Source: Pocillopora damicornis
Lineage: Eukaryota
DNA length: 61,873 nt
Direction: 5' to 3'
NCBI RefSeq assembly: GCF_003704095.1
Contig: NW_020847647.1
Coordinates: 1 to 61,873 of the forward strand
In this document: positions 1 through 61,873 of the stretch, in pieces
Layout: every line of letters starts with the position of its first letter
Position numbering within the stretch: the stretch's first letter is position 1
Program-made: the position numbers and the translations under genes
Notes under the pieces: generated by a model
What the model was told of the DNA's origin: nothing
What the model saw: only the letters and a program-made list of their open reading frames with translations
Database searches by the model: none

Positions 1-1085
1 ATAAGAATCCATGTGACTCATGGCGAAATCAAGCGGATTATTTCCTTTCAGAAGGGAGGAGAAGTTTGTAAATTGCGCCCTCATTTCCTCCAAACCTTCT
101 CTGATGTGTTATCGGGTGATATTGCTCCTGAGCATGTCACTTTTCAAGAGTATCTTGGGGACTTTCAAGACTTTGTGGAACTTCCTTCAGATGCAACGCT
201 CGACAATGACATCAAAATCCGAGCCGTAACATTAAAATCGCTAAAACAGGTACTTTCTGTCTACAAATGCAGTGTGCAAAAAAAGCATATCACAGTAATA
301 ATAAAATAAAGAAACAAGTAAACTATGTGATTATGTCAAAACAGGCATGAACGGCAAAAAAAACATCCATGTCCAATCAGACCGTCAATTTGCTCATGAA
401 TGAGTGCGAACCTGTCATTATTTATCTATATTTAACACATTCAGCTCATTCACTGATAAATATAATACACAAGGATTAGTGAAATGCGTTCGATCTATAT
501 TAGGAATAATTTCCAGTTTTGATCCAGTAATTTCGGATTTTCATCTCTTCTGTGGGTTTATCTCGTGTATTATCTCTCAATCAGTAAATAATGCGTGAAG
601 ATAGTGTGATACAGACAAAACGTCACTAAAAGGTCTTTCATTTCCTTGGATAAAATAGAGACGGTTACAGATGGCAAATGATTGGCATACTATTAATGTT
701 TGTTGTACGTTGGCTTCACATATTTATCTGAGCAGTTAAGCTTTAAAAGTACCTTAATAACCTGTCAGTAGGTCATTTTTTCGTATCTTTAAGCATTAAT
801 TAAAATATTTTGCCACATTCCTCCCTAGGCTGCACAAATATCTTCCGCTGAGATTCAACAAGACATGGAACTCCAACGGTGGCCCCGATTGTGGCCCCAT
901 TGTCACTTATTGTATCCATGTTTTCCAATACATGATTTAGGGCCGGGTTCGCCGATGTTTCCAAGGCTTCATCCAATCAAAATAAATACTACATACCAAC
1001 TTTGGAGCCCAGTCAGCAAGATAAACGATGGTTGCATTGAACGTCATTCGCACAATAATATAGTAAATTGTAAAGGGAATTTCAA
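1..1085 (+). CDS. Partial gene, copy A: ubiquitin/PB1-like N-terminal domain plus start of a divergent FGF/IL-1-like beta-trefoil (5' end outside window, 3' end lost in gap 1086-1185)
   Basis: Exon <1-249 (HGEIKRIISFQKGG...FQEYLGDFQDFVEL...KQ|gt, phase 0) splices in frame to the exon starting at 829 (ctag|GCT; AAQISSAEIQQDMELQRWPRLWPHC...TTYQLWSPVSKINDGCIERHSHNNIVNCKGNF). It is clearly paralogous to the minus-strand copy at 1186-4137. Confidence 0.7.
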
Positions 1086-1185
1086 NNNNNNNNNNNNNNN
1101 NNNNNNNNNNNNNNNNNNNNNNNNNNNNNNNNNNNNNNNNNNNNNNNNNNNNNNNNNNNNNNNNNNNNNNNNNNNNNNNNNNNNN

Positions 1186-4137
1186 TCAGCATTTTTCACC
1201 AATGTTGCTTTTCCAGTGTGATCGCAACCCAGGTATAGGTTCTTATCGTTCTTGTTTTGGAACATGGTGTAACTCCAGTAGTAAAGGGGCAAAAAGATAC
1301 ATTTATCGTCGAGTGGCACTCCAATTTGTACCTCCTGTTAAGGTAGAAAACTAGCAAATCCAACCTTATTCTCTGTTTTTTTAAGTTAGACTTTTACTAA
1401 TCATAGAGATGACAGAAGAAGTAATCAAAACTTTAAGTGGAACCATTTTCCTTGTAAATTATTTGATAATAAGTTATCAGTTTCAACATAAAACTTGGTT
1501 GTTACAGATAAAAAAATCAAGGCCCGGCGGGATACCCGTGCCTCTAAGCATCTATCGAGGTCAAAACATGTGTAGTTGTGACACGGATGTTAGTAACCTA
1601 AAGTTAAGCTAGGTCCAAACATTAAGATGGAATAATTACAACAGGCCAACTTTAATTGGTGAGATTGTAGCACAATGTCAGTCAGTCAGTCAGTCAGTTG
1701 GTCAGTCAGTCAGCCCGTCAGTCGGTCAGACAGTCATTCAGTCGGTCGGTGAGTCAGCTAGTAAGTCAGTCAGTCAGTCAGTCAGTCAATCGGTCATTCA
1801 GTTAGTCAGTCGATTGGTTATTCAGGCAGTTGGCTGTTCAGTCGGTCAGTCGGTCGGTCAGTCAGTCAGTCAGTCAGTCAGTTAGTGGGTCATTCAGTCA
1901 GTCGGTCATTCAGTCAGTCGGTCATTCAGTTAGTCAGTCGGTTGGTCGGTCGGTCAATCTTTAGAAACAGGACGTAAGGTGCTAAGGGAACTGTAGTGTT
2001 CGTCGATGGGGTGGGAGTATCATATGAGTTGATAATGTGAATTGGCCCCGTAAAGAGTTCTTAAACTTAAAGCTGCTACTTACTGTTGAGGTAATGTCCT
2101 GTCCTTCTGCATTTCCAGTCAGTACATAGTCCTTTCTATCTGAACTATTTTTAAACTGAAGCGCCACGTAGAAGGTCAAAATGCTTGTTTCATCAATAGC
2201 TTTCATAACAGCTAAAGGAAGTGAAGAAAAAAACATTTGTAATGACCAACTGTTTGCTGACATGGATAGGATTCAATGGATTACTTGAGCATGTACATGT
2301 GTTAAGTCAAAGGGGAGTTTAGTTAAACAGGCCGAGGAATGTCAGACTATAGTAATGAAGATGACAGTAATGATAGAAATGATGTTATAATGTCAATGAT
2401 AATTATTATAATGAGAATGTGTAGATAGGGAAAATTAAAACGACAACGAGAACGGAGACAATGACGATGACGACGACTATGGTAATAGTGATGGTGATGA
2501 TGATGATGATTTCCCAATCATGTCCTTGTTCTTGCTAAAAAGTCGTAACGTCAAACTTACTGTTAATTCCTCCGTTGAAATTTCCTTTGCAATTCACTAT
2601 ATTAGTCTGCGAATGACGTTCAATGCAACCGTCGTTTATCTTGCTGACTGGGCTCCAAAGTTGGTATGTGGTATTTTTTTTGATTGGATGAGGCCTTGAA
2701 AACATCGGCGAACCCGGCCCTAAATTGTTTATTGGAAGCCATGGATACACCATGTGACAATGGGGCCACAATCGGGGCCACTGTTGGGGTTCCATGTCTT
2801 GTTGAATCTCAGCGGAAGATATTTGTGCAGCCTAGGGAGGAGTTTGGCAAAATATTTTTAATTAGTGCTTAAAGTAAAAGTTTAAAATAAACGTTAACAA
2901 GTGTTAATAGTATATCAATCATTTGCCACATGTAACCGTCTCTATTTTATCCGAGGAAATAAAAGACGTTTTATTGACTTTCTGTCAGTATCACACTATC
3001 TTCACGCTTTATTTACTGATTGAGAGATAATACACGAGATACACCCAGAAAAGAGATGAGAATCCAAAATTATTGGATCAAAACTGGAAATTATACATTG
3101 GATTTTGCTACGCCGAGACAAAAATATCTCGGCATTCCTAAGGTAGATCAAACGCACTTCACTAATCCTTGTGTATTATATTTATCAGTGAATGAGCTAA
3201 ATGTGTTCAATACAAATAAATAATAACAGGTTCGCACTCATTCATGAGCCAATTGACGGTCTGATGGGACATGGATGGTTTTTTTGCCGTTCATGCCTGT
3301 TTTGACACAGTTTTCTAGATGTTAGTTATTTTCCTTCTTACTTTAGGTACATTTACTGCATGTTTATCGTCAATAAAATAATATGTACTTATTGACTTCA
3401 TAGGAGAGACGTAAGGGTAAATATTTGGCTGAGGTCATGAAGAATCAAATATTCTCTCTTTTTGCCCGGACCTAACTCGTTCAATATCATACGACCGCCA
3501 CGTTATGTCTTTTTACATTTGCTTCCTGCCTTTTGCATCGTGCATTGCCGTACGTGCGTAATTTCTAGGACCCTCCCGCACCATCTCGTACGGCCCTCTT
3601 ACGGGGATTTTTTAAAATCTTTCAATAAAAGCCTTTGCACGCGCAGATGCTTCCGAAAAGATGAATCAAGTTAAAAGAACGTCAATTTCAGGTCTTCTGA
3701 CACAATGTTGCTTCACTAGAACATCTCATGAGGTACCCTGCAAATGAGCAGTATTTTATTTATTTATTTTTTAACTTTCCATGCCTATAGGCTCCTGTTT
3801 CTGGCTATTTGGCCGTACTGAGCTGAGATTAAGGATATTACTGTAAAACGTGTATACCTTGTTCTCGTTCTTTAGAATGACTATGGCTTTCAGCTTGTCA
3901 TTTTCTTCCAACCCTAGGTCATGTTTGACTTCCACATATTCATTGAAGTTGTGATCAAATTTCTGAAATTTAACATTCCCCGGAGCAACATCTTCTGAGA
4001 GAATATCAGAGAAGGCCCTTAGGAAATGATGACGAAAGGTTTTCAAATCGTCTCCCTTCTTAAAGCGTATAATGCGCTTAGATTCCCCAAAGGTCACTAG
4101 AGCTTCAAGTTTACTCTCCTTTCCATTGCTCAATTTC
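1186..4137 (-). CDS. Partial gene, copy B: ubiquitin/PB1-like domain plus divergent FGF/IL-1-like beta-trefoil
   Basis: In-frame GT-AG exons: 4137-3858 (LVTFGESKRIIRF...FQKFDHNFNEYVEV), 2831-2561 (..YQLWSPVS..VNCKG.., phase 1), 2211-2084 (VMKAIDETSILTFYVALQFKNSSDRKDYVLTG.., phase 0) and 1334-<1186 (EVQIGVPLDDKCIFLPLYYWSYTMFQNKNDKNLYLGCDHTGKATLV). The last three exons have the phase-1/phase-0 intron pattern of FGF cores, with CxF and YLG..G motifs. The start exon was not resolved and the 3' end runs into the gap. Confidence 0.7.
1677..1956. repeat. Degenerate (GTCA)n/(GTCG)n tetranucleotide microsatellite (intronic)
   Basis: Tandem gtca/gtcg units are directly visible. Confidence 0.95.
2350..2510. 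repeat. Degenerate (GAT/GAC/AAT)n trinucleotide low-complexity tract (intronic)
   Basis: atgatgatgatgat and gacgacgac runs. Confidence 0.7.
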
Positions 4138-4992
4138 CTGTGAGGCAAAAAAAGTTTGTTTGAAAAGTTTGGTAAGATAATTGTCAGTAGCGTAAGACTT
4201 TCGCGTACCCCAGTCCTATTCAGATAACCACTTTCGTTGAATTTCTCTTATTGAAAAGAAGTGACATGGAAAGGAGATGAAAGGAATATGAAAAAAAGGT
4301 TATGATTGCAGATACAGGCAAACCGTTACACGGGTATGATCACGCAATCTCCATCCCAAGGACCGTTCACCATCCATCGCCGTGTTTTAGAACCAAAACA
4401 ATGAAAGGTCAGCCACATTTAAGGAAAAAATTTCGAGGGGAACTGATCTTTTTAATTAATTGCTAGTCGCAAATCATAACTTTGCAGCGCGCCTATTGAG
4501 CTATCCAGTTATACATTCTGAAGAAATGTGTTGGGACTCTGATGTGTTGGGACTATGCAGTGCAATCGCATAAGAGTCCCAAGGTAAGAAAGATAGCTTG
4601 TAGTTGTCGAAGTCGGATCTAAAGATTACATGGATGTGTGTGACTAAACTTGGCAATTTGTACGACAGTGTCTCTCTTTTCTCGATACTGTTGTGAAACC
4701 ATTCCCAACTTAAGTTTTTGGACACAGGAACTGTTGGCGGTGACTAAGTCCTTGTATTGGTTTCAACCTTGAATTGAGCCTGCTGAACAGGAAACTTAAT
4801 TTTTTTTACGATCCCTTAAAGACGCCAAAGTGAAACACGTTTTGTTCTAAGAGTGAGTTAATCATTAGAGACATTAGGCATATTCGAGACATTCAACAGA
4901 ACCTTTTCAACGAACAATCCTTCTTCTAAGACTCCCTTCCCTCCTCCCCCCTCCCCCACGTATGCAAATCAAAAGAAATAAAGAAATAGGGA

Positions 4993-5491
4993 CCTTAATA
5001 TACCCCGATTCCGTTAGACGGCTTTTACCGGTAGCCGTACGCGTGAAATGTGGCGGGAAGATCAACTCAAGTAACCCGGACTAAACATGGGAGGACTGGG
5101 AATAACTTCTTGACTTTTGGTAAACATGGCGGCTTTTTGGCCACGTAAGTTTGATAAAGTTCACAAAAATGGTTGGTACAATATTGTCTGCCAAAGGAAT
5201 TTTTCGACTTCGAACCAGTCTCCACCATTCGTTGCTTCCAATGACCAGTCAGCTGGTTTTCGGTAAATTTTTCTTGGTATAACACCGATTAGGCAGCACA
5301 AATTGACTTACACTTTCGTTCTTTTGACTTTTACACTTTTCTGAACGTCTTTTGCTGGTCTTCTCAGCGCGTTAAATGCCATCTACCCTGGATAAACGGC
5401 TAGGTTATCTTGTAGTGAGATGATGTCATTACCAAATATGGTCAAATATGGCGCCCTACCCGTACCCGGTGCGGGTCGGGGTATCTTAAGG
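4993..5491. mobile_element. MITE-like element bounded by terminal inverted repeats
   Basis: ccttaatataccccga (4993-5008) matches the reverse complement of tcggggtatcttaagg (5476-5491) at 15/16. No transposase ORF inside. Confidence 0.45.
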
Positions 5492-7289
5492 CTTTGTTTT
5501 GTTTAGAATCACGGGGTTTAGTTTCTTAATCATCTTGGATACGAGAAAGAATGTTTGAAGATCAGTATTATTTTTGAGCCTAATCAGGAGCCCATCATGG
5601 CTCCTGGCTTAATACAGTAGCAGGATTTTTCTTATTTTCCGCCAGAAAGATTATTTATAGCCACTTGATTTACCTCTTCAGAACCGGAATTCCATCGTGG
5701 TGACGCAATGATTTGTTTCCATATAGGGTTCCTAAGGCCCTGGCACCCTGAAACACCCAAGATCTCCGTGTAATAACTGCCATACTACTGTGGAAGTTTC
5801 AGAAGAACTGTCGGTAACAAATCATATAGCGATACCAAATAAGCACATCTGATCAATGATCATAATTATGGTAAAATTCGCCTAAAAGACACTCCAGATA
5901 CATTTATTTCTACAACAGACCTTGAATCCAGTGTAACCAATAGTTTACAACGACTTGCACGACGTTGATGCCTTATTTACGGGAGTGTTGTGATAAATAA
6001 GCAGTTACGCGACAAAAAAAATTATAGCGAAACTTGCAGAGCGTGGACAATCAGAACGTGAAAGTTAACATTTACACTTTGAAAACCAGAGAAGCGAATT
6101 GTACGAAACACTTGTTGCCATCCCACTCTGCCCGCCGGGTTTTTTCGGTGACAGTTTTTCTTAGAGGTGGGTTAAAGCTTACTTAAGGTTACATTAATTT
6201 CTTTCGCTTAAAGAAAAGGAAATCACATGCGATAAGCCCTCAGACCTCAGACAACGAGATTCATTACAGTTCATTGAGCTGATCCTCTTATGCAACCTGG
6301 TTGAATCTCGCTCGTAAGAAAAACTCACGAGAAAGACGAACTGACGCTGGAAGAGCTTGAAGAGCACAAGGAAAAGTTAACGGTAAGTATGATTCCCCTC
6401 AATCAATAAAACATCGCCATCTTTAACTCGGGTTTATCTTTCTTTTAAAGGGAACCGGTTAGACATTACTGATTTGTCTCACTTTCCTTTATTCCCTATA
6501 TAAACACGAGGAGAAACTGGACAGAAATTATAACCTGTGTTAAGGTAGCCTTCAGAATAAGCGTCATTTTCTGCTTTTTTAGACGAGTGGAGTCACACAC
6601 GAGAAGAAGGGCGCGAGTCTCACCCTTCGAGCGCGTATCGCTCCTCGTGTCTCACTTGATCGTGCATAATGGAGCACCGGAGAAATAAAGAACAGTTTCT
6701 GAGGCCGCATAAGTTTTTGCATTCGTTTTCAGCTCCTTCTCACTTGGTGCATGGTATACCCCAGACGTACACTTCGTAATAATTACGAAGTTATGTTTAT
6801 ACGAAGTTATGGTTATACGAAGCTCTCAACCGCCTCATGGATAAAATAATGACTGATAACACTAACACTGAGATCTTAAAGCAAAAATGTCCAATCCCAA
6901 CTTAAATCTGACGTGTGTAATGGTAGCTGGAAGAAGACGTTTTGCAATGTTTGTTAGCGCATATGTGTACTTACTCTTCTTTATTCGCTGTTTTCCGGGA
7001 TACTCTAACAAGCGAGGTCGGTCGGGCACAGCGCATTCTGAAATACGAGTTGGTCTGCTACGTTTAAATAGCTGTCCTGTACTTGACAGGAAGCTATTGA
7101 CCCATTTCTGACCCAATTTCCGACGCCGACATTGCTCGCGTGCTTATTGATTTGTCATGGAAACAGTTGGGCCCCAACAGAAGTTTTCTAGTTTGCGGAA
7201 ATATCGGAAAGCCATGTACTGTCACGGAACTTTTGTTCCAATATTCATATTTTCTTTCCTTGAGCAGTGCCACAGCGAATACTTCTTTC

Positions 7290-10200
7290 ATGTGAAAGTG
7301 CCAGAGAGATAAGACAGATCCTCAAACCTTATTATTATCTTAGAACCGGATAAAGTTTGAGATTAACGTTTTGAATGAGTCACCAGCTTTAATTAAAAAC
7401 AGCCCTGTTAGAAGTAGATTCAGTAGTTTCTCGGTCAATCCACAACACTCCTCACGATGCGTTGAAATGTATGTTTAAATATGTAGAAGTCTTGAAACGC
7501 TTTGTCCCTTTGTGCGCTTACCAATCAAGAAATAAGCAGTAACAAACTCAAATAAGCGTTGTTCGCTGAACCCCATTGTTAATATTTTCCTTAAGAGGAC
7601 GTTTTATTGTCGTCCGGTTTCGTTTTCTTTCCTGAAAATGCCTCATGCGTTACAGCTGCGTTGCACGGTCCGGGGTTTGTCTCTCAGAACTGTACTCATT
7701 TTTACCTCATGTAAATACAGTAGTTAGAGGTCGTGAATAATTGAAATGCTTCCCTCTTTTGTGTAGAGTTTTCTTCGGCACAACCCGTCTTTTCACCGGG
7801 AAATTTTCTTGAGAGGTAACAAAATATACTGTCTTGGAGAAGGGTTGCTTTATAGTTCGATTCCGGGAAAGATAACACAAGGGAATATTCCAATCTTTTT
7901 AAGGTTATGCGGGGTCATATTTAGCTGTAGGTGATTTACGTCAAATTTTACGTTGATGAGTGTTTAGATGTCAGTACATTCACCGAATGGTTACTTATAA
8001 ATGTTGTAGATGATCACTAACTTTTGCGAAATAGATATCAAATTTAGTGGGATAAATCAAATAAACATTGAAGCAGTAAGTAAGTACTGTATTGTCTTAT
8101 TATTGTTCCGCACTCACGACAGATGAATTGACCGGAAAGGTCTACGAATTGCAAAAATTGTTGAGAATTCGTCCAAGATTATGTACTGTGTGTGCTATAT
8201 CATGGCAGTGAAACAAGGATTGCAAGTAATAAATAACTCCATAGAATCACGCAAAATTATGCTAATGAAGTAATGCAATAAAAAAATCAGACAGAGTCAT
8301 AAATAACGAGAGCATAGTTTCAAGTTAACCGTCTGTTGGGGCAGAGGTCTGTTTGGGTCTGGAGTGCGACTGCGACCACAAACGCGAACACCGCTAACGC
8401 GAGTTTCTGCGCGGCTTTCCAGTGGAAAGATCGAGCAAACCACCATTTATACCAGTGATATCTCTCTCTTCTTCGAAGTAACACCGAGAAACAGTTGGAC
8501 TACATGATGGGATTGATAGAAGATGATATTTGAAGAGGAGACAAACAGATGCCACAAAGATACNNNNNNNNNNNNNNNNNNNNNNNNNNNNNNNNNNNNN
8601 NNNNNNNNNNNNNNNNNNNNNNNNNNNNNNNNNNNNNNNNNNNNNNNNNNNNNNNNNNNNNNNAAGTTGTGAAAAAATCAATTTTCATATTCTCATTTCT
8701 ATAGGATCAAATGCATTCACGCTATCGTATCTTTGTGGCATCTGTTTGTCTTCTCTTCAAATATCATCTTCTATTAATCTCATCATGTAGCCGAACTGTT
8801 TCTCGGTGTCATTGCTAAGAAGCGATGAGATATCACTGGTATGAATGATGGTCTATGCGATCTTTCAAGAGGAAAGCCGCGCAGAAACTCGTGTTAGCGG
8901 TGTTCGTGTTTGTGGTCGCGGTCGCACTCCAGACCCAAACAGACCTCTGCCCCAACAGACGGTTAACTTGAAACTATGCTCTCGTTATTTTTGACACTGT
9001 CTGAATTTTTTATTGCAATACTTATTTAGCACGATTTTGCGTAATTCTATGGAGTTATTTATTACTTGCAATCCTTGTTTCACTGCCATGATATAGCACG
9101 CACAGTACGTACTCTGAAACGAATTGTGTAAAAATCTTAAAAATTTTTGTATTACGTAGACCTTTCCGGTCAATTCATCTGTCTTGAGGGCGAGAAAACC
9201 GAGAAAACATTTAGTTGTTTTACACGTCTTCTAAGTATTTAAAACTTGTAACGCTCTACATTTCTAGGATTCTTGGTACTATGTACGTCGTGCATGAAAA
9301 CTCATTTTCCATCGAAGTTTTCGTTCTCTGGCTCGGATAAATTGGATTTCGTACGTGATATTGTTCGTGGAAGCCGGCAACTAAAAGGGAAAAAAGTTTC
9401 TTTGTTCTCTTTCCCAGAATTCAGTGCCTGAATTGAATTGATTTTTTCCGCTTGTAACGCTAACTTCGTAACTGACTGCTTGAGTTTTATCAAAAGTACT
9501 TACTGACTCAAGGTCTATTTGAATTATTCCACTTGATTTGATATTTATTTCGCATCATCCACAACATTTATAAGTAAATGCTGTGGTGGCTAAAGTGTTA
9601 CTCAGAACTACTGACATCTAAATACTCATTAACTTAGAACAATAACAAACGTCAATTTGACGTAAAGCACCTTCAGCTAAATATAACCTCGCATAACCTG
9701 AAAACAATTGGATTATTCCCTTGTGTTACATTTCCCGGAATCGAACCATAAAGAAACCTTTCTCCAAGACAATATATTGTGTCACTTCTCAAGAAAATTT
9801 CCCAGTGAAAAGACGGGTAGTGCCGAAGAAAACTCTACACAATAGGTCTTAAAATTAGGAAGCATTCCAATCATTCACGACCTTTAACTACTGTTACATG
9901 AATTAATTTTGAGTGCAGTTTTGATTGATGATTGAAAACGGAAATGACGGGACAAACCCCTTACCGTGCAACACGGCTGTAGCGCCTGAGACATTTCAGG
10001 AAAGAAAACGAAACCGGACGACAATAAAACGTCTTCTTGAGGAAAATATTAACAATGGGGTTCACCGAACAACGCCTATTTGAGCTTGTTACTGCTTATT
10101 TCTTGATTGGTAAGCGCACAAAGGGACAAAGCGTTTCAAGGCTTCTACATATTTAAACCTACACATCGACGCATCGTGAGGAGTGTTGTGAATTGATCGA

Positions 10201-10339
10201 GAAACTACTGAATCTATTCCTAGCAGGGCTATTTTAGAGCTGTTGACTCACTCAAAAGGTTAGTCCCAAACTTTATCCGGTTCCAAGCTAATAATAAGAA
10301 GGTTTGAGGATCTCTTCGCTCTCTCCGACATTTTCATAC
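7290..10339. repeat. Large inverted duplication, arms about 7290-8563 and 8727-10339, centred on gap 8564-8663
   Basis: Collinear reverse-complement matches along the arms, e.g. 'cagatgccacaaagatac' / 'gtatctttgtggcatctg' and 'gatcctcaaacctt' / 'aaggtttgaggatc'. The right arm has about 300 bp extra near 9190-9485. Confidence 0.9.
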
Positions 10340-10384
10340 GGTTAAAGTTGAGTATATACTGCGATGATCTTCATTTGCTTAAAA

Positions 10385-10540
10385 AGGTAATTTAGTGTTA
10401 ACAACTGGGTTGAAAACGTAAATTAGCCACCGTAAATCGCTCTGACGAAGGGCTAACGCTCGAAACGTCAGCTTTTTTACTCTTTACGGTGGCTAATTTA
10501 CGTTTTCAACCCAGTTGTTAACACTAAATTACCTGCTATA

Positions 10541-10585
<45 letters not shown>

Positions 10586-10592
10586 TTCATTC
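10385..10592 (+). mobile_element. Penelope-type/retrozyme-like short repeat with a perfect 52-bp inverted repeat around a hammerhead motif
   Basis: 10385-10436 is the exact reverse complement of 10483-10534. The spacer holds a hammerhead core. The tail 'ctctcccaccgacgcagcaccacagtttctttagaaacttacccc' resembles, from memory, a common coral interspersed repeat. Confidence 0.7.
10439..10472 (+). ncRNA. Minimal type I hammerhead ribozyme
   Basis: GCT-CTGACGA-A-GGGC-TAAC-GCTC-GAAA-CG-TC-AGC: intact CUGANGA and GAAA boxes, stem II GGGC/GCTC, stem I GCT/AGC, palindromic ACGT mini-stem III, and GUC cleavage triplet (cut after 10469). Confidence 0.8.
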
Positions 10593-11669
10593 ACTGAAAA
10601 TCAGCAGCTGATTTCTCAGAAAGAATAACAAAATAGGTTTCTGAAGTATTCACAAGAGAAATGCTACAATAACAAGGTTTGTCAGGTCTGTCTAGGTGGA
10701 AAGTTCAAAGCAACTCTGGGGAAATGACTGTGTTTCAGGCCTAATAACCAAATTGGTCAAATACAGATACAGTTCAGTGCAAAAATATTATGTCTCACTC
10801 TGAGTCAAGTAGTTGGCCTTTTGGCGTAAGCCTATTAGTGTTGATCGTTCAGAGGCATTGAGTCTACGGAAATGGAACGGAAAGAATGCAACATTTCCTT
10901 TCAGCAGCGCTCACAAATGGAGTTTTTTTAACAGCGTTCAGCTGATCATGACTCTCAGACAGCTGTACAAACTAAACTATCTTGTGCTCTGTATCCAGAA
11001 TCTCTTGAGGCACAATGGTCCAAGGGACTTTCTTTGTTTCTCAAGTAAACTATCTACCCCAAGAAATACAGTGCTAATGATTTCAGTTGCATCAAATCAA
11101 ATGACTGATTGCATGCTTATTGGTATGACTTTCAAAGTTGAATCAGTGTCAAATTAAGACATATTATGACAGCTCTTATTTTCCTTAAGTTTTGGAAATG
11201 TTTTTGATTTTTGCAACTGGTAATATTCTTCCACAAATATCTGAGCATATTTGCACAACAGATGGAGGCTACAGTTTCTCTGTTAATCATGAATCAAAGC
11301 TTAATGTTTCAGCTTTGTACTTCAGACGAATAATATATTAATAATCCAATTTGTATCATCATTCACTGAAATGATGTCATAATCTTCCAGATGTTATTGT
11401 GTGGCTGAACTCTACTTATTACTAACCTTGGTTGGAGATGGGAAGAGTGGGCATAGTTAAGGAGTTTTTAAATGTAGAGGTGGCAAATTTTCTATCCTTA
11501 ACTCTGTCTCTAAATTTCATATACCCCTCGCTAGAGTACAGCTTGACTCTTCACCCACACTTTTGTTTGCCTCCCACCAGCTTGCATCTTTAAATGTTTA
11601 CTTTTAGCACAGATTCTTTGGACCAAGGACTGGCCCAACTTTCCTGGACTGTAATGCTTTGCTCAAGAG

Positions 11670-14600
11670 ATGGTAGCCAACAAACCATGGGTAGAAAGCA
11701 CAACACAGTATGTGCTAATATTAGTTGCTGCTGCCTCAGTAATCTTCCCTTCCATCATGTGCCAAGTCTGTCATTATAAGCCAAGGAAAAGTAAGTTTTT
11801 ATCCTTATTTAGACATGAGAAATTATGTTATGAATGGCAAAGAAAAATGTTTCTTTCATTGTGTTATATTCATCATACATTAGCATACACTGTCCCTTTT
11901 TGAAAGGTTAATAACAACTTTTCACCGTAGGCAAAGAGAGTACAGTTTAATTATCCCTGAGACAAAGCTAAGGGGATTATTTAACAATATTCACTGAGCC
12001 TGAAGTGCATAATTGTTTTAGTTTTGAAAATCTGCTCAGGTGCTTTTGAATTCTGTGGAAAATTCTGTAAAAAAAAGAAGCATTGTGCATAGTTTGTCAC
12101 AATTGTGATGATTACCTGTATCAAGATGAGCAAAAAGTTTGAGCAAGTTCATGTAATTCAATCAGCAAAAACTTCATATCTTTCTTTTGAAAAGTGTTCT
12201 GCCAAAGGTGGTAGCATATTTTGTGCTCTTCCCAATTGAATTTCCTTCTATTGAGCTTATCACTTCCTTGAAATCAGTGACAAAATGTAAGGCAGCCATT
12301 TTGAAATTTAGTGACCCTGCTATAATCACCTGGTGCGAGGTGATTATAGTAAGATGTGATGTAATCCTCTACTGATCAGAGTGTGCTGTAATAATAACCC
12401 AAGCAATATTGTTCTAAATATATTTCTTTTCTCAATTATGAATATTTGTAACAATCCAAGCTCTTCTTTTATGGGAAGATGCCTCTTCACCTTTTTTATT
12501 TCATTTAATTTGACTTTTTTGCTTTTTCTTTTTACCTCTCCTCAAGCTGAACCTATCATTGAAATAACAGCCAGTGAATTGCGTCTTCGCAAACCTGTCA
12601 ATGTCACTTGCATTGCACGGGAAAATGAGGTCTATTCGCACAAGTATGATTCCAAGCCAATTTCAATTTACTGGTTTTATAATGGAAATGAGGTCAAACA
12701 TAAATGTTCCATGGGTTTACCAGTTACCTCTCTGACATGTTCTTTGGTTATTGACTCCCTGACATCAAAGGTGCTGGGTAACTACACTTGCAAAGCAAAT
12801 ACTTTTGATCTTCACTGCAGTGTTAAACACTATGAAATTGATATTGATGGTAAGAAAGATTAATTTTAATAGTGTGATTATAATCATCTATAAAATGAGC
12901 AGTTGCAGTAATATTATATTGGAATATCACCAACTAGTAATAAATAAAAGTATCGGTTATTAAACCACACAGAGCACATGGATGACATTGAAGAACACTG
13001 CCAAGCTTTAAAGAAACAACCTGAACAATTGAACCGAGAAAACAAAATGATAATAATATGTCAACCAAACATCAGTCAACACCTAACTGTTAAGTTATTC
13101 CTCAGGAATATGAACCACCTGTAATAAAATTGATGTCTACCAGAGTGTTAGAGAGGGGGGGGCAAGGCATTGAACAATAGCTGGGACACAAACTCTCATC
13201 AAGTTTTTTTTAAACACCCTGCTCCCTCCTAGTCTTGAGTTTTTTACAGGAGGTCCAGATTTCTCATTTTCATAGAACATTGAAATTGAGTTTAAGGAGG
13301 ATAATTTTTTGTTTAACAGGTGTGATAAGGAATGTAGTAGCTGAAAGTTTAAATATATCATCCCTTAACAATCGATACATGTATACAGCTTTTTTGAGAA
13401 ACCTTTTTGAAAACCTGAAAGAGCACAAAACAATCTTGAAAGTTAAATTCTGGGTATCCAGTAATCAATAATTTTTTACATTTCTACAAGTCAAAGAAAT
13501 ATGAAATAATTCATGAAACCTACAGTGTTTTGTCCTTACAGTGATGTTTTCTCACATTTTCCTGAAATGGTGAGGTCAGTAAATTGTAACCTGAAACTAT
13601 CAAAAGTATCTTTCAAATTTGTCACACACACTTTTACTGTTTTTTCCTCCAACCTTTCTCAAAACAGCTGTATGTGATATGATAATGTTGTGGACTCTGT
13701 AATGAAGTTATCTAACTTATAGTGCTGTCAGTAGTTGAAAGGGTATGCATGCGGGTTGCTGTGGACCAAAAGTAATCTTAAAAACTGACTCTCAAAGTCA
13801 AGTGCTCCACCTTCCTCCTCTCTAGATGTACTACCTGCAGAGACAACTGAAGCTCCAACTTACCAGGGTATTGTCCCTGGGCCTAATACAACAAAAAACT
13901 GCAGTGATTATGGCAAAGGCCAGTGTGTGAGCAACAAGAATTCTGCAAATGAGACATCACAAGGAGGAGGAACCAATTACTCTCCAGAAACTGCTAGTAA
14001 GTATTTGCAAAGAAAACCTGTTTTAACCCGTCACACCCTAATATCAGTATGCATATTATCAACACTGTTCTCTATACCTTTTCTAAGATGCTAAAAAGGA
14101 GAATTTGTTTAACAATCAAGGGCTTCTCCAGTTGATGATCATTTCATTCCTTCTCTTGATCTTAATGTTTGACTTGAAAAATATTGTAAGAAGAAATTAG
14201 ACACAAGTCACTCTTAGGGGTCAGAAGGGGTAGCAGATATTTTTTTTAGCAAAAATGTAGTATTATTCGTTTGTTTGTGGTTGCTTTTCAACTGATTCCT
14301 GTAAAATGTTTCGTTCATTTCTTAACATAATGTTGTATTATTCGTTTCTTTGTGTGTTTGCTTTTCAGCTGATTCTCATAAAATCTTCTATTCATTTCAT
14401 AAAAGAATGTTAATAGCTGTCAACCAGATCCAGCAAATGTAATACAAAATGCATGAAAAACAAATTTGAAACTTTGAAAACTGACGTATAGCACGTCTAT
14501 GTATTCCTCTTCAGTTTTTAGTACACCGGAACCACGCAAATTTTTAAACGCCAGTGGAAGTTCAGAACAAAGCATGATCGCAGTCGTGGTACCCAGTGTC

Positions 14601-17600
14601 ATCTCGGCTTTGGTAATTTTAAGCATTGGAAGTTTTCTGTGGTTTCGTCGAGGAGCTCGACGGGTGAGTAACGAATTTGTAACATTTTTTTTTACACAAT
14701 TGATCTTGGGTTCTTTGTGCGGATAACTACAGCTAGGTCGTAAGGGACTAGGGCGGAGGGGTCAAAGGGTGTTCGTTACCTCCCCCCCTTTCTGCTTGTC
14801 CTCTTTCTCTTGTTTATTCAGAAGACACCCTGACATGCTTGCAAATGTCGGTAAAGTACTGTCGAAGAACGCCTCTCCATCTGCAAAATCATACCGACAT
14901 GCACCCACTAGCATACTGTATGTGCATCTGTCATCAACCTCTAGTGTAACTTTTTACTTGACAATTGTGATGAGGAGGGGGCGGTGGGAGGGGGGATGGG
15001 GCAAACCCGGAGGCATGAAAGACAGTATTAGAAAATGAGAGAATTGGTGTTCCACAAATATTTCGTTTTCAGACATTTCGGCTTAATTCAGATGTTGATG
15101 CCAAGCTATGTTTATCCTCTCCGCTTCAAGCATACTTGGCAGAACTTTGTTGAGATAATCACTGTTTGTGATAAAGAGTAATGTGTAGACTTATGTAAAT
15201 GAGATTAACAATTCCAAGCACCACTTGCCTAGCGCCAAAAGATGCGTAATGTCTTACATCTGCTAACTGTCAAAATCCAGGCAGAGTACAAGTACAGCTT
15301 CTTTGCTTAATTTTCTGGAGGAGAATCACTATAGATAAATGTTTAATGTCATTTTAAACTTCAAATCTCACCTAATATCAAAAAGGACTTTTTTTTTCTT
15401 GGATTTAGAGAAGGAACAATGAAAGTCCTACTTCTGCCAATGCAAGTGAATATCTTTTGGAAGTAATACCACTGCATGATAGGTCCTCATCCCATGGCTC
15501 AACCGCGCCATTACGTTTGCAAGAAGAATGCAAAACTACGAACAACTCGAACCATATTGAGACGTCTCTAGTACCAGATATAGAGCCTGAAACTTTGCCT
15601 CCGAGTACCTCGGTCAATCCTGTCGGGTATTCATTGTTAACGGAAAAATGGGTTGAGAATCCTAATAAAAAATGTTTCCATGGTACAAAGTGGAGCTCAG
15701 AGCGAAACGATTCACACAATTTCCGTCCAGAAAGACCACCAAAACCCGCCAAAAAAGATAGCACAGAAAAGCAGATGAACTGTTTATGCATGACAATGGC
15801 AGAAAACTTAGGAACTACGCAAGACAATGTAACAAGTAAAGACAGTGGTTATAATAGCGCAGAGAGCAGAGAGAGCATTCCCGAGATGCCTCTGGAGAAC
15901 AAGAACACCTGGCAAATCGAATTGGATGAGCTAAAAATCCTTGATAAAGTGCTCGGAAAAGGAGAATTTGGAATCGTTAAAAAAGGGCTTTATCGTGGTA
16001 AAGAGGTGGCAGTGAAACAGTCTAAAGGTAAGAAACTGATAACGACTTGTCTTATTTTCCATATCTATTGTTTGTTCTTACGTGTAACAGACAGAGCTTT
16101 GTTTCAATTTTTTAGAGGCGTACTCCTTAGTTCCAACACAACCTCATGGAAATCCTTCACAAGGGAACAATGTCTAGATTTCCACAATGATTCAGTCCTT
16201 AAAACAACAAGAGTTTGTTTGTGTGTTTATATGATATATCGTTCTTATTTTTTATTTATTTATTTTTAATCTTGTCACGTGGTTTAGTTACGTTCTCAAG
16301 GTGCAACAAGGACGACCTACTTAATGAAATAAAGATGCTGAAGCAGGCTGGAAGACATCCAAACATAGTCAGTTTTATTGGTGCCTGCACTCAAGAAGGT
16401 ATTTTGTCCTTTTTTCCAAGCACGATCTGGGAGAAAAACGCTGAGTCACGATATACGATATACAATATATTTTTGGCTGGACTCCTTTCATTCAACAGAA
16501 TGTAGTACTACTTGTACTTATTGCACCGGACTTTACGTTTTCCCCTTTATCATCATTGCAAATACCTAAGATACAATTAACGCAATTGTAATCAAATAGA
16601 TGAATATAACCACTTTTTGAAGCAGAAAACAAGCTAAGTACTTGCAAATTGAGCTGTGATCCCTTCAGGGAAAGTACAAACAAACGTTGTTTTTCAGTGT
16701 GTTTTTCAGTGTGTTTGTTTTATGGAAACTAACACTCGAATTTGGCTCACGAGTTTGAAGTTCAACAGATCTATGTTTTTAACCCTCAGATAATATTCTG
16801 CTAATAACAGAGCTGGTATCTGGAGGTACCCTTGAAAGTCTGTTGAGGTCTAAACCTCGTAATGGGGGGCAAAACCAATATGAGAACTTAAACTGTGGGC
16901 TAACTGAGCGAGAGCTGTTGCAAGTTTCTCTTCAGGTGGCCTGTGGAATGCAACATTTGGAAGAAAGAAAGGTACGACAAAGGTTAACCAAGAATAAAGT
17001 TTACTCATTGGGGGTGAACTTTTATTTTAGCAAGCCTGTGGTGGCGTTTGACACAAGATCAGGACGACAAGGCCCAAGCCTTGGGCAGTTCACTGTGTTG
17101 TGTGCTGTTCACTTCACAGAGTCTTTCTTCTATCTGGAAAATAAATGATAATCACAAAAAGACATCAGGATAATGTTAGGAAATGCTAGAAGTTTGCTCA
17201 TGATGGTGACACAGTGAAGCAAGAAAAGGGTATTAATAGTCACCACAAGCTAATATAGACTCAGTGGAAGCGAAAATAGAGCATCGCATTTCCATTGAAC
17301 TCTAACTTTTACTAGTGTGATTCACAGCAAGTATGAGAAAGCGAAACAGTGCTTTTTTTGAACACGCAATGGAGGCTTGTCGCTTTTTTGATCCCCCACT
17401 TTTCATTTCGTCAAGTGCCTGCGTGTGAATCATAAATCTGTTGACACGTGTGTCTTTCTCTTCATCAGTACATTCATCGCGACCTTGCGGCGAGAAATGT
17501 TTTCATTGGTAAAAACAAGGTAGCAAAAGTAGGAGACTTCGGATTAGCGAGAGACATTTCAGATAGAGGCATTTACACCAAGACTTCTGATGTGAGTACA

Positions 17601-19631
17601 TTTATAAGATATGTAGAGGTCGACGCTTATCGTTTCACTAATCTTTTTAACTCAGCATATCTGTACTCTCTTCAACAGCTACTATTAGAAAGCTTTTTCC
17701 AGCTTTTGTAGGGTAGCGTCCTAATAGCTGTGCGCGGTTGGAAGTTTAGATCTTAAACAAATAAACAGTTAGAAAATTTTTAGTTTTAAAAACCTTGAAA
17801 TGATAAAACATTGTATCTACATTTTAATGTATCTTTGTTTTGTCAGGGCGGAGTTCCATGGAGGTGGTCTTCTTTAGAATCATTAAAATGTAGGGTTTAC
17901 ACCTCCAAAAGCGATGTGTAAGTTTATGATAATTTTGATGTCTTACGCGCTTTGAAAGTTTTTATAACAAAATATCGAATCAGCACCCTTTTCGAAAAAG
18001 CAGACTCCCCCCCCCCCCCCCCNNNNNNNNNNNNNNNNNNNNNNNNNNNNNNNNNAAGTCTGGTCGATCACTCTCCTTTCTTTGTTTGTTTGTTTTTTTT
18101 ATCCAATATAATCGAATCTACATGTAACTTTATATCATTGCGAGACAACATTACATTACTTACATTATCCAAATTCACGAAATGGTGCATTCGCGCTAGC
18201 CCTGTTTCAGTTTGAAGACAAGCTAATTGGGAAAATGATTACTAATTAACAGAGCTGCTATCAAAACCTTTTGGACAAGCTTTCTATCGTACAGTTTTGT
18301 TTTTATTGTTGTTTATACCCCTTTTTTTTTGGGGGGGGGGGGGGGTTGAGACCATTTAAATAAGCGTCTTCTCAGAATGAACAGTTCCTCCCATGTGAAA
18401 TACAAAGTAATAACTAAAAACGTAGTGTTTGAATTATGGGACAAACTGCGTCAGGTTAGCTTTATGGAACTGTTCGCCGCAATTGATGGTGGACTCTCGT
18501 AGAATTCTTTTGTAGTTAATTAGAGTCGCAATTATTTTAATAGGTAAAATAACTCAATTATACAATTTTTTCTTAATGATAGATGGTCGTTTGGGATTTT
18601 GTTGTGGGAAATTTTTACTTATGGTAAGTTTGTGTAAACAATTTTTAGAAGATATTACATACCAATTGTTCCTTTGAAATCAAACTGAAATTATTTTTAT
18701 GCATGTCGTCAAAAAAATTAAAAAATTAATGTCACTCCCATCGAATAGATAATATGGCGAGACTGTGTATTTCATTGTTGTGCAAGAATGTTCTTAGATA
18801 TGCCTTTCAAATTGCTCGCTTTGTTCCAGCTCGAGAAAAATTCTTTGATGTAAGATTTTGGCCATACAGTAGGAAACGTGCGTTGTTTAGATGGTTGTTT
18901 ATGAGTATCGGCCTCGTTCCATTTTAAGGCTCTTAGTTCTGAAAAAAAAAAAGAACAAAACAAAAAGACAACTTTGCACAAGGAAACGAATGCAACCATT
19001 TCTTGACTTTAACACTTACATATTATCCTATCAGGTGAGGTTCCCTACCCTGATATACGTGCAATAGAGACCCTCATTACGTGGCTATCGTCTGGTAACC
19101 GGATGCCTTGTCCTCTAAATTGTTCCAATCAACGGTGGGTTAGAGAACTATCTGTAGCGTCTTCTCGACCTTGGTCATTTTCAAGCAGTCAATTTCCAGA
19201 AATGTTGTTAACAGACAGATTAGTATTTGACTAATCTCTAGTTGTATTTGTAGGTATAAGTTGATGAAGTCCTGTTGGCAAGAAAATCCATTAAAGAGGC
19301 CCACGTTTGCATGTATTGTAGAACAACTGGAAAAGATCTTAAGCTTAGAATACAAGGTATGTATTCACGTCCAGAATGAAACTTTCCTCATTTTCATTTT
19401 ATTTGCTTGTACAGAACGATTTTCCTCTTTGGGTTGTCTCTGTTTACCGCAGTAATTGTACTCATTGACAGTCTCTTCGGTTGAACGGCTAACTAGTGAA
19501 TGGACAACAAACTATATGTTCAACTTTGTTCTACCTCGCCCTTTTTTAGTTGATTTGTTCATCTTTTTCCGTTTCAGAGTGAGTATGCTAACCTTCAGAG
19601 TGATGACTCCGGTAACCAAGAAGAAGTATAG
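11670..19631 (+). CDS. FGFR-like receptor tyrosine kinase with a single Ig domain (13 coding exons, about 715 aa)
   Basis: Exons 11670-11790 (signal peptide), 12547-12849 (Ig: VTC..IYWF..GNYTCKA), 13826-13996, 14515-14663 (TM + RR), 15409-16027 (juxtamembrane, GKGEFG, VAVK), 16288-16398 (LLNE, HPNIV), 16790-16971, 17469-17591 ([15 protein letters not shown]), 17847-17917, 18583-18623 ([12 protein letters not shown]), 19035-19134, 19254-19356 (CW..P..RPTF) and 19578-19631 (SEYANL..stop). All phases match and total 2148 nt. AATAAA at about 19772. Confidence 0.93.
14023..14230. mobile_element. Short MITE-like repeat in RTK intron
   Basis: Begins ttaacccgtcacaccctaa and ends ttaggggtcagaagggg (degenerate inverted termini). 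About 200 bp and non-coding. Confidence 0.5.
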
Positions 19632-20793
19632 AAATTCGTGACAGAGAAGACGTTGTATTCATACAAAACTGCATATAGAACATACCCATCAAGTTACCAC
19701 CAAATGTACGTGTTATACATTTACCGTGTGGAGAGATACACACAAGAGGAAACATTAAAACCTTTAGAGAAAATAAAAAGTATATAAATAATTTTCACCA
19801 AATTATTTTATTTAATTTAAGTCTGTTAAAATAACTTCTCTGAAATTTCTTTCGCTAAAAAACGTTTTAAAGTCTTACATATGTAAAACTATAGTTGTAA
19901 AAATTACGTTATAGACAGAGAGTTGGAAATTTAGGCTAAAACTATTATAACAATAGAGAGAAAATTCAAGACTGTAAACTGATTCAAAATTGGATAGGTA
20001 AAATCAGAGAAATCGGAATATTTTTTATCTTTTATTTCTCCTGTTAATAAACTTTTCACTTTTCTTTGGTGCAGTGCTGAGTTACTTTTCTATAGCAATT
20101 GACAACTCGTGTATCATTGCATTTTCGCAGAGTAAGTAATCACCAAGCTTTAATTAGTTGTAAATCGTATAAAACATCAGCTAATAAAATTCAAGTTGAT
20201 CCGTTCACTTTCGGTGAAAAATTACGTAGTTGCGCAAATGTGGAGAATCTTGAGAAAAGACAGGTGCCAATGTAAACCAGGGAAATGCACATGATGACAT
20301 GGTGTGTAACTTGTAATGAAATATTTTAATCAGTTCACTCCTTGGTTAAATCACAGTTTTTACACCTAGGTAAGCAATATTTAGTGGCCCTTGAAAGGAA
20401 ACTCTTACTGAACCGAAGTTTTCGTAAAATGTTTACTTATTAAAGACGATGATCGAGACATTGTCAATTTCTCCAAATAAGGTCTAGGTTAAGGCTCATA
20501 AATTACGGTTGATTTTTCCTTTATTCTGTTTATTCTTGGAAAGCTGGCAGCTGCTACTTATTTAAAAAATAGTGACTCATAACAATCTGCAAAGAGTCAA
20601 ATGGCGAGAGATAATTTGTTAGCGCACGAAAACGAAACATTCGTTTTCGTGCGCCAAGGTAATTCTTTGAAAAGGAGTGTGATACTAGATAAAAAGGCAA
20701 AAATCCTGGGAAAACTAGCATTTCTTTACAAGAAGATTTCCTATATTCCTTTTACAATGAGAGTTTAAAATACACAGGTGGAACAAAAACGTT

Positions 20794-22415
20794 TCATGCC
20801 AAACTTCGCTTGAATTTGCTCAGAATGGTTTTCCGGCCTTGGCGAATTCCAGGCTCCTGCCCTTCTTGTTCACCTGTCGATGGCACAGAACATATGATAA
20901 CAATGAACACCTAAATCAATTTTCCCTACTTTTGTCTAAGAAAAGGGGTAATAAAATATCTAAAGAAAATGGGCATATAACTGGGCTGCGTCAAGTTGGT
21001 GCCTGGCGTCACTTGGGGGTATTAACGAACTGCTAAAAAAAAACTCAAAAATCAATGGCGTTTTTGGTCAACTTTTCATATTTATTTATTTTCTTTTTGG
21101 ATAGTTTTGTCTCTAGTGTCATTCTTATTTATGTTTATTACGTTTTACGTGCGATCCTACACAAGTTTAAAAATATGATCATATTCTTGCTAAAGATTGC
21201 AGCCTACACTTTTCATGTGGGAAAGTATAGGATGTGTCACACTGAAAAGACAAAAGACAGACTTTCTATAGAAGGGAAAGATGACTAAACATTGAGTTAC
21301 CTACCACCAGTGATGGCGACTTTCAGCTGTTTGTAAGTACATCCCAGTTCATTGACTGCCTGGCAGAAGTACTTGCCTTTGTCTCCTGGTTTCACATTCA
21401 CGAGCGACAAAGAGCACGTTTTGACCTTGCGAGGCTTTTTATCACAGTTGAATTCGCGAATGAAGGAGTAGTTTACGAACAACTTGATCAGATTAGGCTC
21501 CAAATAGGAGCGAAGATATGGTGGGAATCCCAACGGCATTTTTGCAGTGCATACCAATGTTACATTCGAGCCGAGCTGTACGGTGACTGCTTTGTCCAAG
21601 TGTTTCATTTCAGATGTATGAGGCGATTTGTCAGGCGTTGTTACATAAAAGTCCACAGATGGTGAACCTACAGCACAACATTGCGAGATTTTTAAAACAC
21701 TGTCAAAATCCTATGAGGCAAGCAGTTATAGGATATTTTACAATGAGCACTTGAACGCCCAAAGCGTTTCACTATGTGCTCTCAGCTCTAGCAAAATCTA
21801 GTAACTTATGTGTTTTAAAATTATTTCGAATGAGGGAGTTTAAAAATCGATTGGCATATAACATTGTAACCTGTGTTACTTTTGATCTTAATTTACTAGT
21901 GTTATGCTGAGCTTCCTTAACTGATTTTCTTCCAATTTGAGTTTTCCTCAATATTAACCAATTGTATTTGTACTTTAACAGCCTGTTGCACACCCGGCTT
22001 GGTAAAGCAGCAATTTAGGCTCCTTTCTCTGCTTCTGACCAGAAGTAGACGATGGGTCAATGATAAAGAAAGGGCTCTCCTAAGAAACAACAAAACTAAG
22101 AAGGACGTTTTTAACAAAGCTATGCTATCTTTTAAAAAGACGAGTCCAATTTGATAGCTTTGCGACCCTTTTTCTATTCCTTTTTTTGTACTCCATGGCG
22201 TGGCATGTACGACTAGTCAGAGCCTATAAGTCTTACTTGCCAAGTATATCTCAACATTTAAAAGGAAAAATACCGATTCATTAAAAAAAAGGGGGATATT
22301 TTTTCTTACCTCCATAAGCCTCTGTACCACAAGTCTGGCACCAGATAGGCCTGCCAAGGGATGCAATGATAGCAACTGTAACAATGACGGAGTACGATGC
22401 ATAGGCAACCTTCAT
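20794..22415 (-). CDS. Secreted single-Ig-domain protein with no TM (3 coding exons, about 182 aa)
   Basis: Exon 22415-22310 is a signal peptide, MKVAYASYSVIVTVAIIASLGRPIWCQTCGTEAYG (phase 1). Exon 21667-21305 is an Ig domain (VTLVCTAK...DKGKYFCQAVNELGC, phase 1). Exon 20873-20794 is a basic tail, GEQEGQEPGIRQGRKTILSKFKRSLA*. Minus-strand AATAAA at about 20520-20534. Read-through of exon 2 also stops at once (21297), so both forms lack a TM. Confidence 0.8.
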
Positions 22416-23157
22416 ATCTGTAACGAGGAAGATAATAGAGAACACAGACCCCAAAAGTTTAAGTTTGACCGATTTGGTATACTTATCAATCCGACAGGTA
22501 TACCTTTTATAGGATATCTCTTCTCCATATTAGTAAATTCTTGACGTAACGTTCTTTCCAAAAATATTTATTACTCGATACACAACATAGGATTAAAGGA
22601 AAGTTTAACTTGGCCGTTAAAGTGAAACGGGGTAGCACCAATAGGAAACTCAAAAGTTCTGGCGTGTGAATTAACGAGAACTGACAAACCGAGGTCCATG
22701 TACAACCTCCTGATTCGTTGAATTGCGAGAATTAAAGTTCAGAAATATAGTTTGCACGTGACAAATCTTTCTCTTTAACTGACTTTCCCGACAAAATAAA
22801 CAGTGACGTCTTTCATTTTCTACGTCAATCAACATCAATGTGATGCATTTGTAATGAATCACAATGACAAGGTTGTGATATGTGCTTGGAGGCTTTCAGG
22901 TAAAAACTGAAACTTTGCTCATATAACCAGATCCATCAATTCGCAGAAACTAGGACTTACGTAAAAATGGTGATTACAAAGCTTACTTAGTCACTTTTCT
23001 TATTTGCCCTATGCATTTAAGGTTTTGTATCCATTTTGTTTATTATCTCTTTGACATTTCCGTTTCCTACGCCAGATGATATGCACTCATCGACTGCGAA
23101 CATCATTATCGAGAGCAAAAATACTCTCCCGTTCGGCCCAACCAGGCTCGCATAGAA

Positions 23158-23560
23158 ATTATTTTTACAGCCAGCACATACAAACTTATAAACCACATGT
23201 GAACGGAGCCCGTCAGGGACAGGATCTTTCACTCCAAACAAGTTACCAATCTTGAAAGAAGAGAAAACTAGCTTGTCATTGCCAAGTCATTGCAATAGCG
23301 CTTAATAAAATGGCGAATCTTATTCAAAGAGAACAACCCTCTTTGAATCAACAATTACATAATGTAAATCTAAAACTATCCTTTTAATTCTGACACTTTC
23401 ATGCTTTGCCTTTTTCTCGTTGTCACCATTTGTCGTATTAGCTTTTTTCTACTTATTCTAAATTCAACTTCCGACGCTTTGTACATTAATTAACTGAAGA
23501 TGACAGAAGTTTCTGTGGAAACGTGTTTTACAAACTCAAACGTTTTGTCGTTTTCTTCAA
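23158..23560. mobile_element. Truncated Penelope-like retroelement remnant with inverted structure
   Basis: Minus strand 23158-23320 encodes KLVFSSFKIGNLFGVKDPVPDGLRSHVVYKFVCAGC, the start of a PLE GIY-YIG region. Plus strand 23323-23388 reads IQREQPSLNQQLHNVNLKLSF*, a PLE-type ORF end, followed by a degenerate hammerhead (CTGAAGA..GAAAC at 23494-23522). Confidence 0.75.
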
Positions 23561-24560
23561 ATAGAAAATTGTATTTAAAAGCAATTCAAGTGTACTGTCT
23601 TGTTCTTTCTGATATTCTCTGCCACGTTCTGTATACATGTATAATTGTTTGTGTGAGATTTGTATAAGGAGCATTTTATCTGTATATTTAATTTTCTTTC
23701 AGCAAGACTAATTAACTAGCAGTTTTATGGCTTATCTTTCCTTTGCACCAAAATGTTACAATTCCAGAGTGTGGTTTATTTTCTTAATTAACTGCGCTTC
23801 TTAGTTTTGTTTTTTTTTCCCATTTATATGTGTATGATGTACACCTTTCAGTTTTCAATGATATCGCGGTTTCAAGGTCACCAGTTCGTATTACTTTCGA
23901 AAATCGATAATATGTAAGTTTTCTAAGACACGAAAGTTCTGAAAAACTGACAAAGTGGACATTTGCATCGGTAAAAAAGAAGTCCTCCATCAAGGTACGC
24001 ACAGTATAGTTTCATTTGTTAACCTTTCAATGTACACGTAGATGATCATTGATGACGATTTACGTAGATGCAAAAGAGCCATTCTATCTCGCATCTAGTT
24101 TCGAAACTATAACGATTAGAAAGTTATAAATGTATAGGAGGGGAGGGGACACTCGTCCAATTGTTTCAGTGTATGGTTAAAATAATAACAAAGTCGTGCT
24201 TCGAAAAAAGAATATAAGACTAAACAAGACTAAAAAAAGCCATGGAAATACGAAATACCTGTCGGTCATATGCTCTTGTGAACGTAGATAGTAGCTAGGA
24301 AACTGAAAGTACTGTCCTAAATTACGTCCAAGGTCAGTCCACCTGAATTGTATGAATATCAAAAAATAATGCAGATATCATAATTATTCATATCAGTTAC
24401 ACTATGGACCAAATTACCACAATGTGTCAGATCGAATGTGTGATCTAATCATTTGATTGAAAGAAAGCTGCCATTAAACCATTCTAAGACGTGACGACAA
24501 AAAAACTTAAAACAAAACAAACATTGAAAATCTGCAATATCAACGGTTATATGGACAAAG

Positions 24561-24775
24561 CGGAAGTCTTTCGAGTTGAGTTGCGACCCGGATGTAATTA
24601 AACTGAAACGTCGTGGACGTTTTTTACAAGCAAAAAATGTAGTGTTAAGTCAAATGCGAGCTATTTTTTACTTTAAATCTTCCGGTCCATCGTATATAAA
24701 AGCCTGTGAGTAGTAAAAGGGACTTTCATTTCAAATTACCTGCTAGTCAGAACAAGAGTTCCTGCCATCCTAAAG
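24561..24775 (+). promoter_or_regulatory. TATA promoter and probable non-coding first exon of the FGF-like gene
   Basis: TATATAAAAG at 24693-24702, Inr-like TTCATT about 30 nt downstream, donor aag|gtattt at 24775/24776, and acceptor tttcag at 25209 before the ATG exon. Confidence 0.6.
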
Positions 24776-25277
24776 GTATTTATGATTCCTTGCTGTGCGT
24801 GTAGATTTAGTGGAAAGGTTTTTTTTTTATGTTGTCAATGTTCATTGATTACTTAACGCGCTTAAATGGAACATGTTAAGTTACACAATGCAATAACAAG
24901 AGGAAAACTACAGCTATAATCCTCATCGTTTCAATATTCTTGTGTTATAAACGAAACAATTAATCAAGTAAGTGCAATGCCAGAGATCACGATGCGAGCT
25001 CAACTTTTGATGCTAACTAGCGTAAATTTCTCGGGCATTCAGTTATTTAGCAGTCTTGATTTTCTGCCTTCGTTTAGTGAAAGCATCCTCAGGATTTGGC
25101 AGCGAACCAGATTGACTCCTCTGCACTAACGACGAAAACACTCCAATCTACGGTGTTTAATTTCCTTTTATTCGATGGTGATTACTTTTTTATTGGTTTT
25201 TACTTTCAGCTTTCTTTCTGGGGGAGAATCTTTCAAAGTAGACTCAGCCTTACGCATCAAGAAAGATAACCGAAAAC

Positions 25278-26624
25278 ATGAATAATGGGTTGACATTTCG
25301 TGCTTGGTCTTTGAGTCGACAAAAATACTTGGTCTTAACTGAAGATGGTGGAAAGAAGACTCCTAAAATCAGAGCAACAGGCGATGATGAAGGAAAAGAA
25401 AGTAGGTGTAACTGTTCCTTAATTTCGTATTGGTTTTAATTGGTTACAAATTGATAAACTTTGAAATACTTTGCAGGCGGTCCGACCTTTCTGAAAGAGT
25501 GGCGGTGATGTTCACCGGCTTAGCCATGGTAAAAACTCTTACAACACAGCGGCTAGGCCAATAAATGTGTTCGAACTAAATTATCTCATAGATGACACAG
25601 GTTTTAGAACTGAATTTTTTTTTTCAGGTCAATTCACAATGGTACTGAATACCGCAATCGAAACTTTTAACGAAAATTCCGCCCACTTAGTGTTTACAGC
25701 ACAGGACGGTCAGAATTATGCTTTGATTACCGACTTAAAAAATGGAACTGTTTCGTTTACGGTCAGTATAAACACATGTAACTTTAAAGGAAACCAAGGT
25801 GAAATTAACGAATGTTTATCTAACTCCGATTTCATTAAAAGCGACTCATTAGTGTGAGAGATCGGTTAAGTGCGTGTGCGGGCCTGAAAGAAATTAAACT
25901 AGTTACAAAAAGGGCGCCGCTTCAAGTACACTTACGAAGATACTTTGAATTTCAATGCACTGTATTAAGTTCAGATCGCAAGTCTAATGAAGATAATCTT
26001 GTAGTGTTTATGAAAATAAGATAAATATCGAATTTGGTACAAAACATAAAGTTTCGAAGCTTGGTAATGATTTTGATAAAACGAATTTGCAAACTTTCGT
26101 ATCCTCTATCGTTTTGCATTTTTCGTAACTTTGTACAGGGGCCTTTTTTTGAAACAGAAATCAAGAAGAAACAACTATTTCTGTATTGGTTAAGAATAGA
26201 AAACTGAGTAGAGAAGCTGCATTGATCTTTTACGGAAACTTGCCAAATTAAACAAACTTTTCCGTGAAAGAGAAACTTCTGTTCAAACCAGATAGCACTT
26301 TTAGTTCACTGAGGTGGTTCTTTTACATATTTAAGGTGTTCCACTTCAGCCTCAAAGCATTCTGTAAAAAAACTTCTCTAAAAAACTATGATTTTTTTTA
26401 AAATTAAAAATGTTCTTTCCTTCACACAGAAGTACGAAAAATCTTCAGAACATATTGGAGCCTTCGTTAAGGAGTCATTGGGTGAGCAAGGACCAACCTA
26501 TGCTCTTAGGGTTGCACAGAGTCAGAGTTGCATTGCTGCCAACAAAGATGGCTTTCTGTCGCTGAGACCATTTGAGCGAATTTATCCTCATCCAGACACC
26601 ATTTTTGTTCTATCTAAAGTTTAA
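25278..26624 (+). CDS. Leaderless divergent FGF-like (beta-trefoil) protein, 150 aa, 3 coding exons
   Basis: Exons 25278-25401 (MNNGLTFRAWSLSRQKYLVLTEDGG..IRATGDDEGKE, phase 1), 25628-25761 (SQFTMV..HLVFTAQDGQNYALITDLKNGTVSFT, phase 0) and 26430-26624 (..AFVKE..TYALR..CIAANKDG..DTIFVL*). Size, intron phases 1/0 and the FxxE..Y..IAxNKDG..F-hydrophobic pattern match the FGF core. No signal peptide. AATAAA at 26781 and 26875. Confidence 0.75.
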
Positions 26625-26689
26625 ACAGATAAAGCAATGGTTAGGTCGAAACTGAGTTGATGCCATTCGTAATAAGACAATAGGGACGC

Positions 26690-26762
26690 TTTTTGGCTTT
26701 CAATGTTTTTGGCATTCAGTGTTTTTGGCTTTAGTGCTTTTGGCTTTCAGTGTTTTTGGCAC
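26690..26762. repeat. Short tandem repeat (tttttggc[a/t]ttcagtg)-like, about 5 copies, in 3'UTR
   Basis: Directly visible units of about 15 bp. Confidence 0.8.
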
Positions 26763-27114
26763 TAAAAAGAATCTCATCTCAATAAATGATAGGGAACTTG
26801 TTGTATTCTTTCTAGAAACCATTACTCTCTTTGTGTCCTCTATGAGGCAGTATAAGTAACTGTTTGTAACAGCAAATAAAAGACTGAAATGAAATGTCTA
26901 AATGGATGTTTATGGGTAATAATTTATATTGTATCTCTTGAACAGGATTCAGTATCGCCTGACTGCGAAGACAACTAGTGTAACCTCACTAGAACATTTA
27001 AGCTTCAGCCTTCGCTTTAGTGAGCTTTGACCAATCAACAACACTTTCTTTTTTCGAATTAGAAAATAGAGTTAAATCATATTAATTTTTTAGTAAATGG
27101 TTTGAACCCGACCA

Positions 27115-27350
27115 GAAGTTGATCGTGTTGTCGGATCATCTAGGTGAGAGTAGTCATACAGAGGACAGTTATCGGTAGTACTGCATGGTAAGGACTCGCG
27201 TTTCGACAACTGTTACGGAGGGCATTACGAGGGTCACTCTGATTATGACCTAAACTCAGGTATTCATTAAAAAAGTCAGTCACTTCTACCGAAAATAGTC
27301 TTTTTCAGGACTACTCTCAATGAACCCAAACGATCAGACTACGCGATCAA
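27115..27350. mobile_element. Degenerate palindromic Penelope-derived repeat with decayed hammerhead halves
   Basis: Inverted termini (gatcgtgttgtcggatcatctaggtgagagtagtc / gactactctcaatgaacccaaacgatcagactacgcgatc), with internal cgtttcgac and ctctgattatgac remnants. Related sequence occurs at 59080-59200. Confidence 0.5.
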
Positions 27351-28389
27351 TTATGTGTCATTTGGTGTAGGATGCAATAGGTCGCTAAAAACGCTTTGGT
27401 CTGACTTTTTAACAACTGCGTCCTAAACTATCCTCAACTTAGCTGAAACTTTTATCTGAACATTTATTTTTGTAAAAAGTGTCAAGATTGCCGAAAGCTA
27501 GTGGTGGAAGGACATTTATTTAATTAAATCAACCCTCTTGTAAAGAAAATTTGAGGCCCACTGATTACGTAAAACTGTGGTAACAGATAGACCTCGTGTA
27601 AATGACCACACACTGGGTTTATTTTCAAATTTAAAAGGACTGTCTTTTTCTTACTTTGCCTTTTTGTCGTTGTTTCAGTCAACCGATTCATAAGTATTTC
27701 AGTTAAAAACTATTCAAAAAGTGGCCCAGACGATGACAAACAAACATGCCACATGGATCATAGCTATTAGGTCTTTTTTATTTTAGTTTTCCAGGGAAGA
27801 AATTAAAAAAAAAACTTACATCGCTTTCGGCACAGCTCAAATTAAATTCTGTGTTCGAATTGGATTGTATCCTCCAAGGAACATCCCCTTTACACCAGAA
27901 GGCATTTAGCGAGCCCAAGGGCCTTACCTAAGCTTTGCATTAAGGTAGGCGTCCTAATAAAAAAGGTGTTTCGTTATGACCTCTAATATCCAGTTTCGTC
28001 ATTGAAGGCTGCTCTATTCGTTCATATTTTATCTATATGACGTGTGGATAAACCACATTTGTATAGGTAATGACATGATCTCGAGTGCAATTTGGAATAA
28101 ATAAGCACGAATAATTTTTTTTAAAGACTAACATAAATTTTCTGAAGCAATATGAAATCACTTTCTGATTATACCTTAATACTTATATCTTTCTTAAACA
28201 ACGATAAAAAATAAAGGCTTGTTGTAAGAGACTTCAATGCGTTAAAGCTCACGTCTATCGCTATTAACTTTCTTTCCCCTGTTTGACGCCAATTACTTTG
28301 CCACCTGCACAATTCAATTGAGGAAACAGCTCCTCAGGCATGTTTATCACCTTTTATGATAGGTGACACTTTCGTTACCAAGACAACAT

Positions 28390-31300
28390 ATGCCGAAGCT
28401 GAACAGTAGGTGTCAAGCACTTCACAGCAGTTTGGAAGCCAGCAAAGAAAAATTTTTTGAAATGGCTGAAGCAAAATCGGTTCGCTTTTCTCCCATAATA
28501 GAGGAAACTATAGACGATATATCTACCGCAAGCTCTAACATGGACTTTTTCCCCAGCGGAATGAATTTCGAAGATGCCTATATTGCCAGCTTGTCAAAAA
28601 GCGCCAAAAAATATCACCTGCCAAATGAAAACGAACAAAGGCTACTACAAAGGCGCAAAAAGGGTCTTCTGGCACTCGGTTTCGTTCTTCTTCTTGGGAT
28701 TACTGGAGCTGGAATTTATTTGGTTACAAGAGAACTGTCTAACCAGGAACCATACTATTACAGTGGAGCAGCAGTGAGAGGAAGCAAACCTGAATTTGTA
28801 ACAAAGAATATGACGTTGCATTTCTTATCCTACTCAGCTACAATTTTGAGCTCCTCTATCACCAAAAAGCCTTCGCTTGGTAAGTTCACCCTTGACTCTT
28901 TTTTGCCACTTTTTACAATTGCGTATCACCCATGGTCAGTATGGTTTATACACTCAAGTTGTCCATTGAAGTCTTATTTTATGCGCCCAAAATTGAAACT
29001 GAAGGAGAGATATTACGATGTAGAAAATAAAGCAAAGGTTAGTACTAAGACAAGAAAGGTTCATTGAAAATGTGTAAACAACGAATAAAAGGATATTCTT
29101 TGTCTCAATGAGTAAAGTTGATATTCTAGAAATATCTAAAGACGCCTGAAACCTTATTTTATAGCTCTTTTTCGAGCGATTTTAATTGGTACACGATTCG
29201 TGTGTAGATTGAAGAGTAAGGAACAACATAAAATGTATATAGAACCTCGAATAGATAGAATATGTAGTAACAGCATAGGATGGCCATCATTTCGTGCAGG
29301 TGTTTATTGAACAAGGGCTGATAAGCGATTGGTAAGAATTCTCGATACAGAACTTCAAGATTGGTGTAAACCTCGTTTTGAAATGCGCCTGTCCCAGGTA
29401 TAAGTTTTGTTTTCCTTTTAATTTTCACTAAATAAGGTACGTGACAATTTTCCTCTTCCAAAATGGGTTAATTTGGATAACGGATAAATTTCCATTCTTG
29501 TGGTTCTATCAATGATGGCCACCTGCCGTTAGTAACTAATGGACACTTTATAGCTTTAACGCCTTCTAAAGTAGGACATATAACTAACGGTTTCAATAAT
29601 AAAAGCAAATTTTTGAGAATTAACCAGACTTCAGTTATCACGGAGAGCCGACTTTTACGGCGGGCGAATTGAAACCATGCAGTGCTTGGTTTGGTCACTC
29701 TAATTTGATATGAATTGTACCCCTATGCTTTTGCACTCGAAAAGAGAGCAGACTTCATAGGCTTTAGTGTGAAATAATTTACACTGAAAACGGTCTGATG
29801 AAGCAGCGTCAGTCCTCAAAAATCCGGCTGAACGAGGTCAATAACGAAGTTTTAGATTCCGACATAATTCACAAAACTCAATTAAAAAAACTCTATTATC
29901 ATAAATTTTGAAACTCTTCACAATAGGCATGGAAATACTGAGCTTAAGTCCATTTCTAACACTAGTAATTTAATGAAAATTTAACTACTCGATGAAATTA
30001 TTATCTTATGATTAATTGAAAATTCAATTTTTAATTTAATTTTTATACAGAGTACGGCAAGACCCAGGCTTCAGTGCCCTCGGTTAAGGCATCAAGCATT
30101 TTACGATCTAAGCCAAGAGGTCCCATAACCGGAATGCTTACACCAACGACCATCACTGATTCATCAAGCCTGAAGAAGATCACTGAAACAAATCGGTGGA
30201 ATACATCATCTTTTTTGACACCAAGCTTTGCATTTGTAATAGAAAGATCTTCGTACTTCGTTATGTCACAGGACTCCGTTAGATTGATCATCAGAGCAAA
30301 GACCATAACGTCACCTTTCGTCACACAGGGAAGCTCTTGGAAAGATTACAACACGAGAAAAAGTATTCCATCTGCTTGGGCAAACTCGAAGATAATCTTT
30401 CTTACATCAACTGGGTCATCTGTAGGTGTCAATCGGTCTTCATTACCTGACATCAGAACTAGTTCCTCTTTTGGCCGTAAGGCCGGCAGTGTGGCTTTAT
30501 CAATTACGCCATATTCACCCCTACGAAATTCAACTTTGGTTAAAGAATCGCAGCGATCGTCCTATTCCAGGTTTACCTTTCCTTGGTATTCGTCTCAAAC
30601 TGTAAATTCATCAGATATTGCAACCTTCAAATCAGTCTCTAATACCAAATTTGCGTCCAATGATTTTCAACCAGCAACTGAGAAAGGCGAGTTATCAGCA
30701 TCCATCCATTCAAGACTCACCTCTCATCCACCTGAGTCTTTTAGCGAATCGAGAAACCCCACAGAAGTTGCTATAGGTGGAATGTTATTGGAAACCACTC
30801 TAGAGTTACCCAACACGAAAATCAAAGTATTTTCTTATCCAACCAGCTCTCGTATCATAAACTCTCCTGGTGAAGACCGACCAATAACCATTCTAAATCA
30901 ACTACAGACGTCCTATTCAAGGAACTCTACAGCTCTGACAAATGATACAAGAGAAACTTTTACATTGTCAAGCTCTAACCCTTCCTCATCTCTTGTTCAC
31001 ACAATGCACTCTAACCACCATAAAACTTCATCAAAGATGCACGGGCCTATTTCTTCAGAAGTGTCTCAAGATACTGATGTACTCCTATCGTATACTTCAA
31101 TTCATCCCGTGGCTAGTGGTTCTGTTTTTCAGGAGCAATCTTCACAAATGATTTTTAAAGGAAGTATTCAGAAAACAATGTTTCCATCTTCAAGTTTCAT
31201 TGGTATTCACACTGTATCAAAATCACCTCGAGAAATTAAGAAAAATTCAAGGCCTTCGTCAACAATTTTTCCCCGAGAAAGTGACTTGCTTTCTTTACAG

Positions 31301-33902
31301 GCTACCTCAGAATCTTGCTTTCACTCTGTCTCGTGGGATAAAAGCCACAATATACATGCAGGCCATAATTCTGAAAGATCGACGGTTGTAAAGATTTTGT
31401 CTCTAAAAAGCAATGGTGCACTTCCCAGTGTTTTGCAGCCAAGCCCATCACACGGAAACAAAACCTTGTTTGACACTACTTTGACTTTGTCGCTGATGAC
31501 GAAAATCTCTAGCAGTAGATTTTCAGCATCGCAACCATTGTCCAGTTATTTTCATTTTGCGGCAGTTAAACCAGTCTTACCCTACGCTTCGTCTTCGATG
31601 AATATGCACCACGGCATTACTTCCACTGTTGTCTTTAAGAAAACCATTATAAACCACGTTTCATCTCGGAGTGTGGATAGAAAAAGCTTCAACTTCTCGT
31701 CAACTCATGGACGTATTTCAGCTTCCATGGACGTGAATTCCAGACATATCGGGAACATTGGGTTTTCAATCATCCCTGTCCGCTCAATATCGCTGACTTC
31801 AGAGGCAAACTCCCCAGAGAGTGGTTCAACGCCAAACCTTTTTATAGGTACGACTTTAAGTGTGTCCATGCAGACCTCGACCAAGGGCACTAGCGACAAA
31901 CCAGTCAGATTAAAAAGTGCGAGTACCTCTGCCGTGCCAGTTTCAGCTTCCAATCCGTCCGTTACATCTTCGAAAGACATTTGGCATTTTTCACGATCAC
32001 TACCGACTGGTGAAAAAGATGAAAGTTTGACAAGTTCAAGAGCAGAGGAAAGTAAACTTGTACTCTCAACTATGATGTCCTCTGATAGACACTTGAAAAT
32101 GAATGTACCATTTGAAAAATCTCAGTCCAGGACGCCTAACACACCTGTAACAAGATTCTCCACGACCAAAACATCAACAGCGGCACACTCTCTAATTACC
32201 GCACTGTCTTCGTCTGAAATGTCGATTTGGTCAACTCTAAGGAAAACTTCAAGAGGAGCAGCTTGGCAAGGAAAGAATAGTTGGGATTTCAGAGTTAACG
32301 TTCGTACCTCCACATTTGAACACGAGAGCTGGAAGTCCAGCACTGGCTCATTTCGAACCATAGCTCTGACTGCTTATGTCTTTCCACCCCTTAAGACAAT
32401 TGCAAGCTCACCTAGCAAAGATTCAAGTAACAAGGCGACAATTTGGAAAGTTACAAATTCTACTATCAGCACAGGTCTATCCTCAATGCACTCAACGGCA
32501 CTGTCCCTTAACCTGTCCACAACAATTAGCATTAATGTCACAAGCAGGTCAACGAGCGAGACACCCTGGAACATATCTGTCTCGATGCAGTCGCTAAATG
32601 CCACAGCGCATGTGACCTCAAAATTTCCATCAAATGTGAACTACACTCCTACTTCGCACCTCAGATGGGTACATCAGATTACGGATCAGTATCCTCATAG
32701 CTCGGTGAAGCCCACTACCACTGCAAGTTGGAATTCTTCAAATCAGTTCGAAATTATGAACGGGTCTTTAGTAATAAAGAATAGAGATTTTCATGTAAAT
32801 CTGTCAAATCCAAACTCCACAATGTTCAAAGTCCTTGCTGATAAAGTCGAGTTTATAATCGAGGACATAATTTCCGTGGATGCGAAAGTGACGTCCTTTG
32901 AGGAAGGAAGTGTCATTGCTCTGTTTTACCTTAAAGTGCCACATGATGCACTGCACAAAGATTCAGATTACCTTGAATTACTGAGAGCTGCTAATGAAAC
33001 ATTATGGCAAGGTCTTGTAGTAGTGAACATCACTGTTACATTACGAGTTTACAGGGAACGTGCTGAATCACAGGATACTGCAACTAGACACTTTAAAAGG
33101 TTATCAAATGCTGCTTTCATTGCAATATTTACAGTCTTCTTTGTTTTGCTGATAGCTGTTGGAGGGTTTGGACTTTACATTTGTAAAAAGAAAGGATACT
33201 GCGAGAGATCAACAGTTAAGCCTGCTGAGTGAGTATAAGGACGTTGATATATGAATATGTACACCTACTACTAAATTTGCCGCTTGCTTCTTGTCGCGTC
33301 TAATTATCTTGTCATCCGTGCTTGTATTTTTGTTTCTTGCTTCTATGTTTATGAATCTGTTTTTCATCCAGCCAATCCTACATATTAAGTCTCGTAACGA
33401 ATTTTCACCATAAATTAGCCGTAGCACTTTCTTCATTTTACAGCGTTTGTTATCACTAAAGAAAAAAGGAGAGAAATGAAGACAAAGCAATTGAATTTTT
33501 CTTTTTCCATCTTTCAGCTCTTCAATTCCACCCTCTGAGCCTCAAAATATTCAACCTGTTCGTCGTGATACTTGGGTTATGAGTGATGAAATTTTTAAGG
33601 ATCACGACCAAAGAAGTGACGAGACGTTAAGTATGAGAGTCCTGGAGAGAAAAGACACAAACAAAGAGGGAGGTTGTAATCCTGATCTGTTAAGAAAATA
33701 TGCTAGGAGCCCATTTGAACCAAATTATTCCAGTGGTGAAGTAGGTAACTTTACAACTCGAAACACCTTTCGTTCGACATCACGATGCACGTCAAGCTCG
33801 CATCTTGAATTAGACGACTCTGATCGTCCAGTTAGTGGTTCATCAAGAGATACCTATTTGAATAGCGCCAGGCAATCTTCACATTCCGAAGACGAGTGTT
33901 AA
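28390..33902 (+). CDS. Mucin-like SEA-domain membrane protein with two transmembrane segments (3 coding exons, about 1350 aa)
   Basis: Exons 28390-28879 (cytosolic N-terminus, RRKK then hydrophobic LLALGFVLLLGITGAGIYLV; phase 1), 30051-33228 (about 900 aa Ser/Thr-rich, SEA domain with LSNPNS and FEEGSVIA, second TM AFIAIFTVFFVLLIAVGGFGLYI-CKKK; phase 2) and 33518-33902 (cytoplasmic tail). Total 4053 nt in frame. Confidence 0.85.
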
Positions 33903-36650
33903 AACGTTACCCGCTGAAAATGACCAAAAGAGCTCTTAGTGTTCAACAAAAGAATCGACAGAAAGAGAACGCTTTTCAACTGGTTATATTACCTAACTAG
34001 CTTGTAACAATTTAGCTTACTTCTACCCACGCTCATACAGATTCCTTGAAACTGTTCATAGTTTTTTTTTTATAATTAAATAACTCCTACTTAATTTTTT
34101 CATGATGAAGTTATAATCCGGGCTTATGGGCAAATTTAGTCGCGCTTATTATACGTATGATACTTAACTTTACAGCGGGTTTGATAAGACCCTTCACAAT
34201 GTGTGCATCTATGGTGATGCTCAGGCCTAAACTTAGCTATAAACATAACGTTCACATAAGCTTGCCTCTAACAAATTCAACTGTTAGCCTTATCCGTTCA
34301 TCTTAATATTCAATCGGCCTTGTAATTTTAAGTGTATGATACGACAAGCTATGGCATTGAATAAGGAGCTAGAGACCATGCTTCATGTTCGAAACACTCA
34401 TTTTTTCAGAACCTTGACGGAACTGATTTCACCAAATTCGAGTTAGTCTACTTAATTTAGCAAACAACCCTTAGCTGTACTCTTTGCAACGAGCTGAATG
34501 CTGCATGGTCGTTGCGAGGACCCGTCATACGGAAAGTGATTGCCGCTTTACTTTGCTCAACATGGCGTGCATTTTTGAAAAAAAGTTTGCCAAATTTCTC
34601 TACATCAAGCAAGTACCTGTGGCGGAATATCTATGTGAAGAGTTACAAACGAGGCGCAAAAAGAAGTGACTCGATTTTTATACCATTTTTTACACACTAA
34701 TCCCAATGATTTATCAGAACTCGAGAAACTTAATACTTTCGAAAGCACGAAAGAGTTGCCGGTTATTTAAAAGAATGCATAAATTATAATTTCAATGTTC
34801 TGTCGCTATGGCTGTGTACCAATTTGCAGAATTGCTTTATGGAACACACTACCTGGGAGAAAATATTTCGCTGGCGTAAGGATAAGAAAATGTTCAAAGA
34901 TAAGAGAGACCGAGCTAAATTGCGATTGAAACTACAATGAAAAAAAAAGGAAAAATATGTGTTCTTGCCTTTCTTCATTGACTAATTAACAGTCAGCCCA
35001 AGTTAGCTTTTCAGCAAATGTAATGCGACTACTTTAACCGCCTATTTTTCGTGAACGGTTTTATGTCTACGACAAATTATGAAATGTAAAGTTTTCCTCG
35101 GTACTTCAGTTTGTTTAACTGATCCCTGTCGCACATGTCATTAATTTGTCGATGTAAATTGTGCTCTTCGAATCTGACGGTGAATTTGCCAACTAACAAA
35201 AGCTAACCATTTTTTATGCACGGCTCGAAGTCATTCTTGAAATACCATTTTTTGCGAATGACTGTTCCCTGTTATCGCATTTTGACAATCACGCTTGTAA
35301 CATGAGTACTTTCTTTCTTTACCTCGGGCATATAAACTGACACAGGTTGATTTGTGCGCAATCATTCTTATGTTTCTCCGACACATTGTTATGATACAGG
35401 TGACGTATTGTCTAAACTAATCTACAGAGAAGTGAAAAAATAAACTTGAAAAAACTTATGTTAAAATGGGAAGGATTAGTTACTCCAAAGGCTTCCAGAT
35501 GAAGGGCTTATTGGATAAAAAGGGGTTTTTTAACAACTCATGAAGAACCAAGACAGTCCTGAGCTTTAAGCTAATTATCACCCAATTGTCACCTCTTACT
35601 CCTTCTTGCAACGGAAAATTTCAAGGTTCATTCGTACGGCGCTGTCTCCCTTATTTAAGAAGTACAGCTGACCGTGACAAAGGTGTTTCTTAAAAGTTCT
35701 GCACAAATTTATTTCATTTTGATGGCGCTAAAAAATAGTCATGCAATAATCAAACACTGATCTCTTTACAGAGAGGACTGAGATCATGCAGTATTGGATT
35801 ATCGCATGATTACATTGTAGCCTTTACAATGGGGTCGTCTTATCTAAACTTTATTGAAACATATTACCTTTTCTGATCACGTCTTTTCACGATAAACTTG
35901 ACCACTATACACTTTTATCGACCTTAAAATCACGCTGTTTACATTGCTATGATTAGATGATGACAGTAACAATTCCATTCAATGAACTCCTCGACGGAGC
36001 AGACATGACTAGAAATACTGGATCTGAAATATTATTGGATTTCTGCGAACAAAATAGTGTTTTCATCGTCAATCGTTAAGCAATGTTCGCATTCGTATGT
36101 CTGTGGCGGCTTATTTTGTCACATAAAGAAGACAATGGAAGTGTTTAAAACTTGCGTTGCTTGGTGACTGAAATTTAATTTGTACTCACACTCTAAAAGC
36201 CACTCTAAAGTGGAAATTAAAGCAGCTCTCGATATTGTCAGGTTACAAGATATAATAATTTCCTCTAGTCATGTCCTAATTTCTTGAATTGTGTAGCGTT
36301 TTCTTAAATCCCCCGCTTGTTTGGACTATAATAATAATCTCATTAGCGAATTAGATTTTAGATAAAAACCCGTTTACCAGCGTCTCAATGGCCTCAATGG
36401 TGTTGGTCTCAGAGGAATAAATTATGCTAATCAAATATTGATTAACATCAGAGATCAAATTAAGGACAAGGTTGCTATGAGGACCGTTTCTATGGGCTCG
36501 AAATGCAACTCACGAAGCGTGATGCCATGTTTAATGTGTTTAAAGAGTACGATTCTTTCCAGATTTGTTCCTTGATCAAAAACGTTTCCTGATGAAACGC
36601 TACTTCGACTTAGATAGAAATTGTGGCTCACATCGCAGCCAACGGAATAC

Positions 36651-39600
36651 ATGAAGAATAAGAAGACAAGAACATTTGGTACTGCAGCTGACAGTTACAG
36701 AACAATCCTGCGTTTTCAGAACTCAAACGCGGCCATTCCGCCGCTTCGAATATTATTTACCTTGTGGGTTTTATGTTGTGGCTTCGTTACTGCTCAGAAC
36801 AATGACTCGTCGATTATTAGTGCAGCTAGATCAAACTCTACAGGGTCAACTAGTGTTTCAGTGCCCGCTTCTTCTGTCTATCCTGCGTTGGTAAATTCAT
36901 CCTCCGACAATGGTAAGTCGTGGTTATTTTGTAAACCGCTGTTGTCAAGATTTTATTATACGATTTTCATCAACAGTTACTAATTCTAAAATGTCCGAAT
37001 CATATCTCTTTATTTACAGTAAATCTTACACATATGGCGTTTTAACCGTTTAATAGTTGTTTCTAGAAATAAGTCGACTGGCGGTCAATAATTTTCATAA
37101 TATCTAACTATGGGGTCTTTATCTGAAGAAGTAGTAAGTGCAGTTTTATTTACGTCAACAGAATATATTTTCCGCTAACTGGAAACAAATTGAGATTTTT
37201 TGTTCCACAAGAGACGATATTTCTTTGAGTTGTCATCGATCGTGTATTTAGAGATTTGAGAAAGATTAGTTGATAATCAAACTGGCTTCTCATATCACCC
37301 CGACGTGATATTATTGTTTTAATTTACCAAACTATAGTTGAGCCTCCGGTGGGTAATCACAACAAAACCATATAATATCGACATCTGGACCTTTAATGGA
37401 AATACTGACGATATGCGGGAAACAATAATTTGAATTGTAGTGAACGTTTCTTTGATTGAAATATCGCGCACTGAAATGATGAATTACAATCAAACCGAAT
37501 TTTAGATTTCAGTATTAAGTTCTAGGTTTATCTGTCAGCTCGAGGGAATCAAATTGTCATCGCACGATTGAGTTGTTTTAAACAATTCGCACTTTAGCGA
37601 TTAACAATACGTTTTATTTCCAGCCGTCTACTCTGACCGCTTGACTTTCAGATGTTGTACCGAGCCAACGGAAAATATTTTATTTAACTGTTACTTATTA
37701 ACCAGCAACATTGATATTCATTCAATGATTGGACATCAAAAGTAAACTACAAAACAAATAGGCAAACATCTTTGTTAAATGATAATGAGCTGAGTAGACT
37801 TTGCAGTGACCCAGTGTTGCGTTCTAAGTATTTTATAGCGGAGATTGAGAGCCAAGTAAAATTTAATCTTCATGACGGACTTAGCCGATATGTTTTTAAA
37901 TTCCCAAGGGTATTCGTGAACAGGCTTGTCACGCACCTTATCAGGAGAGTCGAATAGAGTCTCGTGGCATGATAACTTCCTTCATCATAACAGAATAGAA
38001 TAGTTTGCTGTACAAGACAACACAAAGGCGAACTCACATAATTTGATTAAAGAATATTTTCGAAAGTCGTGCAGCGAACAGTTGAGAATACAGGAAAACA
38101 GACGGTTGCCAAGAGCCCCATTCTGTGGTCATTTTAATACTGAAGAATTGACAATGGAGCGTAAATTGCATGACAAGAGAGCATGAGGCAGGGTTTTGTA
38201 TTTACTTCTCAACACTGCATGGTAAAAAGTCTTTGGTTTTGTGCCAAGGAGTCGACAATTTGGAATGACCACGTTTCTTACTTTTCTCACTGAAGAGTTG
38301 AGCAGACATAAACATGTAAGGGACGATACGAAAATGAAGTGATCGCAAGTGCCGTAAAATTTTGTGTATTTCTATTCACCTCCTATTGATTTATTTTCTT
38401 TTTTCTATGAAGGACATTCATGCAATCGACCGAACTTTCTATCGGTTTACCAGTGTGATTAAACGTACGTGATGTTGGGGGAACACGAGAAAAATTTGTA
38501 AATTACGAGCCGGAGCCAATGATTTAAAACCTTTTTCAGTGTTTTCCAACATCCCAACTTGGCCATTTCGCCAGCGAACCGATAGAGATTGCGCTCTATT
38601 GCTTTTTTTTAAATGAATATGGGTTTAGCGGTGCAATAATAGATAGCTTTTTGACCAATAAGGGCATTCGTACTACCTCAGTTGTTATACAAATGTTGTT
38701 AAAGTACTTTGCTGCTCTGTTTACCTTTCACGGCGTAATGGCAATTGTTTCTGTATCACTGAATCGTCTATTGTTTTCTCCTTTCGAGAACCAACCATCG
38801 TACTCACACGTAATCATTCCATCATCTTCCACCAGCATTATTTGCACGACTAGTATATTTATGCAATTTAATTTGAAAAGCGTGTTAACAAGGTAACGCC
38901 AATGATCAATTGTGTTTTTTGTTCGTATGCACAAGCAATTTATCATCATCTTATTGCTTCTCCTGTATGATTAATAACTTCATACTTTAGCGATGAATTA
39001 TAAAGGCATTTTTTTCATGAATTATTCAGACTAATCCACTCAACAACGTAGACTAATGTAGTTAACATCTAACATAAACTTGAAGGATTAACACACCAAG
39101 TATAACTTCCTCTTTTCAGTTAATATCACCAGCACCGTTACATCCCATTCGTTACGCAACAAGACCAGCATTCTTAACGTACTTCATTCTTCTGGCTTTC
39201 CTATTGTTGGTTCAACCGAGCCTATTACACTGGCAATTTCTTTCGTTACAACCGCGACACCTAACACGCAAAGCGGCGCGGGAAGTGTGCGTTCGTTGTT
39301 CGACGCGTCATCGTTTTTAATTCCCGGATTTACCGAGCCGCTAATACTGGCAATGTTTTCGAGAAACCCGTCATCTCAGGTACAGAGCCAAAGCAACTCC
39401 TCATTGTCGTCAAGTAGCATTATCAGTGACTTCGTTTCGTCGGCTCAGTCGAGCTCAGTGGACTTTGGCTTCAGTGCATATACAGCGACGCCATCACTTT
39501 CTGTTCAATCATCGTCATATATCCCTCCGAATCAATCTACAGATCAGCTCANNNNNNNNNNNNNNNNNNNNNNNNNNNNNNNNNNNNNNNNNNNNNNNNN

Positions 39601-42600
39601 NNNNNNNNNNNNNNNNNNNNNNNNNNNNNNNNNNNNNNNNNNNNNNNNNNNAGAGATGCCTAGCAGATCTATTATTTTGGGATCAAACACTTCTACTGAG
39701 GCTTTATCATATTCCGATAATCTTTCATACACTGCTTCATTGGAGTCGAAAAGTTTGGTTTCAACCCAACTTGTAGCTATTAAAACCAAACAGCTTTCTC
39801 ATGTCTCCACTGTTGCATCGCTTGTGTCTTCTAAAAGGATTAGTTCTGTTTTGACGTCACCGTCTGAGTATATCGAACCCTCGATTTCCGTAACTACAAA
39901 CAAGAGTACATTTGCTACTCAAGACTTAAGCGTAGGTTCCACGACCATGTTGCAGTCGACACCGTTCGCACCAGCCACAAAAACACGATTACAAACAGAT
40001 AGCTTGACTTCGCTCCCCACTTTGACTTCCCTTCGACGGTCGCCAAGCTCTTTGAATAAAGTCAGCACCGCTCATTCATTGTCGACACAATCCGTTGGTG
40101 AATCTTCAGCCAACCATTCCGTGAGAGGGTCAAATTCTGTTTCAGGTAACAATTCATTCGTGGACAGAACTACAACGTCGTCCGAATTTAAAACCGAGAC
40201 ACCCTTCCTTTCGTCTTCTGGTGACAGGACTGACTTACCATCATTGCTTCAAAGTACTACCTTGAGAACAATTTCGACGCAGATTTCGCCCTCTCTTGGT
40301 TCTGTTGCTAATTCAACCAACACAACTGATAGTCGAACGATTTCTGTATCTTATGACCCATCCAGATCGTACCCTAGTCAGGATTTACTTCATTCCACGT
40401 CAAAACATTTGGAAAATGCTACCTCACTATATGCTGACTCCGCAACTGCGTCACTTAGAACATCACCTGCTTTTCCCGTATCAAATGAAATTCACACAGT
40501 GACTTTAATTGAATCTTCATTATCTCCAACGGAACTCTTTTCAAACAAAACCTCCTCAATGATCGGATCAAAGTCACTTAGCGGAAACTCGAGCGAGTTG
40601 TCAATAATAAGGACGTCGTTCTCAGTAGTAGAATTATCTTCAGAGATCCTTCCAACTCTACCACTTTCGGTAACTGTTTCTTTTTCAAAGTCAGATTCTG
40701 TTGTTTCCGAACTGATATCTCAAAATCTGTCCTCTCTCCTTGATTCTTCTCCGTCTTCCAGTTCAAACGTAAAGCAAACTTCTAGCAAGAAGCAAGAGGT
40801 AACATTGGTCACCATAGCAGAGACCTCGTCAAGGACCACAAACCAATCGGTTTCAGTGCATGAGAGTTCGTCTTATTTACATGTAATATCAAGTAAGTTT
40901 CATAACCTTGAAGTAAATACCCACAAAATACAGTATCTACTGACATGCAATAGAGACTAGATGATGAAACGTTCAGTCGCCTATGGAAAAGAAAATGATG
41001 GGAATCAAAAAATTAGAAAAACGCAATTCATAAAAAAACTTGATCATAAACTATCTTTTCGATTATTTTAAAACTATTTGAAATTGTTCAATAAAATAGA
41101 AAATTAAGAAAAACAGGGAGCCTGTACGTTCTACATAGATTGTTCAATGTTGGCATAATGAAGGAATTCTTATAGATTGAAACTGTTTTTCGGCCCTTCA
41201 CCAATACGATGAATTCGTTAAGACGACGTAATTCTTATAGATTGAAACTGTTTTCGGCCCTTCACCAATACGATGAATTCGTTAAAACGACGTAAATTTA
41301 AAAATCCTACTTGTTGTGTACGTCCGTCACAGGTAAGGATGCTAGGTAAGAATTTGCTTGAAATAAGTATTGTTAGTCGTTCTTGCCAACTTTTGGTGAT
41401 ATGGGATAACATTTGTTTCGTTCTTTAAATCTCATAGGCTTTACGACCAGAACGCTGTCTACTTCACACGCGCGTCTATCAACAGCAACTCTTCCATTTG
41501 GAAATTCTACTCCAGCAAGTTCGTTTCCCCCTCCAGGTATAGTCTCCTCCTTTTTTATATGTGACGTCATACACAGTGTTTATTCCATTTTAACTGTCTG
41601 TAACGATCCCGATTACATCGGTAGAGATGCCTTTGAAAAGGCCAGGCATTCTCAACTGTACTCCTGGTGAAATTTGTTAATGCACTAGCCACTTAGTACA
41701 ATTGCATAAAGCCCTTACCCTTTATTAATCGTGTAACATATTAGAAAGAAAAATTGGAAAAACACAATTCGATTACATTGATGTAGAGCCTTATACCAAT
41801 TCCTTTAAACAGGATCTTCCTCTTCCTTGGTTGCAGTCTCCAAATCGACATCTGTCAATTCATCAAGGGGCTCTGAACTGGCTCTTCCGTCTTCATCAAA
41901 AACGCCAATGGCATCTTTAAAAACGCAAAACTCATCGTTATTTTCCGCCCTAATATCATCAGCTACCGAACGTATTACTTCCAGCTTAGAAACTGCCTTA
42001 AAAACCTCCGGGAAGCTTGCCTCGAATTCAAAACTGCAGCCAACGCCATATTCAACGCAAACAGTCTCATTGTACACAAAGATGGCTTTGGTTAGTTCCA
42101 CGATGAATCCATCACTTCACAGTCATTTTTCGAGTGACCTTCTTATGGTGACGATAAGTTCGACAGTGATTATGTCATCCACGCAACAAGTAAGCGAGCA
42201 TCTGTCGCAAACAAAGAGCTTGAAAACATTCTCGCCTCAGGAGCCATCAGAAACATCAACATCATCTACTAATGCATCATTAATACTTTCAACTTACCTT
42301 AATTTATCAAACACAGTTCTCGAGTACACATCGAGTAAAAGTACAGGGCTAACTGTGTCCGCATCATTCAGTCTGCAGCAGAGTGGGTTGTTGTCGCAAA
42401 TCTCGAGTTTGGAGGCCTCGCGCAGCCTGCAAGTTTTAACAACAGAGGTAACTCTCAATATGTCAGAAATATCTGCCTCTCGAATCCAATCACTGAGCGA
42501 AGTTTCAGTTATTCAGACAAGTTATTCTGTGTTACCATCTGCACCCTCACAAGTTACTACAGAACCTAACAAGTCACTGACACAAATAAGAAGTCTAGAA

Positions 42601-45600
42601 ACGTCACAAACTGAGCGGTTGACGCTTGTTAATACATCAGTAAGATCCTCACAAGTCCAGACATTTAGTAATTTTCTTGTCACAAGCTTTACGGCGCTGT
42701 CCTCAGCCTCCAAAACAACAATTTCAAGTCTTTCAAGCGAGGGAAGGCCTGTTAATACTACCAAGAGTTCTGTAGAGAAATCGAGAGCAACTCCAGCACT
42801 CAGTGTCTCTTTCCAAAGTGTACCACCGACACAAACTACACGTTTAGCTTCGTCACAAACTTCAAAGTATACAGCAGTGACATCTATGAATGTGTCAGCG
42901 ACGCCTTCCTCTAAAGGAAATCTTTCAAGCGAATTTTTAGTGATAACCACTAGTCCACATGTATTAGAATCATCACTTACAGGCCAAAGCACTTCGTTGA
43001 CGCATGCCTCCTCTAGACTAGAAACTTCGCAGAATTTAACTTTTACTTCACGGAGCATGCAAAACTCGCTAACACTAACAATGGCGTCATTAGACGTGGC
43101 AACCACAGCCTCAAGCCAACTAAATATTTCGAGCAATATCTCGATTTTCTCTGCAAGCGACACAGAAACCTCGACTCTAATAAAGCCTTCGCCCACAGAA
43201 CAATTTGTTTCCAGTTCCGTCATTACGATACCGTCAGGCGTCTTTGTGCGTTTTGCTGTGAACGTATCTCTGAGTACAAACATAAACAATGATTCCTTTA
43301 AGGCGCAAATGAAGACAGGAATTCTTGCAACATACGAGAACGGCTCTTCCGATGGAACATCAGGAAACATTACAATAGAGGTAGGTGTATGAATGGAATA
43401 GGATTTGGTGTTTGGAGGCCCTAGAACATAAAATACGAGTTCTTTGTTCTCTTGTTTGAAAAAGGAACCTTCTTTGAACATAGGCACTTCTCCAGTCATG
43501 AAAAACTTAGATAAAGGTATTCCGCATTGCCTTCAAATAATTTTTTTGTCTTTTTCGTCACCTCTCTCCGGTGATTTTTTTCTTGGATATAAAAGGAGAT
43601 GTGGGAACCGTCTCTGCATTTGGGAAGTATTCTCAAAAATTAATAAACTTCAATTTTTCTTTCTTTTTAATTGTTTTATTTTTTTGAGAATTGAATTTGT
43701 TTCCGTCTTTCTTTTGCGTGTCTGTTGCGTTTTGTGCTAAAACCTCAGCTTGATATCCATCCATATGTTAGGGTACATTCTTTACAAACAACAGCAAACA
43801 GATTTGACTAAAATAATTGTGTTAACAGTGTATTCTGTTGAGTAATTCTTAATAGACTACACGAAACTACGAGATTGGGCTAGTACACATATCTTTTATA
43901 CTAAGATTGTTTCCTTTACTCTTTATCGTTTCTTCTTGAAGATCATCAGTATCGCGAGAGAACCAAATGACACTAAAGTGAATGTAACTTTTAAAGTTGT
44001 CAATGTAAGTGCCAGTGCCGGTGCCGGTGCCAGTGCCAGTGAGCCAGTTCTTGCTTACAACGTTATTCAAACTATGCTTCGAGCAGGTTTGAGACTGGGG
44101 GAAGCCGTTGGATTTGAGGTATTTTCTTCTAGCACACCCCGATTTAGTTTTTTGTCTCTTAAAGGAACACGATTGGTAGGGTGATTCGCATTTGCCCTAC
44201 ATACTTCTCCTCCCTACAATATCCGATAGGTGCGCAAATGTTCAAGAACCAAGCTCTTATCAATTTTAATCAGAAAAGTGTCTACAACATGTATTGTAAG
44301 GAAAGATAACCATACAAGAAAAATCGTGCTCAGTTATACTGCTTTTGTTTTCTGTACACAAGTTTGGTCGGTGTGAGTCTGTCAAATATATATTGTGTTG
44401 TTTGCTCTGTGATTTACATCCTTGTCAGTGATTATCGTATCATGAAACTCCCTCATATTCAGTTTTTAGATCTAGCGGCGACATTTGACGTTTGCTCACC
44501 GATTGTTAATGAAATGTTAAAATACATCTGCATGCATTGCTCGTAAATGTAAGATTTTTTTAACATTTCTTTTCATTTTTGTTATCTCAAGGTTGTAGAG
44601 GAACCTGCCATCTTTTATCCTCCTTCAACCTCGTCGTTTTCAACCATGGTGATGATGTCAACGCTATCAACGTCTTTAAAATCAATAAATTTCACTTCGG
44701 TGGCGAGAGAATCAAGTGCTAAATCAACCTTTGAGTCAAGCCCACATTCAACTGTAAACTCCACATCGAAGGTTTACACGACACCTTTACAGTCTTACTT
44801 GGTAACATCAACAGACATCCTACCAAGTACGACTTATGAAACTAGTACCTTCTTCGGTGTCACAAGCCTATTGTTGCCAGCAACCTACATCTCTTCTTCG
44901 ACCACAAGTCTTCCTTGGTCAGTCTCATTTGATGGAAGTTCGACTTCAAACTATTCAAAAGAACTGACAATTATCTCTTCATCTTCGGTCATATTGAACA
45001 AAACTTTGTTTACCACTACCTCAATTTCGTTTCAGTCGGAAAGTTCCAGCTTTCGCGAGACGCCCTATTTGTCAAGCGTCGATACAGTTAACCAAAACTC
45101 TACAGATTCGATTTTTCCATCATCATCAAGTATCACGTCAAGTCCAACTGTGACTTCATCCACGTTTAGTGTTCTGTCGCTCATTAGGGTAAATGCTAGT
45201 GCCCAGTCCAACTCATTTACAACCTCCCCCGTGAATAGAACAAGAACTTCAGCTGTAACGAGCTCTACTGAAACAGCAAGCTCTGTAATTCCAGCTTTTA
45301 CGACGGTTTCATTGACGCAAGGAGCCTCTGCTTTCAAGAGTATGAGTTTCAATGACAGTTCGATAACATTGGGCATAATTTCTCCGTCCCCCTCGTCTAC
45401 TGCAGTGATGTCGAATACAACGGTGTTTGGATCAATGATATCTCCGTCCTTGTCTATTACGGTGAGCGTCAATTCAACAGTGGTAATGATGACCAAATCG
45501 TTGTCGCCGAAAGCAAGTTTACCCACGCAGTCTGCAATCAGCCAAAACATATCATTTCTTTCTTCGACTCTAGCAACTACGGACGCACAAGTAACAACCT

Positions 45601-48600
45601 TGTCACAAGTTGCTATGTCAAATCACTCAGAAAGCAGCTCTCAGTCATCAGTGTTCCTCACCAGAATATTTACTTCCAGCTATTCAGTGGGAAATGCTAG
45701 TGAGACCACATTGCCCAAGTCTTCGGCGATAATATCTAGCAGCAGACTAACAACCATTGCTGTAACCTCCTCGAAAATGTCCCTTCTAGCGTCATCATCC
45801 ACGAGATTGCGTATAAATTCCAGTCACGTTGAGACACTTGCTATAGCTTCGAGTAAAATGTCGTCAACTGCACTCAGCACCACTAGCTTTCCCCGTCATT
45901 CAACCTCTCCTTCTTCTGTGATGGGAGCAAGTCAAACTAAAAGTATACTATACAGCTTACCATTACCCACATCAAATGCATCAGCCATTGAATCAGGCAC
46001 AGCACACGTTACCCCACCGTCATATTCAAGTGAGATCCACAGCTCAAGCGTTGGGACACTTCTGTTCTCGTCAGCGGAGGCTGATACCACAGTCGTTCGA
46101 GTGTCAACATCTATATCGTTGTTGGTCAACACAACTCGTTTCTTAAAGTCTTTAACTTCAAGCGCATATAATACTGCATTCATCACTTCAAACAGAAGTA
46201 TCGAAGGTAGTACTACCTCTTCACATGACATGAGTTCAAGCCCATCGATGGTAAATGTTTCCACAACACGCGGTGTCTCGCAAGTGTCAACGGTGCCAAC
46301 AGTGACCCGTGTGAACTTAACAACAGAAGTCACACAAGGCAGCTTTAGCCTCTCCAGTCACTTAGCACAAGGAAGCTTATTGTCTCCTTCGAGAAGTTCA
46401 ACAATCACGACACTTCCAATTAGTAGTGCTAAATCAATGACCTCACTAAATGGTACACAAACTGTCACGCGAGATCTATCGTCTGTGACACCAGCAGTAA
46501 CGTATGCTGTTTCGAAATCCACACCCGAGACCTTGTTGAAAACTAGCACAACGGAAAAACAGTTCACAACGGTTGTCACATCGATGTTTAGTGACTCGCT
46601 CGGTTTTAAATCCATTCGGTCCACGGTGACTTTATTAGCCACCTATTTAACTTCAGATGCTTCTGTTGTCGTACCGACATCCACGCTGCTTATTCAGCCA
46701 AGCAGTAGCTACGGGTTAACAACGTCAACCGCACAACTGCAAACCAAGACAACGACTGAGAGTAAATACGTCTTATCTTCTACCTATTTAGGTTCAGTTT
46801 TAACAACAGAATCGTCCATCTCCACTGCGATTCCCGGGACACGCTCTCTCAGCTTGGCGGTGACCACAGATGTCGTAGAATCAAGCCTCATTGATACTAT
46901 GGTTCGTCACTCTGTGAATTCCTTGTTAACCTCAAAGAGCAGTTTTATTTCAGTTCAGGCTACATCTTATCATTCCCCTGCTACTACTATCAAAGTGTCT
47001 TCAGAAAAGGACTTCATCACTTTATCTCCTATGACTACAAGTAGTGTCAGTAAGCAGGTATTGTTCACAAGTGCTGAAGTTTTGTCATCGACCGAGACTT
47101 TCATTACTTCAAGACGTGTAACACTCGGCTCAGCTTCATTAACCGCGACGGATAGTAGTTTGGAGACGTTGCCGCCAATGTCTCTAAGAGGTTCGATGTC
47201 TTCCCCTATGAGGGACACAAGCACTTCAAAGAAATCTTCCATTGCCACCTCGCTTCCCCACGGCTCCTTCTCGGACCTTTCATCTCCAATTCAGGGAGCA
47301 TCCTCTCTTAAGATCGCCACAACAAGGAGAATCACAACGTTAATCACGAAGATGGAAACTACGACAACGAAGAGTTTAATCACCTCTGAAAAGAATGCGA
47401 AAGCCACTTTAGTGACAGAGACCCCGGCAAGTTCGCTTTCCTCAAGTTTAAAAACACCAGCACTGTCAACGGCTGGACTTTTGAAGAGTACCATACAGAA
47501 GAAAACATCAATTACACCAGACGGAAGCTATTCACCCTCAAAAACTGTTTTGATTTCCGCAAGTTCAACCACAGAGTTGCCCACTGAACCTGTTCGCCCT
47601 ACTGCCAATGCCAATGATACTGAAGGGCTTGTTGGTATTCAGATACTTGTTCCAAAGAACGAGGATGAAAATGTTGACTCCTTCCGCGAGAAAATCGAAT
47701 CACGACTTGCAGAGGCTTTCAGGTGGGGTCAGCGTAAAGGAAGTCAGCGAAAAAGGAGGGACCTGCAACACTTTGACAAGCCTCGTCGTGTTCACTTTAA
47801 CGCCAGAACTGATTTTCAGTTGAGAAAGAGAGGGAATTCGTTTCAATTGGACAATGAACGAGGAAAACGGTTTAGGAGAGAAGTTGATAACATTACTGTA
47901 TTGGTAAGAAGCATAGTTTCTTCTTTAAATCTTCTGTTGTTTTATTTCTTGCACTTCTACACTTCAACCTTACTCAGATGGCAATAGCCAAAACCGGAGA
48001 TTGATAATGTTTTGTATGCTTTTTTGCTGCAGGTGGAAACCATTAGAAGAGCGGAAGCAATTGTAGGAGAGGAACTCGTCGACATAGAATACCGAGTTTT
48101 CAATGGCCCCACTATGTTATCTGCGGAAAGTGTTGTGGAGACAATGAACAGACTAAGCGAAGCTGAGATGGTTTCCACTCTGGAATATGGGGTACACGTC
48201 TTATTTATTTCTTTATGTGTTTATTTCTTTTCCTCGTTTGTTTGTATTTTTTTTCCAACGGTAACTTGAGCTCTATCTTGTGTTTTCTAACCATCATAGC
48301 GTTATGAACCCAATATTGAGTACTATGAAAAGTCACGGCGAGAAACTGACTCATAAAGCTGCAGGATTCTGTAGCATGACGCGACTAGCAATATTGCTTC
48401 CCGAATTGAACGGGATACAATTGCATGCACGGTACCCTCAGAATTTTCCTTAACAATTTGTTGATACTCGTATGTACTCCTTTCTGTCACTGTAAGAGTT
48501 AAATGTCTGATCAAAGACCACAAAAATATGATAGTCGCCTATACTCGAACTCGGGTCTTTCCATCTGGTTAGTCGTGCTATAACCATCGGGTCAGTGTGT

Positions 48601-51600
48601 CTACCTTAAAACTATATATTTTTTTCAGGTCACGTTACGACCTTATGTAATTAAAAAGACGCAGACTGCAGTGCCTACAGTACCACCTACTAAAGCCGAC
48701 TTAGACTGGGCCACTATCATTCCTGCTATTGCTGTTTCTTCAGCAGTTCTGCTGTTTCTTTTATGTGCCTGTCTATGGGTCAGGTGTGCTGGAAGAAAGA
48801 AAAGACAGCAGAAAAAAGTAAATCCTTTTAAGGTAATTACATTCTGCTACATGACATTACATGCCATTACATGAATTTAAAAGTAATTACATTACTTTAA
48901 ATTCCCCTATTAATNNNNNNNNNNNNNNNNNNNNNNNNNNNNNNNNNNNNNNNNNNNNNNNNNNNNNNNNNNNNNNNNNNNNNNNNNNNNNNNNNNNNNN
49001 NNNNNNNNNNNNNNCCCCTCCACCCCCTACCCCCCTCCACATCCTCTCTTATTACAATGTCGCTTTGTGGTGGATGCGTTTGTCTAGTATTGTCTCTTTA
49101 CGCTGATACCCTTAACATTTTGTCGAAGGTTGTAGGTCAAGTAAGTAAAGCCACCTCACTATTCTTCTATCGAGTTTAAGCTTGTTTAATTCCGTTGTTT
49201 TGAGTAGCATATCCAGTTCAAGCAGCAGTGAAGATTCGATAAAAGGCCCCAAACTTCCTGATACGGATTACTCTCCATATGTTACTCTAACCAAACCTAA
49301 TCAGTGGCACAGAAGTAAGACCGTCAGAGATACCTCCAAGGAACTTACAGTGTCAAACGGACACGTCAAAAGAGAAAACCATGTTAAGAGTTCAAAAGAT
49401 ACCCACGAAACAATAGAGGTAAATGTACGCTCAAAGTTCTTTACTTATCCTTACTGCATTGAAATAAAATTGTTTTACCATGGTCTTTGCCCAAAAGTTT
49501 TTGATGCTAAGAACGGGAGCAGAGATGACGCGGAGGACTCGTAGCACACTCGCATCCCACTCGAGTGGCTTGGGTTCGAGTCCAAAAACCAGGAAGAGTC
49601 TGTAATTTCTCTTTAATTTATCATTATGTAGATGGAGCAATTAGCAGGAGTGATAGAGAACATTCCACAGTTCAGAGATGAGAAGCTTCTGTACGGCAGT
49701 CATGGTCGCCAAGAAAAGTCTTTACGTTACACGCAACTTCCTCCTCTCGTGAAGACACCTTTGGTTGGAAAGGATCCCTCTGATCCAGAGAAATTAACAG
49801 AGCTAAAAAAAGAAAAGCAAAGAATCATTGATGAATCAGGAGTACCGCAGGTATAGCACTGTATAACTAAATAACAAACTGATGAAAAAAACAAAACAAA
49901 AGAAACGAAGCAAACGAAGCAAATTCCCAAATTACCCCGTCGTTTTCAATTCTCTCCTCATTCATTGAATTATGTAGATGTTTATAGGAGATAGGTGTAA
50001 CATCATTCAATTAGTCAGTTACAACACTGCTAAGACTTAAATGTCAGTACATCTCATTTAAAATCGTGCATTATGCACTTAAGTTATACGATCTAATACT
50101 TAAACAAAGTGTGAGTGTCTTAATGCTACCATTTGATTTCATGAAAGTTAAAAAGTTGCTTATAATATAATTTTTTACAACGTTTGCTCTCCCTAACAGG
50201 TGAAGTTAGGCATCCAAATCAAGTATTAAATTACAACTATTTTGTAACTTGAATCAAATTTTCCGGCGATACTTAAATATCATACCTAATGATTTTAAAA
50301 ATGATCATATAGAATTAACATATGATATTTTAAAGTTGATAAATTGAAGTGACAGTCTTTGAATCGCACTCCTCTATCAAGGAAAATTAAATTAATGGAT
50401 CCAGATGCCTGAAAACTAAATAAATTTCTGTAGTGCATGTACTGTTAAGTTAATTGTGTCACCTTGAATGTAAAATAGGTGACTATATAAAAACGATAGA
50501 ATTTCTCACGCATCTATCTACTACAGGCGTGGTTGGATAGAATGCAAATGATTGAACTTCAAAAAATAGTTGGTACTAACGACGCTGAACTTAATGAAGA
50601 TGAAGATACACTAATGCTAAAGGTAAACACCAAAGCAAATAGTTAAAACTAAGGCCTGTACACACTTTACATGTCACCTGTAAACAAAGGTAGATGTTTA
50701 ATACTTTCAAGAATTTTAAAACAAGCCAGACATTTCCCTGCAAAGAAACAGGATTTTCCAAGTAAGTCTAGGTCTAAACTTGATATAAGAGCCCAACTTT
50801 TATAGGAAAGAACGTCATAAAAATGTCCACACCCCTCGCACACAAGTTTATCCGGGTCTTCTCGACATCAAGCCAACAAGAGTATGATTACTCTCCCTGG
50901 ATGGTATACTTCTCTGTTCAAGGTTACCCTGAGTCATTTCGGCCGGCCTCCTTGACAATTTGCCGTTATTGACGTATGCTTTAGGGTATAGAGGCAGGCC
51001 TTACAACTTCACACAATCACCAGCTTGAAAGCCGAATTCTAACGGGATAACGACAGTCTAAGTCAAAGCTGATTCTCAGGCCCACTCATGTAGACGAGAA
51101 GTTGTAACTGCTGTATGTGCTATTTTATAACCAATTTAGGCAAACGTAGAAAGATGGAGAAATAAAATGCTGCATCGAGAGAAACTCCGTCAAGACATGA
51201 GGGAAAAAGAACGAGAAAAGGATAAAAAGTTGAAGAGACTGGAAAAAGAAGAAAGACTGGAACCGGATAAAGAAAAATCAGAGGTCTCGAAATCTCTAAA
51301 TTTATTTTCATGATATTTTAAGTCATAGGTGGTAGATAGTAAATGCTTGTGGCTTTATGGCTCACAAAGTGGGAACGCAACGTCCCCGAAAATGAGATAA
51401 ATTTTAGCTTGCACAAAGCTCCATCAAATTTACCTTGCGAGGGCTGTTCTTGCGCTGGTTACGCAATACCAGTCACTTACTGAAAGAAATAGTGGATAAT
51501 AAATTATGAATTTTACATGTGCCAAACTATCTGTCATTAATGACGAGGTGAAGGCGTCCCCATAAATCGAGTCCCAGAGCAAGCTGTAAGGTGCCACAAA

Positions 51601-54600
51601 TTCTGCCCCTAAAAGTTTGTGTATGGCATCAAAGCCTTATGATAAGACTTACTCGACGGTATGCGCTTCTTTTACAGGACCGTCCAACAACACCTCGAAG
51701 TCTTACAGCAGAGTAAGTCACAGTTCTGTTGTTTATCGTTATGTAGAACTCTATTACCTGTGGGCTGAATAAGTGATACCGGTAAATTTTCAGTCTTAAA
51801 ACGTACCCAATGACAATTGATTTTCACAGACGTAAGCGAAGATCTCGTGTAGACCGTTGGCGAAAAAACAAAGTTGGAACCTCAAGCTCGAAGGGCACGA
51901 GCAGTAGCAGCAGCAGCAGCAGTAGTGATTCAGAGGAAAAGAAGAAAGACGAGGAAGCCGAAGAAAAAAAGAGGAAACAGAAGGAAAAAGAGAAAAGAAG
52001 GAAAGCAAAGGTATTCCTAAACTTGCAGATTTAAGTCAAGCCATTAGATCTATTTCCTTAGGTGTTATTATCACATTTTAACTTTTGTTCCTCTTTTAAA
52101 TAATACTGATTTCTTGGATCACCGTTTCGTCAAGACCAAAAACTTTGCCTATCGTAATTGCTAGTCTTCTCATCAATCATCGTTTCATCACTAGGTGCCG
52201 CCTCTCGCGATTGGCCAAGCTGCTCGAGAGGCAGCACGAGAAACAGCTTGGACAATCAGAGAAACTCCTGGTGTTCGCCTCGTGTCTGTCAGGCCGCACA
52301 ATGAGGTAAACTTGCGCCCGAACTAAACATACTTTTTTACAGGTTTCAGTGGTCATTTTAATCAGTGATCATTCTTTGTTCTAATATTTCCTTCAACAGA
52401 AGTTACGTTGGATGGTTCTAGGACACAAATGGCTATTGTGTTCCGTTGTTTGAATAAGGACACCTCTTTCAGAGGTGTCTATTTTGAAAAACGAACAAGC
52501 CATTTTTGTAGCAATAACGAAAAAACAAACAAACTAAAAACAAGAATGAGAAACCAGTTTTTTCAAAGCAAAAAGCGCTAACTCAGGTTAAAAGATAAAC
52601 ATATATAGCATCATCATTATCATTTATTTGCCTTTTTTAACAATAACAAAAAAAATTAAATTTACAGCATTATAATCGTAAGGCGAGGAGACGTCAAGAA
52701 ACCACCGGATTTATAAAAGAGGCCACTCAACTTGGAGCAATTTATTTAACGACTGCGAATACTGAGTTATCTTTTCCATTTTTCTTGTTCAAAAATTGGT
52801 AGCTAGTCTTTAATTGTCCGTCATTTTGTCTCCTTCTCGCCTCCATCATTTTTATTGAAAAACTATTTTATTCATCCATTCAAATGCAACAGGGATGGCA
52901 ACCACAAGCACCTGAGTCCACGCCCACGCCGGTGTATGAAGTGCCTCAGACACATCAGGTAGGTGGTGAAGGACAATCCTCCTTGACGATGAAACCGGAC
53001 ATTAAATTTGAATCATTAATTAAACTGATATAGTTTGTACAATTTTATTAGGATTACCATTATAATTGCTACGTTTTTAAATTGAGTTTGATCAGAGAAG
53101 TGGCTTGAAAACCAAAGGAAAATATATATTTCCAAAGCTCAAGTCATGATTCGTTACTTTTTAACTGTTCATTTTCGCCAGGTTTCGCCCCGCCGTCAGC
53201 AAAGAGATCGAGTCCATTATCTGCTGGAAACAGGGTACCCAGTCTGGCCCCTGATGACAACTCCTCTTGTACAACCCGAATATCCAGAGGAAGAGGTTCA
53301 GTACGAGGATATGGAAGGTGGGTTGGGAATAAGAATTAAACAATGAGAAGAGCCTGTAACCACATACTAAACAGTAATTTTCAGAAAATTGGTTGTCATT
53401 CTTTCGCTTGTTCACTCCCGCGATTTAAAAGAAATCTAGAATACTGGACAGAATAGAAAAGCATCAAACCTGAAGGAAGTTGAAAGTAAAAACACGTCAC
53501 TGTGGCACCATTTATGTTGGTTTAAAGGGTAATCTGTAGCTCTAAATGTAATATCTATTTTATCCGAGCTTGTAACTCAAAAACACTCAAGTTTGTTACC
53601 AAAATACTCAATGGAGTATTTTGTTTGTATGATCCCCCATAAGGCTCTCAATCATTCTTATGATACGTTCCCCCTGTCATTGGCAGTTAATCAGTGATCA
53701 GTTTTCTATATCCCCTTCTTTATATTCTGTTGGCAACGACTGATCCCCCCCTCTCCGTCCCCAAAATCAATCATAACAAGAGAAGTGAAGGCTTTTGTTT
53801 GTCTGGATTAGGTTTGGATCCATATATTCCTCAGTATGATCAAGAAATACATGTTAATGGAGACACCATCCCAAGCGTTCGCCCACCAGAACCACGGGAA
53901 GCCTTTGGTGACTCAAACTTTTACGACGACGAAGAACACATTTACACAGAACCAAATTTAACTCCTGCGTCACTTCCCCATACACGCCTTGTGAACCCTC
54001 GTCAAAATCAAACACGTCCACTGATTCCTACACAGTATGCACATGGATATGTGGCAAGGCCGGCAGTGTCTAGAGGCCGTCCAACGTCCGCTTCACAACA
54101 GCCCGGAGCTTCCAGGTCTGTTGGATTGGGAAGGCCAACTTCCGCCAGGACAGACCCTGCAATGCCTCGTTATGCACCTTCACCACTGCGCTCGTCGCCG
54201 CCCAATCGCAATGTGGTTTCGTTACCGGTACGTTTCAGCCCCCTTTCTATAGTGTTCAAGTTAAATATTGGATGATTATTCAGACAGAACTCAGGATTTA
54301 CCGTTTTTCTTATTCGATGTGATAATTATTTTCCACGTTTTGCAGGGTTCCAGATACTTGCCAGGTAATCGTCCTACAGTCGCCAACGCAGCTCAACCCA
54401 GCATTGGTACGTCTCCGCGTTACATGGTTGATCCTGAACGGAGACAGGAACCTCCCAGCTCCTTCGACAGTGCGCGTATGATCCTAGCTAGAGCTAAATC
54501 GAACCTCGACCGTTTCGAAGAAGACAGTAGAATCAACGACTCACGTGAAACCGGTCCACCACCTACTTCAGAGCTTGTACATTCCACACCGCAAAAGAAG

Positions 54601-54774
54601 ATACAGCCTCACGCTCAACCAGTCAGAGGGCAAAGTCGATTTCCATCGCAGCAGGAAGTTTATCCTATTCGTAACTCCCGAATGGAGGTGTCTGCAAGGG
54701 AACGTGCTGAGCTGGAGGCGCAACTGCTGGTGTCTCGCGCTTTAGCTCGGGCCAGAGCAAACGTAAGAACTTAG
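36651..54774 (+). CDS. Giant type I membrane mucin with two SEA-like domains and a long cytoplasmic tail; KIAA1549/UPF0606-like
   Basis: Exons 36651-36912 (signal), 39120-40892 (contains gap), 41813-43380, 43942-44118, 44592-47903, 48033-48191, 48629-48832 (TM IIPAIAVSSAVLLFLLCACLWV), about 49208-49418 (junction near gap unresolved), 49632-49850, 50527-50622, 51140-51283, 51678-51712, 51830-52010, 52195-52305, 52893-52958, 53182-53317, 53812-54227 and 54346-54774. The architecture, the polybasic site inside the SEA-like domain and the tail motif KANVERWRNKM recall KIAA1549-family proteins (recognised from memory, not searched). Confidence 0.8.
38440..38590. mobile_element. Short palindromic MITE-like repeat (intronic)
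   Basis: Inverted ends ctatcggtt / aaccgatag and internal tgatgttggg / ccaacatccc. Confidence 0.4.
41165..41293. repeat. Direct tandem duplication of about 65 bp (intronic)
   Basis: aattcttatagattgaaactgttttt(t)cggcccttcaccaatacgatgaattcgttaa(g/a)acgacgt occurs twice back to back. Confidence 0.95.
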
Positions 54775-56178
54775 CATTCATTCACTGCAGTTACTATCAA
54801 TCTGGCCAACTAGGAAGGCACTCGCATTTTCTCATCTTACAGGCCTATGCTCACATTGCAGCTCCAACAAGGAGTTGCTTTGGTGTATCGTTGAATTGCT
54901 TTTTAAAGAATCAGACAGTTGTGAGAGTGAATTGAGAAGTTCACAGCGCAAACAAACCTATTTAAAAATTTTCCGTATAGCTGTTTCAATTGCCATAGCC
55001 ATGACATGGCGACGGAAAAACGGAAAAATCAAACTCCCTTCTAGTGTACGGTCTACTTCAGGTTTAGATATTTTAAACTGCAGCATATAATCTCTTGTCC
55101 AAGTCTGCTGTGTTCTATGAAACGCTTGCAAATCAACTAGTAGGATGGAAAAATTGTAGTCGACCATGTAAAGTTTTATCAGATATATTTTGTAAGGTAT
55201 TTGCTTCATGGATAATAGACCTCATTAGTTTTAATGCCCTTCTAGATATCCATGATGATACTCGAGGTTCGTTTTTTTTTCTTCTCAAAATTATTCGTAT
55301 TTAAAGGAAGGGTAAAACCTGTTGAGTATTTCATGTGATCTCAAAATGCAATAAGCGAACAGCACTGATAGGGGTTATTTTGATTTTGCTACATTTGAAT
55401 TGGTTGGGTACCCTGTTATTTGTTTGTGTTATGTTTCTCATTATGGGAATGTTTAGTACTGCTGACATTTAAATGCAAGTCCATGTTGATGTTAGTGTAA
55501 GCTTATTGTTCAAGATAAAAAATGTAAGTGATATAGTAAATATTACAGCTGTAAATTTCTTAATATGCCATCCAGTCTTCTTGTGAATAAGATGAAGGAA
55601 ATGAATATTTGCAGACGAAAAGCCTGTTTATATATAAAAACTCCTATGTCTAAAGATATTTTATTGTTCATAACATTGATTAAAATAAGTTGTATAATAT
55701 GTATGATTAACTTTAAGAAAACAAAGTGGATACAAATAAACTTTTATAATTTGAATGGTGAATTTGGTGACCATATTTTCATCTTCCGAAGGAGAGCAGG
55801 AAACTCACGACCCATAGAGATGAAGACTGGTTGTTCAGAAGTTTACTAATTAATTCTAACCGGATGTTTATCATCGCATTCTATCTTTCCTAATGTCCTA
55901 ACCATAGTATTCTTTGTAATCCATAAGTTTTAATTGCCTCTTTTAATCAGTCGTCACATGCTGTTGAGAAAGAAGTTATCATTACGCCCCATTGCGTATT
56001 ATCATAATCTAGCCATTATAACAGTTGCCGGACTAACCCTGATTAATCAGTGGAGAAAGTAATCAATCTTCTTAATTTTTTAACATTTTAATGTCTGATG
56101 TAATCAGTTAATATCATTCTAAGTTTCAAGCACTAATAAAAAAAAGCCTAACTTGCTAAATTAGAGTAAAACTCAAAG

Positions 56179-57477
56179 ATGAAAAGCGAAACGTCTAAAG
56201 CTGCTTTTAAGGTGAGATGACATACAAGCTTAAGATTTGTGATGTCCAATTGGTTATTTATTATTTTTACGAAATTCGTGAAAATGAGCAACCACAATAG
56301 AAAGGTAATTTACTTTTGGAATGGGTTCAATTCAGTTTTTTTGTAAATAAAATAATATTGTCCTTACTCTGTTCTTTTCCGTTCACAAAGTAAAGGCTGT
56401 TCGTTATCCTTTTGGTACTATTATCTCTGATTTTAATTATTATTTATTTACAGAAAATGACGACTGCAAAACAACAAGGAAGCACCTTGTAAGTAACTCT
56501 GATTTGATTCCATTTTAGTCGGCTGTTTTATATGTAGCTCACTGGTTGTGTTTTCGAGAAGACGCAGCATTTTTGTGACGCGACCGTCCGAGTAAAAAAA
56601 CTCTATTAATATCTCTGATGATTTTTATTGCCAACGTAAACGTTTTTGGATTCTCTTACTGAAAAATATATATCTTAACAGACGTTTTTTGTCTGAGTAT
56701 TTTTACGAGTTGCGATACTAAACACCAAAACGTGTAATAAATTCTCTATTGTCCAACTGCTTTTTTTTCTGCTAAGTCTTTCTGCTCGTTCTTCATAAGG
56801 CGGGAAAAGCCAAGCGGATAGAAAAGCGTAGCGCACGCAGCCGACTGGCTAAACAAGTGTTTTTTTACAGTACAAATAACCAACTGTCGAAATAACCGTA
56901 CAATATCGCAGGATAGTTTGTATTCTAGTATTTACATTCTACTTTGTGCAGTTCGATAATAGATACGAGATTGACCATTTATTGAATTGTACATCCGGTT
57001 CGTCTATGTACGCGTGACTTACTCCACACTTTTATTCTTGTTTACTGCTTACTTCAGAGGGTTCCCCCAACATATATCAGACTTTTCAGTAAGTTAGTTA
57101 ACGATAATTCTCTCACGAATGAAACTGTCCCCTCTACGTTGTGTTCGCCCTGCTCTCCTCCTTTACGTCTTGCGCATGCGTCAGCTGGCTTAAAAGGAAA
57201 TCTTTTGAGATGTTCTTTCATTGTTATTTCTTGCAGAAGTATGCTTGATCTTGTCAAAAAACGTATCACCCATCATGCAGTCAAACCGAAATACAAGAAA
57301 AAGACCAACAAAGATAGCAGTAGCAGCAGTAGCAGCAGTTCAAGTAGTTCAGTAGAGTCTAAAAAGAAAGACAGCAAATCTAAAGATAAAATGAAAAAGA
57401 AGCCATTCGGCAAACAAGCCATTGTGCGGCCTCTTCCGTCTACGCCTCCTGGTGCTCAAACAAAGATTTGTCTATAG
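56179..57477 (+). CDS. Small basic Lys/Ser-rich protein of unknown function (3 exons, about 102 aa)
   Basis: Exons 56179-56211 (MKSETSKAAFK|gtgag), 56454-56488 (ttacag|KMTTAKQQGST..|gtaagt) and 57237-57477 (ttgcag|..SMLDLVKKR..poly-Ser..KICL*). Splice sites are strong and phases consistent. Confidence 0.55.
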
Positions 57478-58200
57478 TTACAGAATATCCACCTATGATA
57501 GATAAGATAAAGAATATAATGCTAAGTTTAGAGAAAAATGGATATTATGAGGCAAAAATATAATTATTATAGACGAGCTATTTGTTTATGCATTACGTCG
57601 TTCATCTGTTGGCTTCTAGCTTTGTGCCTCTAGTTTGAAAAATCGATCATGGATAAAAGTTCTATCTTCCATCTCCTGCACCCTTAAAGGAAAGCTAAAA
57701 GGGTGTTAACCTGTGTTTTGTTATTGTTGTTGTTTTTTTCTCAATGTCCGTGCTCGTTCTGAAAACAACTTTTACAGCGGCTTCCTCTGTTAAGTTACCC
57801 TCTTCCCCTACAGGAAAGAGTTGTAGCAAATGCGGTCTTTGGCAGAGAGGTAAATTGTGGAGTATAGACTATTAAATATTTACCCTTGACTGCACGATAC
57901 CTTAAGTGTTTCCTTTTCCTTTTCAGAATCCATTAGGTACTCCATACATAGGCGTTTAAACTCTCTATTTGTCAACTCATGATCGTGGATACAATTGGGC
58001 TAACACATACATACTTTATTTTGTAACATAAGAAAAAACTACAAGTGCTTTTTGTGAAAACCTTTATTTTTACTGACGAGACTGTGTAACACAACCACAA
58101 AAATATCTTAGCAGTGAATAATTACTGCAAGAAGACGTGTCATCAAATGAGAGTCTATATCTATTAAGAGTTTCAACCATGGCCAAACGAAAATGAAAAT

Positions 58201-60596
58201 TTAATCTTCAGGCATTTTCTGCCCCATATTTTTCCATTGCATCGGAGTGAACACGCTTTGACCTTTGATCTTTGACGCAAACCAATCTCCAAACACCCAG
58301 CCCCTCCACACTTGGGCGGCACCCCCTGATCGTCCGCAGCACAGCACCATGAATACACTCTCTAGAGTGAGGAACGGATAATAGACATTCTGAGTAATTT
58401 CTAAATGTTCGACCTTCAACCTAGCTAGAAGGAAAAACCAGGCCGGTTTGTGTTTTTATGAATTTTTTTCATTATTGTTCAAACTATCATCTGTGCCTTA
58501 GACAATGAATATGGCTCGATCAATTGTAAAACTGTAAACAGCGTATTTGCATGATGACAGAGAATGGTAGTAATCTATTGACCCAGTAAATCTTTAAGTT
58601 TTTACACCTCGCTTAAGTACAATCCAAATTTTTTATGACCATTACTTTGTAATCCATTTAAAAAAGGTCAACATCTAATTGCCAAATTTTTCATCCCCCC
58701 GCAGAACGATTACGTCACATTGATGCCGAATACTTACTGTTAACGTTGTAAGGTTTCATCGCTTTCCCCTCATGTTTGAGCTTTAGGTTGTCAGCAATGT
58801 ACTTTCCTTGTGTCTCAGCTCCATACGCCAGCTTGATCTCTGGAACATCGTTACAGTCCCCGATCGCGTACACATCCGGAACATCTTTCACTTGGAGAAA
58901 GTCATCGACATTTAGACGACCAAGTCGATTCATTTTATCTCCTGTAATCAAAGGCAAAGTATTTTGGCCTTATTCACTTATTTATTGCGTTTAATCCCCA
59001 GTGTGTGTATCCATTTACAAGAGCTTCATCTAGTCATGTGGTGTTTTTTTCCAGTTAAATGCAGTGGAGTACAGTAACTGGCGTTTTTACAACCTGAGCA
59101 CAAATCATCATAGAAACATCTAGAGTCCTGTTAAGTCGCCGAAACGTACGTCAGAGTCTGTCACCAACAACTGTCCTCGGATAATCAGACTACACGATCG
59201 AATGAATCACGTATACTGTTCTGTTATATTGATCACGACCGGTTAACCTCGTGGTCTTCCACTACATGTACATGAGTTCCTTCTTAAGTCAATTGCGGAC
59301 GTTATCAGTTCACCAATATTCGCCAATAAAATAAGACTGACCTAGACTTTTCCTGTAAGCTTCGGTGTTCACTTTTAGACCAGTGCAAGGAATGACCAGG
59401 TCTACTTTCATTTGCCTCCCTTTATCGGTGACTAGCATGACGTTTTGATATCCCTTTTCTTTTACTTCGTCCATATTCATCACTCGCTCCCCTACATGGC
59501 AAAAGATAAATCATGTTTGCTAGAACCAAGAAGAAGTATCCAACTCATTAATATTAAGCAGACGAGTTGACAGGTAAGCTGTCATTAAGCTAGCCAGTCA
59601 GCCACCAACCAGCTTTATAGACAGACAGACGAACAGACCTTACAGATAGATTAACTGACTGACAGGTTGTTAGACAGGCAGGCAGGCAGACAGAAGAGCG
59701 GACAGATAGACAGACTGGCAAACAGAAAGACATTAGACAGAGGCTGAGAGACAGAACGGCATAGACAGACAAGGGTAGACACACACTGCCTAAGTTCCCT
59801 GTCCCCTACATTCTTGCAACGTTTTTGTGAGTGTTGTTATTTTCATTTTTTATTCTTTGTAAGATCGAGTAGGAAAAGACTGAGAGAGTTAACATAAACA
59901 AACTGTATAGCATAAATGTAGCAGCGACATACCAAGAAACATGGTGACCCCTAAACTTTCAAGCTTTGCCTTGATCGTGGACTGAAAGGTCTCGTTAACT
60001 TCATCATTGACTAGATTTTCCCTGGGATGTATGAGATACACATCGGCCTTGTCTTTGTAATCCTCCATGATGTCTCCAGCTATTTCCACTCCAACAGCTC
60101 CCCCACCTACAACCCCGATCTTCATGGCGTCTTTTACCTGAATAGCAGCAAAGAATATACGAGGATTGAAGCTTAGAAGGTAAGGACTGACTGTATTGTG
60201 CATCTTGATTTAACTGTGAATGTTCAAAAATTGCAATCCACACTAATCTTGTTCATCCTTATATGTTTGACTCCCTTTTCAAACAAGCAGTAAATAGCAA
60301 TAAGGCCTAAATCGGACATTCCGCATCGTCTGAGCTTCATTCTCTCGTGGTAACACTTACTAGCTTGGTATACTTCTCGTAACGCTGAATGGCTTTGTCC
60401 TTGTTTGTATCCAAAGCAATTTTCGCAGGAAATGGGCCACCAGTGCCAGTTGCAAGTACGAGGTCATCATAAGCAATTTTCTCTCCAGTTTCCAGCATTA
60501 TCGTCTTCATGGATAGATCAATATCAACGACTTTCCCTTGCTTGAAGCTTTTGCCAAATGTTGGTCCGTAGGGAATGAAACACTTTTTGGCAAACC
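58201..60596 (-). CDS. AIFM2: Ferroptosis suppressor protein 1 / apoptosis-inducing factor 2 (partial; first coding exon missing, probably in gap 60616-60715 or beyond)
   Basis: Exons 60596-60361 (GFAKKCFIPYGPTF..KQGKVVDID..YDDLVLATGTGGPFPAK), 60137-59933 (VVGGGAVGVEIAGDI..VYLIH), 59491-59342 (DLVIPCTGLKVNT), 58941-58738 (VYAIGDC) and 58361-58201 (GRSGGAAQ..KGQSVF..W). These motifs closely match FSP1/AIFM2. Confidence 0.92.
59590..59780. repeat. Degenerate (GACA/GGCA)n microsatellite (AIFM2 intron)
   Basis: agacagacagac and ggcaggcaggca runs. Confidence 0.85.
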
Positions 60597-61873
60597 CTGT
60601 GTTGAAGCAATGTTTNNNNNNNNNNNNNNNNNNNNNNNNNNNNNNNNNNNNNNNNNNNNNNNNNNNNNNNNNNNNNNNNNNNNNNNNNNNNNNNNNNNNN
60701 NNNNNNNNNNNNNNNGATTTTATCAGCGCCCATGTAACACAACTTGAATATTCATGTATTTTTGATAAAGCTCCGATCGGCGTGTTGAGCTTTTATTCTT
60801 GTCGGCTTTTGCTTTTATCTGCATAGATCGTGCGCTTTCGTTAGCTTCTCTACTGTAAGAAAATGTTTTCAGTTCGTCTAAGAAATGCAGCTCCTTTCTT
60901 AAGCGCTGGTATTGCGGCTGGATCGGCAGTTTTGCTTGGATATCACGCTTGTTATGGCACAGGTAATGATACGAACTATGTTTTCGCTTTCACCGCTTAT
61001 GTTTGTTTTGCGAGTATGAATGTTTTTTGCAGTAAACATAGTTAAACAGCTTAGTAAGACATAAATTGAGCGTTTTTGATCGAAAACAAACCAAAATAGA
61101 CGCACTGTAGCAAGCTTAATTGACTGTAATTTGCATGTGCTTAAATAATCAAATCGTTCACGCGTTTTCTTTACCAGACAATTGTGCACAAGCAAAAGCA
61201 TTTTATTAGCATGTCTGCTTTAGCTCATGCATGAAATTTCAAATTGTACGTTAAAAATAAAATTTTAATTTCGTTCCTTCAATCGTAGTATATGTATTTT
61301 TACCTAATCGTGTGTGCCTTAATAAAGAAAGCGTAGCGTGACTCTGTTGACACTTAGCGCCGGAGTAAGGAACACCTTGTTCTGACAGTAGTCTATGTCA
61401 CGCAAACGGGCCGACTTCTTTCAGTCGTATATAACTTAAGTTTGTCATATAACTAACTCTTCTACATGACTTCATACGTTTTATGTCTTTCCACTATTCG
61501 ACGAACTGCCATTACCTAAATCTTTGATTAACTTTGTCTTTCATTTAACTGAACACGTGCTTCGATTATACTGAAGTGCAAATGGCAAAGTCGAACTGCT
61601 TTCCAATATGAGCAACAACGAATTCTGTGTTTTCTGAACCACTGTGTTTCGCTAAGAGCGATTTCCTTAACAAGCGCACGACTGTATCCCTCAGTTTGGA
61701 ATTGTATGGTGTTGTTTACAATTTTATAATATCAAATACTCAATTTTAATTACCATATTTCTTTACCTTTACCTGATAGATTGATTTTCTCAGTAGTGTC
61801 AATGATATTTTTTCCTTCTAATTCAAAAGCTGTCCATGCTCGAGATGAAAACGTTAAAAGTCTAAAGGACACC

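Follow-up and report, generated by a model that had tools for sequence, protein, structure and literature searches.

Known ligands with a beta-trefoil fold (FGF, IL-1) bind Ig ectodomains, and the leaderless trefoil IL-18 has a secreted one-Ig decoy, IL-18BP. Immune defence and the sensing of damage in corals are relevant to bleaching and disease; to our knowledge, almost nothing is known of cytokine-like signalling in these animals. A leaderless ancestral IL-1 consisting of a PDZ domain and a trefoil (IL-1anc) was recently described (Fontenla-Iglesias et al. 2026, PMC13736523). The same study found that the genes of this invertebrate trefoil cytokine are linked to receptor genes and that invertebrate IL-1 escapes sequence searches (PMC13736523). 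According to a preprint, the conserved IL-1anc genes have been lost in corals (10.1101/2025.07.17.662885).

We analysed a 61,873-nucleotide stretch of Pocillopora damicornis DNA (contig NW_020847647.1; the window). A first-pass annotation of its leftmost 27 kb had proposed a co-inherited module of three FGF-type trefoil genes, an FGFR-like receptor tyrosine kinase (RTK) with one Ig domain, and a secreted one-Ig protein. The best explanation of the data, to which we assign a probability of roughly 0.55, is that the window contains ordinary genes restricted to stony corals, in part an old and conserved neighbourhood, rather than a demonstrated signalling module. The RTK would then signal via a ligand encoded elsewhere, canonical FGFs being one possibility; the secreted Ig protein would derive from the ectodomain of the RTK family; and the trefoil proteins would stay inside the cell or exit it unconventionally, with no proven tie to the kinase. 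The proteins found so far are all from stony corals, in agreement with the lineage-specific character originally ascribed to the genes. Searches used single exons or database orthologues, and exons were joined only to check the continuity of reading frames. Coordinates of all features are collected in Table 1.

Table 1. Features of the window, with strand and the basis or a remark for each
Feature	Positions	Strand	Basis or remark
Gene A fragment, N-terminal domain exon (~90 aa)	13..306	+	open frame; 5' exon would be off contig
Gene A exon 2, Pro/Trp-rich linker and first trefoil repeat	829..1085	+	cut by assembly gap
Assembly gap between convergent genes A and B	1086..1185		conceals coding sequence of genes A and B
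Gene B exon 5, third (probable) trefoil repeat	1186..1330	-	RNA loose end at 2083 reads into exon 5
Gene B exon 4, second (probable) trefoil repeat	2083..2211	-	joint 2561|2211, RNA loose end at 2083
Gene B exon 3, Pro/Trp-rich linker and first (probable) trefoil repeat	2561..2833	-	RNA joints 3857|2830-2833, 2561|2211
Gene B exon 2, complete ~90-aa N-terminal domain	3857..4136	-	RNA joints, open frame
Gene B exon 1, start codon 5783	5673..5807	-	joint 5673|4136
Intergenic imperfect palindrome	7396..10235		arms ~90% complementary
Assembly gap near centre of palindrome	8564-8663
RTK signal-peptide exon, phase 1 donor	11670..11790	+
RTK single Ig exon, phase 1-1	12547..12849	+	Pfam Ig_3, E 2.7e-6
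RTK Ser/Thr/Pro-rich stalk exon	~13798-13998	+	approximate boundaries
RTK transmembrane exon	~14500-14663	+	approximate boundaries
RTK juxtamembrane region and kinase exons	15409..19631	+	approximate boundaries
RTK kinase exon with GxGxxG/VAVK	~15900-16033	+	approximate
RTK alphaC exon	~16290-16400	+	approximate
RTK kinase exon	16783-16965	+	approximate
RTK HRD/DFG exon	~17466-17590	+	approximate
RTK kinase exon	~17840-17918	+	approximate
Gap in RTK K5|K6 intron	18023-18055		collinear with P. verrucosa
RTK WSFG exon	~18584-18625	+	approximate
RTK kinase exons	~19020-19115, ~19240-19340, end 19631	+	approximate
Secreted one-Ig protein, 182 aa, 3 exons	22415-22310, 21667-21305, 20873-20794	-	annotated protein P0045
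Leaderless beta-trefoil gene, 150 aa, 3 exons	25278-25401, 25628-25761, 26430-26624	+	open frame

The rightmost of the three proposed trefoil genes (the third gene) is interrupted by two GT-AG introns (phases 1 and 0), and its N-terminus, read from the sequence, contains no hydrophobic core. An AlphaFold 2 (AF2) model of its P. verrucosa orthologue, P0010, has 12 strands (pLDDT, 71.7). A Foldseek search with this model gave 86 matches at an E value of ≤1e-3; among the matches listed, all were trefoils. With VIA, the model matched HA33 with a Z score of 16.4 (rmsd of 2.3 over 134 residues), Symfoil with a Z score of 15, and both IL-33 and IL-18 with a Z score of 14.9. Hence, the check by structure modelling and Foldseek that had been suggested for these genes predicts a beta-trefoil for the third gene, and the claim of a leaderless trefoil gene stands here. 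By structure, the P0010 model is indistinguishable between cytokine-type and lectin-type trefoils.

The description of the trefoils as FGF-type did not hold, and we have removed the label as unsupported. The Pfam FGF profile did not match P0010, P0009, P0015, or P0058, and the 55 exons that matched FGF across the genome all fell on other contigs. Profile comparison with the last exons of the genome's own FGF genes, using hhalign, gave insignificant E values of 0.004 (probability, 8%) and 0.087. The 150-aa gene resembles FGF genes in its trefoil fold, its three coding exons, and its intron phases, but differs from them in its lack of a match to the profile and in lying apart from the FGF genes of the same genome. 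The Pfam IL1 profile likewise gave no match; this is weak evidence against membership because invertebrate IL-1 is reported to be missed by such searches (PMC13736523). Strand 9 of the P0010 model has the sequence YALRV (FKALKV in the family) and lacks the (F/L)ES motif.

Two further comparisons involve the same protein. As in the IL-18/IL-18BP system, a secreted single-Ig protein is encoded beside a leaderless trefoil, and IL-18 ranks with the best structural matches; a sequence relation to that system is absent, and the model's matches to lectin-type trefoils are equally good or better. The cytoplasmic beta-trefoil lectins and inhibitors (HA33/ricin-B type, fungal lectins, and I66/clitocypin) include the best structural Z score and the nearest language-model clusters, and they too are leaderless proteins of ~150 aa. 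The coral trefoil differs from ricin-B-type lectins in having no QxW repeats (by reading) and no match to the RicinB Pfam profile. Pfam and PDB sequence searches with the trefoils were blank or spurious, and matches to PD40 and fn3 repeat proteins in a representative search were rejected as compositional. The sequence family of the third gene is outside Pfam coverage.

The other two proposed trefoil genes required new gene models. The segment 1-1085, taken as a whole gene at first, holds no more than two exons of a gene B paralogue in inverted orientation, the second of them cut by an assembly gap (gene A). The second gene, placed at 1186-4137, is part of a larger one with a probable trefoil (gene B): RNA contigs define a 5-exon minus-strand gene running from 5783 to 1186, with splice joints at 5673|4136, 3857|2833 (2830-2833), 2561|2211, and 2083|~1330. 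The first of these joints was found in three RNA studies, showing that gene B is transcribed and spliced, and the frame is open throughout the five joined exons. In exon 5 it runs into the gap, with ~18 codons missing relative to Stylophora P0058. Genes A and B are two convergent copies of one coral gene family, both cut by the gap. The product of the first gene A exon is 51% identical to residues 51-106 of Stylophora P0015, and gene A exon 2 is an inverted copy of 2575-2858. Between the two genes, the DNA of the intron and exon 2 is 89-93% identical, while the N-terminal exon has ~43% protein identity. We found no mention of the Stylophora locus identifiers in the literature.

As read from the sequence, gene B encodes a basic N-terminus, a domain of ~90 aa, a Pro/Trp linker, and a C-terminal domain that is probably a beta-trefoil, with no signal peptide. 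Exon 1 reads as 37 basic residues without a hydrophobic signal core. The ~90-aa domain matched no Pfam or PDB family; from its strand-helix pattern alone, our impression is of a ubiquitin-like fold. Several comparisons point to the trefoil. The gene B family aligned end to end with the family of the third gene in hhalign (E value, 3.4e-4; probability, 38%), the three C-terminal exons of gene B align on one another as repeats, and ESM features of the family score 0.86-0.88 to trefoil-clan clusters, which we take as a lead only. The AF2 model of the family member P0015 was unusable (pLDDT, 42; shallow alignment); rows from the A1 family had been kept out of its alignment so as not to force a trefoil. 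MAFFT alignments that included exon fragments misplaced pieces, so that trefoil repeats were aligned with one another or with the N-terminal domain; only alignment A6 was clean. Correct gene models are now available for two uncharacterised families of leaderless trefoils, one of them only a probable trefoil.

Gaps and inverted repeats at the left of the contig raise the question of whether genes A and B truly lie beside the RTK. If assembly had gone wrong in part of the left 10 kb, the inverted copy in 1-1085 and the palindrome would be mis-joins. Two gaps lie inside or beside inverted repeats, the contig begins within gene A, and the Stylophora orthologue is at a scaffold end with no RTK exons nearby, all of which would fit such mis-joins. 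However, the arms of the palindrome are only ~90% alike, indicating diverged paralogous copies rather than collapsed haplotypes, and the N-terminal exon of gene A is far more diverged than the intron. In addition, overlapping contigs from run X15 (library type unrecorded, probably DNA) extend over 1993-5900, interrupted once. We consider an artefact of this kind improbable.

The structure of gene B invites a comparison with IL-1anc. Both are leaderless, and gene B has its probable trefoil of ~150 aa at the C-terminus, behind a globular N-terminal domain and a linker. The trefoil is encoded in three exons, the gene is near Ig-receptor genes, and sequence searches are blind to it, again as for IL-1anc. 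A coral counterpart of the IL-1anc pro-cytokines, processed in the linker, released upon damage, and independent of the RTK, would have this layout, in a lineage for which loss of the conserved IL-1anc genes has been stated (10.1101/2025.07.17.662885), and it would be consistent with transcripts assembled in three independent RNA studies. In contrast to IL-1anc, the coral genes have no PDZ domain (the N-terminal domain of gene B gave no PDZ match), no (F/L)ES in the modelled trefoil, no match to the IL1 profile, and a tyrosine kinase receptor rather than an Ig-TIR receptor as their neighbour. Among the open reading frames of ≥90 aa that we read in the 27-62 kb region, there were only mucin-like genes and an oxidoreductase exon; TRAF3, GCC2, SOX3, and ESD neighbours were not among them. 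Moreover, an organelle-targeting peptide would be an equally good reading of the basic N-terminus, and the trefoil of this family is the one with the unusable model. A pro-cytokine role for gene B is, in our estimate, very improbable.

The claim of a catalytically intact RTK with one Ig domain holds for 11670-19631: GxGxxG, VAVK, the alphaC Glu, HRD/DFG, the activation-loop Tyr, and WSFG are all readable. The P. verrucosa model of this RTK has 715 aa, with Ig_3 and kinase domains, and the Ig exons of the two species are 96% identical. The RTK is an orphan, and its family, whose ectodomains are built of Ig domains, has expanded locally; this member has one Ig exon. We counted at least 26 paralogous Ig exons in the genome, and several of the contigs that hold them also bear kinase paralogues. 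Paralogues carry 2-3 Ig exons that include a P0021-like type (C1904, 43360-30190; C3405, 116861-126896). In Desmophyllum pertusum, the gene model at the position of the RTK also has FN3. The family resembles FGFRs in that paralogues combine 2-3 Ig domains with a tyrosine kinase and in that the HRD-DFG exon has FGFR2 as its best PDB match (43.5 bits). In contrast to FGFRs, the RTK in the window has one Ig domain and a mucin-like stalk, and Tie2 (41.9 bits), Eph (41.7 bits), and others are within 2 bits of FGFR2, so that the exon does not discriminate between families. The kinase exon that follows had no match in PDB.

The spliced exons of the secreted Ig gene reproduce the annotated P. damicornis protein exactly. 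The protein combines a signal peptide with a single I-set Ig domain and a basic tail and lacks a transmembrane segment, an architecture like that of the IL-18BP decoy. It had been described as resembling the ectodomain of the RTK. It is indeed secreted and has one Ig domain, but the match to the neighbour's Ig is weak, and it is no copy: identity is 30% over 47 aa (E value, 1e-3), in the C-terminal halves of the two domains. The protein resembles instead the second Ig type of the RTK paralogues. Its best matches in its own genome are Ig exons in the 2-3-Ig paralogues, and four of the six are on contigs holding the RTK family. We have thus traced the secreted Ig protein to the set of Ig domains found in ectodomains of the RTK family.

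These relations would also suit a functional pair of RTK and secreted Ig, in which the Ig would be a detached second domain of the ectodomain acting as a soluble co-receptor or antagonist and the trefoil would be a bystander. In each of the two convergent genes, a phase-1 exon for the signal peptide precedes an Ig exon of phase 1-1. The signal-peptide exons are themselves weakly alike (I-x-C-Q-x-C; E value, 0.009), and the adjacency of the two genes reaches Acropora, at 42% identity. However, these resemblances are weak, at 25-31% identity, Ig exons of phase 1-1 occur universally, and Desmophyllum has the RTK without a detectable secreted Ig. We regard such a pair as rather unlikely.

The claim of a co-inherited module held for the right-hand genes, RTK(+), Ig(-), and trefoil(+), and failed for the left-hand genes, which show no linkage to the RTK family and which we have taken out of the proposed module. 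No paralogue of the gene B family (C548, C2480, C1789, C2472, or C3266) was on a contig of the RTK family, and there was no RTK exon within 10 kb of the Stylophora gene B orthologue. For the trio, order and orientation are kept in P. verrucosa and Acropora digitifera. In P. meandrina, the accession numbers of the three genes are neighbours on a single contig. A further ENA assembly has Ig(-) next to trefoil(+), and the RTK adjoins the trefoil in Desmophyllum, where the secreted Ig was not detected. In Oculina, two copies of the trefoil lie intermingled with signal-peptide and Ig exons resembling those of the RTK. The split between Pocillopora and Acropora is the deepest among stony corals, and one leaderless trefoil family lies beside the same orphan RTK and the same secreted Ig protein on both sides of it. 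The order kept as far as Acropora, the interleaving in Oculina, and the precedent of IL-1anc together fit selection for linkage; neutral retention alone is insufficient to account for them.

A rival reading is a three-gene, cytokine-like unit of stony corals, in which the 150-aa trefoil, released unconventionally, would be the ligand of the neighbouring one-Ig RTK, and the secreted Ig, from the second Ig type of the receptor family, would bind this ligand too and tune the response as an antagonist or helper. Apart from the conserved order and the adjacencies, this proposal draws on the head-to-head arrangement of the Ig and trefoil genes, on the Ig-binding of known trefoil ligands, and on linkage of IL-1anc genes to receptor genes (PMC13736523). 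Against it, structure does not separate cytokine-type from lectin-type trefoils, the secreted Ig is not detectable in Desmophyllum, and canonical FGF genes elsewhere in the genome are candidate ligands for the RTK family. Complex prediction with the RTK Ig, the secreted Ig (residues 28-160), and the trefoil partner returned a score of 0.00, "no answer," which counts neither way. We judge the unit unlikely. If it were real, stony corals, for which loss of the conserved IL-1anc genes is reported, would have a trefoil-cytokine axis that runs through a kinase rather than a TIR receptor. The three proteins are a small, concrete set for binding tests.

Under the preferred reading, of ordinary stony-coral genes in a partly old neighbourhood, the adjacency of RTK, Ig, and trefoil would reflect slow rearrangement. 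An unrelated gene, a SEA mucin, also stays beside the trefoil in P. verrucosa and Desmophyllum; we did not find the flanking mucin at the locus in Acropora. Perhaps the Ig and trefoil genes have a control region in common. They are 2.86 kb apart, head-to-head, in the window, and this spacing is 1.6-2.9 kb across loci.

The first-pass annotation had proposed a co-inherited ligand-receptor-decoy module. Linkage held for the right-hand trio (see the table), which comprises an RTK gene, a gene for a secreted one-Ig protein, and a leaderless trefoil gene (the third gene). Order and orientation of the trio are kept in P. verrucosa (mucin, trefoil, Ig, RTK, with no further called gene between) and in Acropora digitifera (kinase exons [+], Ig [-], trefoil [+]). 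A further ENA assembly has Ig (-) and trefoil (+). The Desmophyllum locus retains RTK, trefoil, and a SEA mucin; there, the secreted Ig was not detected, with faint fragments only. In Oculina patagonica (locus L031, 930-22507), RTK-like signal-peptide and Ig exons are interspersed with two trefoil-family copies; a gene for ribosomal protein S5 and a retroelement with a reverse-transcriptase ORF also lie among them. This arrangement resembles a trio that has been rearranged or duplicated. Linkage did not extend, however, to the left-hand family, genes A and B: their paralogues in the P. damicornis genome lie on contigs without RTK-family members, and the Stylophora orthologue of gene B lies at a scaffold end, where its neighbour is a multi-Ig gene of 285 aa and RTK exons are absent within 10 kb. 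The earlier observation is partly confirmed, and the cluster would most likely consist of lineage-restricted genes in a neighbourhood that is old and conserved. A functional ligand-receptor-decoy system is plausible for the trio only, and even there improbable; complex prediction for RTK, secreted Ig, and trefoil returned no answer and counts neither way.

Coordinates of features in the window and of paralogous RTK loci
Feature	Position	Strand	Description
Gene A	1-1085	+	inverted partial copy of gene B
Gene A/gene B arms	334-507/3134-3307; 506-704/2896-3094; 802-1085/2575-2858	inverted	89-93% complementary
Gene B	1186-5783	-
Gene B, part 1	5673-5783	-	37 basic residues, without hydrophobic core
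Gene B, part 2	after basic N-terminus	-	~90-aa domain, seen in several short ORF calls
Gene B, part 3	after ~90-aa domain	-	Pro/Trp-rich linker
Gene B, part 4	C-terminal	-	about 150 aa, trefoil-like
Microsatellite	1677-1939		last intron of gene B
Palindrome	7396-10235		imperfect, ~2.8 kb; assembly gap 8564-8663 near centre
RTK exon series	11670-19631	+	signal-peptide exon, one phase 1-1 Ig exon, S/T/P-rich stalk, TM segment, long juxtamembrane region, complete kinase
Secreted Ig	20794-22415	-	pdam_00022637/LOC113685934
Third gene exons	25278-25401, 25628-25761, 26430-26624	+	GT-AG introns, phases 1 and 0; open 150-aa frame
Mucin-like genes	28363-33902 and 36600-48000		several, Ser/Thr-rich
Oxidoreductase-motif exon	59889-60203	-	GxGxxG
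RTK paralogue (contig C1904; loci L035-L038)	C1904:30190-43360	-	three Ig exons
RTK paralogue (contig C3405; loci L035-L038)	C3405:116861-126896	+	two Ig exons

Proteins of 154 aa in P. verrucosa and P. meandrina, recorded as "uncharacterized", are nearly identical to the third gene product. When all 1.84 billion representative sequences were scanned with HMMER, only about a dozen relatives came up, all small; the named ones belong to Desmophyllum, Oculina, and Acropora. Neither Pfam nor PDB gave a match by sequence, and no signal peptide was seen in the product or its relatives when the sequences were read by eye. An AF2 model of the P. verrucosa orthologue (12-sequence alignment) has 12 strands (pLDDT, 71.7; pTM, 0.70), and the leading Foldseek matches to it were all beta-trefoils, in agreement with the earlier proposal. 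Language-model neighbours likewise belonged to the trefoil clan throughout (ricin-B-like, I66, and fascin/FGF). The predicted structure shows a beta-trefoil fold. VIA-align gave Z scores of 16.4 for HA33, ~15 for Symfoil/FGF1-derived designs, and 14.9 for IL-33 and IL-18; because differences of ~1.5 Z cannot separate lectin-type from cytokine-type trefoils, we left the subfamily undecided. The 90%-identity cluster of this protein contains P. verrucosa and P. meandrina records, with P. damicornis missing; the P. damicornis annotation may lack the gene.

The RTK has a single Ig exon (Ig_3; E = 2.7e-6) and a complete kinase, as had been described, but the label "FGFR-type" was not established: the exon carrying HRD and DFG scored 43.5 bits against FGFR2 in the PDB, 41.9 against Tie2, and 41.7 against Eph and PTK6, and the following exon had no match there. 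A 33-N gap falls inside the K5|K6 intron, with spacing that agrees with P. verrucosa, in which a 715-aa model has like content and collinear exons. In Desmophyllum, a gene model over the juxtamembrane region has Ig and FN3 matches, with kinase exons just downstream. Searches of the P. damicornis genome (234.35 Mb; 4,393 contigs, of which the window is one, complete at 61,873 bp) showed that the family is expanded, with at least 26 similar Ig exons and kinase exons on several of the same contigs. In both paralogues that were read closely, 2-3 Ig exons precede the kinase, and these combine an "RTK-type" with a "secreted-type" Ig.

The exons of the secreted Ig gene were reconstructed exactly, and its orthologues are 88% (Stylophora) and 42% (Acropora) identical. 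We rejected this protein as a copy of the neighbouring RTK's Ig: 47 aa align at 30% identity (E = 1e-3), and neither recovers the other in genome-wide searches. Its best genomic matches are instead Ig exons beside RTK-type Ig exons within the 2-3-Ig paralogues, and its signal-peptide exon weakly resembles that of the RTK. On these sequence grounds, it probably derives from the ectodomain of the RTK family, of which it represents the "other" Ig type. A functional relationship of RTK and secreted Ig alone is somewhat likelier than one involving all three genes, and is still doubtful.

Gene B, reported as 1186-4137, extends to 5783. RNA contigs from three independent poly-A studies support GT-AG joints on the minus strand at 5673|4136, 3857|2830-2833, and 2561|2211, and have a loose end at 2083 with letters continuing into an exon at ~1330. 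Once joined, the five exons keep one open frame from the ATG at 5783, giving about 312 aa before a gap; this frame stops about 18 codons short relative to the 300-aa Stylophora RefSeq orthologue P0058. The older Stylophora GenBank model P0015 (274 aa) lacks 26 residues that close the N-terminal domain in P0058; their counterparts lie in RNA-supported exon 2 of gene B. No Pfam or PDB family matched this domain. Residues 1 to 37 are Arg/Lys/His-rich, with no acidic residue before position 30, and are kept in Stylophora; as a signal, they would suit organelle targeting better than secretion. One RNA run (X10) has an alternative joint, 4136|5311 (-), pointing to an additional 5' exon or promoter.

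Because its AF2 model was unsuccessful, we infer the trefoil fold of gene B's C-terminal ~150 aa from other evidence. Its three exons align with each other as repeats. The last two align end to end with the third-gene family (hhalign E = 3.4e-4; probability, 38%), including the terminal motif YP-x-P-x-x-(I/L)-F-x-V, and ESM features point to trefoil clusters at 0.86-0.88. Gene A, counted earlier as a further trefoil gene, enters from the opposite side the gap that truncates gene B; being inverted, partial, and cut by this gap, it carries the first repeat only, as assembled. Its N-terminal exon is far more diverged (about 43% protein identity to gene B). The microsatellite, a long (GTCA)n / (GTCGGTCG)n tract, lies close to the geometric centre of this inverted duplication. 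The palindrome between gene B and the RTK, with arms ~87-93% complementary, could be a true foldback or an assembler problem.

An FGF-type origin of the trefoils, also proposed, was not borne out: all 55 matches to canonical FGF exons lie on contigs other than the window, and comparing profiles with 20 FGF last exons from this genome gave no significant match. Ancestral IL-1 (IL-1anc) proteins occur across Eumetazoa; they lack a leader, combine a PDZ domain with a trefoil, and are linked to putative IL-1R genes (PMC13736523). Genes of the conserved IL-1anc locus are lost in corals, according to a preprint (10.1101/2025.07.17.662885). The layout of gene B mimics the arrangement of N-terminal domain and trefoil, but gene B differs in having no PDZ domain, FES motif, or synteny.

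The mucin next to the trefoil is kept in Desmophyllum, and the Acropora locus yielded no match to it. Orthologous pieces of the first mucin-like gene adjoin the trefoil in P. verrucosa and Desmophyllum, where the product has a faint SEA match. The exon at 59889-60203 carries a pyridine-nucleotide oxidoreductase motif and is AIF/FSP1-like by eye.

Follow-up and report, generated by a model that had tools for sequence, protein, structure and literature searches.

We found that the minus strand at the edge of the window (here, the whole 61,873-nucleotide stretch of Pocillopora damicornis contig NW_020847647.1 that we analyzed) carries a real, intact, and expressed gene whose product of ~332 aa joins a predicted ubiquitin-like head to a predicted β-trefoil tail. 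This head-trefoil gene (gene A) is a member of an unannotated, expanded coral family with the same architecture.

The four exons A to D and the sequence motifs reported in the initial annotation were all present, in a single open frame on the minus strand with GT–AG introns of phase 0 (A|B), 1 (B|C), and 0 (C|D) (Table 1). Splice joints were read from Logan contigs of four runs over positions 1–6000, two of the runs being recorded as RNA and two guessed to be RNA. The C/D and B/C joints occurred in 4/4 runs, the joint from exon A to the exon at 5674 in 3/4, and the A/B joint in 2/4; in run X3, the A/B joint was absent and one contig left the A–B intron unspliced. The whole join is carried by P0001, a public transcript-type protein of 332 aa, which is 100% identical to exons A and D and matches exon B at 81/90 and exon C at 41/42 residues; P0001 was used as the stand-in sequence for folding. 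Contigs and P0001 together place the ubiquitin-like exon in one transcript with the trefoil exons, as had been supposed, and fix the N-terminus at the start codon of exon 0. A pseudogene reading was rejected on the open frame, the splice joints, and the full-length P0001. An alternative donor at 5312, which would supply another basic N-terminus, was also set aside, being seen in a single contig of 1/4 runs. The final ~20 codons of exon D and the stop codon fall inside an N gap at 1086–1185. This stop in the gap, coding exon 0, the 5′ UTR exon, and an inverted paralog at 1–1085 were absent from the initial annotation.

Table 1. Features of the head-trefoil locus and of the stand-alone trefoil gene, in window coordinates.
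Feature	Position	Strand	Evidence or remark
Paralog B, ubiquitin-like exon, group-I type	1..249	+	Joint 247/827 in 2/4 runs
Paralog B, intron and exon B′ (829-1085)	334..1085	+	Inverted copy of 3307-2575; 80% nucleotide identity overall, 237/257 nt in exon
Exon D, trefoil strands 8-12, runs into N gap	1186..1334	-	Frame; loose ends before 1186 in 4/4 runs keep frame
Exon C, 128 nt, phase 1 to 0, trefoil strands 4-7	2084..2211	-	Frame, joints, AF2
Exon B, disordered Pro/Trp/His linker and trefoil strands 1-3, end phase 1	2561..2831	-	pLDDT, joints
Exon A, ubiquitin-like β-grasp domain, group-II type	3858..4137	-	AF2, Foldseek, VIA, column counts
Exon 0, ATG 5783, 37-residue N-terminal extension	5674..5807	-	Joint 4136/5673 in 3/4 runs; 97% match to P0001 1-37
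5′ UTR exon, 3′ end	6975..7004	-	Behind 5807: loose end in 3/4 runs, maps to 6975 beside consensus donor
Stand-alone leaderless trefoil gene, ~150 aa, phases 1/0	25278..26624	+	Splicing from splice consensus only
Exons of the 25.3-kb trefoil gene	25278-25401 or 25407, 25628-25761, 26430-26624	+	Splice consensus

Modeled alone by AF2 from a 40-row alignment (mean pLDDT 86), the head is a β-grasp, with Foldseek and VIA matches to SUMO, Ubl, RA, UBX, and FERM-F0 domains. VIA Z-scores for Ubl, UBX, ABD, RA, and FERM-F0 entries tie at ~8.8 to 9.4 (Ubl, UBX, and ABD at 9.3–9.4), and the PB1-type entries NBR1-PB1 (8.4) and Par3-NTD (8.3) lie about 1 below the Ubl entries. Of the "ubiquitin/PB1-like" label that the head had been given, the β-grasp part thus stands, but PB1 is not singled out. 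PB1 domains are β-grasps marked by a basic Lys and an acidic OPCA cluster. Basic columns are kept in the head at K57 (36/40) and R58 (38/40; P0001 numbering), and acidic columns at D98 (33/40), E103 (38/40), and E106 (35/40), with D110 also conserved. Pfam searches with single exons, P0001 to P0003, and 13 aligned members returned no significant family, with neither PB1 nor PDZ matching the head. Its C-terminal end is a hydrophobic strand followed by a Lys/Asn tail and lacks the di-Gly of ubiquitin-type modifiers; GG occurs within the last 45 residues of 2/40 rows. A PDB search with the head profile gave chance matches to designed Ig domains and BILBO1-NTD at E 0.18. Complex prediction for two head copies scored 0.00 with the alignment not used and is neutral on self-association.

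The full-length AF2 model of P0001 (13-row alignment) has a compact domain at residues 46–123, disorder at 1–43 and 126–178 (pLDDT < 50 in the latter), and twelve strands at 184–327 (pLDDT about 78–93) that form a β-trefoil; with a pTM of 0.49, it shows no fixed packing of the head on the trefoil. Foldseek placed FGF18 at rank 1 for the trefoil, and the E values of HA33, FGF8/12/1/2, IL-18, IL-1β, and IL-33 lay within roughly tenfold. VIA scored HA33-type lectins best (Z 18.5–18.9, rmsd 2.2–2.6), with fungal lectins also among the top; FGF1 gave Z 17.0–17.9 and rmsd 1.9–2.5 (one entry Z 17.4, rmsd 1.9, 126 residues aligned), FGF18 Z 16.9 (rmsd 2.1, 125 aligned), IL-33 Z 15.7 (rmsd 2.5, 134 aligned), and IL-1α Z 15.6 (rmsd 2.7, 136 aligned). 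FHF1/FHF2 and fascin were also among the fold matches. Because lectin, FGF, and IL-1 trefoils score near each other, the fold alone does not choose a branch. The domain that had been called an FGF-like trefoil is predicted to be a 12-strand β-trefoil to which FGF1 and FGF18 are close, but it is tied with lectin trefoils and FGF is not singled out. Language-model (Atlas) neighbors of the trefoil were trefoils of lectins (ricin-B-like), inhibitors, and fascin; among the neighbors shown, none was an FGF or IL-1 cluster. For the whole protein, Atlas features were nearest to plant DUF569+Ubl (0.87) and DCDC1 (0.82), both leads only at less than 0.9. No PDB sequence matched the deep family profile (A3) at E up to 10, and PDB searches with P0001 and with A1 gave no significant match. 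Arf matches (Pfam, best E 0.00038, 3/13 members) were rejected as apparently a short P-loop look-alike in strand 10–11.

In the trefoil, the phase-1 intron falls just ahead of strand 4 and the phase-0 intron where strand 7 ends, presumably the same strands at which FGF and IL-1 introns lie. A phase 1-to-0 central exon of 119–122 nt with a consensus donor recurred in 8/10 other genomic loci (our script missed L004 and L022); alternative donors scored alike, so the phase of this exon depends on the consensus donor. Two central introns of conserved phase, a feature of IL-1 genes, are thus found here, as 1 then 0 versus the 1,1,0 that passages of PMC4880838 give for the last three introns of IL-1β. 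Passages of bioRxiv 2024.08.30.610304 describe two core introns kept in FGFs and give no phases. Pfam FGF (PF00167) matched 2/96 members, not including P0001, below the cut-off (best E 0.0094, 16.4 bits versus 24); a Kunitz trefoil family matched 1/96 at similar strength. In strand 9, the head-trefoil protein has FQN and lacks the (F/L)ES motif of the IL-1 superfamily; among its relatives, FES occurs in 3/40 rows and FRS or FKS in 6/40. In paracrine FGFs, the stretch from strand 10 to strand 12 holds a basic site for heparan sulfate. Residues 300–320, which span this region, are acidic on average (mean net charge −1.55; positive in 3/40), and so there is no heparin patch. A presumed resemblance of the conserved W189/Y285/I324 to the receptor-binding patch of FGF2 was set aside. 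From the intron phases, the weak FGF profile matches, and FES in a sister subfamily (below), we infer that the cytokine (FGF/IL-1) branch is favored on balance for the trefoil.

Exposed aromatic residues are conserved in the trefoil (Y186, W189, Y281, W283, and Y285). Together with the VIA ranking of HA33 and fungal lectins and the ricin-B-like Atlas neighbors, they would suit a cytosolic β-trefoil lectin that uses these residues to bind glycans displayed by damaged vesicles, symbiosomes, or microbes, while the head recruits downstream machinery. We consider such a lectin quite unlikely. Ricin-B lectins carry (QxW)3 at their repeat ends, but no QxW was found at the core positions of strands 4, 8, and 12, where the columns are M/V/I223, F277 (39/40), and F323 (40/40); QxW does occur elsewhere in 11/40 rows, mostly in strand 1. 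The columns that we take to correspond to the sugar-binding Asp of ricin, G299, T252, and E201, hold no Asp. The cytokine-like intron layout also speaks against a lectin, as does the absence of any ricin or lectin family among the 25 listed of the 32 Pfam families matched by the 96 members.

The fusion had been described as unusual; it is no one-off but a trait of a stony-coral family. A family profile search (E up to 0.001) returned 222 clusters, and all of the 150 listed are of 336 aa or less. When 172 retrieved proteins were scored with HMMs built from the same set, 29 had head and trefoil together, 46 had just the head, and 97 just the trefoil; many of the single-domain rows are fragments about the size of one exon. 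The members that carry a name, a minority of the rows, are all stony corals: Stylophora, Pocillopora meandrina, Oculina, Desmophyllum, Orbicella, and Montipora. The closest named relatives are from Stylophora pistillata. The same arrangement in four exons recurs in another coral contig, L004, of which L001 is the spliced transcript. In the trefoil tree (midpoint root), head-bearing rows are spread over the main clade of 38 rows, and the most distant group is the FES subfamily, which is head-less and has acid-free N-termini. This subfamily is homologous to the family (hhalign 99.7%, with 2 of the 6 subfamily rows shared with the query alignment), and a PDB search with it gave no significant match, reaching an FGF7/FGF1 chimera at E 0.68. 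We found no description of a head-plus-trefoil family in the literature searched, which covered few subscription journals and no coral transcriptome supplements, and no paper mentioning five locus tags of family members.

The window itself holds a stand-alone trefoil gene at 25.3 kb. Its introns, as set by splice consensus, have the 1/0 layout of the C-terminal exons of the head-trefoil gene, as the initial annotation had stated. The loose alignment also claimed between the two genes is not significant pairwise (12/1000 shuffles scored as high), but the 25.3-kb gene does match the family profile (28.3 bits, profile positions 7–154, 0/1000 shuffles). The profile score marks this gene as a distant homolog of the family, head-less and leaderless.

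Between head and trefoil lies the Pro/Trp linker of the initial annotation, a Pro/Trp/His-rich stretch. A further proposal was that the protein is a pro-cytokine in which a caspase or other protease must cut this linker to free the trefoil, like pro-IL-1β or SpurIL-1.3. The disorder of the linker and the IL-1β-like intron phases agree with such a precursor, and the main text of Fontenla-Iglesias et al. (2026, PMC13736523) reports that SpurIL-1.3 is cleaved by caspase; there, most of the IL-1anc proteins tested were not cleaved. The linkers themselves do not bear the proposal out. Once three proteins with only part of the trefoil were excluded from the 29 that have two domains, linker length in the other 26 ranges from 5 to 67 aa and is 14 aa or less in 7/26. 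Asp is absent in 4/26 and is followed by a small residue in 3/26, at unrelated places and not in P0001; no Asp is conserved across the 26 linkers. In P0001, the second linker Asp is missing from the window's own allele, and the first is common only to P0002 and P0004. A conserved, obligatory caspase cut in the linker is thus unlikely, and we regard a pro-cytokine that depends on proteolysis as very improbable.

The N-terminus encoded by exon 0 is basic and nearly acid-free (5 R/K, 1 D/E; maximum 8-residue hydropathy 0.75), and a hydropathy heuristic found no hydrophobic leader or signal peptide in P0001; a signal peptide would have counted against the initial annotation. Among the relatives, a Gly2 pattern occurs in 3/37 N-termini and a strong hydrophobic stretch in 2/37, and some have acid-free basic extensions. 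Several members' N-termini look organelle- or membrane-targeting, which would fit an intracellular job. The protein could be an intracellular adaptor, in which the head binds a partner (a small GTPase, another head, or degradation machinery), the trefoil binds a cytosolic protein in the manner of FGF11-14 or fascin, and the first exon sets the location (mitochondrion, nucleus, or membrane). The missing leader, the basic extension, and the Gly2 and anchor-like N-termini of relatives agree with this role, as do the ties of the head with RA, UBX, FERM-F0, and PB1 domains, its conserved charged columns, the FHF1/FHF2 and fascin matches of the trefoil, and the two Atlas leads. The head-less stand-alone trefoil homolog in the same locus argues against an adaptor, and expansion and cassette swapping (below) may suggest an outward-facing host–microbe role instead. 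We hold an adaptor to be possible, if doubtful.

The inverted paralog (paralog B) converges on gene A, and the remainder of it is lost in the N gap. The head exons of the two genes share 45% identity; the head of gene A is 81% identical to that of P0002, and the head of paralog B is 78% identical to that of Stylophora P0004. The exon B copies of the two paralogs are 85% identical, as are those of P0002 and P0004, and across pairs identity is 66–68%. Nucleotide similarity of the paralogs begins inside the intron (334 versus 3307), and the segment that it opens is likely a conversion tract. An allele or haplotype duplication was rejected for 1–1085, given the divergence of the two heads, each with its own Stylophora counterpart. 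One contig (1/4 runs) links 1085 to 2211 on opposite strands, which fits either a gap that hides collapsed, near-identical copies of exons C and D or the use of one set of these exons by both genes.

Trees of heads and of trefoils were built from 17–18 of 24 two-domain rows, with the most divergent among those dropped. P0001 grouped with group II by its head (100/98) and with group I by its trefoil (100/100). In AU tests, for which groups were named after the identities had been seen, P0001, P0002, and P0004 together were rejected for heads (p = 1.6e-4), and P0001, P0002, and P0003 together were rejected for trefoils (p = 7.6e-5). Heads and tails covary overall (Mantel rho 0.65, 0/2000). By these placements, gene A is a chimera in which a group-II head precedes a group-I trefoil, the latter common to the inverted neighbor. 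The gap-free DNA of the window joins this head to this trefoil, so the chimera is not an artefact of transcript assembly. P0010 and P0018 have identical heads and 37% identical trefoils, and their trefoils together were not rejected (p-AU 0.054, long branch); this swap is suggestive only, and either protein may be an assembly chimera. P0003, a gene model, and P0018, the product of a contig, could each be an artefactual chimera. Sequence comparison suggests that copies of the gene have likely exchanged heads and tails; cassettes of trefoil exons appear to be swapped from one head to another as the family diversifies.

A single-Ig receptor tyrosine kinase at ~11.7–19.7 kb on the plus strand lies head-to-head with the head-trefoil gene, which we treat as a lead only. 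A second Ig gene is at 21.3–22.4 kb, and other neighbors in the window are mucin/SEA-like genes and an oxidoreductase. According to the main text of PMC13736523, cnidarian IL-1anc genes show synteny with TRAF3, GCC2, SOX3, ESD, and IL-1R. None of these was recognized in the window, at the edge of which our gene lies, and 22 short metagenome loci showed no neighbor-gene synteny.

Taking the evidence together, we tentatively prefer the reading that the protein is a leaderless cytokine-fold protein of the FGF/IL-1 branch, which the head would keep inside the cell until damage sets it free, with cleavage not needed. IL-1α, IL-33, and FGF1 are leaderless, are released by damage, and act without obligatory cleavage. 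By analogy, the product would be made without a leader and kept in the cell by the head and the N-terminal exon; a role of the head in retention or scaffolding is suggested by its conserved opposite charges and by the variable, targeting-like N-termini. Cell damage or lytic death would release the protein, which might then, by analogy only, signal via an Ig-domain receptor, likely without need for cleavage. This cytokine-fold reading is favored by the Foldseek rank of FGF18, the intron phases, the FES subfamily, the missing QxW, and the IL-1anc precedent. It is weakened by the lectins at the top of VIA, where IL-33 and IL-1α reach only 15.6–15.7, and by Atlas neighbors without FGF or IL-1. Also against it are the deep family profile, which matched no PDB sequence, FQN in place of FES, the acidic strand 10–12 region, the targeting-like N-termini, and the A–B intron left unspliced in one run.

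A broader conjecture, which we think rather unlikely as a whole, is that the FGF/IL-1 cytokine fold has a third branch, expanded in stony corals, with a ubiquitin-like head in the place of the PDZ of IL-1anc. Exon-cassette conversion between neighboring genes would yield combinatorial heads, localization tags, and ligands, and the products would act as alarmins via single-Ig receptor kinases such as the head-to-head neighbor. Invertebrate IL-1-type cytokines were only recently found, via PDZ screening as described in the main text of PMC13736523, and a family with a different head would be invisible to such a screen. If the cytokine branch is true, the family offers testable candidate inflammatory or damage signals in reef corals (wounding, bleaching, tissue-loss disease), and precursors with an interaction domain and a trefoil would have arisen at least twice. 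An intracellular adaptor, too, would represent a coral family that lacks annotation and whose paralogs show unusual head and tail swaps.

Among known systems, plant DUF569 + Ubiq_DUF_assoc proteins and animal DCDC1 likewise hold trefoil-type and ubiquitin-like modules in one chain, but neither Pfam family matches the coral protein, and the likeness is likely convergent. DUF569 presumably has a trefoil fold, and we take the plant domain order to be the reverse of that in the coral protein. Ricin-B/HA33 lectins share the highest VIA Z-scores and conserved aromatic residues with the coral trefoil, which differs from them in lacking (QxW)3 and the sugar-binding Asp, at 12–15% identity. Like FGF1/2 and FGF11-14/FHF, the coral gene encodes a trefoil with FGF18 and FGF1 among the best folds, has two core introns and alternative N-terminal exons, and specifies no signal peptide; unlike FGFs, it is under the Pfam FGF cut-off, its trefoil is of ~150 residues without a basic heparin patch, and a ubiquitin-like head is fused to it.

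IL-1anc, a leaderless PDZ + IL-1 trefoil protein, lacks PDZ in a small subset and keeps the (F/L)ES motif partially, according to the main text of PMC13736523. The same main text mentions ubiquitin and PB1 0 times. Supplementary file 4 names Pocillopora, Acropora, and Orbicella in its genome and credit sheets alone; its IL-1anc protein table lists no stony coral, although the figures may include stony-coral IL-1anc loci. As far as that paper's main text describes IL-1anc, the coral protein resembles it in being leaderless, in the order of interaction domain, linker, and C-terminal 12-strand trefoil, in conserved central introns, in an F-x-S-type strand 9 in some coral relatives, and in variable basic N-terminal extensions. 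It differs in that the coral head is ubiquitin-like rather than PDZ, FES is confined to 3/40 members, and the family is expanded in stony corals. The head-trefoil family thus parallels IL-1anc, is by the defining tests a member of neither IL-1anc nor FGF, and is a new architectural variant of leaderless trefoil proteins.

Use of the alternative donor of the trefoil gene (ubiquitin-like head, beta-trefoil tail) at 5312, seen in a single contig, would lead to a downstream ATG and thereby to a different, Lys/Arg-rich N-terminus of 24 residues. N-termini also vary among other members of the family. A head-less subfamily carries the strand-9 motif FES (P0137, P0141, P0165-P0167 and P0172; FEN in P0165), and in four of its members the N-terminus is conserved, basic and nearly acid-free, resembling a mitochondrial presequence. 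In P0032, P0079, P0138 and P0140, and in P0023, P0028 and P0090, the N-terminus is either hydrophobic and signal-anchor-like or Gly2 myristoylation-like.

Features of the window besides the main exons of the trefoil gene.
Feature	Position	Strand	Remark
Degenerate (CAGT)n microsatellite	1671-1962		within the trefoil-gene intron between exons C and D
Alternative donor region, trefoil gene	5312-5673	-	one contig only
Second N gap	8564-8663
Receptor tyrosine kinase gene	about 11700-19700	+
Ig gene	21300-22420	-	signal-peptide-like exon and Ig domain
Stand-alone trefoil gene	25278-26624	+	leaderless, about 150 aa
Mucin-like exons	28363-49000	+	several, very large, Ser/Thr-rich
Pyridine nucleotide-disulphide oxidoreductase gene	58200-60800	-

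Like the gap at 1086-1185, the second N gap is flanked by a long inverted repeat (7293-8563 and 8727-10336), the arms of which share 79-88% nucleotide identity and are apparently non-coding. This arrangement could reflect either a genuine palindrome or an error in scaffolding. The receptor tyrosine kinase gene, arranged head-to-head with the trefoil gene, encodes a single-pass protein with one Ig domain, a long juxtamembrane region and FGFR/RET-like kinase motifs. Its Ig domain is distantly similar to that of the Ig gene (32% over 41 aa). The mucin-like exons are accompanied by SEA-like and transmembrane segments, and the oxidoreductase is presumably AIFM2/FSP1-like.

The stand-alone trefoil gene has introns of phase 1/0 and, judged from sequence, is a distant homolog of the ubiquitin-headed trefoil family. 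Its product is a candidate FGF1/IL-36-like molecule in its own right.
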